A DNA stretch of 64,000 nt from an uncultured bacterium (GTDB taxonomy: Bacteria > Verrucomicrobiota > Lentisphaeria > Victivallales > UBA1829): assembly GCA_902780135.1 (NCBI GenBank), contig CACZEK010000014.1, positions 16 through 64,015 of the forward strand, in the 5' to 3' direction. Every line of letters begins with the position of its first letter. Within the stretch, counting starts at the first letter, position 1. Below, in pieces: positions 1-64,000 of this stretch. The notes under the pieces are model-generated. The model made no database searches. It had not been told where the DNA came from and was given only the letters and a program-made list of their open reading frames with translations. Both the position numbers and the translations under genes were made by a program.

Positions 1-660
1 CTTGAACATCGGTTCCGGAGCTTCGGCGTTCAGCGCGCGGATGCCGATTTTCGTGTAGATATCGATGTTTTTCAGCAGGCGCGGCGCGATCTGCTCCAGC
101 GAATCCATCGGATAATCCTTGTCGGACAGCAGATGCCCGACCGAGATGTTCGCGAGGTCCTGAAGCCGAAAGAACAGCCACAGGTTTCCGTAACCGCCCT
201 CGCTCCCGATCCAGTCGGCCAGATCCAGCAACGTCCGCGCCTTCGCCTCGTGTTCCGCGGTCGTAGTCAGTGCGCGGATGATCCCGCTTTCCTCTTCCAG
301 CTGGACCGCCCATGCGCGCCCGAACTCGCGTTTTGCGCGTTCGAGCTCGGCCCTCGGCTCGGAGACCCGTGCAATCCGTTCATCGACAAACCACTTGGAA
401 TAGATCTGCGGCGCGGGCGTCTGCTCCTCGCGGATCCGGTTCAGGAGCGCGTCCGGGCCCTTCCGCGCGATTTCCCCGAGCTCTGCCCAGCGCCGGGGTT
501 CGTCGGGATCGACCGGCGCTCCGAATCGTGCCGTCAGGTCGGTGTAACCGGGAGATCTCGTCGCGGTTGCGATCTCGGCGGTGAAAACGGTGAAGAGAGC
601 GGCGGACCCGCCCAGCACACAGCAGAATAGTAAAGCGATCAGGAAAAAACGGTGTTTCAT
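1..660 (-). CDS. Hypothetical exported or membrane-anchored protein, partial (runs off the window start)
   Basis: Read manually and absent from the ORF track. ATG at 660 opens MKHRFFLIALLFCCVLGGSAALFTVF..., with no stop for 220 codons to position 1. The N-terminus is hydrophobic and a promoter lies upstream. Confidence 0.75.
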   Translation of the reverse strand, partial: MKHRFFLIALLFCCVLGGSAALFTVFTAEIATATRSPGYTDLTARFGAPVDPDEPRRWAELGEIARKGPDALLNRIREEQTPAPQIYSKWFVDERIARVSEPRAELERAKREFGRAWAVQLEEESGIIRALTTTAEHEAKARTLLDLADWIGSEGGYGNLWLFFRLQDLANISVGHLLSDKDYPMDSLEQIAPRLLKNIDIYTKIGIRALNAEAPEPMFK

Positions 661-705
661 GTTAAATTATCCGTAGGTGTCGGGGTTAGTCGGCTTGATA
701 ACTCT

Positions 706-734
706 ACTTTATCACCTATTCCGGGAAAAGTCAA
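706..734 (-). promoter_or_regulatory. Sigma70-type promoter for the leftward gene
   Basis: Minus strand reads TTGACT-17 bp-TAAAGT. Confidence 0.55.
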
Positions 735-777
735 GTCGCTTTCTTACCATGTTTGGAACTTTATTTAAGCTTTTTCC

Positions 778-853
778 CCGCCACACCAGGACACCGCCAC
801 ACCAGGTCGCCGCCACCCCTGTCCGGGCAGGATCCGGGCAGGCTCCGGGCAGG
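778..853 (+). repeat. Short direct repeats between divergent promoters
   Basis: CCGCCACACCAGG at 778 and 794 with a partial copy at 810 (16-bp period). TCCGGGCAGG at 822, 833 and 844 (11-bp period). Confidence 0.8.
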
Positions 854-904
854 AAGTCGGCGGATGTTCGGTCAATGATTCTCGACATTTCCGGCATTTC
901 CCGC

Positions 905-933
905 TTGATTATTTGCTTGGGGCGTGGTATAAT
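905..933 (+). promoter_or_regulatory. Sigma70-type promoter with extended -10 for the esterase gene
   Basis: TTGATT-17 bp-TATAAT, with TG at the extended -10 position. Confidence 0.7.
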
Positions 934-1065
934 AAAGTTGTGATTCCTCAAACCCTCCAGCAGCAACGTGAAAGGGATTGAGATGCGCCCATGCTCCATG
1001 AAATCCCATTCGAACGAATCAACATAACAAACAGCCCGGGACAACAAAACGGGCGGAGGTACAAC

Positions 1066-1977
1066 ATGAAGAACTTATTGAAAGCGGCATCCATCCTGAG
1101 CGTGGCGGTCCTGTCCGCATGTGCAACAGTCTCATCCGACGGCGACGACCCGTCGAAGGATTGCGCATGGGCGCGGGCGACCGTGGAAGCCGCGGAGCCC
1201 GGCGACCTGTCCGGCATCACGCCGTACGGGAAATTTCAGCGCTGCACCTATTTTTCGCGCACGGCGGGCCGCGACACGAACCTGAACGTCCTGCTGCCGC
1301 CCGATTATTCGAAGGACAAACAGTATCCTGTCGTCTACATCCTGCACGGATATACCGACGACGAGACCTGGATGGCACGCGACGTCGTCGGCATCCCGCA
1401 AATGCTGACGCGGCTCTACGCGGACGGGAAGGCCAAAGAAATGATCGTGGTCCTGACCTACAACTTCACGAACAAGGAACATGCGCGCGTCAACGGACTT
1501 GACATCATGACCGCCATCAAAGGCTACGACGATTTCATCGACGACATGGTCACCGACGTGATCCCGTTCGTCGAAAAGACTTTCTCCGTGAAGAAAGGCC
1601 GCAAGAACGCCGCGATCACGGGCTTCTCCATGGGCGGCCGCGAATCCATGTTCATCGCGTTCCGTCACCCGGAACTTTTCGGCTATGTCGGCGCGGTCTG
1701 CCCCGCCCCCGGACTGATTCCCGTGCCGAATTCACCCATGCATCCCGGCCAGATGACGCCGGAGGAAATGAAGTTCCCGGCGGAATACACCCCGAAATTC
1801 TTCCTGCTGAGCGCTGGCGGAAACGACAACGCGGTCCGCAATACGCCGTCGGACTACAGCAAGATTCTGACCGACAACGGCATGGATCATATTTTCAACC
1901 TGACGCCCGGCACGGGTCATGACCCCTCAAGCGTCAAACCGCATCTGTACAAGTTTTTCCAGATCGTCTTCCAGTAA
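1066..1977 (+). CDS. Alpha/beta-hydrolase esterase lipoprotein (CE1-like, feruloyl or acetylxylan esterase type)
   Basis: YPVVYILHG, nucleophile motif GFSMGG and a C-terminal GH. Lipobox-like LSAC. RBS GGAGGT before ATG 1066. Confidence 0.85.
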   Translation: MKNLLKAASILSVAVLSACATVSSDGDDPSKDCAWARATVEAAEPGDLSGITPYGKFQRCTYFSRTAGRDTNLNVLLPPDYSKDKQYPVVYILHGYTDDETWMARDVVGIPQMLTRLYADGKAKEMIVVLTYNFTNKEHARVNGLDIMTAIKGYDDFIDDMVTDVIPFVEKTFSVKKGRKNAAITGFSMGGRESMFIAFRHPELFGYVGAVCPAPGLIPVPNSPMHPGQMTPEEMKFPAEYTPKFFLLSAGGNDNAVRNTPSDYSKILTDNGMDHIFNLTPGTGHDPSSVKPHLYKFFQIVFQ

Positions 1978-2019
1978 CACCCTGAACAATATCGAACTGG
2001 AACGAGCCTCGTTTTCAAC

Positions 2020-2167
2020 GGGGATTTCGCCGCCCGGCGCAATCCGGGGTGTCTGCCTCAAAGGCGAGGGCGTGGAGAAAGACAAAGTCGAGGCGCGGAA
2101 GCGGCTGGAAAACGCCGCCGCCCAGGGCGACATCTGCGCCTCCGACTTCCTGAAAGAAATCAAATAG
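2020..2167 (+). pseudogene. Sel1-like repeat gene remnant
   Basis: GDFAARRNPG, then a 1-nt frameshift in the G run at 2046-2049, then VCLKGEGVEKDKVEARKRLENAAAQGD. This matches the Sel1 pattern AxxNLGxxYxxGxGVxxDxxxAxxWxxxAAxQG. No start codon is apparent. Confidence 0.65.
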
Positions 2168-2230
2168 ACGGATACTTTCTGCTTGTCGCGTCTCGCGTTC
2201 CTGTAACCTGTCGAACTCGTACAGACGAGT

Positions 2231-3346
2231 TCACCGATCCAGGTCGATGAGCTCGTACTGGTCGGTGCCGAATCCGATTTTCAGGGCGTGGTCCACGGTA
2301 ACGCGCCAGCGGGTGTTGTCGTGCGCGTCGTCGAAGACGTCGCCGTCCTGTTTGCAGTCGTCCATCCAGGAGCCCGGCAGACGCGGCATTTTGTTGCAGA
2401 GGTCGCAGCAGGCGACGTCGAGCGCGACGGGGTCGAATCCGGCGAGCATGCCGATGTCGGGGATGATCGGGGCGTCGTTCTCCGAATGGCAGTCGCAGTT
2501 CGGCGAGACGTCGCAGATGAGGCTGACGTGGAAATGCGGCTTGCCGTTCACGACGGCGGCGGCGTATTCCGCCATTTTCTCGTCGAGCGGCTCGGTGGAT
2601 TTCGCCATGGAGGCGTGGATGGCGTCGACCGGGCACACGCTGAGGCAGCGTCCGCACCCGGCGCATGCCTCGCGGTCAAGCGACATTTTTTTCGCGGCGG
2701 CGTCGAAATGCAACGCGTTGTTCGCGCACTGTTTGAAGCACATCTTGCAGCCGATGCAGAGGTCGCGGTCGAGTTCCGCCTTGCCGTCGCTGTGCATCGC
2801 CATTTTGCCCGCGCGCGAGGCGCAGCCCATGGCGAGGTTCTTGATCGCGCCGCCTATGCCGGTCAGCTCGTGGCCCTTGAAATGGTTCAGCGTGATGATC
2901 ACGTCCGCGTCGGAGATGGCGCGGCCGATCTTCGCGGTCTTGAAGTGGACGCCGTTCGGGACGGGGAGCTCGACCTCGTCGTTGCCCTTCAGTCCGTCGG
3001 CGATGATCACGTGGCAGCCCGTGGTGAGCGGCGTGAATCCGTTGAGGTCCGCGGTGTCGAGGTGCTCCAGCGCGTTTTTGCGGTAGCCCGGATACAGCGT
3101 GTTGCAGTCGGTCAGGAACGGCTTTCCGCCGCGCTGCCGCACGAAATCGACGATGACGCGCGCGTAGTTCGGACGCAGGAACGCGAGGTTGCCGAGCTCG
3201 CCGAAGTGCATTTTGATCGCGACGAACTTGTCGCGGAGGTCGAGCGTCTCGAATCCGGCCTTCGCCATGAGGTTGTGCAGTTTGTCGGGCAGGGGCGCGC
3301 CGTACATTTTCGTGCGGAAGTTGCAGAAATAGATTTTTTCGGGCAT
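2231..3346 (-). CDS. DUF362-domain Fe-S protein with a 2x[4Fe-4S] ferredoxin domain
   Basis: VAIKMHFGE, HFKGHE and GGAIKNLAMG motifs, two CxxCxxCxxxC motifs and PNCDC. Start placed at MPEKIYF. Confidence 0.88.
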   Translation of the reverse strand: MPEKIYFCNFRTKMYGAPLPDKLHNLMAKAGFETLDLRDKFVAIKMHFGELGNLAFLRPNYARVIVDFVRQRGGKPFLTDCNTLYPGYRKNALEHLDTADLNGFTPLTTGCHVIIADGLKGNDEVELPVPNGVHFKTAKIGRAISDADVIITLNHFKGHELTGIGGAIKNLAMGCASRAGKMAMHSDGKAELDRDLCIGCKMCFKQCANNALHFDAAAKKMSLDREACAGCGRCLSVCPVDAIHASMAKSTEPLDEKMAEYAAAVVNGKPHFHVSLICDVSPNCDCHSENDAPIIPDIGMLAGFDPVALDVACCDLCNKMPRLPGSWMDDCKQDGDVFDDAHDNTRWRVTVDHALKIGFGTDQYELIDLDR

Positions 3347-3531
3347 GCTGGACTCCATGGGCATTGCTGGGAGTGAAGAGAGATTGTGAAAAGATAAAGA
3401 TACAATAGCACGCCGAAGACGAAAATCAAATCCATAACCGGAAAAACGCGCAAAAGCGTGAAAAGAATTATGCTCCCCGCAGTCCGTATCAAACGCCACG
3501 TTTTTTCTTTGTTGATAAGCCTGAATTACGC

Positions 3532-3560
3532 TTGAATTTTTCCGATACTGGTGTTATCTT
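3532..3560 (+). promoter_or_regulatory. Putative promoter of the R-M operon
   Basis: TTGAAT-17 bp-TGT/TATCTT, followed by a GGAG RBS before hsdM. Confidence 0.55.
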
Positions 3561-3586
3561 TATCGTGATTTATCACGGAGATACAC

Positions 3587-5062
3587 ATGTTCGAGCAGAC
3601 TTTTAAAAATATCGACAACACGCTATGGAAGGACGATGGCTGCGGCTCGGAACTGGATTACGTCGAGCAGTCCAGCTGGATCCTCTTCCTCAAATACCTC
3701 GACGACCTGGAAGAGACCCGGCAGATGAAGGAGGAGCTGAACGGCGGGACCTACACCCGGATCATCGCCGACGAATTCCGCTGGTCCACCTGGGCCGCGC
3801 CGAAAGACCGCCACGGCAATCCCGATCACCACAACGCGATGACCGGCGACGACCTGATGGCGTTTGTCCACGGCAAGCTGTTCCCCTACCTCAAATCGTT
3901 CAAGGAATCTGCGGAAAGCCCCTCGACCATCCAGTACAAGATCGGCGAAATCTTCGGCGAGATCCATTGCAAGATCGCCTCCGGTTATGTCCTTCGGGAC
4001 GTCCTCTGGCTGGTGGACACCCTGAAATTCCAATCCAGCGCCGAAAAACACGAGATGAGCCACCTCTACGAGAGCCGCATCCAGAAAATGGGCAACGCCG
4101 GGCGCAACGGCGGCGAATACTACACGCCGCGCCCCCTGATCCGAAGCATCGTCCGCATGGTGAACCCGGAACTCGGCAAGACCGTCTACGATGGCGCGTG
4201 CGGTTCCGCTGGCTTCCTTTGCGAGGCGTTTGCGTTCCTTCAGGAGAAGGCTGGAGAGGATTTCCGGGCCAGAGAGGCGCTCCAGCACGGCGTCTTCTTC
4301 GGCAAGGAGAAAAAGGTGCTGCCGTACATCATTGGTACGATGAACATGATCCTGCACGGCGTGGAAGCGCCGAACATCCTGCACACCAATACATTAAAAG
4401 AAAACCTCGCCGACGTGCAGGAGAGTGACAAGTACAACTACATCCTCGCCAATCCGCCGTTCGGCGGGCTGGAACGGGATGAGGTCAAGCAGAATTTCTT
4501 CCTGAAGACCGGCGAGACCGCCTACCTCTTCCTTCAGCACTTCATCAAGCACCTGAAGGCGGGCGGAAAGGCCGGTATCGTCATCAAGAATACGTTCCTG
4601 AGTAACGGGGACGCTGCCGCACTGCGACGGGAACTGTTGACGGACTGCAACCTTTACGCCGTGCTGGACCTCCCGCAGAAGGTCTTTTCCACTGCCGGGG
4701 TCAAGACCGTCGTACTCTTCTTCGAAAAAGGGTTGCCGACGGAAAAGATCTGGTACTACCAGTTGAACCTCGACCGCAACTTAGGCAAGACCAACCCGCT
4801 GAACGAAGCCGACCTCGCCGATTTCGAGAAGCTTTTCGCCGAAAAAGCCGACAGCGCCAATTCCTGGACCGTGGATGTGAAATCGCTCAATCCGAAGACG
4901 CTGGACCTTTCGGTCAAGAATCCGAATCAGAAGGACGAAGCGCCCGCGCGTACGCCCGCCGAGATCATTGCGGAAATGAAGTCGCTGGAACAGGAAAACT
5001 TGACACTTCTTGATGAAATTGAGGAGCTGGTGAAAGAAAAGAGGTCTAAAAATGGAAAATGA
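3587..5062 (+). CDS. hsdM: Type I R-M N6-adenine methyltransferase subunit
   Basis: GEYYTPR, motif I DGACGSAGFL and motif IV NPPF. Confidence 0.95.
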   Translation: MFEQTFKNIDNTLWKDDGCGSELDYVEQSSWILFLKYLDDLEETRQMKEELNGGTYTRIIADEFRWSTWAAPKDRHGNPDHHNAMTGDDLMAFVHGKLFPYLKSFKESAESPSTIQYKIGEIFGEIHCKIASGYVLRDVLWLVDTLKFQSSAEKHEMSHLYESRIQKMGNAGRNGGEYYTPRPLIRSIVRMVNPELGKTVYDGACGSAGFLCEAFAFLQEKAGEDFRAREALQHGVFFGKEKKVLPYIIGTMNMILHGVEAPNILHTNTLKENLADVQESDKYNYILANPPFGGLERDEVKQNFFLKTGETAYLFLQHFIKHLKAGGKAGIVIKNTFLSNGDAAALRRELLTDCNLYAVLDLPQKVFSTAGVKTVVLFFEKGLPTEKIWYYQLNLDRNLGKTNPLNEADLADFEKLFAEKADSANSWTVDVKSLNPKTLDLSVKNPNQKDEAPARTPAEIIAEMKSLEQENLTLLDEIEELVKEKRSKNGK

Positions 5063-5528
5063 ATCATGGGTTTCAGTGGGGATTCTGATTGCAACATCGC
5101 TTTCTTTTTTTGTTGCTTTTTTTGAGTCCCTCGTGCATTTTCGCGATTCAAGACGTCGGAAAGAAAAAGATGAAACCCCGAACTTGAAGGTCTATATTCA
5201 GATGATAGAAAGGCACAATGGATTTGGAAACAGCATCAATTGTTATACATCCTATCGTTTTTTTATCCAGAATGTCGGTCTCTGCGGTGTTACAATTCTT
5301 GCGTGTGAAGTTAACGGTAAACAGGTTACGGAGTACAATCAGGAACTTGTGAAACCCGAGATTATAATCGGCGCCATTCTCGAACCGCATAATTCCATAA
5401 ATTGTGTTTTGAAACGGAGTCGGGCTCTTCATCAAATTGAGGCGGGAAGCACGGTTAAACTGGTTTATAAATCGGTTCTTGGAAAAACATACAGTACAAT
5501 TCTCACTCTTAGCGAGGAACAGGAATGA
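5052..5528 (+). CDS. AT-rich hypothetical protein with an N-terminal transmembrane helix, embedded in the R-M operon
   Basis: 158 aa. Overlaps the hsdM end by 11 bp and the hsdS start by ATGA. Hydrophobic stretch WVSVGILIATSLSFFVAFF. Confidence 0.7.
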   Translation: MENESWVSVGILIATSLSFFVAFFESLVHFRDSRRRKEKDETPNLKVYIQMIERHNGFGNSINCYTSYRFFIQNVGLCGVTILACEVNGKQVTEYNQELVKPEIIIGAILEPHNSINCVLKRSRALHQIEAGSTVKLVYKSVLGKTYSTILTLSEEQE

Positions 5529-6121
5529 AACGGACTTGGTCAATCAGGAGATTGGGAGAAATCTCTACTGTTGGAAGCGGCAATTCTGCGCCGCAAAATC
5601 CTGCTGCATTTAGGGATGGAGTATTTCCTTTTTTTCGGATGTCTGATGTCGGAAAAATAAGAAAAGGACACATTTCTTCCTCAGTAGATTATCTGAATGA
5701 ATCGGGGATAAAGAAACTTACCAAATTTAAGGCAAACAGTATCCTGTTTCCTAAATGTGGAGCATCTATTTATCTTAATCATCGTGTTATTATGGATGTA
5801 GATGGTTTCGTCTCAAGTCATTTGGCTGTCATAACTCCCGATGAGTCAGTTGTTCATCCCGTGTTCTTGTTGTACTATCTCTATACCATTGATTCTGCAG
5901 ATTTAATACAAGATAACGATTATCCAACTTTAAAACTATCTCAGATATCAAGTATTCCTGTTCATCTTCCCCCTGTTGAAAAACAAGAAAAGATTGTTGA
6001 AGTTCTAAACGCAGTTTTTGTTAAACTGGAAACTGTTAGACATAATGCCGAACAGAATCTTGTATGGGCTAAGGATTTACAAACACAGGTTTTAACCAAG
6101 GCTTTCAACGGGGAGTTGTGA
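5525..6121 (+). CDS. hsdS: Type I R-M specificity subunit, half-size (single TRD)
   Basis: W..RLGEI start, one TRD, the conserved IPVHLPPVEKQEKIV segment and terminal KAFNGEL. Only 198 aa. Confidence 0.88.
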   Translation: MKRTWSIRRLGEISTVGSGNSAPQNPAAFRDGVFPFFRMSDVGKIRKGHISSSVDYLNESGIKKLTKFKANSILFPKCGASIYLNHRVIMDVDGFVSSHLAVITPDESVVHPVFLLYYLYTIDSADLIQDNDYPTLKLSQISSIPVHLPPVEKQEKIVEVLNAVFVKLETVRHNAEQNLVWAKDLQTQVLTKAFNGEL

Positions 6122-8526
6122 CGATGAACGAGGCTCAAACCAGACTTGAAAAAATCGATCCCGCGCTCAAAAAAGCAGGCTGGGGTATCATCGAGGGAAG
6201 TAGAATTCTTGTCGAGCAACGAGCTTGTCTGATTGCTCCCGGACGTGTCGGCAAGGTTCGCGGCAAATTGAAGAAGGTTGACTATCTGCTGACCTATCAC
6301 GGGCGGAAGCTCGCCATCGTCGAGGCCAAGAGCGACGAAAAGGAAGTCGCCGAAGGCGTCGGACAGGCCAAAGAATACGCCGAGATGATGCAGATTCGCT
6401 TCACCTACGCAACCAACGGCGATAAAATTTATTTTATGGACATGGGCATCGGGAAGAATCACGAGAACTCGGACGAATACTTTGTCGATCACTTCCCGAC
6501 GCCGGACGAGCTCTGGACCTGGACATTCCCCAATGCAAACCTCTGGCGGGACAAGTTCAATATGGCACCGCTGTGGACCAACCCGGTCAAGATCCCGCGC
6601 TACTATCAGGAAATCGCCGTCAACCGCGTCATGGAGGCCATCGCCAACAAGAAACGGCGCATGCTGCTCACCCTCGCCACCGGAACGGGCAAGACCTTCA
6701 TCGCGTTTGAAATCGCCTGGAAACTCTTTCAAACCCGGTGGAACCTGAAGGCTGTGGACGATACTTCGCAATGCCGTCTGCCCCGCATCCTTTTTCTGAC
6801 CGACCGGAACAACCTCGCAAATCAGGCGTTCAACGACTTCGGCGGGTTTGAGGATGACGCCCTCTGCCGCATTACGCCGGAAGGAATTCGGAAGCAGGGT
6901 AAGATCGTCCCGAAGGGCGCGAGCGTCTATTTCACGATCTTCCAGACGTTTGAGAGTGGCGAGACGCCATATTACAAGCAGTACGAACCGGACTTCTTTG
7001 ACTGCATAATCATCGATGAATGCCACCGTGGCGGCGCGAACGATGAAAGCGAATGGCGCAGGATTCTGGAATACTTCTCTCCCGCCTACCAGCTCGGCAT
7101 GACCGCCACGCCGAAACGCAAGATCAACGCCGACACCTACCGCTACTTCGGCGAGCCCCTTTACCAGTATTCCCTGAAGCAGGGCATCGAAGACGGCTAC
7201 CTGACACCGTATCGTGTGAGAACCGGCAAGACGCCTATCGACGAGTACAAATACCAGTCCGACGACATCATCCTTTCCGGCGAAGACGAGCTGGACAAGG
7301 ACAAGACCTACACCGAGCAGGACTTCTACCACGGCAGGATCAAGATCAAGGAACGCGACGAGCTGCGGATCAAGGAGCTGATGGAGCAGATCGGCCCGGA
7401 GGAAAAGACCATCGTCTTCTGCGCCACCCAGAACCACGCCATGCAGATCCGTGATGTCATCAACCGGATGGCCAAGAAAAAGCACCCGTTCTACTGCGTC
7501 CGCGTGACCGCCGATGACGGAGAAGAGGGAGAAAGACAGCTGAGGCTGTTCCAGCAGAACGACAAGCTGATCCCGACCGTGCTGACGACCTCGCAGAAAC
7601 TCTCGACCGGGGTGGACGCTCGCAACGTTCGCAATATCGTGCTCCTGAGGCCGGTGAATTCCATTATCGAGTTCAAGCAGATCATCGGACGCGGCACCCG
7701 CCTTTTCGATGAAAAGTATTTCTTCACGATCTACGACTTCGTAAAAGCCTATAAGCACTTCAAAGATTCCGATTGGGACGGGCAGCCCGTCTGCGAAAAA
7801 TGCGGGAACGATCCCTGCACCTGCGGTACCGGCCCGATACTCCCTCCACCAAGAGTCTGTCCCGTTTGCGGCCAGAAGCCCTGCATCTGTGAAAAGCCGG
7901 TCAAGGTCTGCCCCGTCTGCGGGAATCTGCCCTGCACCTGCCCGAAGAAAAAGGGGATCGAAATCCAGCTCTCTGCCAAGCACAAACGCCAGATTTTTGT
8001 GGAGTGGGAAGAGATGTTCATGTTCGACGGCAATTTGATCGGCGTCGCGGAGTTCATCCAGATACTTTACGGGAAGCTGGGCGAATACTGCGGCTCCGAG
8101 GATGAGCTGCGCGAGAAATGGAAAAATCCTGAGAGCCGGGCGAAGTTCCTGCAAACGCTCGCGGAAGCCGGATTCGAGATGGACAAGCTGAAACGCCTCC
8201 AAGCTTTGGTCTCCGCTGAAAAATGCGACCTGCTGGACGTCCTGGAGTACGTCGCCTATGCCCTTGAAATGCACGAGCGTGCTGAACGGGCCGCGCAGGC
8301 GCAGCAGGCTATTGCGGCCACGTACACTCCGCCTCAGCAGAACTTCCTTTCGTTCGTCCTGAAGCAGTACGTTGACTACGGCATCGACGCTCTCTCCGCC
8401 GACAAGCTCGGAAGTCTGCTGGAAACCAAATACGGCTCAGTTCAGGATGGCGTAAGTCAGCTTGGCCCGATTCCAGACATCCGCAATACCTTCATCGACT
8501 TCCAGCGGCATCTGTACCAGGTGTAG
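6118..8526 (+). CDS. hsdR: Type I R-M restriction subunit (EcoAI/EcoEI-like)
   Basis: Nuclease D...EAK, Walker A LATGTGKT, DECH, TATP, LSTGVD and QIIGRGTR motifs, with an EcoEI-type C-terminus. Confidence 0.95.
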   Translation: MTMNEAQTRLEKIDPALKKAGWGIIEGSRILVEQRACLIAPGRVGKVRGKLKKVDYLLTYHGRKLAIVEAKSDEKEVAEGVGQAKEYAEMMQIRFTYATNGDKIYFMDMGIGKNHENSDEYFVDHFPTPDELWTWTFPNANLWRDKFNMAPLWTNPVKIPRYYQEIAVNRVMEAIANKKRRMLLTLATGTGKTFIAFEIAWKLFQTRWNLKAVDDTSQCRLPRILFLTDRNNLANQAFNDFGGFEDDALCRITPEGIRKQGKIVPKGASVYFTIFQTFESGETPYYKQYEPDFFDCIIIDECHRGGANDESEWRRILEYFSPAYQLGMTATPKRKINADTYRYFGEPLYQYSLKQGIEDGYLTPYRVRTGKTPIDEYKYQSDDIILSGEDELDKDKTYTEQDFYHGRIKIKERDELRIKELMEQIGPEEKTIVFCATQNHAMQIRDVINRMAKKKHPFYCVRVTADDGEEGERQLRLFQQNDKLIPTVLTTSQKLSTGVDARNVRNIVLLRPVNSIIEFKQIIGRGTRLFDEKYFFTIYDFVKAYKHFKDSDWDGQPVCEKCGNDPCTCGTGPILPPPRVCPVCGQKPCICEKPVKVCPVCGNLPCTCPKKKGIEIQLSAKHKRQIFVEWEEMFMFDGNLIGVAEFIQILYGKLGEYCGSEDELREKWKNPESRAKFLQTLAEAGFEMDKLKRLQALVSAEKCDLLDVLEYVAYALEMHERAERAAQAQQAIAATYTPPQQNFLSFVLKQYVDYGIDALSADKLGSLLETKYGSVQDGVSQLGPIPDIRNTFIDFQRHLYQV

Positions 8527-8551
8527 CTCAAATCGGGCGAAGCGGGATGGC

Positions 8552-10564
8552 CTACGCTTCGTCATCGTTATACTTCTTCATGAATTCTTCGTGTTCGGAG
8601 GCGAGGCGTTCCCATTCGACGGTGGCCTCGGCGATGTCGTAGTCGAGCGCCTTGCGGCGTTTCTGGAGGGCGGCGAAATCGGTCTGCGGGGTGGCTTCCA
8701 TGAGCTGCCTGTCGATCTCCGCCTTCTCGTTTTCGGCGTCCTCGATGATCTTCTCGCACTTCGCCAGGCCGCGTTCGATGCGGCGTTTTTCGGGGAGCAG
8801 GGCGTTGCGTTTCGCGGCCTTCTCGCGGCGGCGGTCCTTGCCCGCGGTCTGCGGCTGGGGTTGCGCCTGCGCGCCCGAGGCGGACCCGGAATTGGCGGCG
8901 GACGAAGCGGACGAAGAAGCCTTGTTCTGCTGATTGTTCGAGGCGGGCGCGTTCGCGGCTTCCTCCTCGGCGAGTTTTTCCTTGTAGTAATCGAAGCCGC
9001 CGAAGAAGCGTTTGACGCGGTCGTGGCGCATTTCGAGGATGCTGGTGGCGGTGCCGCGGATGAATTCGAGGTCGTGGCTGACGAAGCAGACCGTGCCCTT
9101 GTAGTTCACGAGGGCGTCCTGCAGCGCCTCGCGCGCGGCGATGTCGAGGTGCGTGGTCGGTTCGTCGAGGATGAGCAGGTTCGGCGGGTTCACGAAGATG
9201 CGCGCGAAGCAGAGGCGGATCTTCTCGCCGCCGGACAGCACCTTGCACTGCTTCATGGCGTCGTCGCCGGAGAACCCGAACGCGCCGAGGATCTCGCGGA
9301 TGCGCGAGGGCGGGGTGTCGCCGGGGGCGGCGTGCTTCACGACGTCGTAGGCGGCCTCTTCGGCGGGGAGGAGTTCGGCGAATTCCTGCGCCTGGTAGCC
9401 GATGACGACGTTGTGTCCGAGGCGGGCGCGTCCGGAGGTCGGGGCGAGGGTGCCTGCGATGATGCGGAGGAGCGTGGTCTTGCCCATGCCGTTGTAGCCC
9501 ACGATGCCGAGCTTGTCGCCGTTGTTGACCGTGAAGGAGACGTCGCGGAAGACGAACCGCGCGCCGTCGTAGGAGTGCGAGACGTTTTCGACGGCGCAGA
9601 CCTCGGCGCCGCAGCGGGGCGGGTCGGGGATGCGGATCCGCCCCTGGAAATGAAGCTGTTCGGGCAGTTCCTCGGTCTCGATCTTGTCGAGCATCTTGAT
9701 CCACATCTGCACCTGGGCTGCCTTGCTCGCCTTGTAGCGGAAGCGTTCGATGTTCTCCTTCAGCTTGTCGCGGCGCTTTTCGGTGTTCTTGCGTGCGGCC
9801 TCGGCGAGCGCGGAGCGCGTTTCGCGTTCGACGACGTACTTGCTGTAGCTGCCGGAATAGCGCGTCGCCTTGCCGCCGTTGATCTCGAGCGTGACGTTCG
9901 TGAGGGAGTTGAGCAGGAAACGGTCGTGGGAGATGAGGAGCAGCGTGCCTGTGTAGACGCGCAGGCGGCGCTGAAGCCATTCCACGGCGGGGATGTCGAG
10001 GTAGTTGGAGGGCTCGTCGAGGAGCAGGATGTCCGGTTCGGAGAGCAGGACGCGCGCCATGGACGCGCGCATCTGCCAGCCGCCTGAAAACGAGTTCAGC
10101 GGCTTGTGGAAGACGTCCTCGTCGAATCCGAGCCCGGCGAGCGCGGCTTCGGCGCGGTGCCCGGAATCGTATCCGCCGAGGTGTTCGTAGGTGGTCTGCA
10201 GGTGCCCGAATTCGTCGAGCAGCTGGCGGTTGGCGGGATCGGTCTCGAGGGCGCGTTCGACCTCCGCGAGGCGCGCCTGGATGGCGGGGAGTTCGCCCGT
10301 GGCGGCGACGTAGGAGAGCACGTCCTCCTGCTTGTCGGAGAGGTCGATCTGCTGGCGCAGGATGCCGATGCGGAGGCGTTCCGGGATCATGATCTCGCCC
10401 TTGTCGGGCGGGAGTTCGCCGAGGATCATGCTGAAGACGGTGGTCTTGCCCGCGCCGTTTGGGCCGACCATGCCGACGCGCTCGCCCTGGTTGATGCGGA
10501 ACGAGGCGTTGTCGAGGATGGACTTGCCGCCCAGGAGCTTGGTGACGTTCTGGAAGTCGATCAT
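8552..10564 (-). CDS. ABC-F family ATP-binding protein
   Basis: Two ABC domains (GPNGAGKT/FSGGW/LLLDEP and GYNGMGKT/LSGGE/LILDEP), no TM segments, and a C-terminal coiled coil. Confidence 0.93.
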   Translation of the reverse strand: MIDFQNVTKLLGGKSILDNASFRINQGERVGMVGPNGAGKTTVFSMILGELPPDKGEIMIPERLRIGILRQQIDLSDKQEDVLSYVAATGELPAIQARLAEVERALETDPANRQLLDEFGHLQTTYEHLGGYDSGHRAEAALAGLGFDEDVFHKPLNSFSGGWQMRASMARVLLSEPDILLLDEPSNYLDIPAVEWLQRRLRVYTGTLLLISHDRFLLNSLTNVTLEINGGKATRYSGSYSKYVVERETRSALAEAARKNTEKRRDKLKENIERFRYKASKAAQVQMWIKMLDKIETEELPEQLHFQGRIRIPDPPRCGAEVCAVENVSHSYDGARFVFRDVSFTVNNGDKLGIVGYNGMGKTTLLRIIAGTLAPTSGRARLGHNVVIGYQAQEFAELLPAEEAAYDVVKHAAPGDTPPSRIREILGAFGFSGDDAMKQCKVLSGGEKIRLCFARIFVNPPNLLILDEPTTHLDIAAREALQDALVNYKGTVCFVSHDLEFIRGTATSILEMRHDRVKRFFGGFDYYKEKLAEEEAANAPASNNQQNKASSSASSAANSGSASGAQAQPQPQTAGKDRRREKAAKRNALLPEKRRIERGLAKCEKIIEDAENEKAEIDRQLMEATPQTDFAALQKRRKALDYDIAEATVEWERLASEHEEFMKKYNDDEA

Positions 10565-10625
10565 GGGGCTGCGTTCTTCGTCTTCGGCGTTTCGGCTGGC
10601 TGCGTCGGGGAAATCTGCCCGCGCC

Positions 10626-12455
10626 TTACTCCGCGCCTTCCGCCTCGGCCTTCAGCATCTTGCCGCGGATGCGGCGGCGTTCGAGCGAGGTGAGGTATTT
10701 CTTGCGGAGGCGGATGTTGAGCGGGGTAACCTCGACGTATTCGTCATCTTCGATGTATTCGAGCGCTTCCTCGAGCGAGAGCTTCGCGGCGGGCGCGATC
10801 TTGAGGTTGCGGTCGGAACCGGCGGCGCGCATATTGCTGAGCTTCTTCGCCTTCTGGAGATTGACCTCCAGGTCGTCGTCGGTGCAGTGGGAGCCGACGA
10901 TCATGCCCTCGTAGGTCTCCACGCCGGGGTCGATGAAGAAGGTGCCGCGGAGCTGGAGGGCGTCGATGGCGTAGGCTTCCGCCTTGCCGCGCCCCATGCT
11001 GACCATGACGCCGTTGGTGCGGCTGGGCACGTCGCCCTTCATGGGCTCGTAGTGGTCGAATCTGTGGGAGATGATCGCTTCGCCGGCGGTGGCGGTCATG
11101 ACCTTGCTGCGGAGGCCGATGATGCCGCGCGTGGGGATCATGAACTCGAGGAGCTGGCGCGAACCGTGCTGCTCCATTTTCATCATCTCGCCGCGGCGGA
11201 GGCCGACGATCTCGATGACCTTTCCGGCGGCGTTTTCGGCGACGTCGACCGTGAGCTCCTCGATCGGCTCGTTCTTTACGCCGTCGATCTCGCGGATGAT
11301 GACGTGCGGCTTGGTGATCGTGAGCTCGTAGCCTTCGCGGCGCATGGTCTCGATGAGGATCGCGAGGTGGAGCACGCCGCGTCCGCTGACCTTGAAGCTG
11401 TCGCCTTCGCCTTCCTCCACGCGGAGCGCCACGTCGCGCTCGGCTTCCTTCAGGAGGCGTTCGCGGATGTGGCGGCTGCTGATGAACTTGCCCTCCTGCC
11501 CGAAGAACGGGGAGTCGTTCACGCGGAACATCATGGAGAGGGTGGGCTCGTCGATGGAGATCGGGGGCAGGGCTTCGGGCGCGTTCGCGTCGGCGATGGT
11601 GTCGCCGATGTCGATGTGCTCCACGCCGACGAGGGCGCAGAGGTCGCCGCAAGGCACTTCGCGGACCTCCTTGCGGGAGATGCCCTCGAAGGTGAAGAGC
11701 TGCTTGATCTGCGTCGGGATGACCTTGCCGTCGCGCTTGACCTGGCAGAGCGGCTCGTCGAGGGAGAGCGTGCCGCGGTGGACGCGGCCGATGCCGATGC
11801 GGCCCACGTAGTCGTTGTAGTCGAGCGTGGTGATCTGGATCTGCGCGGGTCCCTCGTTGAAGGGCGGCGGCGGGATGTGGTCGATGATCGCGTCCATGAG
11901 CGGGAGGATGGAGTCGCGGGAGCCTTTTTCGAGGTCGGTGGTCGCCCAGCCGTCGCGTCCGCTGGCGTAGAGCACGGGGAAGTCGAGCTGTTCCTCGGTG
12001 GCGTCGAGGTCGATGAAGAGGTCGTAGACGGCGTTCAGGACCTCCTGCGGGCGGGCGTCGGGGCGGTCGATCTTGTTGATGATGACGATTGGGCGGAGTT
12101 TGAGCTTCAGCGCCTTGTCCAGCACGAAACGCGTCTGGGGCAGGGGGCCTTCCGCGCTGTCGACCAGCAGCAGGACGCCGTCCGCCATGTTCAGGACGCG
12201 TTCCACCTGGCCGCCGAAATCGCTGTGGCCGGGAGTGTCGATGATATTGATCTTGGTGTCGCGGTAGTTCACGCTGATATTTTTCGCAAGGATGGTGATG
12301 CCGCGTTCGCGTTCGAGTTCGTTGCTGTCGAGGAAGCAGGTGTGCATTTCCTGGTTTTCGCGGAAGAGCTTTGCCTGGCGGATGATCTCGTCGACGAGCG
12401 TGGTCTTGCCGTGGTCGACGTGCGCGATGATGGCGATGTTTCGGATGTTCTGCAT
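10626..12455 (-). CDS. typA: Translational GTPase TypA/BipA
   Basis: [43 protein letters not shown] and GRGVLHL motifs. The true start is 12455; the longer ORF-track extension is antisense to the GH127 gene. Confidence 0.97.
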
Positions 12456-12631
12456 AAAAGGTTTCGGGGTTGCGGGAAGCTGTTGAAAACAAATGTAATC
12501 TATTAATATAGCATCGAAACGGCTAAAAATCAATCGCATGCGCGCACGTGGAGCTCGTTTTTTCCGACTTTTTCGCACGCCTCGCCCGGCGTCCGGCGCG
12601 CCGCCGTTTCCCTTTCCGCGCGGACGCCGTC

Positions 12632-12660
12632 TTGATTTTATGCGAAACCCGTGGTATATT
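12632..12660 (+). promoter_or_regulatory. Putative promoter for the GH127 gene
   Basis: TTGATT-17 bp-TATATT with an extended TG. Confidence 0.6.
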
Positions 12661-12752
12661 AGCGTGAAAAGACAAACAAAAAACACCGGAAACGGTCCCG
12701 CCCGAGGAAAAAACGCGGCCGCCGTTTCCGTCCCAACAGGAGCCCTTCCCAC

Positions 12753-15125
12753 ATGACAGGTCACATTATGGCAAAAACGGTTTTTGCAGGAAGCGCCGCG
12801 CTCATGGCAGCCGGAGCTTTCGCCGCCGAAGCGGACTACCCGATCAGTCCCGTCCCGTTCACCAAAGTCAAGTTCACTTCCGGCGTGCTCGCGGAACGCC
12901 AGGAGGTCAACCGGAAGGTCACGATCCCGTTCGCGCTCCAGCAGTGCCTGGAGTCGGGCAGGCTGAAGAACTTCGACCTCGCCGCCGAGACCATGCGCCG
13001 CCGCGCCGCGGGCGAAACGACGTTCCAGAACCGCCCGGCGTCCTCGCTGCCGTTCGACGACACGGACATCTACAAGTTCCTGGAGGGCGCGTCGTACTCG
13101 CTCCAGACGAACCCGGATCCCGAGCTGCAGAAGAAGATGGAGGACATCATCCGGCATGTGAAGGCGGCGCAGGAGCCGGACGGCTATCTGTACACGTTCC
13201 GCACCATGCACCCGGATTCTCCTGCGCACGAATGGATCAACCAGCGCCGCTGGCTGAACGACCCGAACCTGAGCCACGAGCTGTACAACCTGGGGCATTT
13301 CTACGAATGCGCCACGGCGTATTTCGAGGCGACGGGCGACCGCACGCTGCTGGACATGGCTGTGAAGTCCGCCGAACTCGTGAACAAGGACCTCGGCGGG
13401 GACGATCCCTGCATCGCGCCCGGCCATCAGATCATCGAAATGGGGCTCGCGAAGCTGTACCGCCAGACCGGCGATCCGCGCTGGCTGAAGCTCGCCGCGC
13501 ATTTCCTCGAAAACAAGGCGAAACGCGGACCCGGCGACCCCTACAGCCAGTCGCATAAGCCCGTGCTCCAGCAGGACGAGGCCGTTGGGCACGCCGTCCG
13601 CGCCAACTACATGTACGCGGGCATGGCGGACGTGGCGGCGCTCTCCGGCGACCAGCGCTACGTCGACGCCATCACGAAGATCTGGGACAACGTCGTCGGA
13701 AAGAAATACCACCTGACCGGCGGATGCGGCGCGCGCAGCAGCGGCGAAGCCTACGGCAACAACTACGAGCTCCCGAACCGCTGCTACAACGAGACGTGCG
13801 CCGCCGTGGCGTTCCTCTTCTGGACGCACCGGATGTTCCTGATGTACGGCGACGCGAAGTACATGGACACGTTCGAGCGCACCATGTACAACGGCGCGTT
13901 CTCCGGCGTCTCGCTCTCCGGCGACCGCTTCTTCTATCCGAACCTGCTGGAATCTGGCGGTTCGACGCGCTCCGCGTGGTTCGGCTGCGCCTGCTGCCCG
14001 CCGAACATCATGCGCACGATCGCCTCGCTCGGGCAGTATGTCTGCGCGAAGAAGGACGACACGGTCTACATGCTCCTGTACGGTTCGGGCACGGTCGACG
14101 CGGGCGACGCCGTATTCACGCAGACCACGAACTACCCGTGGGACGGCAAGGTCGAAATCGCGCTTTCCGGCGTGAAGAAGGGCAAGTTCGCGCTCGCGCT
14201 CCGCATCCCCGGCTGGGCCGAGGGGCATCCCGTGCCGTCCGACCTGTATGCTTATGTGAACGGCGAGCCCGCGAAATGGACGCTGCTGGTGAACGGAAAG
14301 AAGGCGGACTATAAGATGGACAAGGGCTTCGCCGTGATCGACCGCACGTGGAAGAACGGCGACACGGTCACGCTCGACCTGCCGATGGAGGTCCGCCGCG
14401 TGAAAGCCAACGAAAAGGTCGGCAACCTCGCCGGACAGGTCGCGTTCGAGCGCGGCCCGATCGTGTTCGCGTTCGAGCAGATCGACCAGGGCGTGAAGAT
14501 CCCGTGGCGCCGCTGGTTCGTGCTCCCGGACGCGAAGGTCACGGCGAAATACCGCACCGACCTCTTCCCGTCGGGCGGCGTGGAGACGATCGAGGTCGAC
14601 ACGAAGGACGGAAAGATGGTTGGCATCCCGTACGCCTGGTGGGCGAACCGCGGCTCCATGCCGATGCGCGTGTGGCTGTCCGATTCCGACACCTCAGCCC
14701 AGCACGCGGCGAACAAGTCCGAGGAGGCGAAAGTGAGCGTTTCTTACGCCCGCGGCGGCATGAACCCGGCGGCGATCAACGACGGATTCTTCCCGCAGAA
14801 CCCGACCGACATCGACATCGAAAACTTCGATTTCTGGTCGCACCTCGGCGGCAGCGAATGGGTCATGCTCACGTTCGAGGAGCCGGTCGACGTCTCCCGC
14901 TGCAAGTTCTACTGGTTCGACGACAGCCGGCGCGGCGGTGGTTGCGCCCTGCCGCAGTCCTGGACGCTCAGCTGGGACAACAACGGGCAGTGGACGCCGG
15001 TCGAGGCGAGCGAATCGAAGATGGACGAGATCGCGTTCAAGCCGGTGAAGACGAAGCGGCTGCGCCTCGACATCCGCCAGCGCAACCGGATGGCGTCCGG
15101 CCTGTACGAGTGGCTTGTATTCTGA
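12753..15125 (+). CDS. GH127 family glycoside hydrolase (beta-L-arabinofuranosidase-like) with a C-terminal beta-sandwich module
   Basis: HELYNLGH, GHAVRA, ETCAA, WFGCACCPPN, YPWDG and RGP motifs, plus a signal peptide. Alternative start at 12768. Confidence 0.92.
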   Translation: MTGHIMAKTVFAGSAALMAAGAFAAEADYPISPVPFTKVKFTSGVLAERQEVNRKVTIPFALQQCLESGRLKNFDLAAETMRRRAAGETTFQNRPASSLPFDDTDIYKFLEGASYSLQTNPDPELQKKMEDIIRHVKAAQEPDGYLYTFRTMHPDSPAHEWINQRRWLNDPNLSHELYNLGHFYECATAYFEATGDRTLLDMAVKSAELVNKDLGGDDPCIAPGHQIIEMGLAKLYRQTGDPRWLKLAAHFLENKAKRGPGDPYSQSHKPVLQQDEAVGHAVRANYMYAGMADVAALSGDQRYVDAITKIWDNVVGKKYHLTGGCGARSSGEAYGNNYELPNRCYNETCAAVAFLFWTHRMFLMYGDAKYMDTFERTMYNGAFSGVSLSGDRFFYPNLLESGGSTRSAWFGCACCPPNIMRTIASLGQYVCAKKDDTVYMLLYGSGTVDAGDAVFTQTTNYPWDGKVEIALSGVKKGKFALALRIPGWAEGHPVPSDLYAYVNGEPAKWTLLVNGKKADYKMDKGFAVIDRTWKNGDTVTLDLPMEVRRVKANEKVGNLAGQVAFERGPIVFAFEQIDQGVKIPWRRWFVLPDAKVTAKYRTDLFPSGGVETIEVDTKDGKMVGIPYAWWANRGSMPMRVWLSDSDTSAQHAANKSEEAKVSVSYARGGMNPAAINDGFFPQNPTDIDIENFDFWSHLGGSEWVMLTFEEPVDVSRCKFYWFDDSRRGGGCALPQSWTLSWDNNGQWTPVEASESKMDEIAFKPVKTKRLRLDIRQRNRMASGLYEWLVF

Positions 15126-15153
15126 ATCTTTGAACTGAAATCGAAACACAAAA

Positions 15154-15186
15154 CGGCGGGGACAGCCTGAACGACTGTTCCCGCCT
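15154..15186. terminator. Hairpin between the convergent GH127 and ligA genes
   Basis: GGCGGGGACAG-9 nt-CTGTTCCCGCC. Confidence 0.55.
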
Positions 15187-15218
15187 TGCTTCTGCTTTGA
15201 AAACGGGCTGAAATCCGG

Positions 15219-17123
15219 TCAGAAATCGAACGTCATCTGGTCGGACTTGTCCGGCTCTTCCTTCTTCGGCACGAAGTTCTTCACGGAGCCGAGCCAGAGG
15301 TCGAGCGACTGGATCGGGACCGAGAGGCGTTTCGCGTCGGCGATCTTCGTGGACGCGGCGTTCGGGTCGGCGGCGACGAGGAGCGCGAGGGCGTCGGTCA
15401 CGGAGTCGACCGGGGCGTAGCCCGCGGCCTTCGCGATGGACTCGTACCAGGCGCGTTTCTCCGGCATCTTGCCGGTGAAGCAGATCTTGGGGCGTTCCTC
15501 GGTCGAGGACGCCACGAGCGTGACGCCTGCGAGAAGCTCGTCCAGCCCGTCGGACTGCCGGATGAGCTCGTCGTGGAGCGCACGGGCGCGTTCGGGCCCG
15601 ATGCCGTTGATCTCGGCGAGCTGTTCGGTCGAGAGCGTACGGAGTTCGGCGAAAGTGTGCTTCTTGAGGATGGTCTTCGCGATGTTCGCGCCGATGCCCT
15701 TGATGTTGAGCGCGGCGAGGACCTTGTAGGCGGGCACGGTGCGCGCGGCCTGGATTTCGCGGTAGAGGTTCTGCGTGGACGTGCCCTGGAATCCGTCTTC
15801 GCGGAGCTGGGAGTAGATGGTCAGCTCGGAGAGGTTGAAGAGGTCGGAGAGCGTGCGGACGTTGAGCTTCGTCATGATCTTGCGGAGACTCGGCTCGCCG
15901 AGGTGCTCGATGCCGATGCTGCGGATGGACGCCAGCAGGAGCTGGAGGCGCGTCTCGAAACATTCCGGGTTCACGCAGCGGAGTTCGGGCAGGTCGCGGA
16001 CGAGTTCGTGTCCGCAGCAGGGACAATGCGAGATAAGGGCACTGCGCCGGACGGGGCCGGGTTCGCTGGAAACGATGTACGGGATCACGTCGCCCGCGCG
16101 TTCCACGGTTACCTCGTCGCCGATCTGCAGGTCGCGGTCGAGGATGTTCTGGAGGTTGTGGAGCGTGGCGTGTCGGATGGTGGTGCCGTTGATCTCGACC
16201 GGGTCGAGCTCGGCGACGGGCGTGAGGCAGTTCTTGCCGAAGCTCCAGTTCACGCCGAGCAGGCGCGTGGTGCGTCGGATGCCGCTGAACTTGAACGCGA
16301 TCTGTCCGCGCGGATGGTGGGCGGTGTTGCCGAGCGATTCGGCGTACTCCGTGTCCGCGAGCTTGATGACGAGGCCGTCCATCGGGTAGGGGAGCTGTTC
16401 CATTTCCTCCAGGACGTCCGGCCAGATGCGGCTGATCTCGGCGGCCGTGGCGGGACGCGAGACGGTGCCGTAGTCGACGAGCGTGAGGCGGGCGTGCTGG
16501 GCGGTCATGCCGGAGATGTCCTTCAGGCTCATGATGCCGCCGATGGCGTTGCGCGAGTTGCGGAACGGCTTGCCGTTGGCGTTCAGGATCGTGGCGTAGC
16601 GGCGCTTGAAGTCGTCCGTGCGGATCAGGAGTTCGCCGAGCACGCGCCCGGGGTATTCCGTCAGCGGCAGCACGCCGGACAGCGTCTCCAGGTCGATCAG
16701 CGGCGCCTTGTCCGTGATGACCTTGCCGGTGAAGCCGTCGCCGCGCGTGGAGAGCACGCCGTCCTCCCACAGCACGGAGATGCCGTCGTACTTGGGCTGG
16801 ATCAGGAGCTTTTCGTCGGCGGTGCGGACTGTCTTCTCCAGCCAGGCGACGAGTTCGGGCAGGGAATATACCTTGTCGAGCGAGAGCATGGGGCGTTCGT
16901 GCCGGATGTTCTCGGTGGACGCCACGGCGGGGGCGTTGACCTGGTCGAGCAGGCGGTTGCCGGGATCCTTCTCCGCCAGCAGGCGCGTGATGTAGTCGAA
17001 GTCGTCGTCGCTGATCGCCGGGTCGGATTCGTCCCAGTAGCGCGCGTTGTAAAACCGTATTTTTTCTTCGAGCTTGGACGCGCTCATGGCGCGGTATGCG
17101 GCCCTGTCAATGCCGGGAGTCAT
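15219..17123 (-). CDS. ligA: NAD-dependent DNA ligase
   Basis: MLSL, adenylation motif KYDG, RGDG, DGLVIK, IAFKF, ATLHN, RAGDVIP, a Cys zinc finger, HhH motifs and a BRCT domain. Confidence 0.95.
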   Translation of the reverse strand: MTPGIDRAAYRAMSASKLEEKIRFYNARYWDESDPAISDDDFDYITRLLAEKDPGNRLLDQVNAPAVASTENIRHERPMLSLDKVYSLPELVAWLEKTVRTADEKLLIQPKYDGISVLWEDGVLSTRGDGFTGKVITDKAPLIDLETLSGVLPLTEYPGRVLGELLIRTDDFKRRYATILNANGKPFRNSRNAIGGIMSLKDISGMTAQHARLTLVDYGTVSRPATAAEISRIWPDVLEEMEQLPYPMDGLVIKLADTEYAESLGNTAHHPRGQIAFKFSGIRRTTRLLGVNWSFGKNCLTPVAELDPVEINGTTIRHATLHNLQNILDRDLQIGDEVTVERAGDVIPYIVSSEPGPVRRSALISHCPCCGHELVRDLPELRCVNPECFETRLQLLLASIRSIGIEHLGEPSLRKIMTKLNVRTLSDLFNLSELTIYSQLREDGFQGTSTQNLYREIQAARTVPAYKVLAALNIKGIGANIAKTILKKHTFAELRTLSTEQLAEINGIGPERARALHDELIRQSDGLDELLAGVTLVASSTEERPKICFTGKMPEKRAWYESIAKAAGYAPVDSVTDALALLVAADPNAASTKIADAKRLSVPIQSLDLWLGSVKNFVPKKEEPDKSDQMTFDF

Positions 17124-17342
17124 GGTTTCCTCGTTTCGTTTTCCGACGGCTTCCGATGTCCGCCGTCGCGGTTCGTTTCACATCTTTCCTACACAAAATA
17201 CCACAACTTTGAAAAAAAACAACCGAAAACCGCGGAAAAAACGCCGTACAGGATTGAAAAACGCGAAATGCGGAGTTATTTTATCCGAATCAAAAACAAA
17301 AACGCCGGCGGAATGCCGCACCCGTCTTTTCATGGATCAAGA

Positions 17343-19181
17343 ATGAAGCGAATCATCCAGACACGCCTTTTCCTCTTCATGACGCTGGGACTCCTGTCCC
17401 TGCTCCTCATCGTCTGCCTGGTGATGGCGTTTGCCGCGAAGCATCAGGCGCGCGTCATCATCGGCGAGCGCCTTCTGGACCTGAGCCGGGAGGTTACGGA
17501 GTGGCGCGACAACTACAAGCAGCTCCGCGAGAACATGGATTCCGGTTCGCTGGCGAAAACGAGGATGCTGGCACGGATCATCCAGTACGACCCCGCCATC
17601 CTGAAGAACGAAACCCGGCTGAAGGAGCTCGCCGCTGCGCTGAACGTCGATTCCATCTGCGTTTCCGACGGGGAGGGCGTCCTGATCGCCTCGAGCGAGC
17701 CGGGCTTCCTCGGATTCCGCATGGATTCCACCGAGCAGTCGGAGGTGTTCATGCCCGCGGTCAGGGACAAGGCGTTCGAGCTGGTGCAGGATCCGCAGGA
17801 ACGCGGCATCGACCATTTGATCGTGCAGTATGCGGGCGTGGCGCGCCTCGACGAGCCCGGCATCGTCCAGATCGCCTACGAATCGGACAACGTGTTCAAT
17901 TATTCCGACATCGAGCTGATGCGCGGCATCATGCAGTCCCTGCCGATCGGAAAGAGCGGCAGGTTCCTGATTCTGGAGGACGGCGACGACCCGGTCGTCT
18001 TCGCCAGCGGCGACCCGTCCGAAAACGGCCTCCGCCTCTCCGAGCTCGGGTTCCGGCGCGACCCGGTCCTGCCCGACTCCGTTTTCATCCGCGGCAAGCC
18101 GTATTTCTGCGAACGCGTGCAGATACCGGACGAACCCCGGCGCGTGCTGGCGGTGATGCCGAAACCCGAAGTCTTCGCGGCGCGCAACCGCGCCATGGTC
18201 TTCATCCTCGGGATCTACCTCGTTTTCTTCGCGCTGTTCTTCTTCATGCTGGAACACCTGATCCGGCGGACCGTGACGGACGGCTTCTACGAGGTGAACC
18301 GCGCGCTGGACAAGATCATCGCGGGCGACCTGACGCAGACCGTGAACGTGCGGAACAACCCGGAATTCCTGGCGCTTTCCGACGGCATCAACACCATGGT
18401 CAGCGGCCTGAAGAAGAACCTGACCGATTCCCGCCGCCGCGTCAAACGCGAAAACGAGCTGGCGAAATCCATCCAGAAGACGCTGATCCCCGCGCCCGGA
18501 CGGCTTTTCCCCGAGTTCCCCCGGATCGACTTCGCCTCGGCGTCCGTGCTGGCGGCGCACAAGGGCAGCGACATCCTCGAAACCTTCGTGACCGATGCCG
18601 GACGACCCGGCTTCGTGATGGCGGAGGCGATCGGCGACAGCGTGTCCGCCTGCCTCAGCATGATGAAGTTCCGCGCCATTTTCCAGCCGTGCGTCGCGTC
18701 CGCCTCGGACCCGCTCGACATGCTGAACCGCGGCATGGTGCTTTTCAAGGACGAAAAGGTGTTCCGGAAGCAGTTCCTCTCGATCTTCGTCGGGTTCTTC
18801 GACCCGGAGGACCGGCGGCTCGACTTCGTGAACGCGGGCTTCTATCCGCCGTTCGTGCGCCGCTCCGGCGGCGAGTTCGAACATCTGCGCGCCTCGACGG
18901 GCACGGTGTTCACGACCTCGCGCCCGGTCGAATTCCGGCAGGAGAGCATCACGTTCGGACCCGGCGACGAGTTCTTCGCGTGCTCCAACGGCGTTTTCTC
19001 GCACCGCGACCGCGAGGGGCAGCTCTTCACGAAGAAGATGCTGCTGAACGCCCTGGGCGCATCGAAGGCGGACTCCGCGCAGGCGCTCCTTGCCGACGTG
19101 GCGGCCGCCGTCCGCGGGTTCTCCGGCGAGCTGCCCCCGGACGACGACGTCATCATGGCGGCGTTCCGCATGAACGTCTGA
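17343..19181 (+). CDS. Membrane sensor with a periplasmic domain, HAMP domain and SpoIIE/PP2C-like domain (degenerate active site)
   Basis: Two TM helices, HAMP (GDL...EF..L...IN.M), then ELAKSIQ, VNAGF and terminal DDV. Confidence 0.8.
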   Translation: MKRIIQTRLFLFMTLGLLSLLLIVCLVMAFAAKHQARVIIGERLLDLSREVTEWRDNYKQLRENMDSGSLAKTRMLARIIQYDPAILKNETRLKELAAALNVDSICVSDGEGVLIASSEPGFLGFRMDSTEQSEVFMPAVRDKAFELVQDPQERGIDHLIVQYAGVARLDEPGIVQIAYESDNVFNYSDIELMRGIMQSLPIGKSGRFLILEDGDDPVVFASGDPSENGLRLSELGFRRDPVLPDSVFIRGKPYFCERVQIPDEPRRVLAVMPKPEVFAARNRAMVFILGIYLVFFALFFFMLEHLIRRTVTDGFYEVNRALDKIIAGDLTQTVNVRNNPEFLALSDGINTMVSGLKKNLTDSRRRVKRENELAKSIQKTLIPAPGRLFPEFPRIDFASASVLAAHKGSDILETFVTDAGRPGFVMAEAIGDSVSACLSMMKFRAIFQPCVASASDPLDMLNRGMVLFKDEKVFRKQFLSIFVGFFDPEDRRLDFVNAGFYPPFVRRSGGEFEHLRASTGTVFTTSRPVEFRQESITFGPGDEFFACSNGVFSHRDREGQLFTKKMLLNALGASKADSAQALLADVAAAVRGFSGELPPDDDVIMAAFRMNV

Positions 19182-19386
19182 CCGCCGGCATAGCCGTCCC
19201 CCGTCTCCCGATTCCTCAAAAAAGCCGATTTATTCGCATTTTTCCGGCGAAAAAAGTTTGCATTTCCCGGAAAATGTCCTATATTTGTGGAATAACGTTA
19301 TCAATGCGGTATGGATTCCGCCCGGAACCTGTGCCGTTTCAACCCCGGACGCGGCCCCCGCGCTCCTCAAAAAACAAGGAAACACG

Positions 19387-21024
19387 ATGCCTATCACCGA
19401 AATACTGGAACGCAACGCCCAGCTCTACAAGGACGACGTCGCACTGGTGGAGATCAACCCGCAGGAACTCGAAAAACGCCACACCACCTGGCGCGAATAC
19501 TCGCTCATGGAGCCCAGCCCGACCGACTCGTTCCGCTCCGAACTGACCTGGGGCGAATTCGACCGCAAGGCGAACCGCGTGGCGAACTTCCTGCTCACCC
19601 GCCACATCAAGAAGGGCAACAAGGTCGGCATCCTGCTCATGAACTGCCTGGAATGGCTCCCGATCTACTTCGGCGTCCTGAAGAGCGGCGCGATGGCGGT
19701 CCCCCTCAATTTCCGCTATAGCGCGGAGGAGATCAAATACTGCATCGAGCTCGCCGACATCGACGTCCTCCTCTTCGGACCGTCGTTCACCGGACGCATC
19801 GAATCCATCTGCGAGCGCATCCCGCGCGTGAAGGCGCTGGTCTACGTCGGCGAGGACTGCCCGACGTTCGCCGAGCCGTACTACAGCCTCGTTTCCTACT
19901 GCTCCAGCAAGTCCCCCGCGATCCCGCTCTCCGACGACGAGGACGCCGCGATCTACTTCTCCTCCGGCACCACCGGATTCCCGAAGGCGATCGTCCACCG
20001 CCACCGCAGCCTCATGCACGCCTGCATCGTGGAGCAGAAGCACCACGGGCAGACCCGCGAGGACACGTTCCTCTGCATCCCGCCGCTCTATCACACCGGC
20101 GCGAAGATGCACTGGTTCGGGAGCTTCCTGGTCGGCGGCAAGGCGGTGCTCCTGCGCGGCATCAAGCCCGAATGGATCATCAGCGCGGTCTCCGAGGAAC
20201 ACTGCACGGTCGTCTGGCTGCTCGTGCCGTGGGCGCAGGACATCCTGGACGCCATCGACCGCGGCGACATCAAGCTGGAGGACTACAAGCTCGACCAGTG
20301 GCGCCTGATGCACATCGGCGCGCAGCCCGTGCCGCCCAGCCTCATCAAGCGCTGGAAGACCGTCTTCCCGAAGCACGACTACGACACCAACTACGGCCTC
20401 AGCGAATCCATCGGACCGGGCGCGGTGCACCTCGGCATCGAGAACATCGACCACGTCGGCGCGATCGGCGTGGCGGGCTACGGCTGGCAGACCAAGATCG
20501 TCGACGAGAAGCACAACATCGTCGAGCCGGGCAAGGTCGGCGAGCTCGCCGTGAAGGGCGACGGCGTGATGCGCTGCTACTACAAGGACGAGAAGGCGAC
20601 GAAAGAAGTCCTCGACGACGAGGGCTGGCTCTACACCGGCGACATGGCGAAGGAGGAGGACGGCTTCATCTACCTCGTCGACCGCAAGAAGGACGTCATC
20701 ATCACCGGCGGCGAAAACCTCTATCCCGTTCAGATCGAGGACTTCCTCCGCCGCAACAACGCCATCAAGGACGTCGCCGTCATCGGTCTCCCCGACCAGC
20801 GTCTCGGCGAAATCGCCGCCGCGATCATCGAGGTCAAGCCGGACTTCACGCTCACCGAGGAACAGGTCAACGACTTCTGCCTCGACCTGCCGCGCTACCA
20901 GCGCCCGCGCAAGATCATCTTCGCCGAGGTCCCGCGCAACCCGACCGGAAAGATCGAAAAGCCCAAACTCCGCAAGATGTACGGCGCGGACAAGCTCGTC
21001 GCCATGCAGAACGAGATCAAATAA
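19387..21024 (+). CDS. Acyl-CoA synthetase (AMP-forming, class I adenylate-forming enzyme)
   Basis: FSSGTTGFPK, YGLSE, GWLYTGD, DRKKD, GGENLYP and PRNPTGK motifs. AAGGA RBS before ATG 19387. Confidence 0.92.
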   Translation: MPITEILERNAQLYKDDVALVEINPQELEKRHTTWREYSLMEPSPTDSFRSELTWGEFDRKANRVANFLLTRHIKKGNKVGILLMNCLEWLPIYFGVLKSGAMAVPLNFRYSAEEIKYCIELADIDVLLFGPSFTGRIESICERIPRVKALVYVGEDCPTFAEPYYSLVSYCSSKSPAIPLSDDEDAAIYFSSGTTGFPKAIVHRHRSLMHACIVEQKHHGQTREDTFLCIPPLYHTGAKMHWFGSFLVGGKAVLLRGIKPEWIISAVSEEHCTVVWLLVPWAQDILDAIDRGDIKLEDYKLDQWRLMHIGAQPVPPSLIKRWKTVFPKHDYDTNYGLSESIGPGAVHLGIENIDHVGAIGVAGYGWQTKIVDEKHNIVEPGKVGELAVKGDGVMRCYYKDEKATKEVLDDEGWLYTGDMAKEEDGFIYLVDRKKDVIITGGENLYPVQIEDFLRRNNAIKDVAVIGLPDQRLGEIAAAIIEVKPDFTLTEEQVNDFCLDLPRYQRPRKIIFAEVPRNPTGKIEKPKLRKMYGADKLVAMQNEIK

Positions 21025-21148
21025 GCCGGCATAAGGATTTTGGACACAGTGAGTCCAAAATTATAATCCGTTGAGCCGGAGTTCTTATTGCCCTTTTTGC
21101 GGCAAAGGCTCGACGGATGAATCCGATGCTTTGAAATCAGAATAAAAA

Positions 21149-21177
21149 GCCTGCCCCGGTTCCGCGCCGGGACAGGC
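21149..21177 (+). repeat. 29-bp palindromic repeat, copy 1 (terminator-like)
   Basis: GCCTGCCCCGGTTCCGCGCCGGGACAGGC, 27/29 identical to 22009-22037. Confidence 0.85.
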
Positions 21178-21331
21178 CTGCTTTTTACCTCAAACATGCG
21201 CTGATGAATAGGGCGTTTCCCTCGACGATGTGCCCCATGCAACGAGGAAAAGGAAAAATGTAACTTTTTTCGTTTTACGTCTTGCGTTTAATGAAAAGTG
21301 ATGTATATTATGTTTCAGAAAGGAACTGACG

Positions 21332-21610
21332 ATGATCGCAAGCTACAAATGCAAGGAAACCTTGAAGCTCAAGGCGGAAGGTTCCAGCAGAAAGTTCAAG
21401 GCGATCGAACGGATCGCCCTGCGGAAACTGGATATGCTCGACGCCATCGTGAATCTGGAAACGCTGCGGATCCCTCCGAGCAACCATTTCGAAGCGCTGC
21501 ACGGAAAGCGGGAAGGGCAGTACAGTATTCGCATCAACGACCAATGGCGGATTTGCTTTACCTGGCATGACGGAAACGTTCATGATGTTGAGATCGTCGA
21601 TTATCATTGA
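21332..21610 (+). CDS. higB: HigB toxin (RelE/ParE superfamily)
   Basis: LRIPPSNHFEALHGKREGQYSIRINDQWRICF...VEIVDYH. The toxin gene precedes the antitoxin. Confidence 0.93.
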   Translation: MIASYKCKETLKLKAEGSSRKFKAIERIALRKLDMLDAIVNLETLRIPPSNHFEALHGKREGQYSIRINDQWRICFTWHDGNVHDVEIVDYH

Positions 21611-21622
21611 GGAGACCAGACT

Positions 21623-21919
21623 ATGATCAGAACAAAGAATTTGATTCATCCCGGAGAGATCCTTCTGGAAGAATTTCTCAAGCCGATGGAAATCACGCAG
21701 AACAAGCTCGCGCTGGATCTCCATGTCCCCGCGCCGAGAATCTATGCCATCGTGAAAGGAACGCGGGCGATCACGGCCGACACAGCGTTGCGTCTGGGGC
21801 GGTACTTCGGAACCGGTCCCGAATTCTGGATTAATCTTCAGAGCAATTATGACCTGTGCGTTGCTGCGGCGGAGTGCCGGAAAGAAATCGACGGCATTCC
21901 GCAACGGGTTTTCGCCTGA
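21623..21919 (+). CDS. higA: HigA antitoxin (HTH)
   Basis: IHPGEILLEEFL, ITADTALRL..YFGT..EFWINLQ..YDL. Confidence 0.93.
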   Translation: MIRTKNLIHPGEILLEEFLKPMEITQNKLALDLHVPAPRIYAIVKGTRAITADTALRLGRYFGTGPEFWINLQSNYDLCVAAAECRKEIDGIPQRVFA

Positions 21920-22006
21920 CACTGCAAGCAGTGTTGATACAGTGCCTTGCTTCGCAACGGCACGCGCTCTCGCGTAGCAGAGCGCCGAACGTCAGCGCTT
22001 GCGCTG
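21919..22006. repeat. REP-like hairpin cluster 1 (inverted doublet)
   Basis: ACACTG-CAAG-CAGTGT, TGATACA, hairpins at 21942 and 21964 in opposite orientations, then AGCG-CTTG-CGCT. Confidence 0.8.
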
Positions 22007-22008
22007 TG

Positions 22009-22037
22009 GCCTGTTCCGGTTCCGCGCCGGGACAGGC
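22009..22037 (+). repeat. 29-bp palindromic repeat, copy 2 (terminator-like)
   Basis: GCCTGTTCCGGTTCCGCGCCGGGACAGGC followed by ATCTTTT. Confidence 0.85.
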
Positions 22038-22080
22038 ATCTTTTGATCGTCGTTTCAAGCCGCCGAGTGTCGGCGGACCG

Positions 22081-22950
22081 TCAGCGGTAGATATCATCCC
22101 AGAATTGCATATCCTGCCAAACGCTGGTCCTATGCGGACCGTAAGCCCCTTCAAGCATGCGCCCGAGACAATAGAGCGGAATTGACACAGGCAGCAGCAC
22201 CACGTCCGCAGCGAGTCCGACCGGCAGCCAGATCGCTTTCCAGCACCAGCCGAAGAACCCGGTCTTCATGATCATGTAATCGCCCCGGTCGTGTCTGGAG
22301 TAATACTCAACAGGCGGATAATCGACCTGATACCAGCCGTTTTCCATCGGGGAAAGACAGACGTAGCGGTCGCCCTCGCGGTCATAGGGGATCATCGGGC
22401 TCGGACCGCGCAGAACCCAGGGGACGGAGAGAGCCGGAAGCTCGTCCGGGTGAACCGTCGCTTTGTATAGAAATTGGGGATACACCTTCAGAAAATCTTC
22501 ATAAGTTTTGAAATCTTTGAAGGGATCGTTCGGCCTTACGACATATTCCAGAAAGTGGTCGTTGAAATGCGGCATTTCCGTCCAGGAAGAGGGGATCCGT
22601 TTCTTCGGCGCCTCGGGATCGACCGTGACGTCCACATGCTTCAACACCAGCTCGTCCGGCATGGGATCCAGGGGAATGTGTTTTTCGAACGATTGAACGG
22701 AAGTCAGGCACGGCGGCGTCTTTTCCCATATCAGGAAGCACGCCAGCGGGATGACATACCGTTTTTTTTCGCGTTCATAGGTCAGCGTGAGTTCTTTTTT
22801 GTCGGGAGACAACGCATACCTGATGTTTTTGAACCGCTGCTCCTCTCTGCCGGTCCATTTCATCGTCGCGCGCGACATCATGCATCCCGTTCCGCCCAGG
22901 CAGACGGCAAGGAACGCAGCGCAAAGCATGATATTCCGTATCACTTTCAC
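22081..22950 (-). CDS. Hypothetical lipoprotein
   Basis: GTG start and a signal peptide ending LGGTGC. C-terminal hydrophobic LPVGLAADVVLLP resembles the YceK/YidQ motif. Confidence 0.7.
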   Translation of the reverse strand: MKVIRNIMLCAAFLAVCLGGTGCMMSRATMKWTGREEQRFKNIRYALSPDKKELTLTYEREKKRYVIPLACFLIWEKTPPCLTSVQSFEKHIPLDPMPDELVLKHVDVTVDPEAPKKRIPSSWTEMPHFNDHFLEYVVRPNDPFKDFKTYEDFLKVYPQFLYKATVHPDELPALSVPWVLRGPSPMIPYDREGDRYVCLSPMENGWYQVDYPPVEYYSRHDRGDYMIMKTGFFGWCWKAIWLPVGLAADVVLLPVSIPLYCLGRMLEGAYGPHRTSVWQDMQFWDDIYR

Positions 22951-23142
22951 TGAGACTTGTCCTTTCTCCGGATGAAAACGATCATATTTTTACTATACCG
23001 TTCTAAACTCGGAAAGCAAGGCGCCCGGAAATCTTTTTTCTGAAAAAAGCGGAAAACCGGCTTGTTTTTTTGCCGGATGGAAAGTAAGTTATGCTTTTAT
23101 TCGGAAAACGAGTGTTTCACCCCTGCAACAAGGAGTTTTATC

Positions 23143-24177
23143 ATGTCCTCCCGTACAAGATTCGTCCGTCCGGCGGTCCTATTCGCGGCCGCCGCCATGC
23201 TCTGCGCCGCGGCGTTTACCGCGTGCGTCCATGGGATTCACGCCGCACCGCCGAAAGACGGAGATAAGACCGCGGGCTATCTCTTCGCGCACTTCCGCGG
23301 CGAACGCTCGAACGAATGGGAACAGATCTTCTTTGCCGTCAGCCGGGACGGCGCGAAGTGGCAGCCTCTGAACGACGGCAAGTCCGTGCTTCAAAGCAAT
23401 CTGGGCGAGGGCGGCGTGCGCGATCCCTTTGTGGTCCGCGACCCGGAAAACGGCACGGTCTACCTGATCGCGACCGACCTGTGCATCGGGCGCAACGGCG
23501 ACTGGGGACGCGCCCAGCGCGCGGGCAGCAAGGCGATCATCGTGTGGGAATCGAAGGACATGGTGAACTGGAGCGAACCGCGCCGCGTGGAGGTCGCCGT
23601 GCCGGGCGCGGGCTGCACGTGGGCGCCGGAAGCGTTCTGGGACGCCGACAAGAAAGAATTCTTCGTCTTCTGGGCGTCGCGCGAGACGCTCAACGGCTCG
23701 AACCGCCAGCGCATCTATTCCGCCCGCACGAAGGACTTCAAAACGTTCACCCCGGCGAAGCTCTACATCGAGAAGCCGGGCGACGTGATCGACACTGACA
23801 TCATTTCCGACAACGGCAAGCTTTACCGGTTCTCCAAGGACGAGACGCGGAAGAATATCATCATGGAGGTCAGCGACACGCTCGAAGGCGACTGGCAGCC
23901 CGTGCCGGGGTTCCCCGTGCGGGATTTCGCCGGATTCGAGGGGCCGGAGTGTTTCCGCATGGCGGACGGCCGCTGGTGCCTGATCGCCGATTATTATTCG
24001 CGCGGACAGGGCTACAAGGCGTTCTTCTGCGACGACCTCTCGAAGGGCGATTTCGCGCCGTCCGAACGCGGCATGGAGTTCCCGTACCGGTTCCGCCATG
24101 GCGGCGTCATCCCGCTCAGCCAAACCGAGTACGACGCCCTGCTGGCAAAATGGGGCACGGCAAGCCGTGCTGAGTAG
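23143..24177 (+). CDS. GH43 family glycoside hydrolase
   Basis: GVRDP, LIATDL, WAPE, VIDT, EGP and RHG motifs, plus a signal peptide. AGGAG RBS before ATG 23143. Confidence 0.9.
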   Translation: MSSRTRFVRPAVLFAAAAMLCAAAFTACVHGIHAAPPKDGDKTAGYLFAHFRGERSNEWEQIFFAVSRDGAKWQPLNDGKSVLQSNLGEGGVRDPFVVRDPENGTVYLIATDLCIGRNGDWGRAQRAGSKAIIVWESKDMVNWSEPRRVEVAVPGAGCTWAPEAFWDADKKEFFVFWASRETLNGSNRQRIYSARTKDFKTFTPAKLYIEKPGDVIDTDIISDNGKLYRFSKDETRKNIIMEVSDTLEGDWQPVPGFPVRDFAGFEGPECFRMADGRWCLIADYYSRGQGYKAFFCDDLSKGDFAPSERGMEFPYRFRHGGVIPLSQTEYDALLAKWGTASRAE

Positions 24178-24285
24178 TGCTCTGCTCCGCGAGAGCACAC
24201 GGCAAGCCGTGCTGAATAAGCGCTCTGCTCCGCGAGAGCACACGGCAAGCCGTGCTGAAGTAGCGCGCGGTTCCGCTCCGTCGCA
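24155..24285. repeat. REP-like hairpin cluster 2 (tandem 42-43 bp units, about 3 copies)
   Basis: CACGGCAAGCCGTGCTGA occurs three times, alternating with GYGCTCTGCTCCGCGAGAGCAC twice plus one degenerate copy. The cluster overlaps the GH43 stop codon. Confidence 0.9.
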
Positions 24286-24385
24286 TTAGCCGTGTGCTCC
24301 ATTTTCCGTGTCTTCTGCTTGTAAAAAGGGAAAAATAAGCTATATTGAATGGAGCGAAAAAACAGGCAGAACAAAGGAAACGGCG

Positions 24386-25006
24386 ATGGCGATCCCCTAC
24401 AGACAGGAAGTCCTCCGGAAGATGGTGCACCTCAGCTCCATCTGGATGCCCGTCTCGCTGTTTTACCTCCCCTGGCTGTTCAACGTGATCATGTTCGGCA
24501 CGTTCGCCGTGCTGAACGTCCTGATCGAGATCGCGGTGTTCCGCCGGGTCCCGTACGTGACGCCGCTCTACAAGAAACTGTTCGGCAAGATGGCGCGCGA
24601 GAGCGAACCGGGCAAGTTCCGGTTCAGCGGCGCGCCGCCGATGTACGCGTCCGCCTGCCTGACCGCGCTGTGTTTCTCGCCCCGCGTGGCGTCGTGCGCG
24701 TTCACGGTCCTGATCCTGAGCGACACGTCCGCGGCGCTGATCGGGCGCAAATGGGGGCGGCACCGCTTCCCCAACGGCAAATCGCTGGAAGGCTCGCTGG
24801 CGTTCCTGCTCTCCGGCTGGATCATCGCGGCGTGTTTCTGCCTGGCTGGCGGTCTGCCGGGCCGGATCGCGGCGGTCTGGCTGGGCGGCGTGGCGGTCTC
24901 CTGCGTCGCCGAATTCTTCAACGAACAAATCCACATGGACGACAATTTCACGATCCCGCTGCTCTTCGGCGCGGTCGCGGAATTCCTGCCCCTGCTGCTG
25001 CAATAA
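24386..25006 (+). CDS. Polyprenol/phytol/diacylglycerol kinase family membrane protein
   Basis: RKMVH, SDTSAALIGRKWG, KSLEGS and DDNFTIP motifs. Confidence 0.88.
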   Translation: MAIPYRQEVLRKMVHLSSIWMPVSLFYLPWLFNVIMFGTFAVLNVLIEIAVFRRVPYVTPLYKKLFGKMARESEPGKFRFSGAPPMYASACLTALCFSPRVASCAFTVLILSDTSAALIGRKWGRHRFPNGKSLEGSLAFLLSGWIIAACFCLAGGLPGRIAAVWLGGVAVSCVAEFFNEQIHMDDNFTIPLLFGAVAEFLPLLLQ

Positions 25007-25025
25007 AAAAGGAGCCGATCTCAAA

Positions 25026-25730
25026 ATGAACGAACAGAGACTTTACCGCTACGACACGCACATCCATACCGCCGAAGTGAGCAAATGCGCCAAATCCTCC
25101 GGCCGCGAGGTCGCCGAAGCCTACCACGCGCGCGGCTACGACGGCATCATCATCACGGACCATTTCTTCAACGGGAACACCACCGTGCCGCGCGACCTGC
25201 CGTGGCGGGAGCGCGTCGAGCTGTTCACGGCGGGCTACCGTGCGGCGAAGGAATACGGCGACCGGGTGGGGATGCAGGTGTTTTTCGCGTGGGAGGATTC
25301 CTCCGAGGGCAACGATTTCCTGACCTACGGGCTGGACGAAAACTGGCTCGCGGACCATCCGTTCATCGACCGCCTCCCGCTCGTCGACTACCTGAAATAC
25401 ATTCGCGCCGAGGGCGGCACGGTCGTCCACGCGCATCCGTTCCGGCAGGATTTCTACATCCCGATGATCCGTCTGCTCCCCGACCTGGTCGACGCCGTGG
25501 AGATCATGAACGGCCACCGCAAGGACGAGGAGAACCGCCGCGCGAAATGGTACGCGGACAGCTACGGGCTGCCGTGGACGGCGGGTTCGGACAACCACGA
25601 CGTGGCGAACGGATTCGCGGAGGCGGGCGTGCTGCTGGACGAACGCCTCACCGGGACGGCGCACTATGCGCGGCTGGTCCGCGAGCGCAAAATCCGCGCG
25701 TGCCTCCCGCATCTCGACGGCTGCTGCTGA
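25026..25730 (+). CDS. PHP-domain phosphoesterase
   Basis: DTHIHT, ITDH, AHPFR and GSDNH motifs. Confidence 0.9.
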   Translation: MNEQRLYRYDTHIHTAEVSKCAKSSGREVAEAYHARGYDGIIITDHFFNGNTTVPRDLPWRERVELFTAGYRAAKEYGDRVGMQVFFAWEDSSEGNDFLTYGLDENWLADHPFIDRLPLVDYLKYIRAEGGTVVHAHPFRQDFYIPMIRLLPDLVDAVEIMNGHRKDEENRRAKWYADSYGLPWTAGSDNHDVANGFAEAGVLLDERLTGTAHYARLVRERKIRACLPHLDGCC

Positions 25731-25799
25731 GCTTTCCGCGCATCCGCCGTGGGGCTGGCTTGCGGCGCGAACGTTCCGCGTCCTGCCGCCGTCAGGCTG

Positions 25800-26516
25800 T
25801 TATGCTTTTTTCCAGGAAAAACAAATGGTTTGCCGGAAGCTTTTCATGGCGGCCTTCAGCAGTTTCCATTTCTTGATGGAAACTTCGCCCGTTGTCCGGT
25901 CGTGCTGCGGGACGGGCATTTCAAAGAAACGCAGGTGTTTCTTTGCGACCATGCCGGAGAGAATGACGTTCGGGGCAAACGTGTCGCCGGGTATCGCACG
26001 ATAGATTTCCGCGAAGGATGCGGCACGCATTAAGCGATAGGGAGTATTGACGTCCCAGATGGTTTTCCTGCCGTAAAAGAGCTTGACCGTCATGCGCGAT
26101 ATGGCGGAGATTATTTTGCGCGGCAGCGCCTGCGCGCGTCCGTCCCGATAGCCTGCGAGGAAATCGTAGCCGGCGCGCCGGTCCCAGAGCTTCCCGAAAT
26201 GCTCCGGTCCCATTTCATCATCGGAATCGATCTGGAATATCCAGTCATAGCCGTTGTCCGCCGCTTCACGGTATCCCTGCAGGATCGTCGGCCCGTGTCC
26301 TCCGTTCGGCTTGTCGTGCGGCACGATATGCCCGGGATGCCGTTCCGCGGCCGCCTTCATCTGCCCCAGGCTGCCGTCCCTGCTGCCGTCGTTGTACGGA
26401 TGCAGCTGATAATCAATCCCGAGCGAGTCCAGAGCGTTCGCCCATTTGTCCAGAACGGAGCCGATGACGGCTTCTTCATTGTAGACGGGCATGACAATTG
26501 CCAGTTTATCGTTCAT
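25800..26516 (-). CDS. GT2 glycosyltransferase (polyprenol-phosphate glycosyltransferase-like)
   Basis: VMPVYNE, NDGSRD, NGGHG, DSD and R..GE motifs. A short single-domain protein of 238 aa. Confidence 0.88.
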   Translation of the reverse strand: MNDKLAIVMPVYNEEAVIGSVLDKWANALDSLGIDYQLHPYNDGSRDGSLGQMKAAAERHPGHIVPHDKPNGGHGPTILQGYREAADNGYDWIFQIDSDDEMGPEHFGKLWDRRAGYDFLAGYRDGRAQALPRKIISAISRMTVKLFYGRKTIWDVNTPYRLMRAASFAEIYRAIPGDTFAPNVILSGMVAKKHLRFFEMPVPQHDRTTGEVSIKKWKLLKAAMKSFRQTICFSWKKA

Positions 26517-27654
26517 AGCGCCTCCTTGCTAATGCATCGAATCCCTCCAGCGACATGGCGACCGCCTTGTCCATGTCCCAGTATTTGTATGCGCCCAGCC
26601 GTCCGCAGAACAGGATGCCGGGATGCCGGTTTGCGAGCTCCCGGTATTTCCGCAGGAGAGAATTGTTCCGTTCGTCGTTGACGGGATAGAACGCCTCCAG
26701 TCCGGGCTTCCACGCCATTGGATATTCGCGGAAGATGATGGTCTTGCCGGCGTTGAATGGCTTTTCCCATTCCGGATGGTAATGCTTGAACTCGTGAATC
26801 CGCGTGTACGGGACCGTTTCATCGCCGTAATTCATTACGGTTGTCCCCTGATAATCCCGGACCGGCACCGTTTCCCTTTCAAACCGGAGGCTGCGCCATT
26901 CCAGCGCCCCGAAACAGTATCCGAAGAATTCGTCGATCATGCCCGTATAGATGATCGTGCAATCCCGGGACAGCTGCGCGGCGATCTCCGAAAACGACGT
27001 CTTCAGGAGAAGCCTGATCCCCGGCGTGCCCGCCATCTTCCTGAACATGGCGTCGTACCCGTCGGCGGGGATCCCCTGATGCCGCGCGTTGAAATACTCC
27101 GTATCGTAGGTCATCCGGACGGGCAGACGGGTAATGATGTCCGCCGGAAGCTCCGAAGGCGGACGCCCCCATTGCTTTGCGGTATATCCTTTGATGAAAA
27201 GCCGGTACAGGTCGGGCCCGATGAGCGAGATCGCCTTTTCCTCCAGGTTGCGCGGCTCCCCGGAACCGTTTGTGCTCGATTCGATCCATTCCCGGGCTTC
27301 ATCCGGAGTAAACGCTTTGCCCGACACCTCCTGGATCGTCTTCAGGTTGATGGGCATGAAATAAACATGGCCGCAGGTGTGGATCAGCACGTGATGCCGG
27401 TACGAATTGAAGGCGGCGAACTGGCTGATGTAGTTCCAGACCGTTTCATTGGCGGTATGGAATATGTGCGAACCGTAGTCATGCACTTCGATGCCGGTTT
27501 CTTCGTCGATGGTCGCGCTGGAATTGCCGCCGAGCTTTTCCCGTTTGTCAACAAGCAGCACGGGCTGGTTCAACTGCGAGGCGATCCTCTCGGCATAGAC
27601 AAGTCCTGTTATGCCGGCTCCGACGACACAGAAACGATAATCAGATAAAGCCAT
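26506..27654 (-). CDS. glf: UDP-galactopyranose mutase
   Basis: VGAGITG, YGSHIFHT, YTAKQW, RLPVR, TRIHEFKH and GRLGAYKYWDMD motifs. Confidence 0.95.
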   Translation of the reverse strand: MALSDYRFCVVGAGITGLVYAERIASQLNQPVLLVDKREKLGGNSSATIDEETGIEVHDYGSHIFHTANETVWNYISQFAAFNSYRHHVLIHTCGHVYFMPINLKTIQEVSGKAFTPDEAREWIESSTNGSGEPRNLEEKAISLIGPDLYRLFIKGYTAKQWGRPPSELPADIITRLPVRMTYDTEYFNARHQGIPADGYDAMFRKMAGTPGIRLLLKTSFSEIAAQLSRDCTIIYTGMIDEFFGYCFGALEWRSLRFERETVPVRDYQGTTVMNYGDETVPYTRIHEFKHYHPEWEKPFNAGKTIIFREYPMAWKPGLEAFYPVNDERNNSLLRKYRELANRHPGILFCGRLGAYKYWDMDKAVAMSLEGFDALARRRYER

Positions 27655-27762
27655 TTTTATTCCTGAAGGGTTGTCAGGTGTTTTTTATGGTCGCAAGGAC
27701 GCGAAACGGTTGTGGTTGTATGGATAAGGACATGGATCGCGATGAGAAAAAGCCGCCTGTTT

Positions 27763-29346
27763 CTATGTCCGTTTCCAGTATTTGTTTTTCATCCAGCATA
27801 CGAAACAGCCGGAATACAACGGCAAAAACATGTTGGCGCATGCCGTATACCTGAAGTTCGCCTCCACGATGACCAGACATAAAAACGTGCCGATCAGGTA
27901 AAGGACGGGCAGTATGCGGATGATGTCGACGGAATCGACCTTCGGATCAAGAAGCGCACGCCGGGAGAGCAGCAGGAGAGCCAAACCTGCCGTAAAGCCG
28001 ACAAGGACCTTCAGCGCCTGATGCATCGCCGGGACCAGCTTCGTGCGGTAAGCCGGATTGTAATACATTTGCCAGGAGGAGGATTCCTTTTCGTAAACCA
28101 GGCGGATCTTCTCCTTGAACGTCATGCTTGACCAGCGCCGGTTTATTTCAGCCTTGATGTACGGCACAAGAACGGGCGGGCAATGGTTGTGCCGGAAAAC
28201 GAGAGTCTCTCCTGTTTCCTGCTGATACGCCTCGTATATCGCGAGCTTGTCCTCCATGATCGATCTGCCCTTCGTTGCATAATTCGCTCCGAAATACCGG
28301 GGCCAGTAGCCGTCGTCCGAACAAAGGCATGTGCGGGTCCCGTGATACTTCAGATTGACCGAATAGCTCCCGCACAATCCGATGAAGACCACAAGAGCCG
28401 CTGCGCAGAGACTTAAGATGACGTTTCTGACGGAAGTAATGCCGAGAAGGGTGTTCGCGACGAATACAAACAGCATGATGACGGCGATGAAAACCCCCGC
28501 ATCGGTTTTTGTCCAGAGCGTTATGAGGATTATCGCCCCCATGGCCGCGGCATAAAACACGCTGCTGTTTTTTGCCCAATGATATAAAAGCAGAAACTGC
28601 ACAAGGATGAGCGGGTAGAAGAAGTGTTCGGCATACAGCTTGAACGTAAACGCGATAAAATGTGGCGACCAGAAAAAAGCCGCGACGGCAAACAGCGCCG
28701 CCAACGGATGAAAGAGCCTGCTCCCCAGATAATAAAGCATTATGACGCACAGGATCTGCAAAAGCACGTGAAGCAGGCAGAGAAGAAGGATGGATTCTCC
28801 GAACAGTTTGATCGCAAGCGCATAGCAGCCTGTTGTGACCCAGCTTTTTATTTCGGGAAAGGACCCGGACGCCATTTCCCTGGCTTCGTTCAGGAAGATC
28901 AGGCTGTCATGCGTTTGATTCTCAAGCAGCATTGTCCCCAGATGGACATAGTAAAACAGCCCGCGCAGAATCAATCCGATGCCTGCGATGACGCATGCCG
29001 AAAGGACGGGATACCGCGCTATGGCGTCCAGCCATCCGTATAAAAACAACACTCTGTTCCGCAAACAATAAAAGCCGATGCCGAAAACGGCCGCAAGGAT
29101 CAGCATCTTTGCCGTCGAGATGCTGAAAAATGCCAGCAGCGCGCCGGAAAAAAACAGCGCCGCAAGTCCGGCGCGGACGCAACCGGAAAAAAAGAATGCG
29201 CGGCTGTTATCCCCGTCCGGCCGGAAGGACTGAATCGCGGCGTGAACGAAACTCCGGGGGCCGCAGTTGGAAGGGGCGGATGTCGTGGAGGTTTTCATGG
29301 AATCGTGTGATGCCGATGTGCTGTTCGTTTTCCCGAAGTGTAGCAT
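27763..29346 (-). CDS. Polytopic membrane glycosyltransferase (GT-C fold, ArnT/PMT-like)
   Basis: More than 10 hydrophobic segments, an acidic loop after the early TMs (THDSLIF), YAEHFF and C-terminal NFRY. Lies upstream of glf. Alternative start at 29298. Confidence 0.65.
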   Translation of the reverse strand: MLHFGKTNSTSASHDSMKTSTTSAPSNCGPRSFVHAAIQSFRPDGDNSRAFFFSGCVRAGLAALFFSGALLAFFSISTAKMLILAAVFGIGFYCLRNRVLFLYGWLDAIARYPVLSACVIAGIGLILRGLFYYVHLGTMLLENQTHDSLIFLNEAREMASGSFPEIKSWVTTGCYALAIKLFGESILLLCLLHVLLQILCVIMLYYLGSRLFHPLAALFAVAAFFWSPHFIAFTFKLYAEHFFYPLILVQFLLLYHWAKNSSVFYAAAMGAIILITLWTKTDAGVFIAVIMLFVFVANTLLGITSVRNVILSLCAAALVVFIGLCGSYSVNLKYHGTRTCLCSDDGYWPRYFGANYATKGRSIMEDKLAIYEAYQQETGETLVFRHNHCPPVLVPYIKAEINRRWSSMTFKEKIRLVYEKESSSWQMYYNPAYRTKLVPAMHQALKVLVGFTAGLALLLLSRRALLDPKVDSVDIIRILPVLYLIGTFLCLVIVEANFRYTACANMFLPLYSGCFVCWMKNKYWKRT

Positions 29347-29534
29347 ATTCGTGAGTAATATAACAGCAATTCATGAAAAATCAAGCAGAAAAGCAAAAAA
29401 GCGGTTGCCTTCCGCGCCGCGGAAGGATCGCCGGAAACATCCGCGGCCGTTGAATCGGGATGCCGCGGACGCGGACGGAAACGCCTCCGGACGGGAGCTT
29501 GGCGGATCCGGCGGCGACAAAGAAAAGCCGCCGC

Positions 29535-30704
29535 TTATCCTGCTTTCTTCAGCAGATAGATGCCGTACGCGCCGAAGACGACGGTCGGGGTCAGGCCGGC
29601 AAGGAACGGCGGAAGATAGCCGTTTTTGCCCGCGACCATGAAGACCTCGTTGAGCACCTGGTAAAGCACGGCGATGCCGACTGCGGTCGCGATGGCGGTG
29701 AAGATGCCGGACCGCTCGTTCTTCGTGGCGAGCGGGAATGCGAAGAAGGCGCAGAGGAAGCACGCCCACGGGAACGCCAGCCGGTTGAAGAGCAGCGTGG
29801 CGTAGATGCGGCGGAGGTTGGCCGCCATGTTCGGGTTCTCCCGCAGGATCGAAACGATCTCGAGGGAGGAAAGCGCGTCCGGCTCGATGACGGACTTGAC
29901 GATGACGGACGGCTTGTCCGGGATCTGTTCCTCGGTGAAGACCAGCGGATCGGAGTCCGGCGTGATGGCGTCGCCGGGAAGCCCGTCCTCGGAATACTCG
30001 TGGATCTCCGGCTTGTAGAATTCCCAGCCGACGCCGGGGACGAAGCGCGTTTTTTCCGCCTCGATCGTGCGGAGCAGCGTGCGGCGTCTGGGGTTGTCCG
30101 GGTTTTTCTCGAAGATCTTGAGCTTGACTTTTTCCTGGTAGCCGTCGTCGTCGAACTGCCCGAAGTACCAGCTGCGGAGTCGGTCGCCGCTGTGGAACTG
30201 GAGCTGGGCGTTGCTCTGCTCCACGTATTTTTCGTTGTCGACCGTTTTCTTGACGATCTCCGCCTGGCGCGTGGTCTCCGGGACGAGCTGTTCGTTGAAA
30301 TAGAAATTGACCAGCATCACGCAGAAGCCGACCGCGAAGATCGGCATGCCGCACCGGGCGAGCGAAACGCCCGACGCGCGGATGGCGGTCAGTTCGCGGC
30401 TGCGTCCGAGATTGGCGAGCGCGTACATGCACGCCAGCAGGACCGTGATGGGCAGGATGAACCGGATGTTGCCGGGGATCTTCAGGAGGAAGTATTCGAC
30501 GGAGACGGAGACGGACGCCTTCTTGTCGAGGAAATCGCCGACGTCGTTGTACATGTCCATGATGATGAACAGGAGCGTGAAGGCGAAGAGCAGGATGAAG
30601 AACGGCACCAGAAACGCGCGCATGATATACCCGTCGAGCGTGGGCATCCAGTAGAACTTGCGGGCGACGCCGGAAGGAGGAATCTTTGAGGTGGGTTCGG
30701 ACAT
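29535..30704 (-). CDS. LptF/LptG family LPS export permease
   Basis: LDGYI, ELTAIRASGVS and a 3 TM + periplasmic + 3 TM layout ending P.LA...P. Confidence 0.9.
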   Translation of the reverse strand: MSEPTSKIPPSGVARKFYWMPTLDGYIMRAFLVPFFILLFAFTLLFIIMDMYNDVGDFLDKKASVSVSVEYFLLKIPGNIRFILPITVLLACMYALANLGRSRELTAIRASGVSLARCGMPIFAVGFCVMLVNFYFNEQLVPETTRQAEIVKKTVDNEKYVEQSNAQLQFHSGDRLRSWYFGQFDDDGYQEKVKLKIFEKNPDNPRRRTLLRTIEAEKTRFVPGVGWEFYKPEIHEYSEDGLPGDAITPDSDPLVFTEEQIPDKPSVIVKSVIEPDALSSLEIVSILRENPNMAANLRRIYATLLFNRLAFPWACFLCAFFAFPLATKNERSGIFTAIATAVGIAVLYQVLNEVFMVAGKNGYLPPFLAGLTPTVVFGAYGIYLLKKAG

Positions 30705-30797
30705 GAAAAAACGATGAGGATTGAAGGTGCTCCGCTCCGGCATCGTCCGGGCGGGAGGATCCCGGAGCGGGGGTTATGGTCGGAAAAGATCCGCCGG

Positions 30798-30965
30798 TCA
30801 GCCTCTGCGGCGCTGCGTGCGGCGTTTCTTCTCGCTCGGCTTTTCGTAGTGTCTCCGGTTGCGGAGTTCCTTGAGCGTGCCTTCCTTGTCGAGTTTCTTT
30901 TTCAGACGGCGGAGTGCGCGTTCGATCGAGTCGCCTTTCTTGAGCTTGACTTCCGTTGCTTCCAT
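30798..30965 (-). CDS. rpsU: 30S ribosomal protein S21
   Basis: Read manually (below the ORF-track cutoff): [49 protein letters not shown]. Strong RBS AGGGGGTGA. Confidence 0.95.
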
Positions 30966-31050
30966 ATTAGTTCACCCCCTTTCCTGAACAATTTGTCACA
31001 TCGTATTTCATCGGTAAAGACCTCATGAATGAATTCGGGTTGACGGTTGG

Positions 31051-32769
31051 TTATTCTTCGGAGAACCCGGCCTCGTCGGCGAGCATGGCGCGGAGTTTGG
31101 CGAGCGCCTGGTTCTGGATCTGGCGGACGCGTTCGCGGGTGCGGCGGATCTCCTGGCTGACTTCCTCCAGCGTTTTCGGACGCTTGCCGTCCAGGCCGAA
31201 ACGCAGCTGCAGGATCAGGCGTTCGCGGTCGTCGAGCTCGGAGAGCAGGGAGAGGAGACGGTGGACGGATTCCTCGTCGCCGAGGATGCGGTCGGGCGTC
31301 ATGGCACCGCGGTCGGGGATGATGTCCTGGAATTCGCCTTCCTCGCCCTGCTGGATGGGGTCGTGCAGGGAGAACGTGCGGAGGTCGGCGAGGCGGAGCC
31401 CGGTCACGGTGCGCTCGCTGAACCCGAGGTGCTCGGCGATCTCGTCGTCGGTCGGCTCGCGTCCGAGCTGCTCCGCGAGTTTCATCTTGACGGATTTGAT
31501 CTTGTTGATCTTGCCCGCGGACTGCACGGGGATGCGGATCACGCGCGCCTGGTTGGCGAGGGCGCGCCGCATGGACTGCTTGATCCACCAGGCGGCGTAG
31601 GAACTGAATTTCGCGCCCTTCGACGGGTCGAACTTCTCCACCGCGCGCATAAGCCCGATGTTGCCCTCGGAAATGAGGTCGAGCAACGGCAGCCCCAGCC
31701 CCTTGAAATCGTGGGCGATCTTCACGACCAGGCGCAGGTTCGCTTCAATGAGCGTGGCGCGCGCTTCGTCGTGGGAATCGTTGTCCCGGCCGTGAATCCG
31801 CGCCGCCAGAGAGACTTCCTGATCCTTGGAGACCAGCGAAATCTGACCGATGTCGTGCATGTACACCTTCATCGTGTCGTTCTTCGTGACGGGGCCGTGC
31901 TTCGCCGCGACCTTCGAATTCTTCTTGTCCATCCCGGGATCTTTCGATCCCTCGTTCATGAACTTGGAAAGATCGATCTCGGAGGCATCTTCGACGTCCT
32001 CCAGCGTGGCGGGCATGACGTCTTCGGGCGCGACGGGCGTTTCGGCAGGCTTCCTCGCGGTTTTTTTCGCCGGTGCGGCGGGCGCGGCCTGGACTTTGAC
32101 CTTGAGCGGAGTCTTTTTCGTCTTCGAAGCGAATACGGATTTCTTCGCGGCGGCTTTTTTCGCCGGTGCGGCGGGCTTGGCCGCGGATTTCGCCTGAGGC
32201 TTGGCTTCCGCCTTTGCCGGAGCCGCTTTCACCGTTCCGGTCCGGGAGACGGACGTTTTGGACGGTGCGGTCTTGATCTCGACCTTGACGGCGGGAGCTT
32301 TGACCGCGGCTTTGACGGCGTTCTTCTTCGCCGGCGCTTTTTTCGCCTCGGCTTTGACCTCGGCTTTCGCCGGAGCGGACTTTTTCGCCGGTTCGAGCTT
32401 GACTGCGGGCTTGAACTCGGCTTTGGATGCGGATTTCTTCGTCCGCGGCTCCTCGTCGAAGAGGACTTCCGGCTTAAACGCTTTTTTCTTCGGTGCGGCG
32501 GCCTTGGCGGGCGCAACCGCCTTTTTCACAGGAACGGCTTTGACCGCGGTTTTCGCCGGGGCCTTCTTCGCCGGAGCTTTCTTTGCTGTCGTGGCGGGAG
32601 CCTGTTCCTTCGATGCGGACGCCGCGCGGACCGGAGCGTCTTTCCCTGCGGACTGCGCGGGCTTCACCTTGCCGGACGCGCCTTTCCCCTGTTTGGAGGA
32701 AACGGCGGCTTTCGCATTCTTTCCGGCGGAGGGAACCGCGATCCGTTTTGTTTTCGCATCATTTTTCAT
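31051..32769 (-). CDS. RpoD/RpoS-family sigma70 factor with a long Lys/Ala/Pro-rich N-terminal extension
   Basis: Region 1.2 YMHDIG, region 2 [33 protein letters not shown], and region 4 TLEEV...TRERVRQI. Confidence 0.93.
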
Positions 32770-32948
32770 CGAAAAAAGGTCCCGAAGATTTGTTTTCCTG
32801 CGTTAAGCTGTTATATTGATAGACGGAAAGGTTTTGCCGTGCCCGTCTCCATAACCGCCGTGAGAGCTCAGATCGTCAGAAGTGAACCCGGGTTAAAAAA
32901 ACAATTGCGTATAAGATACTCCATAAATAGAAAAAAGGCAAGAGCGGA

Positions 32949-35900
32949 ATGAAAAAAAGAGCATGGAAAAGCACGTTTTTTAAATTAATCTCTAAAACGA
33001 ATAAGATGCCGGGACGCATCGGCCCCCTCGAACCGGACATGATGCCGGTCGCCCTGCTTTGCCTTGCCGGAGCGAAATCCGGGAAACGCCCTTTGTTCTA
33101 CGTCACGGCGTCGCAGTCCCGCGCGGAACAGTGCCGCGACGACCTGTCCGCATGGTCGGAAGTCGCCGGAAAGATGTTCTCAGTCCACGCGCTGCCGGAC
33201 GGTTCCACGCGGCGGCAGAGTCTGCTTCAGGCGGATTCGCCGCGCGCCGAGGCGCTGCACCGCCTTCTGCTTGAGCCGCCGGACATCTTCTTCGGGTCGG
33301 TCACGAGCCTGACCTCGCCCGCGCCCGTGCCGCGCCTGATGCGCGAGAGCGAACTGGAGCTGAAGGTCGGCGATGAAATGGACCTGGCGGCGCTCGCGGA
33401 ACGTCTGGTGGAGATGGGCTACGACGACGAAGTCGAGGTCGGCATCCCCGGCGAATTCGCGCGGCGCGGCGGCCTGATCGACATCTTCTCCTCCTCGGAG
33501 ACCGCGCCCGCCCGCGTGGAGTTCTTCGGCGACACCATCGACAGCATCCGGCTGTTCCGCCCGGACACGCAGATGTCGACCGGCAAAGTGGATTCCTACC
33601 GCGTGATCCTGCGGTCGGGATCGGGCGGCGACGGGACGGTGGTGAACGGGACGCAGTACGCCTCCGCTCCGGCGTTCGAATATCTCCTGGAAAATGATTC
33701 CGTTCTGGTCGAGGAGGCCCCGGGCGAGATACGCACGCATCTGTCGCGCTACGGCACGCCGGAGGAGGCGGCGCAATGGGCGGCGTTCGAGGAGAAAATG
33801 AAGACGGAAGGCCGTCTGGTCGCGTTCGAGGACGCGGCGGGCGCGGCCGTGCCGGACGGCGGTCCGTGCGAGGCGTTCCCGTGCTATTCCACCGGACGCG
33901 ACGCGATGGCGGCTGCCGCCGGGCATGAATTCGCCTCGGGCGCCGATGCGGACGGCAGGGCGCTGGACCAGGCATTTTCCGTGCTGGCGCAGCAGCTGAC
34001 CGCGACCCGGATCCGCCAGTGGCTTGAGGAGAAAACGCACGTGACGCTGCTCGTCGGGCCGGATTCCGACCCGCATCAGGTGCGGCGCTGGATCCTCGAC
34101 CACGGCCTGTGCGAAAACGAGCTGCTGACCGTGGAGGAGGGGGCCGTCCCGTGCGGTTTCTTCCTGCCGAAGGAGAAGCTGGCGGTCCTGACGATCCGGG
34201 AGCTTTTCGCGCTGCCGTACCGCCGCCGGAGCATGACGCGCGAGCTTCAGATCGAGGACGACACGCCCCGGACCGAACCCGTTTCCCGCGAGGACGAGGC
34301 GGGCGTGATCTCCGCCGGGGACCTGGAGGAAGGCGACTACGCCGTGCATCTGAACTACGGCATCTGCCGTTACCGCGGGCTGGACGTGATCGAGGCCGCC
34401 GGGGCGCGCGCGGAGATGATCCTGCTGGAATTCGGCGACGACCAGCTCCTGCGGATCCCGGTCCGGCAGGCGCATCTGGTCACGCGATACGTCGGGTCGA
34501 AAAACACCCGCATCACGCTCAGCCGCATCAATTCGAGCCGCTGGAGCAAGGCGTGCGACGAGGCGCGCCACTCCGTGCGGAACCTGGCGTTCGAGATGCT
34601 CAAGATCCAGGCGATGCGCATGAAGCAGTCCGGCACGGCGTTCCCGGAGGACGACCCGGAGCAGCTGCTTTTCGAACAGGCGTTCCCGTTCAAGGAGACC
34701 CCGGACCAGCTGCGCGCCGCCGCCGAGATCAAGGCGGACATGGAGTCGCCGCGCCCGATGGACCGCCTGCTGTGCGGCGACGTGGGCTACGGCAAGACCG
34801 AGCTTGCGATGCGGGCGGCGTGCAAATGCGCGCTCGCGGGACGCCAGACCGCCATGCTGGTGCCGACGACCGTGCTCGCCCAGCAGCATTATTTCACGTT
34901 CCGGGAGCGGTTCGCCGGGACGGGCATCGTGATCGAACAGCTGTCCCGCTTCAAGACGAAGCCGGAGCAGCAGAAGATCCTGGAACGCCTCGGCCGCGGC
35001 CAGATCGACATCGTGATCGGCACGCACCGGCTGGTCCAGAACGACGTCGAGTTCAAGGACCTCGGCCTCGTTATCATCGACGAGGAACAGCGGTTCGGCG
35101 TGCTCCACAAGGACCGCCTGAAGCACCTCCGCGCGACCGTGGACGTGCTGACCATGACCGCCACCCCCATCCCGCGCACGCTCCACATGTCGCTCTCCGG
35201 CATCCGCGACCTCAGCACGCTGATGAACGCCCCCGTGAACCGCCTGCCGATCCGGACCGTCTTCGCGCAGTACGAGCCGAACCTGGTGCGCGTGGCGATC
35301 GAACGCGAACTGAACCGCGGCGGACAGGTGTACTATCTGCACAACCGCGTGAAGAGCATCGAAAAGGCCGCGCTCGAGATCGGCGCGATGTTCCCCGACG
35401 TCCCGCTCGGCGTCGCCCACGGGCAGATGGACAAGAGCGAGCTCGAGGACGTGATGTCCTCGTTCATCGAGGGGAAGACGAAGATCCTGGTCTGCACCTC
35501 GATCATCGAGTCCGGCATCGACATCCCGAACGCGAACACCATCATCATCGAACGCGCCGACCGGTTCGGGCTCGCCGAACTCTACCAGCTCCGCGGCCGC
35601 GTGGGACGCTGGGTGCGGCAGGCGTACGCGTACCTTTTCCTGCCGAAGGACGGCATCCTGACCGGGGACGCCCGCAAGCGCATCGCCGCGATCCGCCGCT
35701 ACACGCACCTCGGCGCGGGATTCCAGCTCGCCATGAGCGACCTGGAGATACGCGGCGCGGGCAACATCCTGGGCGAGGAGCAGAGCGGGCAGATCAACGC
35801 CGTCGGTTTCCACCTGTACTGCACGCTCCTGCGCGACTGCGTGGCGTTGTTCAAGGGCGAAAAGCTCCCGACCGCGCCGGACTGCGAACTCTACCTCGAT

Positions 35901-36308
35901 TTCCTGAGCTTCGCGGTCGAGCCGCCGCAGGGCATGATCGCCGCCGGCATCCCGCTCGACTACATCGAATCGCCGCGCATGCGCCTGCACTGCTACCGCA
36001 GGCTCGCGATGTTCACCTCGGAACACGACCTCGACGCGTTTGCGTCCGAGCTGCGCGACCGGTTCGGCCCGGTCCCGGAGCAGGTCGACCATTTCCTGAT
36101 GTCCTGCCGGATCCGCCTCGCCGCCGCGGCCGCGGGCATCACGAACGTGACCTGCCGCGACAACCTGGTGTATCTGGAGAAGAACAAGCGCATGCTCCGG
36201 CGCGACGGCATGATCCCGGCGATCCTGCCGCGCTCGACCCCCGCGCAGAAACTGAAACTCGTCCTGCGGACCGTGCGGGAATTCGTCCCGCGCGCGGAAC
36301 AGGTTTGA
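32949..36308 (+). CDS. mfd: Transcription-repair coupling factor
   Basis: GEFARRGGLID, ETPDQ, GDVGYGKT, DEEQRFGV, TATPIPRT, QLRGRVGR, DLEIRGAGN and a TRCF domain. Alternative start at 33006. Confidence 0.96.
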   Translation: MKKRAWKSTFFKLISKTNKMPGRIGPLEPDMMPVALLCLAGAKSGKRPLFYVTASQSRAEQCRDDLSAWSEVAGKMFSVHALPDGSTRRQSLLQADSPRAEALHRLLLEPPDIFFGSVTSLTSPAPVPRLMRESELELKVGDEMDLAALAERLVEMGYDDEVEVGIPGEFARRGGLIDIFSSSETAPARVEFFGDTIDSIRLFRPDTQMSTGKVDSYRVILRSGSGGDGTVVNGTQYASAPAFEYLLENDSVLVEEAPGEIRTHLSRYGTPEEAAQWAAFEEKMKTEGRLVAFEDAAGAAVPDGGPCEAFPCYSTGRDAMAAAAGHEFASGADADGRALDQAFSVLAQQLTATRIRQWLEEKTHVTLLVGPDSDPHQVRRWILDHGLCENELLTVEEGAVPCGFFLPKEKLAVLTIRELFALPYRRRSMTRELQIEDDTPRTEPVSREDEAGVISAGDLEEGDYAVHLNYGICRYRGLDVIEAAGARAEMILLEFGDDQLLRIPVRQAHLVTRYVGSKNTRITLSRINSSRWSKACDEARHSVRNLAFEMLKIQAMRMKQSGTAFPEDDPEQLLFEQAFPFKETPDQLRAAAEIKADMESPRPMDRLLCGDVGYGKTELAMRAACKCALAGRQTAMLVPTTVLAQQHYFTFRERFAGTGIVIEQLSRFKTKPEQQKILERLGRGQIDIVIGTHRLVQNDVEFKDLGLVIIDEEQRFGVLHKDRLKHLRATVDVLTMTATPIPRTLHMSLSGIRDLSTLMNAPVNRLPIRTVFAQYEPNLVRVAIERELNRGGQVYYLHNRVKSIEKAALEIGAMFPDVPLGVAHGQMDKSELEDVMSSFIEGKTKILVCTSIIESGIDIPNANTIIIERADRFGLAELYQLRGRVGRWVRQAYAYLFLPKDGILTGDARKRIAAIRRYTHLGAGFQLAMSDLEIRGAGNILGEEQSGQINAVGFHLYCTLLRDCVALFKGEKLPTAPDCELYLDFLSFAVEPPQGMIAAGIPLDYIESPRMRLHCYRRLAMFTSEHDLDAFASELRDRFGPVPEQVDHFLMSCRIRLAAAAAGITNVTCRDNLVYLEKNKRMLRRDGMIPAILPRSTPAQKLKLVLRTVREFVPRAEQV

Positions 36309-36338
36309 TTTTTTGAACGTACAGAAGGAGGCCGCACC

Positions 36339-36845
36339 ATGAAGATGACAGCAGTCCTGAACGACATCACGAGGCTCGACGTCGACGCGATCGTCAACGC
36401 CGCGAACTGTTCCCTGCTGGGCGGCGGCGGAGTCGACGGCGCCATTCACCGCGCCGCCGGACGCCGTCTCTACGAAGCCTGCCTGAAGTTCGGCGGCTGC
36501 CGCACCGGAGAGGCGCGCATCACGCCCGGATTCGATCTGCCCGCCCGCTTCGTGATCCATACGCCCGGACCCGTCTGGCGCGGCGGCGGACACGGCGAAC
36601 CCGACCTGCTGCGTTCGTGCTACCTGAACTCGCTCGCGCTGGCGGAGGAAAACGGCTGCCGCGTGGTGGCGTTTCCGGGCATCAGCATCGGCGTGTACCG
36701 TTACCCGCTTGAGGCGGCGGTGAGGATCGCCGTGGACGCGGTCGGCACGTGGGGCGGGAACCTGCCGGAAGAGGTCGTGTTCTGCGCGTTTTCCGAAAAC
36801 GTGCTGGAGGCGTACCGGCGCGCGCTGGACGCGTTCCGTTCCTGA
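36339..36845 (+). CDS. Macro-domain O-acetyl-ADP-ribose deacetylase (YmdB-like)
   Basis: [28 protein letters not shown] and [10 protein letters not shown] motifs. Confidence 0.93.
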
Positions 36846-36881
36846 CTGTTTGAACAGAAAAAGGGGGGCACCGGGCAAATT

Positions 36882-36970
36882 GTACCGTCGCGCAGCACGG
36901 CACTGCCGCAGTGTGTCCTTCGTGCGCAAGCGAAGCTGAGCGCACAGCCTCAGTGGAGGACATGTCCTCC
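36882..36970. repeat. REP-like hairpin cluster 3
   Basis: GTACCGT-C-GCGCAGC-ACGGCAC. Positions 36920-36946 are identical to 39591-39617. Confidence 0.8.
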
Positions 36971-37735
36971 TCAGAACATGCGGCGGACGTATTCGAAGAG
37001 GATGACGGTGGCGGCCTGCGCCACGTTCAGGGATTCCGCGTCGCCGGGCATCGGGATGTTCAGCCCGCGCGAGTTTTCGAGTTCGGCGACGCCCGTCGCC
37101 TCGCAGCCGAGGATGATCGCGCTGCGGTCGAAGAGGTCCGGCTCCAGAAAGACGTTGCCGCCGCTCGCCGGAAGCGTCCGGTAGCAGGTCTTCACGCCGA
37201 GCTTGCGGAGGTCCGCGGCGAGTTCCGTCAGGTCGCCGCCGTACCGGATCTTCAGGGCGAACTGCGCGCCGGACGCGGACCGCACGACTTTGTCGGAGAA
37301 CGGGTCGGCGGTGCCGCGCGTGAGCCAGACTTCGTGCAGCCCGACGGCGCGCGCCGTGCGCAGGATCGTGCCGAAATTGCCGGGGTCGCCCACGCGGTCG
37401 AGCACGAGCGCGAAGGGGTCCGCCATGGGACGGTCAAGCGGGACGGGTTCCGGGCGGCGCGACAGCACGAGGATGCCCTGCGAATGCACCGTGGGCGCGA
37501 TGCGGTCGAATTCGGATTGAGGTAAAATGACGGGTTCGACGGGCGAGGGGAAGGGCAGGGGGGTGTCTTCGCGGAGGATGACGAGTTCGACGAGGCCCGG
37601 CGCGAGCGTGACGACTTCGCGGGAGGCGCGGAGACCGTCGCAGAAACAGTATTCGGAATCGCGGCGGCCGTGGCGCGTGCGGAGCGCGCGGAGCAGCGAT
37701 TCGGTGCGTCTGGTGAGGCCGCCGGATTCAGGCAT
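36971..37735 (-). CDS. TrmH/SpoU family RNA methyltransferase
   Basis: DPGNFGTILRTA, LGCEATG and IPMPG.AESLNVA motifs. Confidence 0.92.
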   Translation of the reverse strand: MPESGGLTRRTESLLRALRTRHGRRDSEYCFCDGLRASREVVTLAPGLVELVILREDTPLPFPSPVEPVILPQSEFDRIAPTVHSQGILVLSRRPEPVPLDRPMADPFALVLDRVGDPGNFGTILRTARAVGLHEVWLTRGTADPFSDKVVRSASGAQFALKIRYGGDLTELAADLRKLGVKTCYRTLPASGGNVFLEPDLFDRSAIILGCEATGVAELENSRGLNIPMPGDAESLNVAQAATVILFEYVRRMF

Positions 37736-37754
37736 CCGAAGGGAGACCCGGAGG

Positions 37755-38570
37755 TCAGGCGGCGGGCTGTTCGGCGGGCTTCGCTTCGGCGGCGGGAGCC
37801 GTTTCGGCGGGCTTTTCAGCCGGGGCCGTGACGGACGCCGCGGCCTGCGGATGAAGCTTCTCGTCGAGCTGTTTGGCGAGTCCCGCCCAGTAGCCGTAGA
37901 CGGTGGAGGAACCCTGCGCTGCGGCGGCCGCGAGGTTGATGTTCTTCAGCGCGGCGTCGGCCTTCATCATCTGGTCGAGGCCGGAGAAGATGCGCGCGGC
38001 GGCGTAGGAGGCTTCCACGCGGAGGTCTTCGGGCGTCTGGGAGAGGCCGGCGATGCGTTCGAACTCGGTCGCGGCGTCTTCCTTCTTGCCGAGCTGTTCG
38101 AGGATGTAGGCGGCGTCGAGCGCGGAACGGATCTTGATGAACGTTTCCGCCTTGGACGAGGAGGCGACGGCGAGGAGCTGTTCGCGGGCTTTCTCCAGGT
38201 CGCCGGGCTGATCGCTGAGGATGAGGTCGCCCGCGAGGCGGAGGCGCGCGAAATCCGCGGCCTTGTTGCCCGAATGCTTCGCGATGGCGGCTTCGAGTTC
38301 GGCGATGCTGCCGGCGTTGGCGAGTTCGCGGCGTGCGGAGAGTTCCGCGCGCTGGATCGCGCCCTGGATGATGATGATGACGGAAACGAGCACGGCGAAC
38401 GCGCAGACGCCGATGATGGCTTTCTTCCAGTTCACAGCCATCCACATTTCGAATTCGTCCAGCATCGTGGAAATGGCGGGCTCCTCCTGCGAGGGCGCGG
38501 GGCGCTTGTGCTGCTGGGCGGCGGCGAGCTGTTCGAAGGACTCGATTTTCTTCTTGTTTTTGTTTGCCAT
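37755..38570 (-). CDS. Single-TM helical-repeat protein (YfgM/TPR-like)
   Basis: NWK followed by a TM helix and Ala-rich amphipathic helices. Upstream promoter TTGATT-17-TATATT. Confidence 0.65.
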   Translation of the reverse strand: MANKNKKKIESFEQLAAAQQHKRPAPSQEEPAISTMLDEFEMWMAVNWKKAIIGVCAFAVLVSVIIIIQGAIQRAELSARRELANAGSIAELEAAIAKHSGNKAADFARLRLAGDLILSDQPGDLEKAREQLLAVASSSKAETFIKIRSALDAAYILEQLGKKEDAATEFERIAGLSQTPEDLRVEASYAAARIFSGLDQMMKADAALKNINLAAAAAQGSSTVYGYWAGLAKQLDEKLHPQAAASVTAPAEKPAETAPAAEAKPAEQPAA

Positions 38571-38614
38571 GGTGCGATATGTCCTGAAAAAGAGTTGGCG
38601 TTTTTAGTTGATTC

Positions 38615-39166
38615 TTATAATATAGCGCATCCGGCGCGTAAAATCAACTCGAAAACCCCGGAACGCAAACCTTTTTTCGCTTTTTGACCGCCTTTTGACT
38701 TCGATGGAACAAAAAAACACCCGTGCCGTCGAAGATGCCGGTCCCGCAGCCCCCGGATCACCGGGGAAAAATACTTGTAGATCTTTTCCTTCAGCATCGC
38801 GTGTGCCGCGTCGGACCATTTCACGCGGATGCGGAGTTTGTCGCCGGCGCGGGAGAGCGCGCCGAAGCCCAGGGCGGCGACGCCCTGCGGGAACATCCGC
38901 GCGGTCTCGGCTTCGTCGAGGTTCTTCCGGTTGGCGAGTTCGTACAGGTAATGCTCCGAGTCCACCGGGATCTGCTCGCCTTTCTTTTCGTGGTAGGCGA
39001 GGATGTCGTCGAGGTCGCCGGAGGTCAGCCGGACGGAGCCGTCCCGCCCGTTGCGGCAGAACCGCGTGTCGCCGACCGAAAAGAGCGTCCATTCGACGGG
39101 CACGCCCGATTCGTCGTGCGCGACGTCCGGGCCGGACGCGGACAATGCGATCCAGTTTTCGTTCAT
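38615..39166 (-). pseudogene. Truncated Mu-like prophage I (maturation protease) gene
   Basis: IPVDSEH, AALGF, VKWS..A and YKYFSPV match the Mu-type protease N-terminal motifs. Similarity ends near 38740 and the ORF tail runs through the next gene's promoter. Confidence 0.7.
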
Positions 39167-39547
39167 TTTTGTGCAGCCCTTTCATTTTGTCCGTTTTTTT
39201 TGAAAAAATTGCGCAAACCGTTTGACTTTTGGAAAAACAGAGTTATTTTATAACTGGAATCGCCATAGTGGGATAAATATTCGTAAGTCCAGCGGCCCAT
39301 GGTTCGCCCATGGCTCAAACTTGGCAGGTCCGGGTGGTAACGGCCCGGCATGGCGGTTCTGATTTTTTATACTCTGTTGAACCGGTTTTTGTATTGCTCC
39401 GATGCGCTGCAATGCGCATCCACGATTTTCCCAGTGTCCGTCCACGCCTTTCCGTTTCAGCGTGACATATCCGGTCCCGTCAAGCGCCTCGACGTTGATA
39501 ATGTTGTTTTCCCCGGCGACGGGCGTTTGGAGCCTGCAGCATTTCCC

Positions 39548-39860
39548 GTCCGCCGGTGCAGCGGCGGACTACCGCAGTTGAGGCTTTGCCTCGTGCGCAA
39601 GCGAAGCTGAGCGCACACCGCAAGCGGTGCTGATACAGTGCTTGGCTACGCTCAAGCACACCGCAAGCGGTGCTGATACAGTGCTTGGCTACGCTCAAGC
39701 ACATGGTATGTATATGTCTTCGTCCGCCAGCGTAGCGGCGGACTACCGCAGTCGAGGCTTTGCTTCGTGCCGTCGCGTAGCACGGCACTACCGCAGTTGA
39801 GGCTTTGCCTCACGTGCCCGAGCGGAGCCGGGCACTACCCAAGTCGAGGCATCCGCCTCG
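39548..39860. repeat. REP-like hairpin cluster 4 (mosaic array, 7 hairpins)
   Basis: Four units of hairpin plus TACCGCAGTYGAGGC...GCYTC (39548, 39722, 39767, 39814; the last linker is diverged), an exact 43-bp tandem duplication (39616-39702), and a variant hairpin at 39593. Confidence 0.9.
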
Positions 39861-41405
39861 TCATTCCCATTCGATGGTTCCCGGGGGCTTGGACGTGATG
39901 TCGTAGACGACGCGGTTCACGCCGTCGACCTCGTTGATGATGCGGTTGGAGATTCGCGCGAGGAGGGGATAGGGGAGACGGACCCAGTCGGCGGTCATGC
40001 CGTCGCGGCTTTCGACCGCGCGGATGGCGATGGCGTCCTCATAGGTGCGTTCGTCGCCCATGACGCCGACGGAGCGCACGGGGAGGAAGACGGCGAAGGT
40101 CTGCCAGATCTTGTAGTAGAGGTTCGCCTTCTTCATCTCGTCGACGATGATCCTGTCCGCGCCGCGGAGCACGGCGAGCTTGCCGGGGGTGACTTCGCCG
40201 ACGCAGCGGACGGCGAGTCCGGGGCCGGGGAACGGCTGGCGCATGACCATCTCCTCGGGGAGTCCGAGCTGGCGGCCGACCTCGCGCACCTCGTCCTTGA
40301 AGAGGCGGGAAAGCGGCTCAAGCAGCTTGAACTGCATGTGTTTCGGGAGGCCGCCGACGTTGTGGTGGCTCTTGATGACGGCGCTCGGGTTGCCGTCGAT
40401 GGAGATGCTTTCGATGACGTCCGGGTAGGTGGTGCCCTGGGCGAGGAAGGTAACGTCGGGGATGTTCGCGCAGGCGTCGTTGAAGACCTGGATGAACTCG
40501 CCGCCGATGATCTTGCGCTTGCGTTCGGGCTCGGTGACGCCGGCGAGCTTCGAGAGGAAGCGGTCGGTGGCGTCGACGTACACGAGCGACATCTTGAACG
40601 TGCCGCCGAAGAGCTCGCGGACGCGCTCCGGCTCGTCCTTGCGGAGCAGGCCGTTGTTCACGAAGACGCAGGTGAGCTGGTCGCCGATCGCCTTGTGGAT
40701 GAGCGCGGCCGCCACGGAGGAATCGACGCCGCCGGAGAGGCCGAGGATCACGTTCGCGGAGCCGACGGTCTCGCGGATCTCCGCCACGGAGCGTTCGATG
40801 AAGTCGGACATGGTCCAGTTCGCGGAACAGCCGCAGATGCCGAGGCAGAAGTTTTCGATGACGAGCGGGCCCATGGGGGAGTGGACGACTTCGGGGTGGA
40901 ACTGGATGCCGAAGAGGCGGCGGTCCAGGTCCTGCACGGCGGCGAACTCGGTGTTGTCGGTCTTCGCGCAGGTCTTGAACCCTTCGGGCAGGCGCGTCAC
41001 CTTGTCGCCGTGGGACATCCACATCTGGGTTTCGGCGGGGACGTCCTCGAAGAGCGGGGACGCGGCGGTGGTCGTGACGATCGCCTTGCCGTATTCGCGG
41101 GCGTCGCCGTGCGCCACTTCGCCGCCGAGCGTTTCGACCATGAGCTGGAGGCCGTAGCAGATGCCCAGCACCGGGATGCCGAGCTTGAAGATGCCGGGGT
41201 CGCATTTCGGGGCGTTCGCCTGGTACACGCTCGCGGGGCCGCCGCTCAGGATGATGCCCGCGGGCGCGGCGGCGCGGATCTCCTCCGCCGGGGTCCTGTA
41301 GGAGACGATCTTGCTGTAGACATGGAGTTCGCGGACGCGCCGTGCGATGAGCTGGCTGTACTGGGATCCGAAATCCAGCACGAGAATGGTTTCAGGATGG
41401 TTCAT
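39861..41405 (-). CDS. guaA: GMP synthase (glutamine-hydrolysing)
   Basis: [32 protein letters not shown] and terminal KPPGTIEWE. Confidence 0.98.
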
Positions 41406-41606
41406 AACGCTTTTTCCAGGGTGGTCAGAAAAAAAAGAGTATCATATAATATGATACTGAAATGAAAAAAAATCCAGTCCGGAACGGTAGATTTTCGGAA
41501 AAAAAGAGCCGGGATCTCTTCAGCCGGGGAAAGGAAAAAGCCCCCGCCGCATAGGATGCTGACGGAGGCGTTTGTTTTTTTGAGGATCGCTGTTTTCAGC
41601 GGCGGA

Positions 41607-44399
41607 TCATGCCAGCATGCCGGACGTCTGGCGGAACAGCATGCCGTCGTCCGGCGTCAGCCCGGCGTCCGCGAGAGGCGGCTGCGCCTCCGGAACGGCC
41701 ACGGAGAGTCCGTCGGCGAGGATGTCCCGCACGGTTTCCGCGGCCGCGGATTCCGGCATGGCGAGCGCGGACGCGTTTTTCGCCGAGGAGAAACTCGCGG
41801 TGGTCCGGTAGTAGACTTCGCCCTTCTTCGTCGCATCGTTTGCGGCCTGCATGGAGACGAAATACCGGACGTTTCCGCCGGTGGCGGCGTCGATCCCGAC
41901 GCCCTCGATCCGTACGTCGTCGACGTGGTCCGCGCCGGCGAACTTGACGGTCTTCGTCGCCAGAGCCTTCTTCGTCCAGGCTTTCGACGAATCGCTCCGC
42001 GTGAGGCTGTACACCGTGAACTTCGCGCTTGCCTTCTCCGTGCCGTACATGTCGACCGAGAAGGAACAGGTCCCCGCCGCATCGAACGCGATCTCGGCAT
42101 AGTCGATCTCGTCGCCGAATCCGACGAAGCTGTCGTAGGTCTTTCCGTAAGCTTTTTTCTCGACCTCGACGCTGTCGCCTTCCTTGCCGACCTCCATGAG
42201 AACGGTCTTTCCGCTCCCGGAAACGGCGGTGGTCCTGAGGTCCGGATTGACGGTCTTCTTGTCCGTGAGCAGCGTGTCGTTCGTGCCGTAGTCGGACGCG
42301 AAGACCGTGCTTTCGACGTTCACTTTGTACCACGCCATGCCGCCGGACTTCGCGTCCGTGCTCTGGGCCGAGATGTAATACCCGGTCCCGGTGTCGCCGA
42401 CGAGACGCTTGAGCAGGAGATCTCCCGTCGAAAGGACGTCCTTATTCGGCGACAAGGTCAGCGATTTGACTTCTTTCCGGACCCACTTGCCGTTCTTGTT
42501 CGTGAGGCTGCAGACGGCGAACTTCACGCTGCCGGTCGCGCTGACCGTGAAGTTCAGCTTCGCGGGCTGCGTCAGCGAGAGTTTCGCGAAATCGGCGCCG
42601 TCGCCGAATCCGACGTAGTTGTCGTAAAGCCCGCAGACCGCCTTCGTTTCGTCCACCTGGACCGGAGAGACGCCGTCCGCGATCTTGATCCCCTTTCCGT
42701 TCCCGCAGACGTCGTCGTTCAGGGTGTTCCCATCCAGCAGGTCGTTGTTCCAGCCGTCGTCGGCGTCCGCCACGCCCGCGGAGATCGAGAGCTGTTTGCC
42801 TGGTTTCCCGCGGTTCAGGATCAGCGCGCCGTTGATGAGGCTCAGGGAATACTCCGCCTTGCCGAATTTCACGGACCCGCCGCCGACCGACAGGTCCTCG
42901 CTGTCGCCGGCTTCGTTTTGGAGCGTGATCGTCTGATCGAATCCCGCCGCGCCCTTCGCCAGCAGGAAGCTCTGCACAGTGTTGGAGGCCGATTTCGCCA
43001 CGGAGACCGCGTAATACGCGTGGCCGGAGTTCCAGTTGGCGATCGACGACAGGGCGTTGATGCGGACGGGCGCGCCGCCGCCCAGGTTTGCGCCTGTCCC
43101 GATGTCGAATACGATCTCCCCGTTCATTTTCAGCGTTGCTTTCGCGCCGTCTTTCAGGATGATCTGCCCTGAAAGCTTCGTTCCGGTGTTGATGTTCATG
43201 ATGCCGCCCTTGCGGATCACCGTGCGGCCTGCCAGCGTAGCGGAAACGGTTAATATCTCGCCCATACTCGCGACATCGACGCCGGATGCGACGCCGTCGT
43301 AGTAGACCACAAGCAAGCCTCCGTCTCCCACCTCCGTCCTGTATGCCGTTCCGCCGGAGGACACGAACAGTTCTCCGTTCCTCTGGATTTGAGTGCCGCT
43401 CGCCAGCCCTTTGTATTCGACGTGAAGCTCTCCGTCGTTTTTCAACTTCGTCGCGTTCGCGATGCCGCCGGACGACACATAAGCCCGCCCGTTGTTGTCG
43501 ACCGTCAGGGCGTCCGTCACGCCGCCGGAGTGGATATACACCTTGCCGGTCCCCGTCGCGGTATAGCCGGCGGGCTTGCCGCCGGACATCACGTACATCG
43601 AGGCGTTGTCCCCGATCTTGCGGTCGGCGGGGCCTGTCTGATCGACGAACGCGCCGTTCGAGCCGTAGTAGATGCCGGAATACTTGCTGACGAAAGTCAC
43701 GGTCGCGCCGGGCGCGACCTGGACGATGCCTTTGCCGGGCGTCCAGTCGATCTTAGTCGCGGTGCCGCCGGTGTAGACAGACATGACGGCGTTGCGCTCG
43801 ATCCTCGCCGAATTCACCTTGCCGCCGGACATCACGTTCATGCGGCCGCCGAATTCGAGCGCGGCCTGTTTTGCGGCGCCGCCGGAGTTGACATACATGG
43901 TCCCGCCGGAAAGGACCGAGGGACGGTAAACGGAACCGCCGTCGACATACGCGACGCCGCCGGACGTGACGAACGTAAACGTGTCCGCCTTGCCGGAGAG
44001 ATACAGCATTCCGTTTGCGCCGACCGTGGTCTCGGCGATCCGGCCGCCGGGCAGGACGTCCATCGACCCGCCGACGAGGTCGCCCGCCCTCGCGGAGCCT
44101 CCCGATTCCACGGTTACGTTTCTTATGATGCGGGGATCCTTGTTGCCGTAGCCCAGGAGCTGTCCGCCCTTCTGCACCGTGATCCCGTCCGCCGTGCCTG
44201 CGCTGCCGTAGACGTACATCTGGCCGCCGTTTTGAATCGTGGCGCTGCTTGCCGTGCCGCCGTCGTAGACGAGCAGCTGGCCTTTTTTGCCGACGGTGGT
44301 GTCCAAAGCGGTTCCTCCGCTGAAGACATCCATTCTCCGTTCGATCAGCGTAAGCCCGGAACTTGTTTCGCCGTTAAGGACGTCAATGATCTCATCCAT
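41607..44399 (-). CDS. AIDA/passenger-type beta-helix repeat protein with two C-terminal beta-sandwich repeats; no autotransporter barrel
   Basis: About 19-aa V.SGG.A..T.V..GG repeats and two VGFGD..D(F/Y)A modules. The protein ends in QTSGMLA. Confidence 0.8.
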   Translation of the reverse strand: MDEIIDVLNGETSSGLTLIERRMDVFSGGTALDTTVGKKGQLLVYDGGTASSATIQNGGQMYVYGSAGTADGITVQKGGQLLGYGNKDPRIIRNVTVESGGSARAGDLVGGSMDVLPGGRIAETTVGANGMLYLSGKADTFTFVTSGGVAYVDGGSVYRPSVLSGGTMYVNSGGAAKQAALEFGGRMNVMSGGKVNSARIERNAVMSVYTGGTATKIDWTPGKGIVQVAPGATVTFVSKYSGIYYGSNGAFVDQTGPADRKIGDNASMYVMSGGKPAGYTATGTGKVYIHSGGVTDALTVDNNGRAYVSSGGIANATKLKNDGELHVEYKGLASGTQIQRNGELFVSSGGTAYRTEVGDGGLLVVYYDGVASGVDVASMGEILTVSATLAGRTVIRKGGIMNINTGTKLSGQIILKDGAKATLKMNGEIVFDIGTGANLGGGAPVRINALSSIANWNSGHAYYAVSVAKSASNTVQSFLLAKGAAGFDQTITLQNEAGDSEDLSVGGGSVKFGKAEYSLSLINGALILNRGKPGKQLSISAGVADADDGWNNDLLDGNTLNDDVCGNGKGIKIADGVSPVQVDETKAVCGLYDNYVGFGDGADFAKLSLTQPAKLNFTVSATGSVKFAVCSLTNKNGKWVRKEVKSLTLSPNKDVLSTGDLLLKRLVGDTGTGYYISAQSTDAKSGGMAWYKVNVESTVFASDYGTNDTLLTDKKTVNPDLRTTAVSGSGKTVLMEVGKEGDSVEVEKKAYGKTYDSFVGFGDEIDYAEIAFDAAGTCSFSVDMYGTEKASAKFTVYSLTRSDSSKAWTKKALATKTVKFAGADHVDDVRIEGVGIDAATGGNVRYFVSMQAANDATKKGEVYYRTTASFSSAKNASALAMPESAAAETVRDILADGLSVAVPEAQPPLADAGLTPDDGMLFRQTSGMLA

Positions 44400-44555
44400 G
44401 GGAAGACTCCCTTGCGTTTGTGTATGTTATGATTCGTTCGAATTCAGGGGCGGGGCAGCGGTTTCAATACTATAACACGTTCCGCAGGAAAATGCAAACT
44501 TTTTTTCTGCTGGAAAATAGAAAAACGGATGCGGCGGTCTGTGCCCGCGCGACGG

Positions 44556-45830
44556 TCAGATCTCGCGGTAGTGGCGCATGGTGAGCCACACGAGGAGCGC
44601 GGTCAGCAGGAAGAAGAGGGAGCCGCCCGCGAAGATGAAGCGGATGCCGAGGTTGGCGGCGATGGGGCCGCCCGCGACCGGGGCGAGTCCGAGGCCGAGG
44701 CAGCGCATGGCGGACGCCCAGCCGAACATCTGGCCGCGGGAACGTTCGTCGGTCTTTTTCGCGAGCCAGATCTGCATGGCGGGGTCGATGCCGCTGCTCA
44801 TGAAGATCATGGCGAACCGCAGCACGAAGAGGGCGGCGAGCCCCCAGACGAACGAAATGGAGAACATGAAGGCGGCGGTCAGGAGGGCGGAGATGACCGC
44901 CAGTCGGCCCGGCGGGTAGTGGTCGGCGAGATAGCCGAGCAGGAACCCTGAGACGACGCCCGCGAGGCCGCAGAGGCCGGAAAGCGCGCCCGTGATCCGC
45001 GACGCGCCGTCGATGCCGCCGTGCAGGTCCTGGACGAAGAGCGGGACGAAGGAGTTGTCGAACGACCGGGAGAACATCACGAGGCACATGATGAGGAGGA
45101 TGGGCAGGTTGAGCGCGATCTGGGATGCGTCGGGGCGGAGCGCGCGGATCATGCCGCGCACCCCGGAGGCGTTCCCCTGCGGCGTGTAGTATTCGCGGGA
45201 GAAGAAGAAAACGGCGACGAACGCCATGACCATGCAGAGCGCGGAGACCACGAACGCCAGCCGGTACCCGGCGTATTCGGCGACGTAGCCGCCCGCGAAC
45301 GCCCCGGCGATGGTGCCGGAGAACATGGCGCTGTTCAGCGCGCCGAGCGCGAATCCGGTATGCTCGCGCGGAGTCTGCGTGGAGATGAGCGCCTGCGAGG
45401 CGGACATGGTGCCGCAGAACGCCCCCTGGATCACGCGGAGTGCGACCAGCTGGAGCGGGGTCTGCGCCACGCTGATGAGCCCGATCGCCACCGCTCCGCC
45501 CACGTAGGACCGCAGGAGCATCTTCCGCCGTCCGTAGCGGTCGCCGAGCGCGCCCCAGACGGGCGAGAAGAACATCATGGTGAGCGGGCATGCCGCGCTG
45601 AAGGCGGCGACCCAGTAGGCGAGCTCCGCCTTGTCCGAGATGCCCATGTCCTCCTGCATCAGATAGGAGATGAACGGCAGCCCGAACGAAAACCCGATGG
45701 CGGACAGGAACTGCGCCGTCCAGATCACGCAGAGATGGCGTTTCCAGGTGCGGCTGAAATCCGGGGCGTTTCCGCCTGAGAGCCGGACGGACGCGGGGGC
45801 GTCCGCCGATTGTGTCCTGGCTTGCGGCAT
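44556..45830 (-). CDS. MFS transporter (MdtG/DHA1-like)
   Basis: WGALGDRYGRR motif A, LRVIQG and about 12 TM segments. Start at MPQART. Confidence 0.88.
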   Translation of the reverse strand: MPQARTQSADAPASVRLSGGNAPDFSRTWKRHLCVIWTAQFLSAIGFSFGLPFISYLMQEDMGISDKAELAYWVAAFSAACPLTMMFFSPVWGALGDRYGRRKMLLRSYVGGAVAIGLISVAQTPLQLVALRVIQGAFCGTMSASQALISTQTPREHTGFALGALNSAMFSGTIAGAFAGGYVAEYAGYRLAFVVSALCMVMAFVAVFFFSREYYTPQGNASGVRGMIRALRPDASQIALNLPILLIMCLVMFSRSFDNSFVPLFVQDLHGGIDGASRITGALSGLCGLAGVVSGFLLGYLADHYPPGRLAVISALLTAAFMFSISFVWGLAALFVLRFAMIFMSSGIDPAMQIWLAKKTDERSRGQMFGWASAMRCLGLGLAPVAGGPIAANLGIRFIFAGGSLFFLLTALLVWLTMRHYREI

Positions 45831-45849
45831 GGTCGCCGTCCGCGCCGGG

Positions 45850-47094
45850 TCAGGCGCGGCCTCCGCGCGCGGCTTCGAACGCCTCGAACGCGTCGGGGAA
45901 CGGGGAGAGAGCGCGTTTGAGGATGCCGTGGATGTGCGCGATGGCGACGCCGTAGTTCGTGAAGGGCACGCCCTGTTCGCGGCAGTGCAGGATGCGGGAG
46001 AGGACGGCGCGGCGGTTGAACGTGCAGGCCCCGCAGTGGAGCACCAGGTCGAACGGCGTGAGGTCGTCGGGGAAATCCGCCCCGGCGGCGACGGTGAATT
46101 CGATGCCGTCCGCATGGCGGTATTCGCGGATCCAGCGCGGGAGCTTCACGCGTCCGATGTCGTCGCCGATGGGATGGTGCGTGCAGGCTTCCGCGACGAG
46201 CACGCGCGAGCCGTCGTGCAGACGGTCGATCGCGGCGGCTCCGGCGGCGCATGCGGCGAGGTCGCCCTTCATGCGCGCCAGCAGGATGGAGAACGAGGTA
46301 AGCGGGATCTCCGGCGGGACGGCGCGCGAGGCGATGCCGAACGCCTGGGAGTCTGTCACGGCGAGCGCGGGCGGCGTCTTCAGCTGCGCGAGCATGTCCG
46401 CGATGCGGCGCTCGGTCACGCACAGGCAGAGCGCGTCGTGGTCGAGCGTGTCGCGGATCGCCTGGACTTCCGGCAGGATCATGCGTCCCTTCGGCGCTTC
46501 CTTGTCGATCGGCGTGATGAGCAGCACGGGGTCGCCCGGCGCGATGAGGTCGCCGAGCATGGGGCGCGCGCCGAGGAAGCCTTCGGGTGCGGCGCCGACC
46601 AGCGCGGCGCGGAGCGCGCCGAGTCCGGCGTTTGTGCGGGCGGAGACTTCCACGTGCGGGATCTTCTCCGCGTCGAGTTTCGCGAGGAGCGCGGGATCGG
46701 GCGCGGAGACGTCGGCCTTCGTGAACACGACGATCAGCGGCGCGGAGCGTCCGCGGAAAAATGCGAGGACGTCTTCCTCCGTCCTGCTCCAGCCGCCGTC
46801 CGTCACGAGGAGCGCGAGGTCGGCGCGGTCGAAGACGCGGCGGCTTTTCTCGACGCGCATGCCGCCGAGCGCGGTCGGATCCTCGTCCAGCCCGGCGGTG
46901 TCGATGAAGAGAACGGGGCCGAGCGGGGGCAGCTCCATGGGCTTTTCGACGGGGTCGGTGGTGGTGCCGGGCACGTCCGAGACGATCACGACGTCCTGCC
47001 CCGCGAGGGCGTTGAGGAGCGAGGACTTTCCGGCGTTGCGGCGTCCGAAGAACCCGATCTGAAGGCGAAGCCCCTTAGGTGTGTTCTGGATCAT
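45850..47094 (-). CDS. hydF: [FeFe]-hydrogenase H-cluster maturation GTPase
   Basis: GRRNAGKSS, GTTTDPV, DTAG, PKGRMILP, TDSQ and CTHH...DIG...HCGAC motifs. Confidence 0.95.
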   Translation of the reverse strand: MIQNTPKGLRLQIGFFGRRNAGKSSLLNALAGQDVVIVSDVPGTTTDPVEKPMELPPLGPVLFIDTAGLDEDPTALGGMRVEKSRRVFDRADLALLVTDGGWSRTEEDVLAFFRGRSAPLIVVFTKADVSAPDPALLAKLDAEKIPHVEVSARTNAGLGALRAALVGAAPEGFLGARPMLGDLIAPGDPVLLITPIDKEAPKGRMILPEVQAIRDTLDHDALCLCVTERRIADMLAQLKTPPALAVTDSQAFGIASRAVPPEIPLTSFSILLARMKGDLAACAAGAAAIDRLHDGSRVLVAEACTHHPIGDDIGRVKLPRWIREYRHADGIEFTVAAGADFPDDLTPFDLVLHCGACTFNRRAVLSRILHCREQGVPFTNYGVAIAHIHGILKRALSPFPDAFEAFEAARGGRA

Positions 47095-49997
47095 TTTTTA
47101 GAGGAAGATGCGGCGGATTCGTTCTTTTTGCCGGCGGTTTTCTTGAGTTTTTCGGGCGTGATGTAGACGATGTCGCCGAGCGAGGCGTGCCCTTTGCCGT
47201 CCGGCTGCATCAGCACGTTGAGCGAGATCGACTCAAGTCCGGCTTTCAGGCGGATCACCACGTCTCCGGTCGTCGAGACTTTCCTTTCATGGAGAAGCTC
47301 GCCGTTGACGTAGATCATGGCCTTGCCGGTCATGTTCCGGAAGCAGAGGGAGCCGCCGTTTTCCATGATGTTCGCGGGGAGGCTCGATTTCGCGAAAAAG
47401 AGCACCCAGTCCTTGGGCTTGAGGGAAAGCTCGTTGCCGGGCTGGACGGCCGTGAGGTGCTGAATGGCGTCTTCGCCGGATTCGTCCGAAAGCAGCTCGG
47501 GTTTGGAGGAGGTGGACTGGGTGATGCGCCAGCCGTTGACCGTAACTTCCTGGTTGACGAAGCCTTCGATGACGGGAACCGGGGTGGAGGCACTCGGCTT
47601 GAGGATGCAGGACGCGGGGCTGAGCCCTTCGCTTTTCGCCGTGATCACGACGGGCTCCTTTTTCCCGGTTTCGGACGACTGGACGATGATCTGCGCATAG
47701 CCGTTGAAAAGCGGGCGGGAATCGGCTTTTTCGCTGAGCGTGCAGGTCGGGTCGCCGTTGCCGACGCCGACATTCCGTCCGGGGCCGGAGATCTCGAATT
47801 CGACCGGGACCTTTGCATCCGGGATGATGCGTCCCGACGCGTCGACGGCGCAGACCGTGACGGGGACGGCGTCGCGCCCGTCGTTTTTGAGCTCGGTGCG
47901 GTCGGGAACGAGCTTGAGCCCGACGGGTTTTCCGGTGGTTTCGATCTGGGTGCGGATGACCTCCTTGCCTTCTTTTCTTCCGATGAGAAGCAGCGTGCCG
48001 GGGTCGTAGACGACTTTCTGCGTCAGCATCTGAACGGGGTCGACCTTGAACGTGCCGAGCGTTTTTCCGTTGAGGATGAACGTGACTTCCTCCACATTCG
48101 TGGCGCAGAAAACGTCGATCTCCTGCCCGTCTTTATGCGAGTTCCAGTGCGGAGCGGCGAAGAGGACCGGCTTGTCGAGCCACTGCGCCTGGCGGATGTA
48201 GAACGCCGTCTTCGGGAATCCGCAGAGGTCCATGCAGCCGAAATAGCTGCTGTTCGCCGGGAACTTGTTGTTGAAGGGGGTCGGCTCTCCGTGGTAGTCG
48301 AATCCGGTCCAGACGAACGTTCCGGCGAGGAACCGGCGGTTCAGGACGGTTTCCCAGTCCTTGCGGTGGGTCGTTCCCCATTCGGCGTGGTAGTCGTCGA
48401 AATCGGCGCAGATGAGCTTTTCGGGGTCCGTTGCGGGCTCTCCGCGCGTTTCGAACGCGCTGGCGCCTTCGGTGAGGATGACGGGAATGTTCGGATACTC
48501 CGCGTGGAACCGGTCGATCTCTGCGTACTGGTAGTTGAACCCGACGATGTCGAGGACGTTCCGCGCGCTGTCATCCGAGAAGAATCCGCCGTTCATCGCC
48601 GCGAGGATGGGCCTGGTCGGGTCCTCCGCCCTGATGACGTTGACGAGCGCGCGGGCGATCTCCTGCCCGCGGTATTCGCCCTGAAGCGGCTCTTCGTTGA
48701 ATATGCTCCAGGCGAGGACGGAGGGGTGGTTGCGGTCGCGGCGGACCTGCGCCCTGACGTATTCCAGCCAGTCCGGGCCGGCGTTGAACGCGCGGTTTTC
48801 GTCGATGACGAAGAGGCCGTATTTGTCGCAGAGGTCGAGGATGTTTTCGCTCGGGGGATTATGGGCGCAGCGGTAGGCGTTCGCTCCCATTTCCTTGAGC
48901 TTCTTGATGCGGAACTCCTCAATGGACGCGGGGACCGCGGCGCCCACGCCTGCATGGTCCTGGTGGTTGCAGACGCCTTTCAGCTTGATCGCCTTGCCGT
49001 TGAGCGTGAATCCGTTGGTGAAGTCGAACTTGAAGCTGCGGAATCCGAAGTTGACGGTTTTCTCATCGTAGACGCGCGAATCGTTCTTGAGCGTGAGCTT
49101 GAGCTTGTAGATCGAAGGGGAGTCCGGCGACCAGAGCCTCGGCGTATACAGCTTGATGGAATAGGGGAGGTTGACCGTCTGGTTCGGCGGCAGCGTCGGA
49201 GCGAACCGCTTGGATTCGACTTTTTTCCCGTCCGGGTCCATGATGTCGATGTCCAGGGTCGGCGACAGGTCGAATATGCTGTCGTTGACGAGGTTGACGT
49301 ATCCGTTGACGTTCCATCCGTCGAGCTTGAGCTCGGCGTTCACCAGGACGCCGTTTTCGGTCGGGATGTGGACCTGATTGCTGACGATGAGCTTGACGTC
49401 GCGGTAAATGCCGGCGCCTTCGTACCACCAGCCTTCGGAAACGACGGCATTGACTTCGACCGCGATCACGTTGTCCCGTCCGTACATCAGCGCGGGCGAG
49501 ATGTCTATCGTAAAGGAGTTGTAGCCGCTGTAGTTGTGGTGGAAGAGCGTCTGGTTGACCCAAATCGTCGAGTGCGTGGCGATGCCGCCGAACTGGAGCT
49601 CGACATGCTTGCCTTTCCAGGATGCCGGCACGAAGAAACGTTTGCGGTAGTAGCCCCATCCGCGTTTGCGGTAGCCCTGCTCCCCGTTCTCATCCGGGTA
49701 GAATCCGTCCTCGACCGACCAGTCATGCGGCAGGTTGACCGGACGGAAGTCGCTTTCATCGAACTTGAGGGAGGTAAACGGCCAGACCGCGTCCGAAGTG
49801 GCGGCTTTCGCGCCCGCCCAGACGGATTTGTGTTCCTTGTATTCCTTCGGGGTGAGCTGACGGTCCGACTGCATGAACATCCAGCCCGGGTTGAAGTCGT
49901 AGGTCTCGGATGCGGCCGATGTCCAGGCGAACGTCAGCAAAAAGAAGAACAGACAGATGAATTCGGCGGCGGTTCGGTTCAATATTTTCATATTCAT
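47091..49997 (-). CDS. GH2 family beta-galactosidase-like hydrolase
   Basis: LPHDW, WYEGAGIYR, GVCNHQD, RDRNHPS..WS..NEE and WTGFDY.GEP motifs, plus a signal peptide. Confidence 0.93.
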   Translation of the reverse strand: MNMKILNRTAAEFICLFFFLLTFAWTSAASETYDFNPGWMFMQSDRQLTPKEYKEHKSVWAGAKAATSDAVWPFTSLKFDESDFRPVNLPHDWSVEDGFYPDENGEQGYRKRGWGYYRKRFFVPASWKGKHVELQFGGIATHSTIWVNQTLFHHNYSGYNSFTIDISPALMYGRDNVIAVEVNAVVSEGWWYEGAGIYRDVKLIVSNQVHIPTENGVLVNAELKLDGWNVNGYVNLVNDSIFDLSPTLDIDIMDPDGKKVESKRFAPTLPPNQTVNLPYSIKLYTPRLWSPDSPSIYKLKLTLKNDSRVYDEKTVNFGFRSFKFDFTNGFTLNGKAIKLKGVCNHQDHAGVGAAVPASIEEFRIKKLKEMGANAYRCAHNPPSENILDLCDKYGLFVIDENRAFNAGPDWLEYVRAQVRRDRNHPSVLAWSIFNEEPLQGEYRGQEIARALVNVIRAEDPTRPILAAMNGGFFSDDSARNVLDIVGFNYQYAEIDRFHAEYPNIPVILTEGASAFETRGEPATDPEKLICADFDDYHAEWGTTHRKDWETVLNRRFLAGTFVWTGFDYHGEPTPFNNKFPANSSYFGCMDLCGFPKTAFYIRQAQWLDKPVLFAAPHWNSHKDGQEIDVFCATNVEEVTFILNGKTLGTFKVDPVQMLTQKVVYDPGTLLLIGRKEGKEVIRTQIETTGKPVGLKLVPDRTELKNDGRDAVPVTVCAVDASGRIIPDAKVPVEFEISGPGRNVGVGNGDPTCTLSEKADSRPLFNGYAQIIVQSSETGKKEPVVITAKSEGLSPASCILKPSASTPVPVIEGFVNQEVTVNGWRITQSTSSKPELLSDESGEDAIQHLTAVQPGNELSLKPKDWVLFFAKSSLPANIMENGGSLCFRNMTGKAMIYVNGELLHERKVSTTGDVVIRLKAGLESISLNVLMQPDGKGHASLGDIVYITPEKLKKTAGKKNESAASSSKK

Positions 49998-50173
49998 AAG
50001 AAGCTGTCCTTTCGTTTTGAAGCCCCGCATGTCCGGCGGGAGCGGATCGCAGATAAAAACGGAAGAAAGAATTGTTCCTGTATTAATATAGCATAGATTC
50101 AACAGGAATCAAACCCCGCCGCGGGAAAACATGCAAGTCTATCCCGCAGAATGGGTTGCCGTTTGCGGAAGCG

Positions 50174-50893
50174 TCAGAAGGAGACGTTGATGTCGCCGGA
50201 GATCGCGGTCGGATGCGGGATGAGCTTCAGCCCCATGGAGTTCTGCCAGTCCTGGTCCCAGTTGTTGAGCATCAGCGGATCGGTCGGCGGGCCGAAGGGG
50301 TTCAGGTCGGTCACGAGGATCTCGTCCTTCGACGTGAAATAGATGTCGAGCACGAGGTCGGGATCGGGGAGCACCCAGAAATTCCTGTCGATGAAGTCGA
50401 CGGCGAGCGTCCAGTATTTTTCCTTCTGTTTTTCCAGGTGCGGATAGTGGCGCGTCATCCAGTACTGGCTCATCGCGCGCAGCTTGCCGTCCTTCACGAA
50501 CAGACGGAACTCGCGGGCGGAATCCATGCGGCGGAAGGGCCGAACGCAGAGCGCGGAGACCATGCCGTTCGCGGCGGCGTTCCGCACCTTCGCGCTCTGG
50601 GTCAGGAAATACCATGCGCTGGTCGCGGAGCGCACCGCGCCGCGCTTTTCCTCGAACCGCACCGTGTCGGTCGGCGCGACGAGGTCCGTGCCCACGAAGC
50701 GCGTGAACGGGAATTTGCTCATGGCGCTGGCGAGGCGGTCGATCACGCTTTTCGCGATGCCGGAGTCCGTGTCGCCGGACTGGAGCGCCTGGATCTCAAT
50801 GTCCATCAGGAAGACGAAGTTTGTCGGGAGAGAGTAAACGGAAAGCCTCGGATACCAGTTCTGGATCCGGCAGTGTTCAAGTTTTGCGTCCAT
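50174..50893 (-). CDS. Cdc123/D123-like ATP-grasp protein
   Basis: HC...WYP, AP.D, EFRLFVK.GKL..SQ, DIY and DLNPFG..TDPL motifs are collinear with eukaryotic Cdc123 as I recall its sequence. AAGGA RBS. Confidence 0.8.
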   Translation of the reverse strand: MDAKLEHCRIQNWYPRLSVYSLPTNFVFLMDIEIQALQSGDTDSGIAKSVIDRLASAMSKFPFTRFVGTDLVAPTDTVRFEEKRGAVRSATSAWYFLTQSAKVRNAAANGMVSALCVRPFRRMDSAREFRLFVKDGKLRAMSQYWMTRHYPHLEKQKEKYWTLAVDFIDRNFWVLPDPDLVLDIYFTSKDEILVTDLNPFGPPTDPLMLNNWDQDWQNSMGLKLIPHPTAISGDINVSF

Positions 50894-50923
50894 GTGTCCG
50901 TTTCCTTTTTTTGGGGCTTGCGG

Positions 50924-51964
50924 TTAAAAATCGGAATCGTCGAAGTCGTCGTCCTTCTTTTCGAGCTGGGGGCAGACTTTTTTCATGACGGCCCGGAACG
51001 CGAAGAGCTGATAGACGAAGAATATGCAGACGAAGAGGATCTGAAACGAGATGAATCTGGCGCCGCCGGCGGCGTCGAACAGCGTGGCGGCGATCTGGGC
51101 GGGGAACGTGGAATACACCATGACCGTCAGGACATTTTTGTATTCGAGCCCCTTCGGCAGGGTGGATGCGCGCAGGTACTGGACCAGCGACACCAGCAGG
51201 ATGATCAGGGCGATCGTCAGGAAGTTGCGCCCGAACGTCGTCAGCAGGATGACCGCGGTCAGCATGGAGAGCGCGAAGCGCGCCGCCTGCGATCCGGTCG
51301 TCAGGATGGCGGGCGCGTCCTCCGCGGACGCTTTTCCGTCGGCATGCTTCGTTTCCGGCGCGGCGAATTCCTTCTTCAGGGTTTCGGCGAGTCCGGGCCC
51401 GGAGAACATCTCCCAGCGGGCGCTGAGCTCCTGCATGTCTTTGATGGTGTCTTCATCGGATTTTTCCGCCGTGAGCCAGGCGTACAGCGCCGGGGCGGAC
51501 AGCAGGTTCGCGCTGAAGATGTCCTCGCCTTTCCAGTTCACGCCGGACCAGGAGGCAAGGCCGCCGGAGAGGATGACGACGCCGAGGTCGGAGGTGCGCC
51601 CGGCGTTGAAATCGTCGCTCGTGAACGTGTCGCCGGGGTAGTATTCCAGCGTGATGTAGGGGAGCTTGAAGCGACGCGGCGTGTCCGGGTCTTTCTGGAA
51701 CGAAAGCGTCTCCGGCGTGATCACGAAGGCGCCGATCTCCTCGTCGAGATTGCGGCCGGCGCGCTCGAACGCGCCTTTCTGCACCAGCGTGCCGACTGCC
51801 GCGGCCATGACGGCGCAGAGAAGCGTCAGGAGGAAGAACCGCCAGACGGCGCGCGCGGGCGAAGAGCCGTAGATCTCGGTGAGGATCTTTGTCCCGGCGC
51901 ACAGGCGCACGACGGTGGCGAGGAATCCGGGCGCGGACCCGGTGTTTGTCCCGGGCAGCGGCAT
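50924..51964 (-). CDS. Membrane protein (DUF1189-like layout)
   Basis: One N-terminal TM, a soluble loop and C-terminal TMs with Y...VYS.FPA. Confidence 0.6.
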   Translation of the reverse strand: MPLPGTNTGSAPGFLATVVRLCAGTKILTEIYGSSPARAVWRFFLLTLLCAVMAAAVGTLVQKGAFERAGRNLDEEIGAFVITPETLSFQKDPDTPRRFKLPYITLEYYPGDTFTSDDFNAGRTSDLGVVILSGGLASWSGVNWKGEDIFSANLLSAPALYAWLTAEKSDEDTIKDMQELSARWEMFSGPGLAETLKKEFAAPETKHADGKASAEDAPAILTTGSQAARFALSMLTAVILLTTFGRNFLTIALIILLVSLVQYLRASTLPKGLEYKNVLTVMVYSTFPAQIAATLFDAAGGARFISFQILFVCIFFVYQLFAFRAVMKKVCPQLEKKDDDFDDSDF

Positions 51965-51966
51965 GG

Positions 51967-52575
51967 TCAGACGAGCCTCCTGACTTTGAATCCGCGGGGG
52001 CCGTTGCGTTTGATGATCTTTTCGACGCGCCTGGAAATGGACGGATAGACCTCCGGGTCGACTTTCTGGACGAACACGACGCCGTCGAGGTGGTCGAGCT
52101 CGTGCTGGACGACGCGCGCGAGGAGCCCGCCGCATTCGAGGACGAACTCGGTGCCGTCGAGGAGCATGGATTTGAGCACGACGGCGTCGCTGCGCATGAC
52201 GCGCCCGTAGACGTCCGGCACGCTCAGGCAGCCTTCGTCGAACGGGCAGAGGTTTCCGGAATACGAAACGATCTCGGGGTTGATCAGCGTGATCGGCATT
52301 TTCGGGAGGAGTTTGCGCTCGCCCTCCGAATGTACGGGAAGCTCGTTGCCGTCCTCGTCGGCCGGCGGGTCGATGTCGATGGTCACGATGCGCTGCAGGA
52401 GGCCGACCTGGTTGCCCGCGAGGCCGATCCCGTGCGACTTGTACATGATCTCAAGCATCGCCTCGGAGATGCGTTCCGTCTCCTCGTTGATCTCTTCCAC
52501 CGGACGCGCTTTCGCCGCCAGGATCGGATCGCCGAGCAGGCGGAGCTTGAGTTTTTCGACGGGGATGTTGTTCAT
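51967..52575 (-). CDS. def: Peptide deformylase
   Basis: GIGLAGNQVG, EGCLS and QHELDHLDG motifs. Confidence 0.96.
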   Translation of the reverse strand: MNNIPVEKLKLRLLGDPILAAKARPVEEINEETERISEAMLEIMYKSHGIGLAGNQVGLLQRIVTIDIDPPADEDGNELPVHSEGERKLLPKMPITLINPEIVSYSGNLCPFDEGCLSVPDVYGRVMRSDAVVLKSMLLDGTEFVLECGGLLARVVQHELDHLDGVVFVQKVDPEVYPSISRRVEKIIKRNGPRGFKVRRLV

Positions 52576-52593
52576 GCGTTCCTCCCGGCGTGG

Positions 52594-54180
52594 TTACGCG
52601 GTTGCGGCCAGCGCGGCGCGGATGCGGCGGGCGCATTCCTTCACGCCGATGCAGACGACCGTTTCGTAGATGCTGGCGCCGACGGTGACGCCGCAGACGG
52701 CGACGCGGACGGGCTGGTTGAGTGCGAACTGGGAAAGTCCGTCGGCGGCCTCGATGGCGCGGAGCGCGTCCTCGACCGCCTTCGGATCGTTTTCGGGGAG
52801 CGCGTCGAACGCGCCGGCGGCTTTCGTCAGCGCGGCGCGCATGGGCTCCGGCGCGAGGAATTTCTTCACGCCCTTCGGATCGTAGTCGACCGGGACCGCG
52901 AAGAAATACGTCCATGCCGCGAGGTCGGTCATGAGCTTGGTGCGGGTCTGCATCAGGTCCGCCACGGCGTCGAAGCGCGCGCGGTCGACGGATTCCCGCC
53001 ACGGGTAGGCCGCGGCGAACTCCCAGGCGCGTTCGCGGAAGACCGCCGGATCGAGCGCGGCGATGTACTGCCCGTTCAGGTTCGCCATCTTCACGGCGTC
53101 GAACTGCGCGGGCGAATGCTGGACGCGGGCGAGGTCGAACGCTTCGACGAGTTCGTCGCGGGACATCTTCTCGCGGTTGTCGCCGGAGGACCAGCCGAGG
53201 AGCGTCAGGTAGTTGAAAAGGGCTTCCGGGAGCACGCCTTTGTCGCGGAAATCGCCCACGAAGGCGTCGCCGTCGCGCTTGCTGTACGGCTTGCCCTGGG
53301 CGTTCACGATCATCGGCAGGTGGGCGTAGGACGGCACCTGCGCGCCGAGCGTCCGGAACATGAAGAGGTGGCGGTAGGTATTCTCCACGTGGTCGTCGCC
53401 GCGCACGATGAGCGTGATGCCCTGCGTGATGTCGTCGCAGACGTTCGCGAGGTGGAAGACCGGGCTGCCGTCGCTGCGGACGATGATGAAGTCGCGCATG
53501 CTGTCGAGCGGCTTGGAGAGGTGCCCCTTCACCATGTCGTCGTAGAAGACTTCGCGGCGGATGAACGTCATGGACGCGGCGTGCTCGACGGTTTCCGATA
53601 CGCCGCCCAGGATCGCGTTGAGTTTTTCATCCGTGAGCTCGAAGAGCGTCTGCCCGGCGGCGTCGAGGATCGCAAGGCCCTTGAATCCGGCGAGGCACGC
53701 CTGGTTCTCCGCCGGTTTCCCCTTCGAGGAGAGCGTCGTGAATTCCAGCCCGCCGCCGTTGATCGTGACCGTGCTGTCCGGCGCGAGGGCGAGCGAGGCC
53801 GCGCCGACCGTGCGCACGAACGGGAAATCGTCGCAGAAGACGGGGATGCGGAAGAGGATCGGGGAATGTTCCGGGGCGGCGGGGTCGCGCGGATAGGCGT
53901 TGCCGTCTTCCATCAGCTTCTTTGCCGCCTCAAGGTGATGCTGCGCCTGCGAGGTCTGGTAGAGGACTTCCTCGTCGTAGTCGAGGCCGAGCCACTCCAT
54001 GCACTCCAGGAGCGTGTCGATCGCCTCTTTCGTGGAGCGTTCGAGGTCGGTGTCCTCGATTCTGAGAATGAACTTGCCGCCCATGTGGCGGGCGGCAAGC
54101 CAGTTGAAGATCGCGGTGCGGATGTTGCCGATGTGGACCTGTCCGGTGGGGGAGGGTGCGAATCTGAGTCTGTGCTGCAT
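52594..54180 (-). CDS. gltX: Glutamate--tRNA ligase
   Basis: RFAPSPTG, HIGN, RIEDTD, RGDDH and PYSKRDG motifs, with the anticodon-binding domain present. Confidence 0.93.
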   Translation of the reverse strand: MQHRLRFAPSPTGQVHIGNIRTAIFNWLAARHMGGKFILRIEDTDLERSTKEAIDTLLECMEWLGLDYDEEVLYQTSQAQHHLEAAKKLMEDGNAYPRDPAAPEHSPILFRIPVFCDDFPFVRTVGAASLALAPDSTVTINGGGLEFTTLSSKGKPAENQACLAGFKGLAILDAAGQTLFELTDEKLNAILGGVSETVEHAASMTFIRREVFYDDMVKGHLSKPLDSMRDFIIVRSDGSPVFHLANVCDDITQGITLIVRGDDHVENTYRHLFMFRTLGAQVPSYAHLPMIVNAQGKPYSKRDGDAFVGDFRDKGVLPEALFNYLTLLGWSSGDNREKMSRDELVEAFDLARVQHSPAQFDAVKMANLNGQYIAALDPAVFRERAWEFAAAYPWRESVDRARFDAVADLMQTRTKLMTDLAAWTYFFAVPVDYDPKGVKKFLAPEPMRAALTKAAGAFDALPENDPKAVEDALRAIEAADGLSQFALNQPVRVAVCGVTVGASIYETVVCIGVKECARRIRAALAATA

Positions 54181-54249
54181 GGTGGTGAAAAGATGCGGGC
54201 CGTGAAAGGCCCGCGCATTGTGTTCAGGATTGCGGTTGAAAGGAGCGGA

Positions 54250-55668
54250 TCAGTTGGCGTTGGTCGCGGCGAGGATCTGCGCCTTGGCGTTGTGCATGCT
54301 GACGACGGCCTGGGCGAGAGAGTTCTCCGCATTGACGAATTCGCGCTGGACTTCGTTCACGCGGGTGATGGCGCAGTTGCCGGCTTCGTATTCGTCGTCG
54401 ACCAGGTCGCGCATCTTGCGGACGGCCTCGAGGTTCTTCTGGTAGAGCTTGACGGTCTTGAGGCTGACGATGTAGTTTTCATACGCGGTGCGGACGTCGT
54501 TGATGACGGTGATCCACTGGTCGGCGAGGGTGTACTCCGCCTGTTCCATCGCGGCCTGCGACGCGCGCATGTTGAAGAACGTGGCGCCGCCGGAGAAGAG
54601 CTCCCAGGACACGTTGATGTTGGAGTTGAACGTGCTGTAGCGGTCCCTGCGGATGCCGGGGTGGCTCGTGTAGGTCTTGTAGTGGTACGGGCTGCTGTGG
54701 CGCGCGGAATTCGTGTAGCCGAGGCTGAGCGAGGTCGTGACGGTCGGGCCGAACGCCGCGATGCTGGAGTAGTAGCTGAACTTCGCCGCTTCGAGCGATT
54801 CGCGGAGCGATTTCAGGTCGGGGCGGTTGGCGAGGGCGGCGTCGAGGTAGACGTTCTCGTCGGCGAGCATTTCGCCGTCGACCGCGAGCTCTTCGGGGAA
54901 TTCGACGTCGTCCGGGATGGTGCCTTCGGTGAGACCCATGAGGGCGGCGAGGGCGTATTTGGACGAGGCGAGCGAGTAGTTCGCGGAGTAGAGGTTGCTT
55001 TCGGCGTTGTTGTAGTTCACCTTGAAGTTCAGGACGTCGGAGAGCGTGGACGCGCCGACGCCGTACTTGAGCTCGGTTTCCTTCAGGAGCTGGCGGTTGT
55101 AGCGCATGTCTTCCAGGGCGATGTTTTTCCTTGCCTTCGCGAGCATCACGTTGTTGTACGCATAGGCGACGTTCTGGAGGAGCAGACGGCGGGCGTCCTG
55201 CTCGATCTGTTCCGTCGCCTTCCAGTTGTGGCGCGCGGCGAGCAGGTTCATTTCGCGCTGGAAGCTGTCGAAGACGAGCAGCGAAGCGGTCATGGACGGG
55301 GAGGACGTGAAGCTCTTGTAGCTGGAGCCGGCGTCTTCCGTGTAGCCGCGGTAGTTGGTGGAGCTGAGGGCGTAGGACGCGGTGACGGTGGGCAGATAGA
55401 ACGAGAATCTGCGGTAGTACTGCGCCCGCGCCTGGGAAACGGCGAAGTAGCGGGACTTGAAGCTCGGGTTGTTCTGAATGGCGATGGTCTGCGCTTCGTC
55501 GAGGGTCAGGAGCTTGAGGCCGGACGGAAGTTTCTGATGTTCCTCGGCGGTAACCTCGGTGAACTTGTCCTTGGAAATTGCCGCAGGCGGTTTCGCGACG
55601 TTGCACGCGGTCAGAGCCGCGAGGAGGATCGCGGAAACGACGGTAGCGCTCAGAACTTGGGTTTTCAT
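54250..55668 (-). CDS. TolC-family outer membrane efflux lipoprotein
   Basis: Lipobox LTAC, A..NNP, two OEP repeats (YLPTV and FGPTV) and WELFSGG. Confidence 0.88.
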   Translation of the reverse strand: MKTQVLSATVVSAILLAALTACNVAKPPAAISKDKFTEVTAEEHQKLPSGLKLLTLDEAQTIAIQNNPSFKSRYFAVSQARAQYYRRFSFYLPTVTASYALSSTNYRGYTEDAGSSYKSFTSSPSMTASLLVFDSFQREMNLLAARHNWKATEQIEQDARRLLLQNVAYAYNNVMLAKARKNIALEDMRYNRQLLKETELKYGVGASTLSDVLNFKVNYNNAESNLYSANYSLASSKYALAALMGLTEGTIPDDVEFPEELAVDGEMLADENVYLDAALANRPDLKSLRESLEAAKFSYYSSIAAFGPTVTTSLSLGYTNSARHSSPYHYKTYTSHPGIRRDRYSTFNSNINVSWELFSGGATFFNMRASQAAMEQAEYTLADQWITVINDVRTAYENYIVSLKTVKLYQKNLEAVRKMRDLVDDEYEAGNCAITRVNEVQREFVNAENSLAQAVVSMHNAKAQILAATNAN

Positions 55669-55936
55669 ATTATCGGGTCGCCTTTCGATAGGGTAAATTG
55701 TTTTGTAAACGAATCAATACCTCTTAAATATACATCGCTCTGCCGGATTATTCAAATGCGTCTCTTAAGAAAAATGATTTTTTTCAGCCGGGACGCGCGA
55801 ATTCTTTTTCCGGAGATGAAACGCCCGGTTCATGCGGGAAAATGCTTGCAAAAAACGGACGGGAGAGTATATTATCCTGAAAAAAGTTTCCCGGATCGTT
55901 GTCCGGGATGCAATTACCGAACCGGATCCTGCTGCC

Positions 55937-58666
55937 ATGAAGAAAAATCTTGAACTGTTCGTCACCTCCGTGATCGCGGGGATCTCCGCCGTCCTGCTGA
56001 TCGGCGCATGCCTGCTCGTCCTGAACGCCGTCCCGTATTCGGCGCTTCCCGTGTGGGGCGTCTGCCTCGCCGGACTGTCGGTCGCGGCGGGATTCGCTGC
56101 CATGCTGTGCGCCCGCAACTACGGCGTATTGGTCGGCGTGGTGGCGCCCGGCCTGCTGTTCGCGGCATTGGGGCTGCACTGGTCGTACGCGGGCGGCGAC
56201 GCGAAACGGAGCCTCGCCCTGGCGATGGCGTGCGGCGGGTTCTGGGTGTTCCTGTGGGTCGGATCGCAGATGCTGGCGGCGGCATGCCGGGCGCGGCTCG
56301 GCATGGGGCCGGGCAAATCGGTGTTCGCGAGCGCGGCTGTCCTGCTGCTCCTCTCGAAGACGCTGTCGCTCGCCGTGGCGCGGTACGGCGCGCAGGGATT
56401 CCGCACACTGGAGCTCGTGCTCGCGTTCTGGCTGGTCGCGCTGCTGATCTGGCGTCCGTCGCTGATCCTGCGGACGCTTGGGCTGGTCCTGTCGCACTCG
56501 CTCTACCGGATCCGCGTCGACCGGATCGAAAACTATCCGGACGCCGGGTCCGTCCTGCTGGTGGCGAACCACATTTCGTTTCTCGACTTCATCTTCATCC
56601 TGTGCCTGAAGCCGCGCCGCGTGACGTTCATGGTGACCGAGGCGTTCTACCGTTTCCCCGGCCTGCACCTGTTTTTCCGCTGGAGCGGCGCGCTGGAGGT
56701 CCCGAGCCGGATCAACCGCGGGAAGATGCGGCGGCTGATCGAACAGACGCACGAGGTCCTGAACCGCGGCGGCGCGGTCTGCGTGTTTCCCGAGGGCGCG
56801 ATCTCCCCGAACGGCATCACGCACGCGTTCCGGTCCGGGCTGCACCGTCTGCTGCCCTCGCGGGACATCCCCGTGGTCCCCGTGCGCCTGGGGCTGCACT
56901 GGGGGAGCCTGCTGACGATCTACGGCGGGAAGCTCCGGTTCATCAAGCCGCGCCTGCTGCCGATCCCGGGCACGATCATCGTGGGCGAGCCGATCCCGCC
57001 GGACTGGAACGGATTCCGCATCTGGCAGAGGATCCAGGAGCTGGGCGCGGAGGCGGAGATGAAGCCCGTGCGCGGCGAAAAGACCGTTCACTACCGCTAT
57101 CTGCGGCGTTCGCTTCAGCATCCCTTCGAAAGCACGTTCAAGGACGCCGACGCGCCGAAAGGTCTGTCGAACTTCGCCATGCTGGCGCAGTCGATCGTCA
57201 TCAGCCGGAAACTGAGGCGGGTCCTGGCGGAACGCGGCGACGACGGGCAGTTCGTCGGCGTGCTGCTGCCGAACAAGGTCGTCTCCGTGGCGGCGCTGCT
57301 CGGCGTGATGTTCGCCGACCGCACGCCCGCGATCCTGAACTACACGGCGGGCGACGCCGTGATGCAGTCCATGTACGACCGCGCGAAACTGAAGACGGTG
57401 ATCACGAGCCGCCTTTTCCTGAGCAGGCTGAAGAAGCCCGTGCGCGGCGAAATGATCTTCCTGGAGGACCTGCCGAAGCTCGTCACGAAGGGCGACAGGC
57501 TCCTGACCGCGGCGCAGATCGTTTTCCTGCCGCACCAGCTCCTCATCCGCATGGTTTCGCCGCGGCACGGGACCGACCTCATGTACCCCGCCGCGCTGCT
57601 CTTCTCCAGCGGATCCACGGGCATGCCGAAGGGCATCCTGCTGTCTCACCACAACATCACGGCGAACATCTGGAGTTTCTGGCGCCAGCTGAACTGGCTG
57701 TACGGCACGGAGCGCATCCTCGGCAACCTGCCGCTCTTCCATGCGTTCGGCCTGATGGTCGGCCTGTGCTTCCCCGGCGTCACGGGCACGAAGGTCACGC
57801 TGGTGGCGAATCCGCTGGACGGCGCGGGCGTGTGCAAGGCGGTGCGCGACGACAAGGTCACGATGCTCATTTCCACGCCGACGTTCCTGCAGACCTACAT
57901 GCGCTGCTGCAGGCCGGGCGACTTCGATTCCCTCCGCATGATGGTCACCGGCGCGGAGAAGCTCCAGAAACGTCTCGCGGACGCGTTCCGCGAGCTGAAC
58001 GGCCTGAGCATCATCGAGGGGTACGGCTGCACCGAAATGTCCCCCATCGTGTCCCTGAACCTGCCGAAGGATTTCCTGGCGGTGGGGCGCGAGGCGGGCC
58101 CGGAGGGCAGCATCGGCGTGGCGATGCCCGGCATCGCGGCGCGCATCGCCGACGTGGATACGGGCGAACTGCTCGACGCCGGGAAGGAAGGCCTGCTCCA
58201 GCTGAAATCCGCCTCCGTGATGCTCGGCTACCTGGACGACCCGGAAGCCACCGCGGCCGCCATGACCCCGGACGGCTGGTACAACACCAACGACGTCGCA
58301 TCCATGGACCGCGACGGCTACATCCGCATCACGGGTCGCCTTTCGCGCTTCAGCAAGATCGGCGGCGAAATGGTCCCGCACGAGCTGATCGAACACCGTC
58401 TGGAGGAGTTCTACGGCCTCGAAGGCAAAGTCGCCGTCACCGCGCGCCCCGATCCGAGGAAGGGCGAACAGCTCGTCGTCTTCTATGCCGCCGACTGCGG
58501 GCTTGACCCCGCCGAAGCCGGAACGCGTCTCCGCGATTCCGGTCTGCCGAACCTCTGGGTGCCCCGTCCCGACTGCTTCTTCCCCCTGGAGCGGATCCCG
58601 TTCCTCGGCAACGGCAAAAAGGACCTGAAGAAACTGCGCGAGCTCGCCGCGAAGGCGGGACAGTGA
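55937..58666 (+). CDS. aas: Aas-like bifunctional acyltransferase / acyl-ACP synthetase with N-terminal TM segments
   Basis: PlsC motifs NHISFLD and FPEG; adenylation motifs FSSGSTGMPKG, EGYGCTE and RFSKIGGEMV. Confidence 0.87.
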   Translation: MKKNLELFVTSVIAGISAVLLIGACLLVLNAVPYSALPVWGVCLAGLSVAAGFAAMLCARNYGVLVGVVAPGLLFAALGLHWSYAGGDAKRSLALAMACGGFWVFLWVGSQMLAAACRARLGMGPGKSVFASAAVLLLLSKTLSLAVARYGAQGFRTLELVLAFWLVALLIWRPSLILRTLGLVLSHSLYRIRVDRIENYPDAGSVLLVANHISFLDFIFILCLKPRRVTFMVTEAFYRFPGLHLFFRWSGALEVPSRINRGKMRRLIEQTHEVLNRGGAVCVFPEGAISPNGITHAFRSGLHRLLPSRDIPVVPVRLGLHWGSLLTIYGGKLRFIKPRLLPIPGTIIVGEPIPPDWNGFRIWQRIQELGAEAEMKPVRGEKTVHYRYLRRSLQHPFESTFKDADAPKGLSNFAMLAQSIVISRKLRRVLAERGDDGQFVGVLLPNKVVSVAALLGVMFADRTPAILNYTAGDAVMQSMYDRAKLKTVITSRLFLSRLKKPVRGEMIFLEDLPKLVTKGDRLLTAAQIVFLPHQLLIRMVSPRHGTDLMYPAALLFSSGSTGMPKGILLSHHNITANIWSFWRQLNWLYGTERILGNLPLFHAFGLMVGLCFPGVTGTKVTLVANPLDGAGVCKAVRDDKVTMLISTPTFLQTYMRCCRPGDFDSLRMMVTGAEKLQKRLADAFRELNGLSIIEGYGCTEMSPIVSLNLPKDFLAVGREAGPEGSIGVAMPGIAARIADVDTGELLDAGKEGLLQLKSASVMLGYLDDPEATAAAMTPDGWYNTNDVASMDRDGYIRITGRLSRFSKIGGEMVPHELIEHRLEEFYGLEGKVAVTARPDPRKGEQLVVFYAADCGLDPAEAGTRLRDSGLPNLWVPRPDCFFPLERIPFLGNGKKDLKKLRELAAKAGQ

Positions 58667-58840
58667 CCCCGTCCGGGGCGGACGCCGAAACGCGTTTTCC
58701 GTCCGGCGGCATGTCTCCGGCCGCGCCCGCGCATGGAAAACAGGCGTCTTTTCCCGTTTTTTTGACAAAAGATACTTGTTTTTTCTTTTTTTTGAGGTAT
58801 GTTTTTATGATATTGGAAAATCTCGGAGACCACAAGCGAC

Positions 58841-59698
58841 ATGCCGAACCAGGACATCATCGTCAAATACCTTTTCTACTCCCTTGACTTCGTCATCATC
58901 TGGGCGATGATCTACTGGGTGCTGTACTTCCTGCGCGGCACCCGCAGCGCGAACGTGCTGTTCGGCGTCCTTGCCGTGCTGCTCACCGCCACGATCGTGG
59001 TCGACTACGTCGAACGCCTCACGGTCCTGCGGTTCCTGCTGATGGAATGCCTGCTGCCCGTCCTCGGCATCGCCATCCTCGTGATCTTCCAGCCGGAATT
59101 CCGCCGGGCGTTCGCGCAGGCGGGAAGCCTGTTCGTGTCGAACCGGACGGGCCGGGAGACCATCGACCAGGTGACCGAGGCCGCCGCCCAGCTCTCCACC
59201 ACGCGCACCGGCGCGATCATCGTGTTCGAACGCAACATCGGCCTCACGGACACCACGCGTTCCGCCGTCCCGCTGGACGCCCGCGTGGACTCCCTGCTGA
59301 TCCAGTCCATTTTTTATCCGAACTCCCCGCTTCACGACTGCGCCGTGGTGATCGGCAAGAACAACCGCATCGTGGCCGCCCACGCCGTGCTGCCGCTGGC
59401 GGAGGAGGATTATTTCGTGAACGGCAAACGGCTCGGCACGCGCCACCGCGCGGCGGTCGGGATCTCGCAGGAGACCGACGCGGTCGCCGTGGTCGTCTCC
59501 GAGGAGACCGGGCTCATCAGCCTCGCGAAAAAAGGCCGTCTGGTCCGCGGCCTGAAGCCCGAAGAACTCCGGTTCCAGCTCCGCACGCTGCTGCTGGACC
59601 GGAAAACGCCGTGGAAACGCCTCGGCGACGCCGGAGACCTGGGTATGCCGGAATCCGGCGAGGCCGCCGGGGACGGCGGAAAGGACGGTGAACTGTGA
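58841..59698 (+). CDS. cdaA: Diadenylate cyclase (membrane-bound, CdaA/DacA type)
   Basis: Three N-terminal TMs, IFQPEFRR, PLHDCA, LGTRHRAA and VSEETG motifs. Confidence 0.92.
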   Translation: MPNQDIIVKYLFYSLDFVIIWAMIYWVLYFLRGTRSANVLFGVLAVLLTATIVVDYVERLTVLRFLLMECLLPVLGIAILVIFQPEFRRAFAQAGSLFVSNRTGRETIDQVTEAAAQLSTTRTGAIIVFERNIGLTDTTRSAVPLDARVDSLLIQSIFYPNSPLHDCAVVIGKNNRIVAAHAVLPLAEEDYFVNGKRLGTRHRAAVGISQETDAVAVVVSEETGLISLAKKGRLVRGLKPEELRFQLRTLLLDRKTPWKRLGDAGDLGMPESGEAAGDGGKDGEL

Positions 59699-60696
59699 GT
59701 TCGATCCGCGATTTCTGGATGAAGATCCTGCCGCACGTGCCGCACATCATCCGCCACGATTTCTGGCGGAAGCTGTTCGCGCTGGTCTTCGCGAGCCTGC
59801 TGACCGGGTACGCGTACCAGAACATCAAGACGAAAACCGAACTGGTCAAGATGGACGTCCGCGGCGTGGCGATCCGGTTCGTGGCGGTCGAGGACGGCGT
59901 CACGCTGATCCCGCGCGACGTGCCCGCCGACATCACCATCGAGGTCCCGAAGGAGCTGAAGAACCTGAAAAACACGGACTTCTACCTGGAATGCCCCGTG
60001 ACGAAATACCAGGTCGAGGAAGACCTGCCCGTCGAGCTCCGCCCGGACATGGTGAAGACAAACGTCCCGATCGACGGCCTGCGCGTGCTGGCGGTCAATC
60101 CCGACATGCTCCCGCTGAACATCGACATCATGGACACCAAGGAAGTCCCCGTCCATCCCGTCTGCGATTTCTCCGAGCTGATGGAGGGCTACCAGGCGTC
60201 GCTCGTCCAGCCGGAAAAACCCGTTACGATCCGCGGCCCGAAAAAGCACCTCGCCACCATCTCCTACCTCGAAACGGAGAAGATCCCGCTCTCGAACGTC
60301 ACCAAGAGCTTCTCCCGCCAGGTCGACCTGGTCTCGCCGTACGACAAGAACATCGAGATCCTTTCCGGAAAGGTCAAGATCGAGGTCAAGGTCGAGAAGA
60401 ACAAGCCGCGCGCCTTCGACGGCATCCCCGTTCAGGTCCTCTTCGGCAGGACCGGCGCGAACAACCTCATCATCTCGAGGATCCAGCCCGAATCCGTGAC
60501 CGTCCTGGTCGACAGCGTCCCCGACATCTCCCAGACACAGATCCATCCGTTCCTCGACCTCTCGGACGTGACGCGCCCGGGCGTCTACAACGTCGACATC
60601 AAGTGCTGGTCCGACAACGACCGCATCAAGGTGGTCGAGGTGATCCCCGCCAAGGCCACCGTGACGCTGGAGCCCGTCGCCCCCGCATCGAAATAA
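59695..60696 (+). CDS. cdaR: YbbR/CdaR-family regulator
   Basis: Overlaps the cdaA stop (GTGA). WRKLFAL TM followed by repeated P..VT beta modules. Confidence 0.8.
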   Translation: MSSIRDFWMKILPHVPHIIRHDFWRKLFALVFASLLTGYAYQNIKTKTELVKMDVRGVAIRFVAVEDGVTLIPRDVPADITIEVPKELKNLKNTDFYLECPVTKYQVEEDLPVELRPDMVKTNVPIDGLRVLAVNPDMLPLNIDIMDTKEVPVHPVCDFSELMEGYQASLVQPEKPVTIRGPKKHLATISYLETEKIPLSNVTKSFSRQVDLVSPYDKNIEILSGKVKIEVKVEKNKPRAFDGIPVQVLFGRTGANNLIISRIQPESVTVLVDSVPDISQTQIHPFLDLSDVTRPGVYNVDIKCWSDNDRIKVVEVIPAKATVTLEPVAPASK

Positions 60697-60726
60697 AAAC
60701 CTTTTTCAAACGGACCCGAATTTGCC

Positions 60727-61356
60727 ATGACTGAGCTTTCGACCCCCAATTACTCGCAGGCGGAGGACATCTGCAATTCCGCCACGCACGTCATCGGCTG
60801 TATCCTGACGGTTTACGGCACGTATCTGCTGATCCTGAACTCGGCAATGCCGTCGTTCATCATCTGCGCCCTGATCTACGGCGTTTCCATCTTCTCCATG
60901 TTCCTGGTCTCCTCCGTGTACCACGCCATCCGCGACCAGGAGGTGAAGGGCGCCGTCCGCAAGGCCGACCACGCCATGATCTACTTCACGATCGCCGGCA
61001 CCTACGTGCCGATCCTGAACGCCGTCGCCTCCCCGCGCGAGGGCATGATCTGGTACTGCGCGCTCGGCGCGTGCGCGGTGACCGGCGCGGTCTTCTCCTT
61101 CATCACCCTCAAGCACAGGTTCGTCACCACCATCATCTATCTGGTCATGGGCTGGGCGTCGCTTCTCCTTCTGAAGAACCTCTGGGGCACGGGCGACCCG
61201 ATGATCTCCTATCTCCTGATCGCAGGCGGCGTGGCGTTTTCCGTCGGCGCCGGGCTGTACCTCATCAAGAAGCCCTTCGTGCACACCGTGTTCCACATCT
61301 TCGTCGTGCTCGGCGTGGTCCTCCAGTACCTCGCGATCAGGATGATCTATTCCTGA
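60727..61356 (+). CDS. Hemolysin III / PAQR family membrane protein
   Basis: E..N..TH, SS.YH, DH..IY..IAGTY.P and H..FH.FV motifs. Confidence 0.9.
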   Translation: MTELSTPNYSQAEDICNSATHVIGCILTVYGTYLLILNSAMPSFIICALIYGVSIFSMFLVSSVYHAIRDQEVKGAVRKADHAMIYFTIAGTYVPILNAVASPREGMIWYCALGACAVTGAVFSFITLKHRFVTTIIYLVMGWASLLLLKNLWGTGDPMISYLLIAGGVAFSVGAGLYLIKKPFVHTVFHIFVVLGVVLQYLAIRMIYS

Positions 61357-61525
61357 GCACGGGACGAATATATGACTTTTTTGCGAAAAAAAGAAAAGGA
61401 GTATTAGATTTTTCCTCCCGCATGGCAATAAATACCAAAAAGGCTTTTATCAAATCCTTTTTGGAAAATTGTGATCCCGAACTCAAAAAACAAATGCAAC
61501 AAACACTCCCACGAAAGGAAAAAAC

Positions 61526-62476
61526 ATGACGGCAAACAAACGACACCACAAATCATCGTTCATCCTCTGCGGACTTGCGGTCCTCCTGAGCGCGGCGGTC
61601 CTCGCCGGCTGCAAAAAGGGAGACGGTTCCGAAGAGACCGACGGGAAGAGCGAGGGAAAAAAGCCGGATCCGGTTATCCACATTAGTCTGCCAAGCGGAC
61701 AGGAACTGGTAATGGTGAGGGTCGAGGCGGGGACGTTCGAGATGAGCTCGAAGGACGGGGAGAACGACACCAACGAAGTGCCGCATCAGGTGACATTGAC
61801 GCAGGACTTTTATCTGGCGCAGACCGAGGTGACACAGGCGCAGTGGCGTGCGGTAATGGGGGAGCAAACGACACGTTTCAAGGGGGACAATCAGCCCGCG
61901 CAGTGGATAGGTTGGGACAAGGCGATGAAGTTTTGTGATAAACTGAACACGGGCGGCATAGCTCCTGACGGATGGTTGTTCTCGCTTCCGACGGAGACGC
62001 AGTGGGAATACGCGGCACGAGGGGGGAACAAGAGCAAAGGTTACAAGTACAGCGGAAGCAACTGGCCTGACGAGGTGGCATGGTATAGAGGCAACGCCGA
62101 TGATATGACGCATCCGGTAGGGATGAAGATGCCGAACGAACTCGGATTGTACGACATGAGCGGCAATGTCTATGAGTGGTGTCTGGACGACTGGGAAGAA
62201 GACAGCAGTAAACTGACGGCGGAGTTTGCGCGGGAGAATTATAAACTATTGGGTAGTGGATCAGGGTACCGTAGCGAAGACTATCGTGCTTACCGGGGTG
62301 GCTGCTACTTCAGCGAAAAGGAATGTCGAACCCGCTGGCGCAATGACAACTACGGCAACAATGTCGACTATTCCTACGGCTTCCGCGTTGCGCTCGTCCC
62401 AGACACGTGGGCTAAAGCTCTGCAGGCGGAGGCGGCTGCGGCGGAGGCGGCGAGGGCACCTGTGGAAGGATTATAA
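61526..62476 (+). CDS. FGE-sulfatase (SUMF1) domain lipoprotein
   Basis: Lipobox LAGC, TEVTQAQW, LPTETQWEYAARGG, NELGLYDMSGNVYEW and RGG...GFRV motifs. Confidence 0.92.
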   Translation: MTANKRHHKSSFILCGLAVLLSAAVLAGCKKGDGSEETDGKSEGKKPDPVIHISLPSGQELVMVRVEAGTFEMSSKDGENDTNEVPHQVTLTQDFYLAQTEVTQAQWRAVMGEQTTRFKGDNQPAQWIGWDKAMKFCDKLNTGGIAPDGWLFSLPTETQWEYAARGGNKSKGYKYSGSNWPDEVAWYRGNADDMTHPVGMKMPNELGLYDMSGNVYEWCLDDWEEDSSKLTAEFARENYKLLGSGSGYRSEDYRAYRGGCYFSEKECRTRWRNDNYGNNVDYSYGFRVALVPDTWAKALQAEAAAAEAARAPVEGL

Positions 62477-62478
62477 AG

Positions 62479-62532
62479 GTGATTGACGGCCTCGGCTTCG
62501 GCTTCCGCATCGCACTCGTCCCGGTTCGATGA
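62479..62532 (+). pseudogene. Orphan C-terminal fragment of an FGE-domain gene
   Basis: Encodes ...GLGFGFRIALVPVR*. Positions 62500-62522 resemble 62378-62400. Confidence 0.65.
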
Positions 62533-62681
62533 ATCCGTCATGGCCGTGCGGATAACTGCCGTCCGGGGCGGTCTTTTTTGCCCTCCGCAGCCTCGCAAAT
62601 CCGGCTCTCCACCGTGCGAAAATAGGTCTTATTGGTCCAATAAGACTTATTCTGTGCCGTGCTCCGTGACGGGGAGGCGGA

Positions 62682-63476
62682 TTACTTTGGGTTTTCTTCC
62701 GCCTTGGCTTCGTTCCAGAGTTCGTCGAGGCGGTCCATGGGGGTGCCGTCGACGGTCTTTCCCTCGGCGGCGAGCTTGGACTCGACGGCGCGGTAACGGC
62801 GGTCGAACTTGTCGGAAGCGCGGTTCACGACCTCCTCGCAGTTTTCGCCGCGGAAGCGCAGGAAATTGACAATGGCGAACACGAGGTCCGCGGCCTCGTC
62901 GTTGACGCGGTCGCGGCTGCCCGACTTGTACGCCTCCTCCAGCTCCGCCATCTCTTCGCGGACCTTCGCGAGGATGTCGGCGTCGTTGGTCCAGTCGAAT
63001 CCGTGCTTGGCGGCCTTCTTCTGGAGCTTTTCGGCACGGAGCACGGCGGGGAGGTTGCGCGGCACGCCGTCGAGCGCGGACTTGCGGTAGTCGTCGTGCT
63101 CGGTCTTCTTGATCTTCTCCCAGTTCACGAGCACCTGCGCGGAGTTGTCCACGTGGACGTCGCCGAAGACGTGCGGATGGCGGCGGATCATCTTGTCGGA
63201 GATGCCGCGCGCGACGTCCTCCAGCGTGAACGCGCCGCGTTCCTCCGCCATGACGCTGTTCATGACGACCTGCATGAGGAGGTCGCCCAGCTCCTCGCAC
63301 ATCTCCGCGTCGGACTTATGGTCGACGGCGTCGAGGTATTCGGCGGCCTCTCCGACGAGGCACTTTTTGAGGGATTCGTGGGTCTGTTCGCGATCCCAGG
63401 GGCATCCGTCGGGCGCGCGCAGGCGGCGCATGACGTTCACGAGGCGTTCAAGTTCGGACATATCCATATCGTTCAA
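62682..63476 (-). CDS. mazG: Nucleoside triphosphate pyrophosphohydrolase
   Basis: GCPWDREQT, EELGDLL, RRHPHVF, WEKIK and GFDW motifs. The start is either TTG 63476 or ATG 63467. Confidence 0.95.
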   Translation of the reverse strand: MNDMDMSELERLVNVMRRLRAPDGCPWDREQTHESLKKCLVGEAAEYLDAVDHKSDAEMCEELGDLLMQVVMNSVMAEERGAFTLEDVARGISDKMIRRHPHVFGDVHVDNSAQVLVNWEKIKKTEHDDYRKSALDGVPRNLPAVLRAEKLQKKAAKHGFDWTNDADILAKVREEMAELEEAYKSGSRDRVNDEAADLVFAIVNFLRFRGENCEEVVNRASDKFDRRYRAVESKLAAEGKTVDGTPMDRLDELWNEAKAEENPK

Positions 63477-64000
63477 TACTCCGTTGCCGGGGCGTCCTGC
63501 GGGAATCCGGGGCGCTCCAGGCGTTTTCTGTAGTAGTTGTAAAGCGAGACCTGGGCGCGTTCGGATTCGTACTGAACCGTGCCGGAGGTGTGCGAATAGC
63601 GGTTCTCCCCGAGCAGGCGGCGTCCCTTCCGGCGGTCGTGGAGCGAAGTGAAGAGGATCACGTCCAGCTCGTCCTGAAGCGCGGGGGATTCGACCGGGAC
63701 GAGGATCTCCACGCGGCGGGAGAGGTTGCGCGGCATGAGGTCCGCGCTGCCGATGAAGTATTCCGGCGCGCCGCCGTTCGCGAACCGGTAGATGCGGGAG
63801 TGCTCCAGGAAACGGTCCACGATGCTGACGACGCGGATGTTCGCGGCGGCTTCGGGCGGGAGCGAGTCGGGATTGAGGGCGCAGATGCCGCGGACGACCA
63901 TGTCGATGCGTACGCCGCGCCGTGCGGCATCGCAGAGGTGTTCGATGACCTCCGGGTCCTGAAGCGCGTTCAGCTTCAGCGTGATGCCGCCGGGGTGCGC
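63473..64000 (-). CDS. ppk1: Polyphosphate kinase 1, C-terminal part
   Basis: KLNAL, VRGIC, SIVDRFLEHSRIY and SADLMPRNL.RRVE motifs. The frame is open to the window end. Confidence 0.95.
   Translation of the reverse strand, partial: AHPGGITLKLNALQDPEVIEHLCDAARRGVRIDMVVRGICALNPDSLPPEAAANIRVVSIVDRFLEHSRIYRFANGGAPEYFIGSADLMPRNLSRRVEILVPVESPALQDELDVILFTSLHDRRKGRRLLGENRYSHTSGTVQYESERAQVSLYNYYRKRLERPGFPQDAPATEY

Follow-up and report, generated by a model that had tools for sequence, protein, structure and literature searches.

The window, that is, the whole 64,000-nucleotide stretch of DNA analysed here (contig CACZEK010000014.1, from an uncultured bacterium of the order Victivallales), contains four clusters of short hairpins, which raises the question of whether they belong to the REP-type repeats and by what means they are kept. 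REP-type repeats are known mostly from Proteobacteria, in which their copying is attributed to RAYT, a domesticated transposase. The hairpins of this locus are most probably modular extragenic palindromes of one genus, REP/BIME-like in their behaviour and not tied to a RAYT, and they represent a new repeat family of a familiar bacterial kind rather than a new kind of system.

The basic element, termed H1, is a 22-nt hairpin with the consensus GTGnnnn-x-GCGNAGC-n'n'n'n'CAC, in which four base pairs of free sequence follow a fixed GTG/CAC foot and lead through a single bulged base to a GC-GNA-GC mini-hairpin cap. Together with an 8-10-nt linker and a second hairpin, either H2 (type GGAGGAC-TT-GTCCTCC) or H3 (type CACCG-CTTG-CGGTG), it constitutes a unit of about 45 nt, and these units are repeated with a period of 43-48 nt in BIME-like clusters with conserved linkers. 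All 14 elements of the original prediction are in place, all four loops that it listed (GAA, GTA, GGA and GCA) are found in the window, and the copy that it regarded as degenerate is indeed so. The elements are as follows.

21920..21933, minus strand: H3, CACTG-CAAG-CAGTG as read on the plus strand, immediately behind the HTH gene 21623-21919, whose TGA stop is at 21917-21919.
21942..21963, minus strand: H1 in which the bulge is displaced (5 bp, then the bulge, then 4 bp), GTGCC-g-TTGC-GAA-GCAA-GGCAC, forming a back-to-back inverted pair with the next element.
21964..21985, plus strand: H1, arms GCGCTCT/AGAGCGC, bulge c, cap GCGTAGC.
21994..22005, plus strand: short H3-like hairpin, AGCG-CTTG-CGCT.
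24156..24176, minus strand: H3 (CACGG-CAAG-CCGTG) and linker. The GH43 gene 23062-24177 takes its final codons (TASRAE) from them, and its stop TAG (24175-24177) is the TAG of the linker's GTAG.
24177..24198, minus strand: H1, arms GTGCTCT/AGAGCAC, cap GCGGAGC.
24198..24262, minus strand: second unit and third H3, arranged as H3 (24198-24211), linker, H1 (24220-24241, one arm mismatch), H3 (24241-24254) and linker.
24263..24284, minus strand: degenerate H1 remnant, read directly, with arms that no longer pair.
36882..36903, plus strand: H1, arms GTACCGT/ACGGCAC (one A.C mismatch), cap GCGCAGC.
36922..36945, plus strand: H1b variant of 24 nt, GTGCGC-a-AGC-GAA-GCT-ga-GCGCAC.
36955..36970, plus strand: H2, GGAGGAC-AT-GTCCTCC, adjoining (0 nt) the SpoU methylase gene 36971-37735 (minus strand) at its stop codon, 36971-36973 (tca).
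39548..39592, plus strand: unit of H1 (39548-39569, arms GTCCGCC, core GTGCAGC), linker TACCGCAGTT and H2 (GAGGC-TTT-GCCTC).
39593..39616, plus strand: H1b variant of 24 nt, identical in sequence to the 36922 copy.
39616..39702, minus strand: two tandem 43-nt units, with H3 (CACCG-CAAG-CGGTG) at 39616 and 39659 and linker CTGATACA.
39638-39659 and 39681-39702, minus strand: the H1 of these two units, arms GTGCTTG, cap GCGTAGC.
39722..39860, plus strand: three tandem H1-linker-H2 units.
39722-39743 (GTCCGCC), 39767-39788 (GTGCCGT) and 39814-39835 (GTGCCCG), plus strand: the H1 of these three units.
39845-39860, plus strand: the last H2, CGAGGC-ATCC-GCCTCG, 0 nt from the stop codon 39861-39863 of guaA 39861-41405 (minus strand).

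Folding of the window elements as single-stranded DNA recovered the drawn structure at -6.6 to -8.8 kcal/mol (z -2.7 to -3.9), in a nearest-neighbour model that assigns equal energy to both strands and takes no account of the sheared G.A loop. The 64-kb window gave no Rfam match at the gathering score. The genome scan suggested by the original prediction disclosed a genome-wide family: the pattern GTGN5GCGNAGCN4CAC matched 78 times and its reversed form 0 times, while a covariance model of H1 found 108 matches at E<=0.01 and 133 at E<=1. The heptamer GCGNAGC alone is not enriched (3745 occurrences versus 3803 in a first-order Markov simulation); it is flanked by perfect arms of at least 7 bp in 64 cases versus 2 simulated, and a fixed 7+1+7+7 template finds 62 perfect copies versus 0 and 2 in two simulations. 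With the core relaxed, the 62 perfect-arm copies with the exact core were joined by 17 with one core mismatch, versus 5-7 expected from simulation. Because the search pattern fixes the core, the 78 copies are informative on the loop N only, which is A in 30, C in 21, T in 14 and G in 13. The assignment of the cap to the d(GCGNAGC) motif is borne out by this use of every N, and it agrees with the review PMC13037366, where the mini-hairpin is described as stable for every N and far more so as DNA than as RNA.

The covarying CAAG partner hairpin that had been proposed corresponds to H3, which is present in the window and keeps both inner pairs in 18 of 20 pattern matches, across four stem types. 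The H1 orientation strings of the arrays include -----, ----, +++, --++, +-+ and -+; most arrays are head-to-tail, and five back-to-back inverted H1 pairs were seen. A REPIN reading was rejected on the grounds that most H1 are single or in direct arrays and inverted zero-spacer pairs are few. The trinucleotide after H1 is TAC in 25 of the 78 copies, TGC in 20, TGT in 9, AAC in 7 and another in 17, and the linkers carry stop codons in two of the three frames. Relative to transcription H1 is sense in 24 cases and antisense in 19, and relative to GC skew the ratio is 29:34, so that neither comparison displays a bias of the kind that might be expected from a strand-specific process on single-stranded DNA.

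The family is genus-specific. It is carried by 13 of 15 congeners (rumen Lentisphaeria/Victivallales MAGs) at 37-105 copies each, these and all other genomes compared being MAGs of 69-94% completeness, in which repeats are the parts most often left unassembled. Twenty-five genomes from other genera of the order had 0-2 copies, with the exception of G035, which holds an unrelated 7-copy repeat; the covariance model found no match in 150 other genomes of the phylum, and exact-pattern matches are almost confined to the rumen Lentisphaeria/Victivallales MAGs.

The dispersed, REP/BIME-like character first ascribed to the hairpins is upheld: they are palindromic, clustered, of high copy number and extragenic, the last being evident in their gene context. 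Like the short high-copy extragenic palindromes of REPtrons, 76 of the 78 copies lie outside called genes, with 43 in co-directional gaps, 32 in convergent and 1 in a divergent gap, and 2 inside called genes. The units are transcribed as part of the 3' untranslated region, downstream of the stop codon and ahead of the intrinsic terminator, with their H2/H3 end facing the gene and very often beginning right at its stop codon. On crude gene calls, for which a Pfam check covered the window genes and four others, 17 perfect hairpins begin exactly after a stop, versus 0-14 (mostly <10) at the other listed offsets, and about 22 family modules have their start at offsets -3 to +2. A unit can also contain the end of a reading frame: in 8 arrays, with 9 such ends, the called ORF continues into the array for 21-26 nt.

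Such a location would also suit elements kept mainly as RNA, with selection on RNA folding maintaining the stems and the hairpins behind the stop protecting the mRNA 3' end or slowing terminating ribosomes. The position between stop and terminator, the 22 modules within 3 nt of a stop and the avoidance of divergent promoter gaps (1 of 76 intergenic copies) are consistent with this explanation; moreover, both effects are described for E. coli REPs in the accessible part of PMC12306157, which cites Liang et al. 2015 for ribosome stalling by REPs <=15 nt from a stop codon. It is nevertheless unlikely, since H1 is sense about as often as antisense, the mRNA of the stop-abutting units has the complement GCUNCGC instead of the GNA cap, and the mismatches on the H1 cap strand (6 G.T versus 7 C.A) are without strand signal. 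The invariant loop G and A are as expected for the DNA mini-hairpin, whose RNA counterpart has far lower stability according to PMC13037366, and RNA contigs on the region yielded no usable ends.

Comparison of orthologous loci revealed that the arrays grow, shrink and reshuffle between species, and sister species differ greatly. At guaA, an H2-type hairpin lies -2 to +1 nt from the stop in this genome and in 10 of 12 congeners, whereas in two congeners and in G007 the site is empty and is followed by the native terminator. At the SpoU gene the hairpin abuts the stop in 4 genomes, replaces the last two codons in 4 and is missing from an empty site in 5, and the terminal unit of G013 retains the rare linker CCTCAGT with a different H1. 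The GH43 gene has its native end (NLPK*) where the site is empty; in G010 an H3 begins 1 nt before the native stop position, and elsewhere the ends are derived, being 15 nt shorter or frame-shifted. The second window cluster holds three identical CACGG/CCGTG H3 copies, and the orthologous site has CACCG/CGGTG in five congeners. A search of the guaA and SpoU loci for a filled and an empty site with alignable flanks gave no clean pair; as the analysis turned up neither an enzyme nor a mechanism of spread, mobility is deduced solely from differences in site occupancy between species (~80-96% nucleotide identity).

Covariation, which the original prediction proposed to test, was strong at the four free stem pairs, for copies chosen without regard to those pairs. 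Across the 78 copies, 286 of 312 inner pairs are Watson-Crick, versus a mean of 156.6 and a maximum of 183 in 2000 shuffles. When 60 distinct copies, drawn from the congeners as well as this genome, were compared, the double-change cells numbered 84 versus 29.3+-3.4, the count of 84 being reached by 0 of 500 shuffles, and the covariation score was 0.396 versus 0.130, with slid controls at <=0.103. The arms fall into about ten discrete types, each with several loop N, which recur across species; because they are few and common to several species, the double-change cells trace to roughly ten old events and not to ongoing free variation. Hence, of the description as structure-conserved and sequence-variable, the first half stands, pairing being kept through two-sided changes, and the second was overstated. 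In 7 of 20 imperfect copies both the 5' arm and the 3' arm are known types, which makes these copies chimeras or one-base variants.

Quasipalindrome correction is intrastrand template switching within palindromes that transfers a change from one arm to the other. If it operated here during replication, the complementarity of the arms would be mechanical rather than selected, and unequal recombination would then spread the corrected copies. The arrays are clearly reshaped by recombination, as in the SpoU unit of G013, local homogenisation is exemplified by the three identical H3 copies, and the imperfect copies that pair two known arm types would be in keeping with it. This explanation is doubtful, however, as it leaves the invariant foot, bulge and cap unexplained and has no account of why only about ten arm types exist and are common to several species. 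It would still need hairpin formation in single-stranded DNA, and therefore complements the best explanation without replacing it.

The link to GTAG-led, RAYT-processed REPs, a further part of the original prediction, did not hold. PF01797 (Y1 HUH, RAYT/TnpAREP) has no match in this genome. Among the 15 congeners there are two full Y1 genes (G009, G015), both classical IS200 transposases (E about 1e-40), and three fragments (G005, G001, G002), all five genomes being hairpin-bearing; six of seven Y1 loci have no hairpin around them, and near the seventh (L001), about 200 nt away on one side, there is a single poor copy with 5 of 7 pairs. The suggested search for Y1/RAYT genes flanked by the hairpins thus found none in 14 hairpin-bearing genomes. 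With GTAG (TAC on the H1 strand) in 25 of 78 copies only, membership among RAYT-associated REPs (REPtrons) fails. Miniature elements derived from IS200/IS605 were likewise rejected, there being no PF01797, no match in a PF07282 search and a GC-skew orientation of 29:34. A classical RAYT-driven family whose single-copy RAYT gene was missed by the MAG assemblies is very improbable. The genomes are indeed incomplete, the opposite strand does read GTAG in those 25 copies, and the accessible sections of PMC8266576 describe group-3 REPs such as REPSm, which the shape resembles, and an E. coli enzyme that requires the bulge. Against this, the Y1 genes found in congeners are IS200 transposases and fragments, and GTAG is not conserved, 27 of 78 copies having the GCAG and GTTG variants, which the enzymes tested in those same sections barely cut or do not cut.

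An ops-like role of the GCGNAGC cap, as a non-template-strand hairpin in the transcription bubble that pauses RNA polymerase or recruits a NusG-family factor, is scarcely credible: E. coli ops (GCGGTAGC) and Bacteroides opsX (YGCGNAGCR), both non-template-strand DNA hairpins according to the available part of PMC11685472, have the GCG..AGC stem in common with it, and T-ending arm types give cGCGNAGCA, which fits YGCGNAGCR, but the commoner a-GCGNAGC-C context does not fit Y...R, ops occurs in operon leaders and these ~100 copies at gene 3' ends in both orientations, and this genome has one NusG gene, no extra paralog tracking the hairpin-bearing genomes.

Under the preferred reading, that of modular palindromes independent of a RAYT, recognition would rest on the foot, bulge and cap, so that the middle of the stem could change only by paired substitutions. 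Propagation or retention would need hairpin formation in single-stranded nucleic acid, more likely DNA than RNA because of the cap. Unequal recombination, or slippage, between the constant portions of units may be what alters the arrays, and new loci would be seeded by a copying activity other than a Y1/RAYT transposase. The stop-abutting hairpins probably also act on host mRNA, through 3'-end protection or ribosome stalling at termination, effects of the kind reported for E. coli REPs. A bolder version, in which a structure-specified palindrome needs no RAYT to spread and targets the nucleotides immediately following the stop codon, is a long shot. DNA just past the stop would be more often single-stranded, as the ribosome leaves the transcript and its coupling to RNA polymerase ends, and some activity, of the host or borne by the element, would identify the capped, bulged hairpin from its shape; the stops in two of three linker frames would let insertions into last codons be tolerated.

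This well-populated, fast-changing family of a distant uncultured lineage follows the REP way of life without a RAYT or the GTAG signal, and bears on whether RAYTs are needed for the persistence of REP-type repeats. In addition, its stems form a natural series of compensated variants beneath a single fixed cap, and many genes take their last codons from a repeat; both could be utilized for testing the effects of stop-codon hairpins on termination and mRNA ends.

Among known systems, REPSm of Stenotrophomonas maltophilia (group 3, 23 nt, GTAG plus an 8-bp stem and a 3-nt loop, in the available sections of PMC8266576) is near-equal to H1 in size and shape, with a 9-bp stem in all and a 3-nt loop with one base that matters, and the opposite strand of H1 often begins GTAGTGCC. 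As there described, REPSm is perfectly palindromic, conserves GTAG and has its own RAYT. H1, by contrast, always carries one bulged nucleotide and a GNA loop in which N is free, comes in about ten arm types and has no RAYT to go with it. Judged by sequence, the H1 cap is the exact d(GCGNAGC) heptamer, with G and A invariant and all four N used; the natural examples given in the accessible text of PMC13037366 (phage G4 origin, RSF1010 ssiA and phage N4 early promoters) are isolated functional sites, in origins and promoters of phages or plasmids, unlike this chromosomal repeat family.

Enterobacterial REP/BIME elements are likewise short GC-rich hairpins with a stem bulge, extragenic at gene 3' ends, with hundreds of copies in both cases, convergent gaps favoured, clusters with conserved linkers and frequent positions a few nucleotides from stop codons. 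They differ in their RAYT, no such gene being found in 14 hairpin-bearing genomes here, and in GTAG (25 of 78 copies here); furthermore, many arrays here are head-to-tail rather than alternating, and the partner modules, H2 and H3, are hairpins of another sort instead of a second type of REP.

Modular intergenic repeats for which no transposase is known include the BOX elements of Streptococcus pneumoniae and the MIRUs of mycobacteria, the latter overlapping flanking stop and start codons. Although their sequences and phyla are unrelated to those described here, and their units are longer and lack the capped, bulged 22-nt hairpin, they resemble the present family in having modules in variable number that are transcribed with flanking genes and, for MIRUs, in overlapping the ends of reading frames.

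All coordinates proposed for 14 hairpin elements in four clusters of the window (near 21942, 24177, 36882 and 39548-39860) were borne out by direct reading and by script location of the cores and partner hairpins; thirteen of them are clear hairpins, and the element at 24263 is, as claimed, a decayed copy. A 7-bp arm, one bulged base, GC-GNA-GC and a complementary arm is indeed the common form of the 22-nt core hairpin, which is termed H1 here and has the consensus GTG-[C/T][C/T/G][C/G/T][G/T]-x-GCGNAGC-complement-CAC. The bulge depends on the last arm base, being a (45) or g (7) after G and c (18) or t (6) after T, and the loop N is A in 30, C in 21, T in 14 and G in 13 copies, with several N found in every arm type. 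A 24-nt variant, GTGCGC-a-AGC-GAA-GCT-ga-GCGCAC, is located at 36922 and 39593, and in another, GTGCC-g-TTGC-GAA-GCAA-GGCAC (21942, minus strand), the bulge lies two pairs lower. As single-stranded DNA, the window elements fold as drawn with -6.6 to -8.8 kcal/mol (z -2.7 to -3.9), and no Rfam family matched in the 64-kb window.

The scan proposed in the original prediction revealed that the family is genome-wide in this assembly (2.84 Mb, 29 contigs, 61% G+C, 93.9% complete). The heptamer GCGNAGC is not enriched on its own (3745 in the genome versus 3803 in a Markov simulation); perfect arms of at least 7 bp flank the core 64 times versus 2 simulated, and their lengths peak sharply at exactly 7 bp. 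With a fixed template, 62 perfect copies were counted versus 0 and 2 in two simulations, together with 44 copies having six of seven pairs versus 8 and 5. The pattern GTGN5GCGNAGCN4CAC, in which foot and cap are fixed, gave 78 genome matches, and the same pattern read backwards gave none. A covariance model constructed from 60 distinct copies, whose search scored 150 candidates only, returned 108 matches at E<=0.01 and 133 in all at E<=1.

In order to avoid circularity, covariation was assessed on the 78 copies picked by foot and cap only, which leaves four stem pairs free and renders the remaining five, fixed by the picking pattern, uninformative. All four free pairs are intact in 58 of the 78, and 286 of 312 free pairs are Watson-Crick, where 2000 shuffles averaged 156.6 (sd 8.2) and never exceeded 183. 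In a second set of 60 distinct copies from the window, the rest of this genome and congener loci, each of the four free pairs varies on both sides, with 84 double-change cells versus 29.3+-3.4 after shuffling (reached by 0 of 500 shuffles) and a covariation score of 0.396 versus 0.130, slid structures giving at most 0.103. The claimed covariation stands for the four free stem pairs; 'sequence-variable' is an overstatement for the arms, as the perfect copies comprise ten arm types only.

Arm types of the perfect H1 copies (number of copies)
GTGTCCG, 16
GTGCGCG, 9
GTGCCCG, 7
GTGCTTG, 6
GTGCTCT, 6
GTGCCGT, 6
GTGTTCT, 4
GTGCCGG, 2
GTGTGCG, 1
GTGGGCG, 1

The same types recur among the listed matches of the congeners G013 and G003 with a few extras, e.g., GTGCCTG and GTGCGCT, so the covariation signal stems from about ten old compensated changes and their later copying, not from free drift. 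Among the 20 imperfect copies, seven combine 5' and 3' arms each of known type and are chimeras or one-base variants, and six more belong to the shifted-bulge subtype.

H1 is one module only. Downstream on the GCGNAGC strand it is followed by a linker of 8-10 nt (TACCGCAGT or TGTATCAG, with variants of each) and then by a second hairpin, which is either of the H2 type (GGAGGAC-TT-GTCCTCC, with the stem variants GGAGGC.., GAGGGC.., CAGGGC.., CAAGGAC.. and CGAGGC..) or of the H3 type (CACCG-CTTG-CGGTG, with CACGG, CACTG, CACAC.. and CACCCC..). Both stay paired through differing stems: six or seven of seven H2 pairs are present in 23 of 46 candidates, these 23 being of nine types, and both inner H3 pairs are kept in 18 of 20 pattern matches with four stem types. 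Since those 20 H3 matches do not exceed the 36 of a reversed control, it is the pairing of H3, not its number, that counts as evidence. The units recur with periods of 43-48 nt, and compound periods of 96 nt (contig 1) and 119 nt (contig 4) were also found. In the commonest H2, GGAGGAC..GTCCTCC (e.g., window 36955-36970), which often stands right after a stop codon, a perfect Shine-Dalgarno-like GGAGG is paired with CCTCC, the anti-Shine-Dalgarno sequence; this resemblance may be a coincidence.

According to crude ORF calling, with the genes of the window checked against Pfam, 43 of the 78 copies are situated in co-directional gaps, 32 in convergent gaps, one in a divergent gap and two within called genes. 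Divergent gaps make up 16% of the intergenic length, so that promoter regions are avoided. Nothing unusual adjoins the window arrays: the neighbours are guaA and genes for an HTH protein, a GH43 hydrolase, a Macro-domain protein and a SpoU methylase. The copies exhibit no orientation bias with respect to transcription (24:19), nor any replication-strand bias by GC skew (29:34, 15 undecided), a skew that is noisy in this metagenome-assembled genome (MAG).

Contact with stop codons is a recurrent habit of the modules. Perfect hairpins begin exactly after the stop at 17 of 1861 gene ends, versus 0-14, mostly fewer than 10, at the other offsets listed, and 22 family modules (H2 or H3, linker and reverse H1) read from that list start at offsets -3 to +2. 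In eight further arrays (nine ends), the called ORF enters the array by 21-26 nt and stops in the linker.

Contacts between stop codons and modules in the window
21919/21920, end of the HTH gene, TGA against H3
36970/36971, end of the SpoU gene, H2 against tca
39860/39861, end of guaA, H2 against tca
24156-24177, plus strand, end of the GH43 gene (23062-24177), last six codons (TASRAE) and TAG stop supplied by H3 and linker

The H2/H3 end always faces the gene in the stop-contact cases, and the GCGNAGC strand is therefore antisense to that mRNA.

Comparison of three orthologous gene ends (guaA, SpoU and GH43) between species of the genus indicates fast turnover. At guaA, the empty site of two congeners and G007 consists of a TAA stop, some 35-50 nt and an intrinsic terminator; two congeners carry one unit between stop and terminator, and eight congeners and this genome carry from 2 to more than 10 modules, all different. 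An H2-type hairpin lies -2 to +1 nt from the stop in 11 of 11 filled sites, in several of which the stop codon is itself part of the stem (TGAGGGC..GCCCTCA, TAAGGC..GCCTTA). At the SpoU gene, the site is empty in five congeners; this genome, G009 and G010 have H2 right at the stop, and G001 has it 4 nt off. In G012, G013, G014 and G005 (loci L029-L031 and L035, orthologs of window 36971-37735), H2 takes the place of the stop together with the two codons before it, so that the frame continues through H2 to a TGA in the linker and the proteins end in repeat-derived GGQVLH* (the first three) or GGQALY* (G005). The terminal unit is orthologous, since it has the rare linker CCTCAGT in common; its H1 differs in G013, an outcome that unequal recombination between adjacent units would give.

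At GH43, G013 and G014 show the native end without a module, ..WGTNLPK*, and G004 and G001 show close variants of it. In G010, H3 starts one nucleotide ahead of the native stop position and appends TASGAE*. In this genome and four congeners the gene has lost 15 nt, which a deletion between two CACC words would explain. The module is read in another frame in G009 and G002 (APQAVLK*, SPQAVTK*). The H3 stem at this site is CACGG/CCGTG here versus CACCG/CGGTG in five congeners, a compensated change in place. At guaA and SpoU the spacers flanking the units have diverged too far from species to species to be aligned, and clean pairs of filled and empty sites were not obtained.

Two further observations concern the surroundings of the arrays. 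The gap separating the Macro-domain gene from the SpoU gene (orthologs of window 36845 and 36971) extends to about 2.7 kb in G001, G004, G006, G003 and G015 and holds an extra gene with a signal-peptide-like start, which is missing in this genome.

Loci with the extra gene between the Macro-domain and SpoU genes
L032, L036-L038 and L040, five congeners

To the left of cluster 4, an ORF of 183 aa (38615-39166, minus strand) weakly matches the Mu-like prophage I protein (PF10123, E 1.4e-7) and may be a prophage remnant, because synteny with the congeners breaks there.

Thirteen of the 15 other genomes in the genus carry the family, with 37-105 pattern matches each; it is missing from the two most distant congeners, G007 and G008, whose flanking genes share about 70-77% nucleotide identity. 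Across 25 genomes of other genera in the order the pattern stays at chance level (0-2), except in G035, a member of another family of the order; there the repeat GTGCGGATGCGAAGCTGTTCAC occurs at 7 sites with the same GCGAAGC core and GTG/CAC ends and with unpaired arms, and may represent an unrelated or decayed family. The covariance model gave no match at E<=0.001 in 150 further genomes of the phylum (78 other genera). An exact scan with the commonest arm type found at least 115 loci; among the 80 matches listed, 60 belong to rumen MAGs titled Lentisphaeria, Victivallales or Lentisphaerae, 16 to rumen MAGs titled 'uncultured bacterium' and 4, single matches, to unrelated G+C-rich genomes. Public runs containing the window region are bovine and sheep gut metagenomes. 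Logan contigs on window 21500-40500 (runs X2, X4 and X5, DNA; X15, RNA) end at the arrays; no insertion polymorphism or transcript end was readable from them, and their joints between clusters resemble repeats from elsewhere or from other organisms; only one DNA contig (X4) spans cluster 1, which is unchanged in it.

The proposed link to GTAG-led REPs processed by RAYT, the Y1 HUH enzyme (PF01797) of classical REP elements, found no support. This genome has no PF01797 match at E<=0.01, control genomes being matched, and only 25 of the 78 copies have GTAG, the tetranucleotide that the studied RAYTs require for cleavage and in which the E. coli enzyme accepts no substitution (PMC8266576). Of the 15 genomes of the genus, five match PF01797: G009 and G015 possess full-length Y1 genes (E ~1e-40), read as classical IS200 transposases, and G005, G001 and G002 harbor fragments only. 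The suggested search for Y1 genes flanked by the hairpins uncovered none in the fetched loci, apart from one poor H1 on a single side of the G009 gene, some 200 nt away. That gene (L001, contig C99, ~1420-1900, minus strand) lies inside an insert of low G+C that has a terminal hairpin of its own, and its reading frame continues into a large repeat-protein gene next to it, which looks as though an IS200-type element had landed inside that gene. Lacking a hairpin-flanked Y1/RAYT gene and a regular GTAG, the family fails two defining features of RAYT-type REPs and shares their general habits. TnpB (PF07282) was not found in this genome, and neither was the Y2 transposase (PF04986), a negative that is uninformative because the control was equally without a match.

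An ops-like role of the cap, in which a hairpin of the non-template DNA strand is read by a NusG-family factor, was considered from PMC11685472 and is unlikely, since the elements lie at gene 3' ends and the genome has only one NusG gene, which also dismisses a specialised paralog as reader. A transposase between inverted arrays was rejected, the genes there being ordinary (Sel1-repeat protein, GH43, zinc-ribbon protein, 5'-3' exonuclease), as was phage carriage, the one viral contig bearing one ordinary unit at its end. A stand-alone, flap-nuclease-like 5'-3' exonuclease gene on contig 21 (12316-13452; L051:117-1253) begins right at an H1 copy, its start probably being called wrongly.

The invariant foot, the constant bulge, the GC-GNA-GC cap and a middle that changes only in paired fashion suggest that a folded single strand is what is recognised or acted upon. 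The GCGNAGC mini-hairpin is described as stable for every N, and a Tm of 76.5 C is given for d(GCGAAGC) and d(GCGAAAGC) versus 39 C for r(GCGAAAGC) (PMC13037366, a review), a difference that favours DNA rather than RNA as the folded form. In E. coli, stop-codon hairpins are reported to stall terminating ribosomes (Liang et al. 2015, cited in PMC12306157), which makes an effect on host genes plausible.

Within the literature searched, no publication brings Lentisphaerae and extragenic palindromes together, and the accessible portions of publications naming GCGNAGC treat the motif itself, a phage packaging signal and Bacteroides ops sites without describing a repeat family. In agreement with the original prediction, the evidence supports a REP/BIME-like family (a BIME being a mosaic REP cluster) of modular, extragenic palindromes in 3' untranslated regions, reshaped by recombination.
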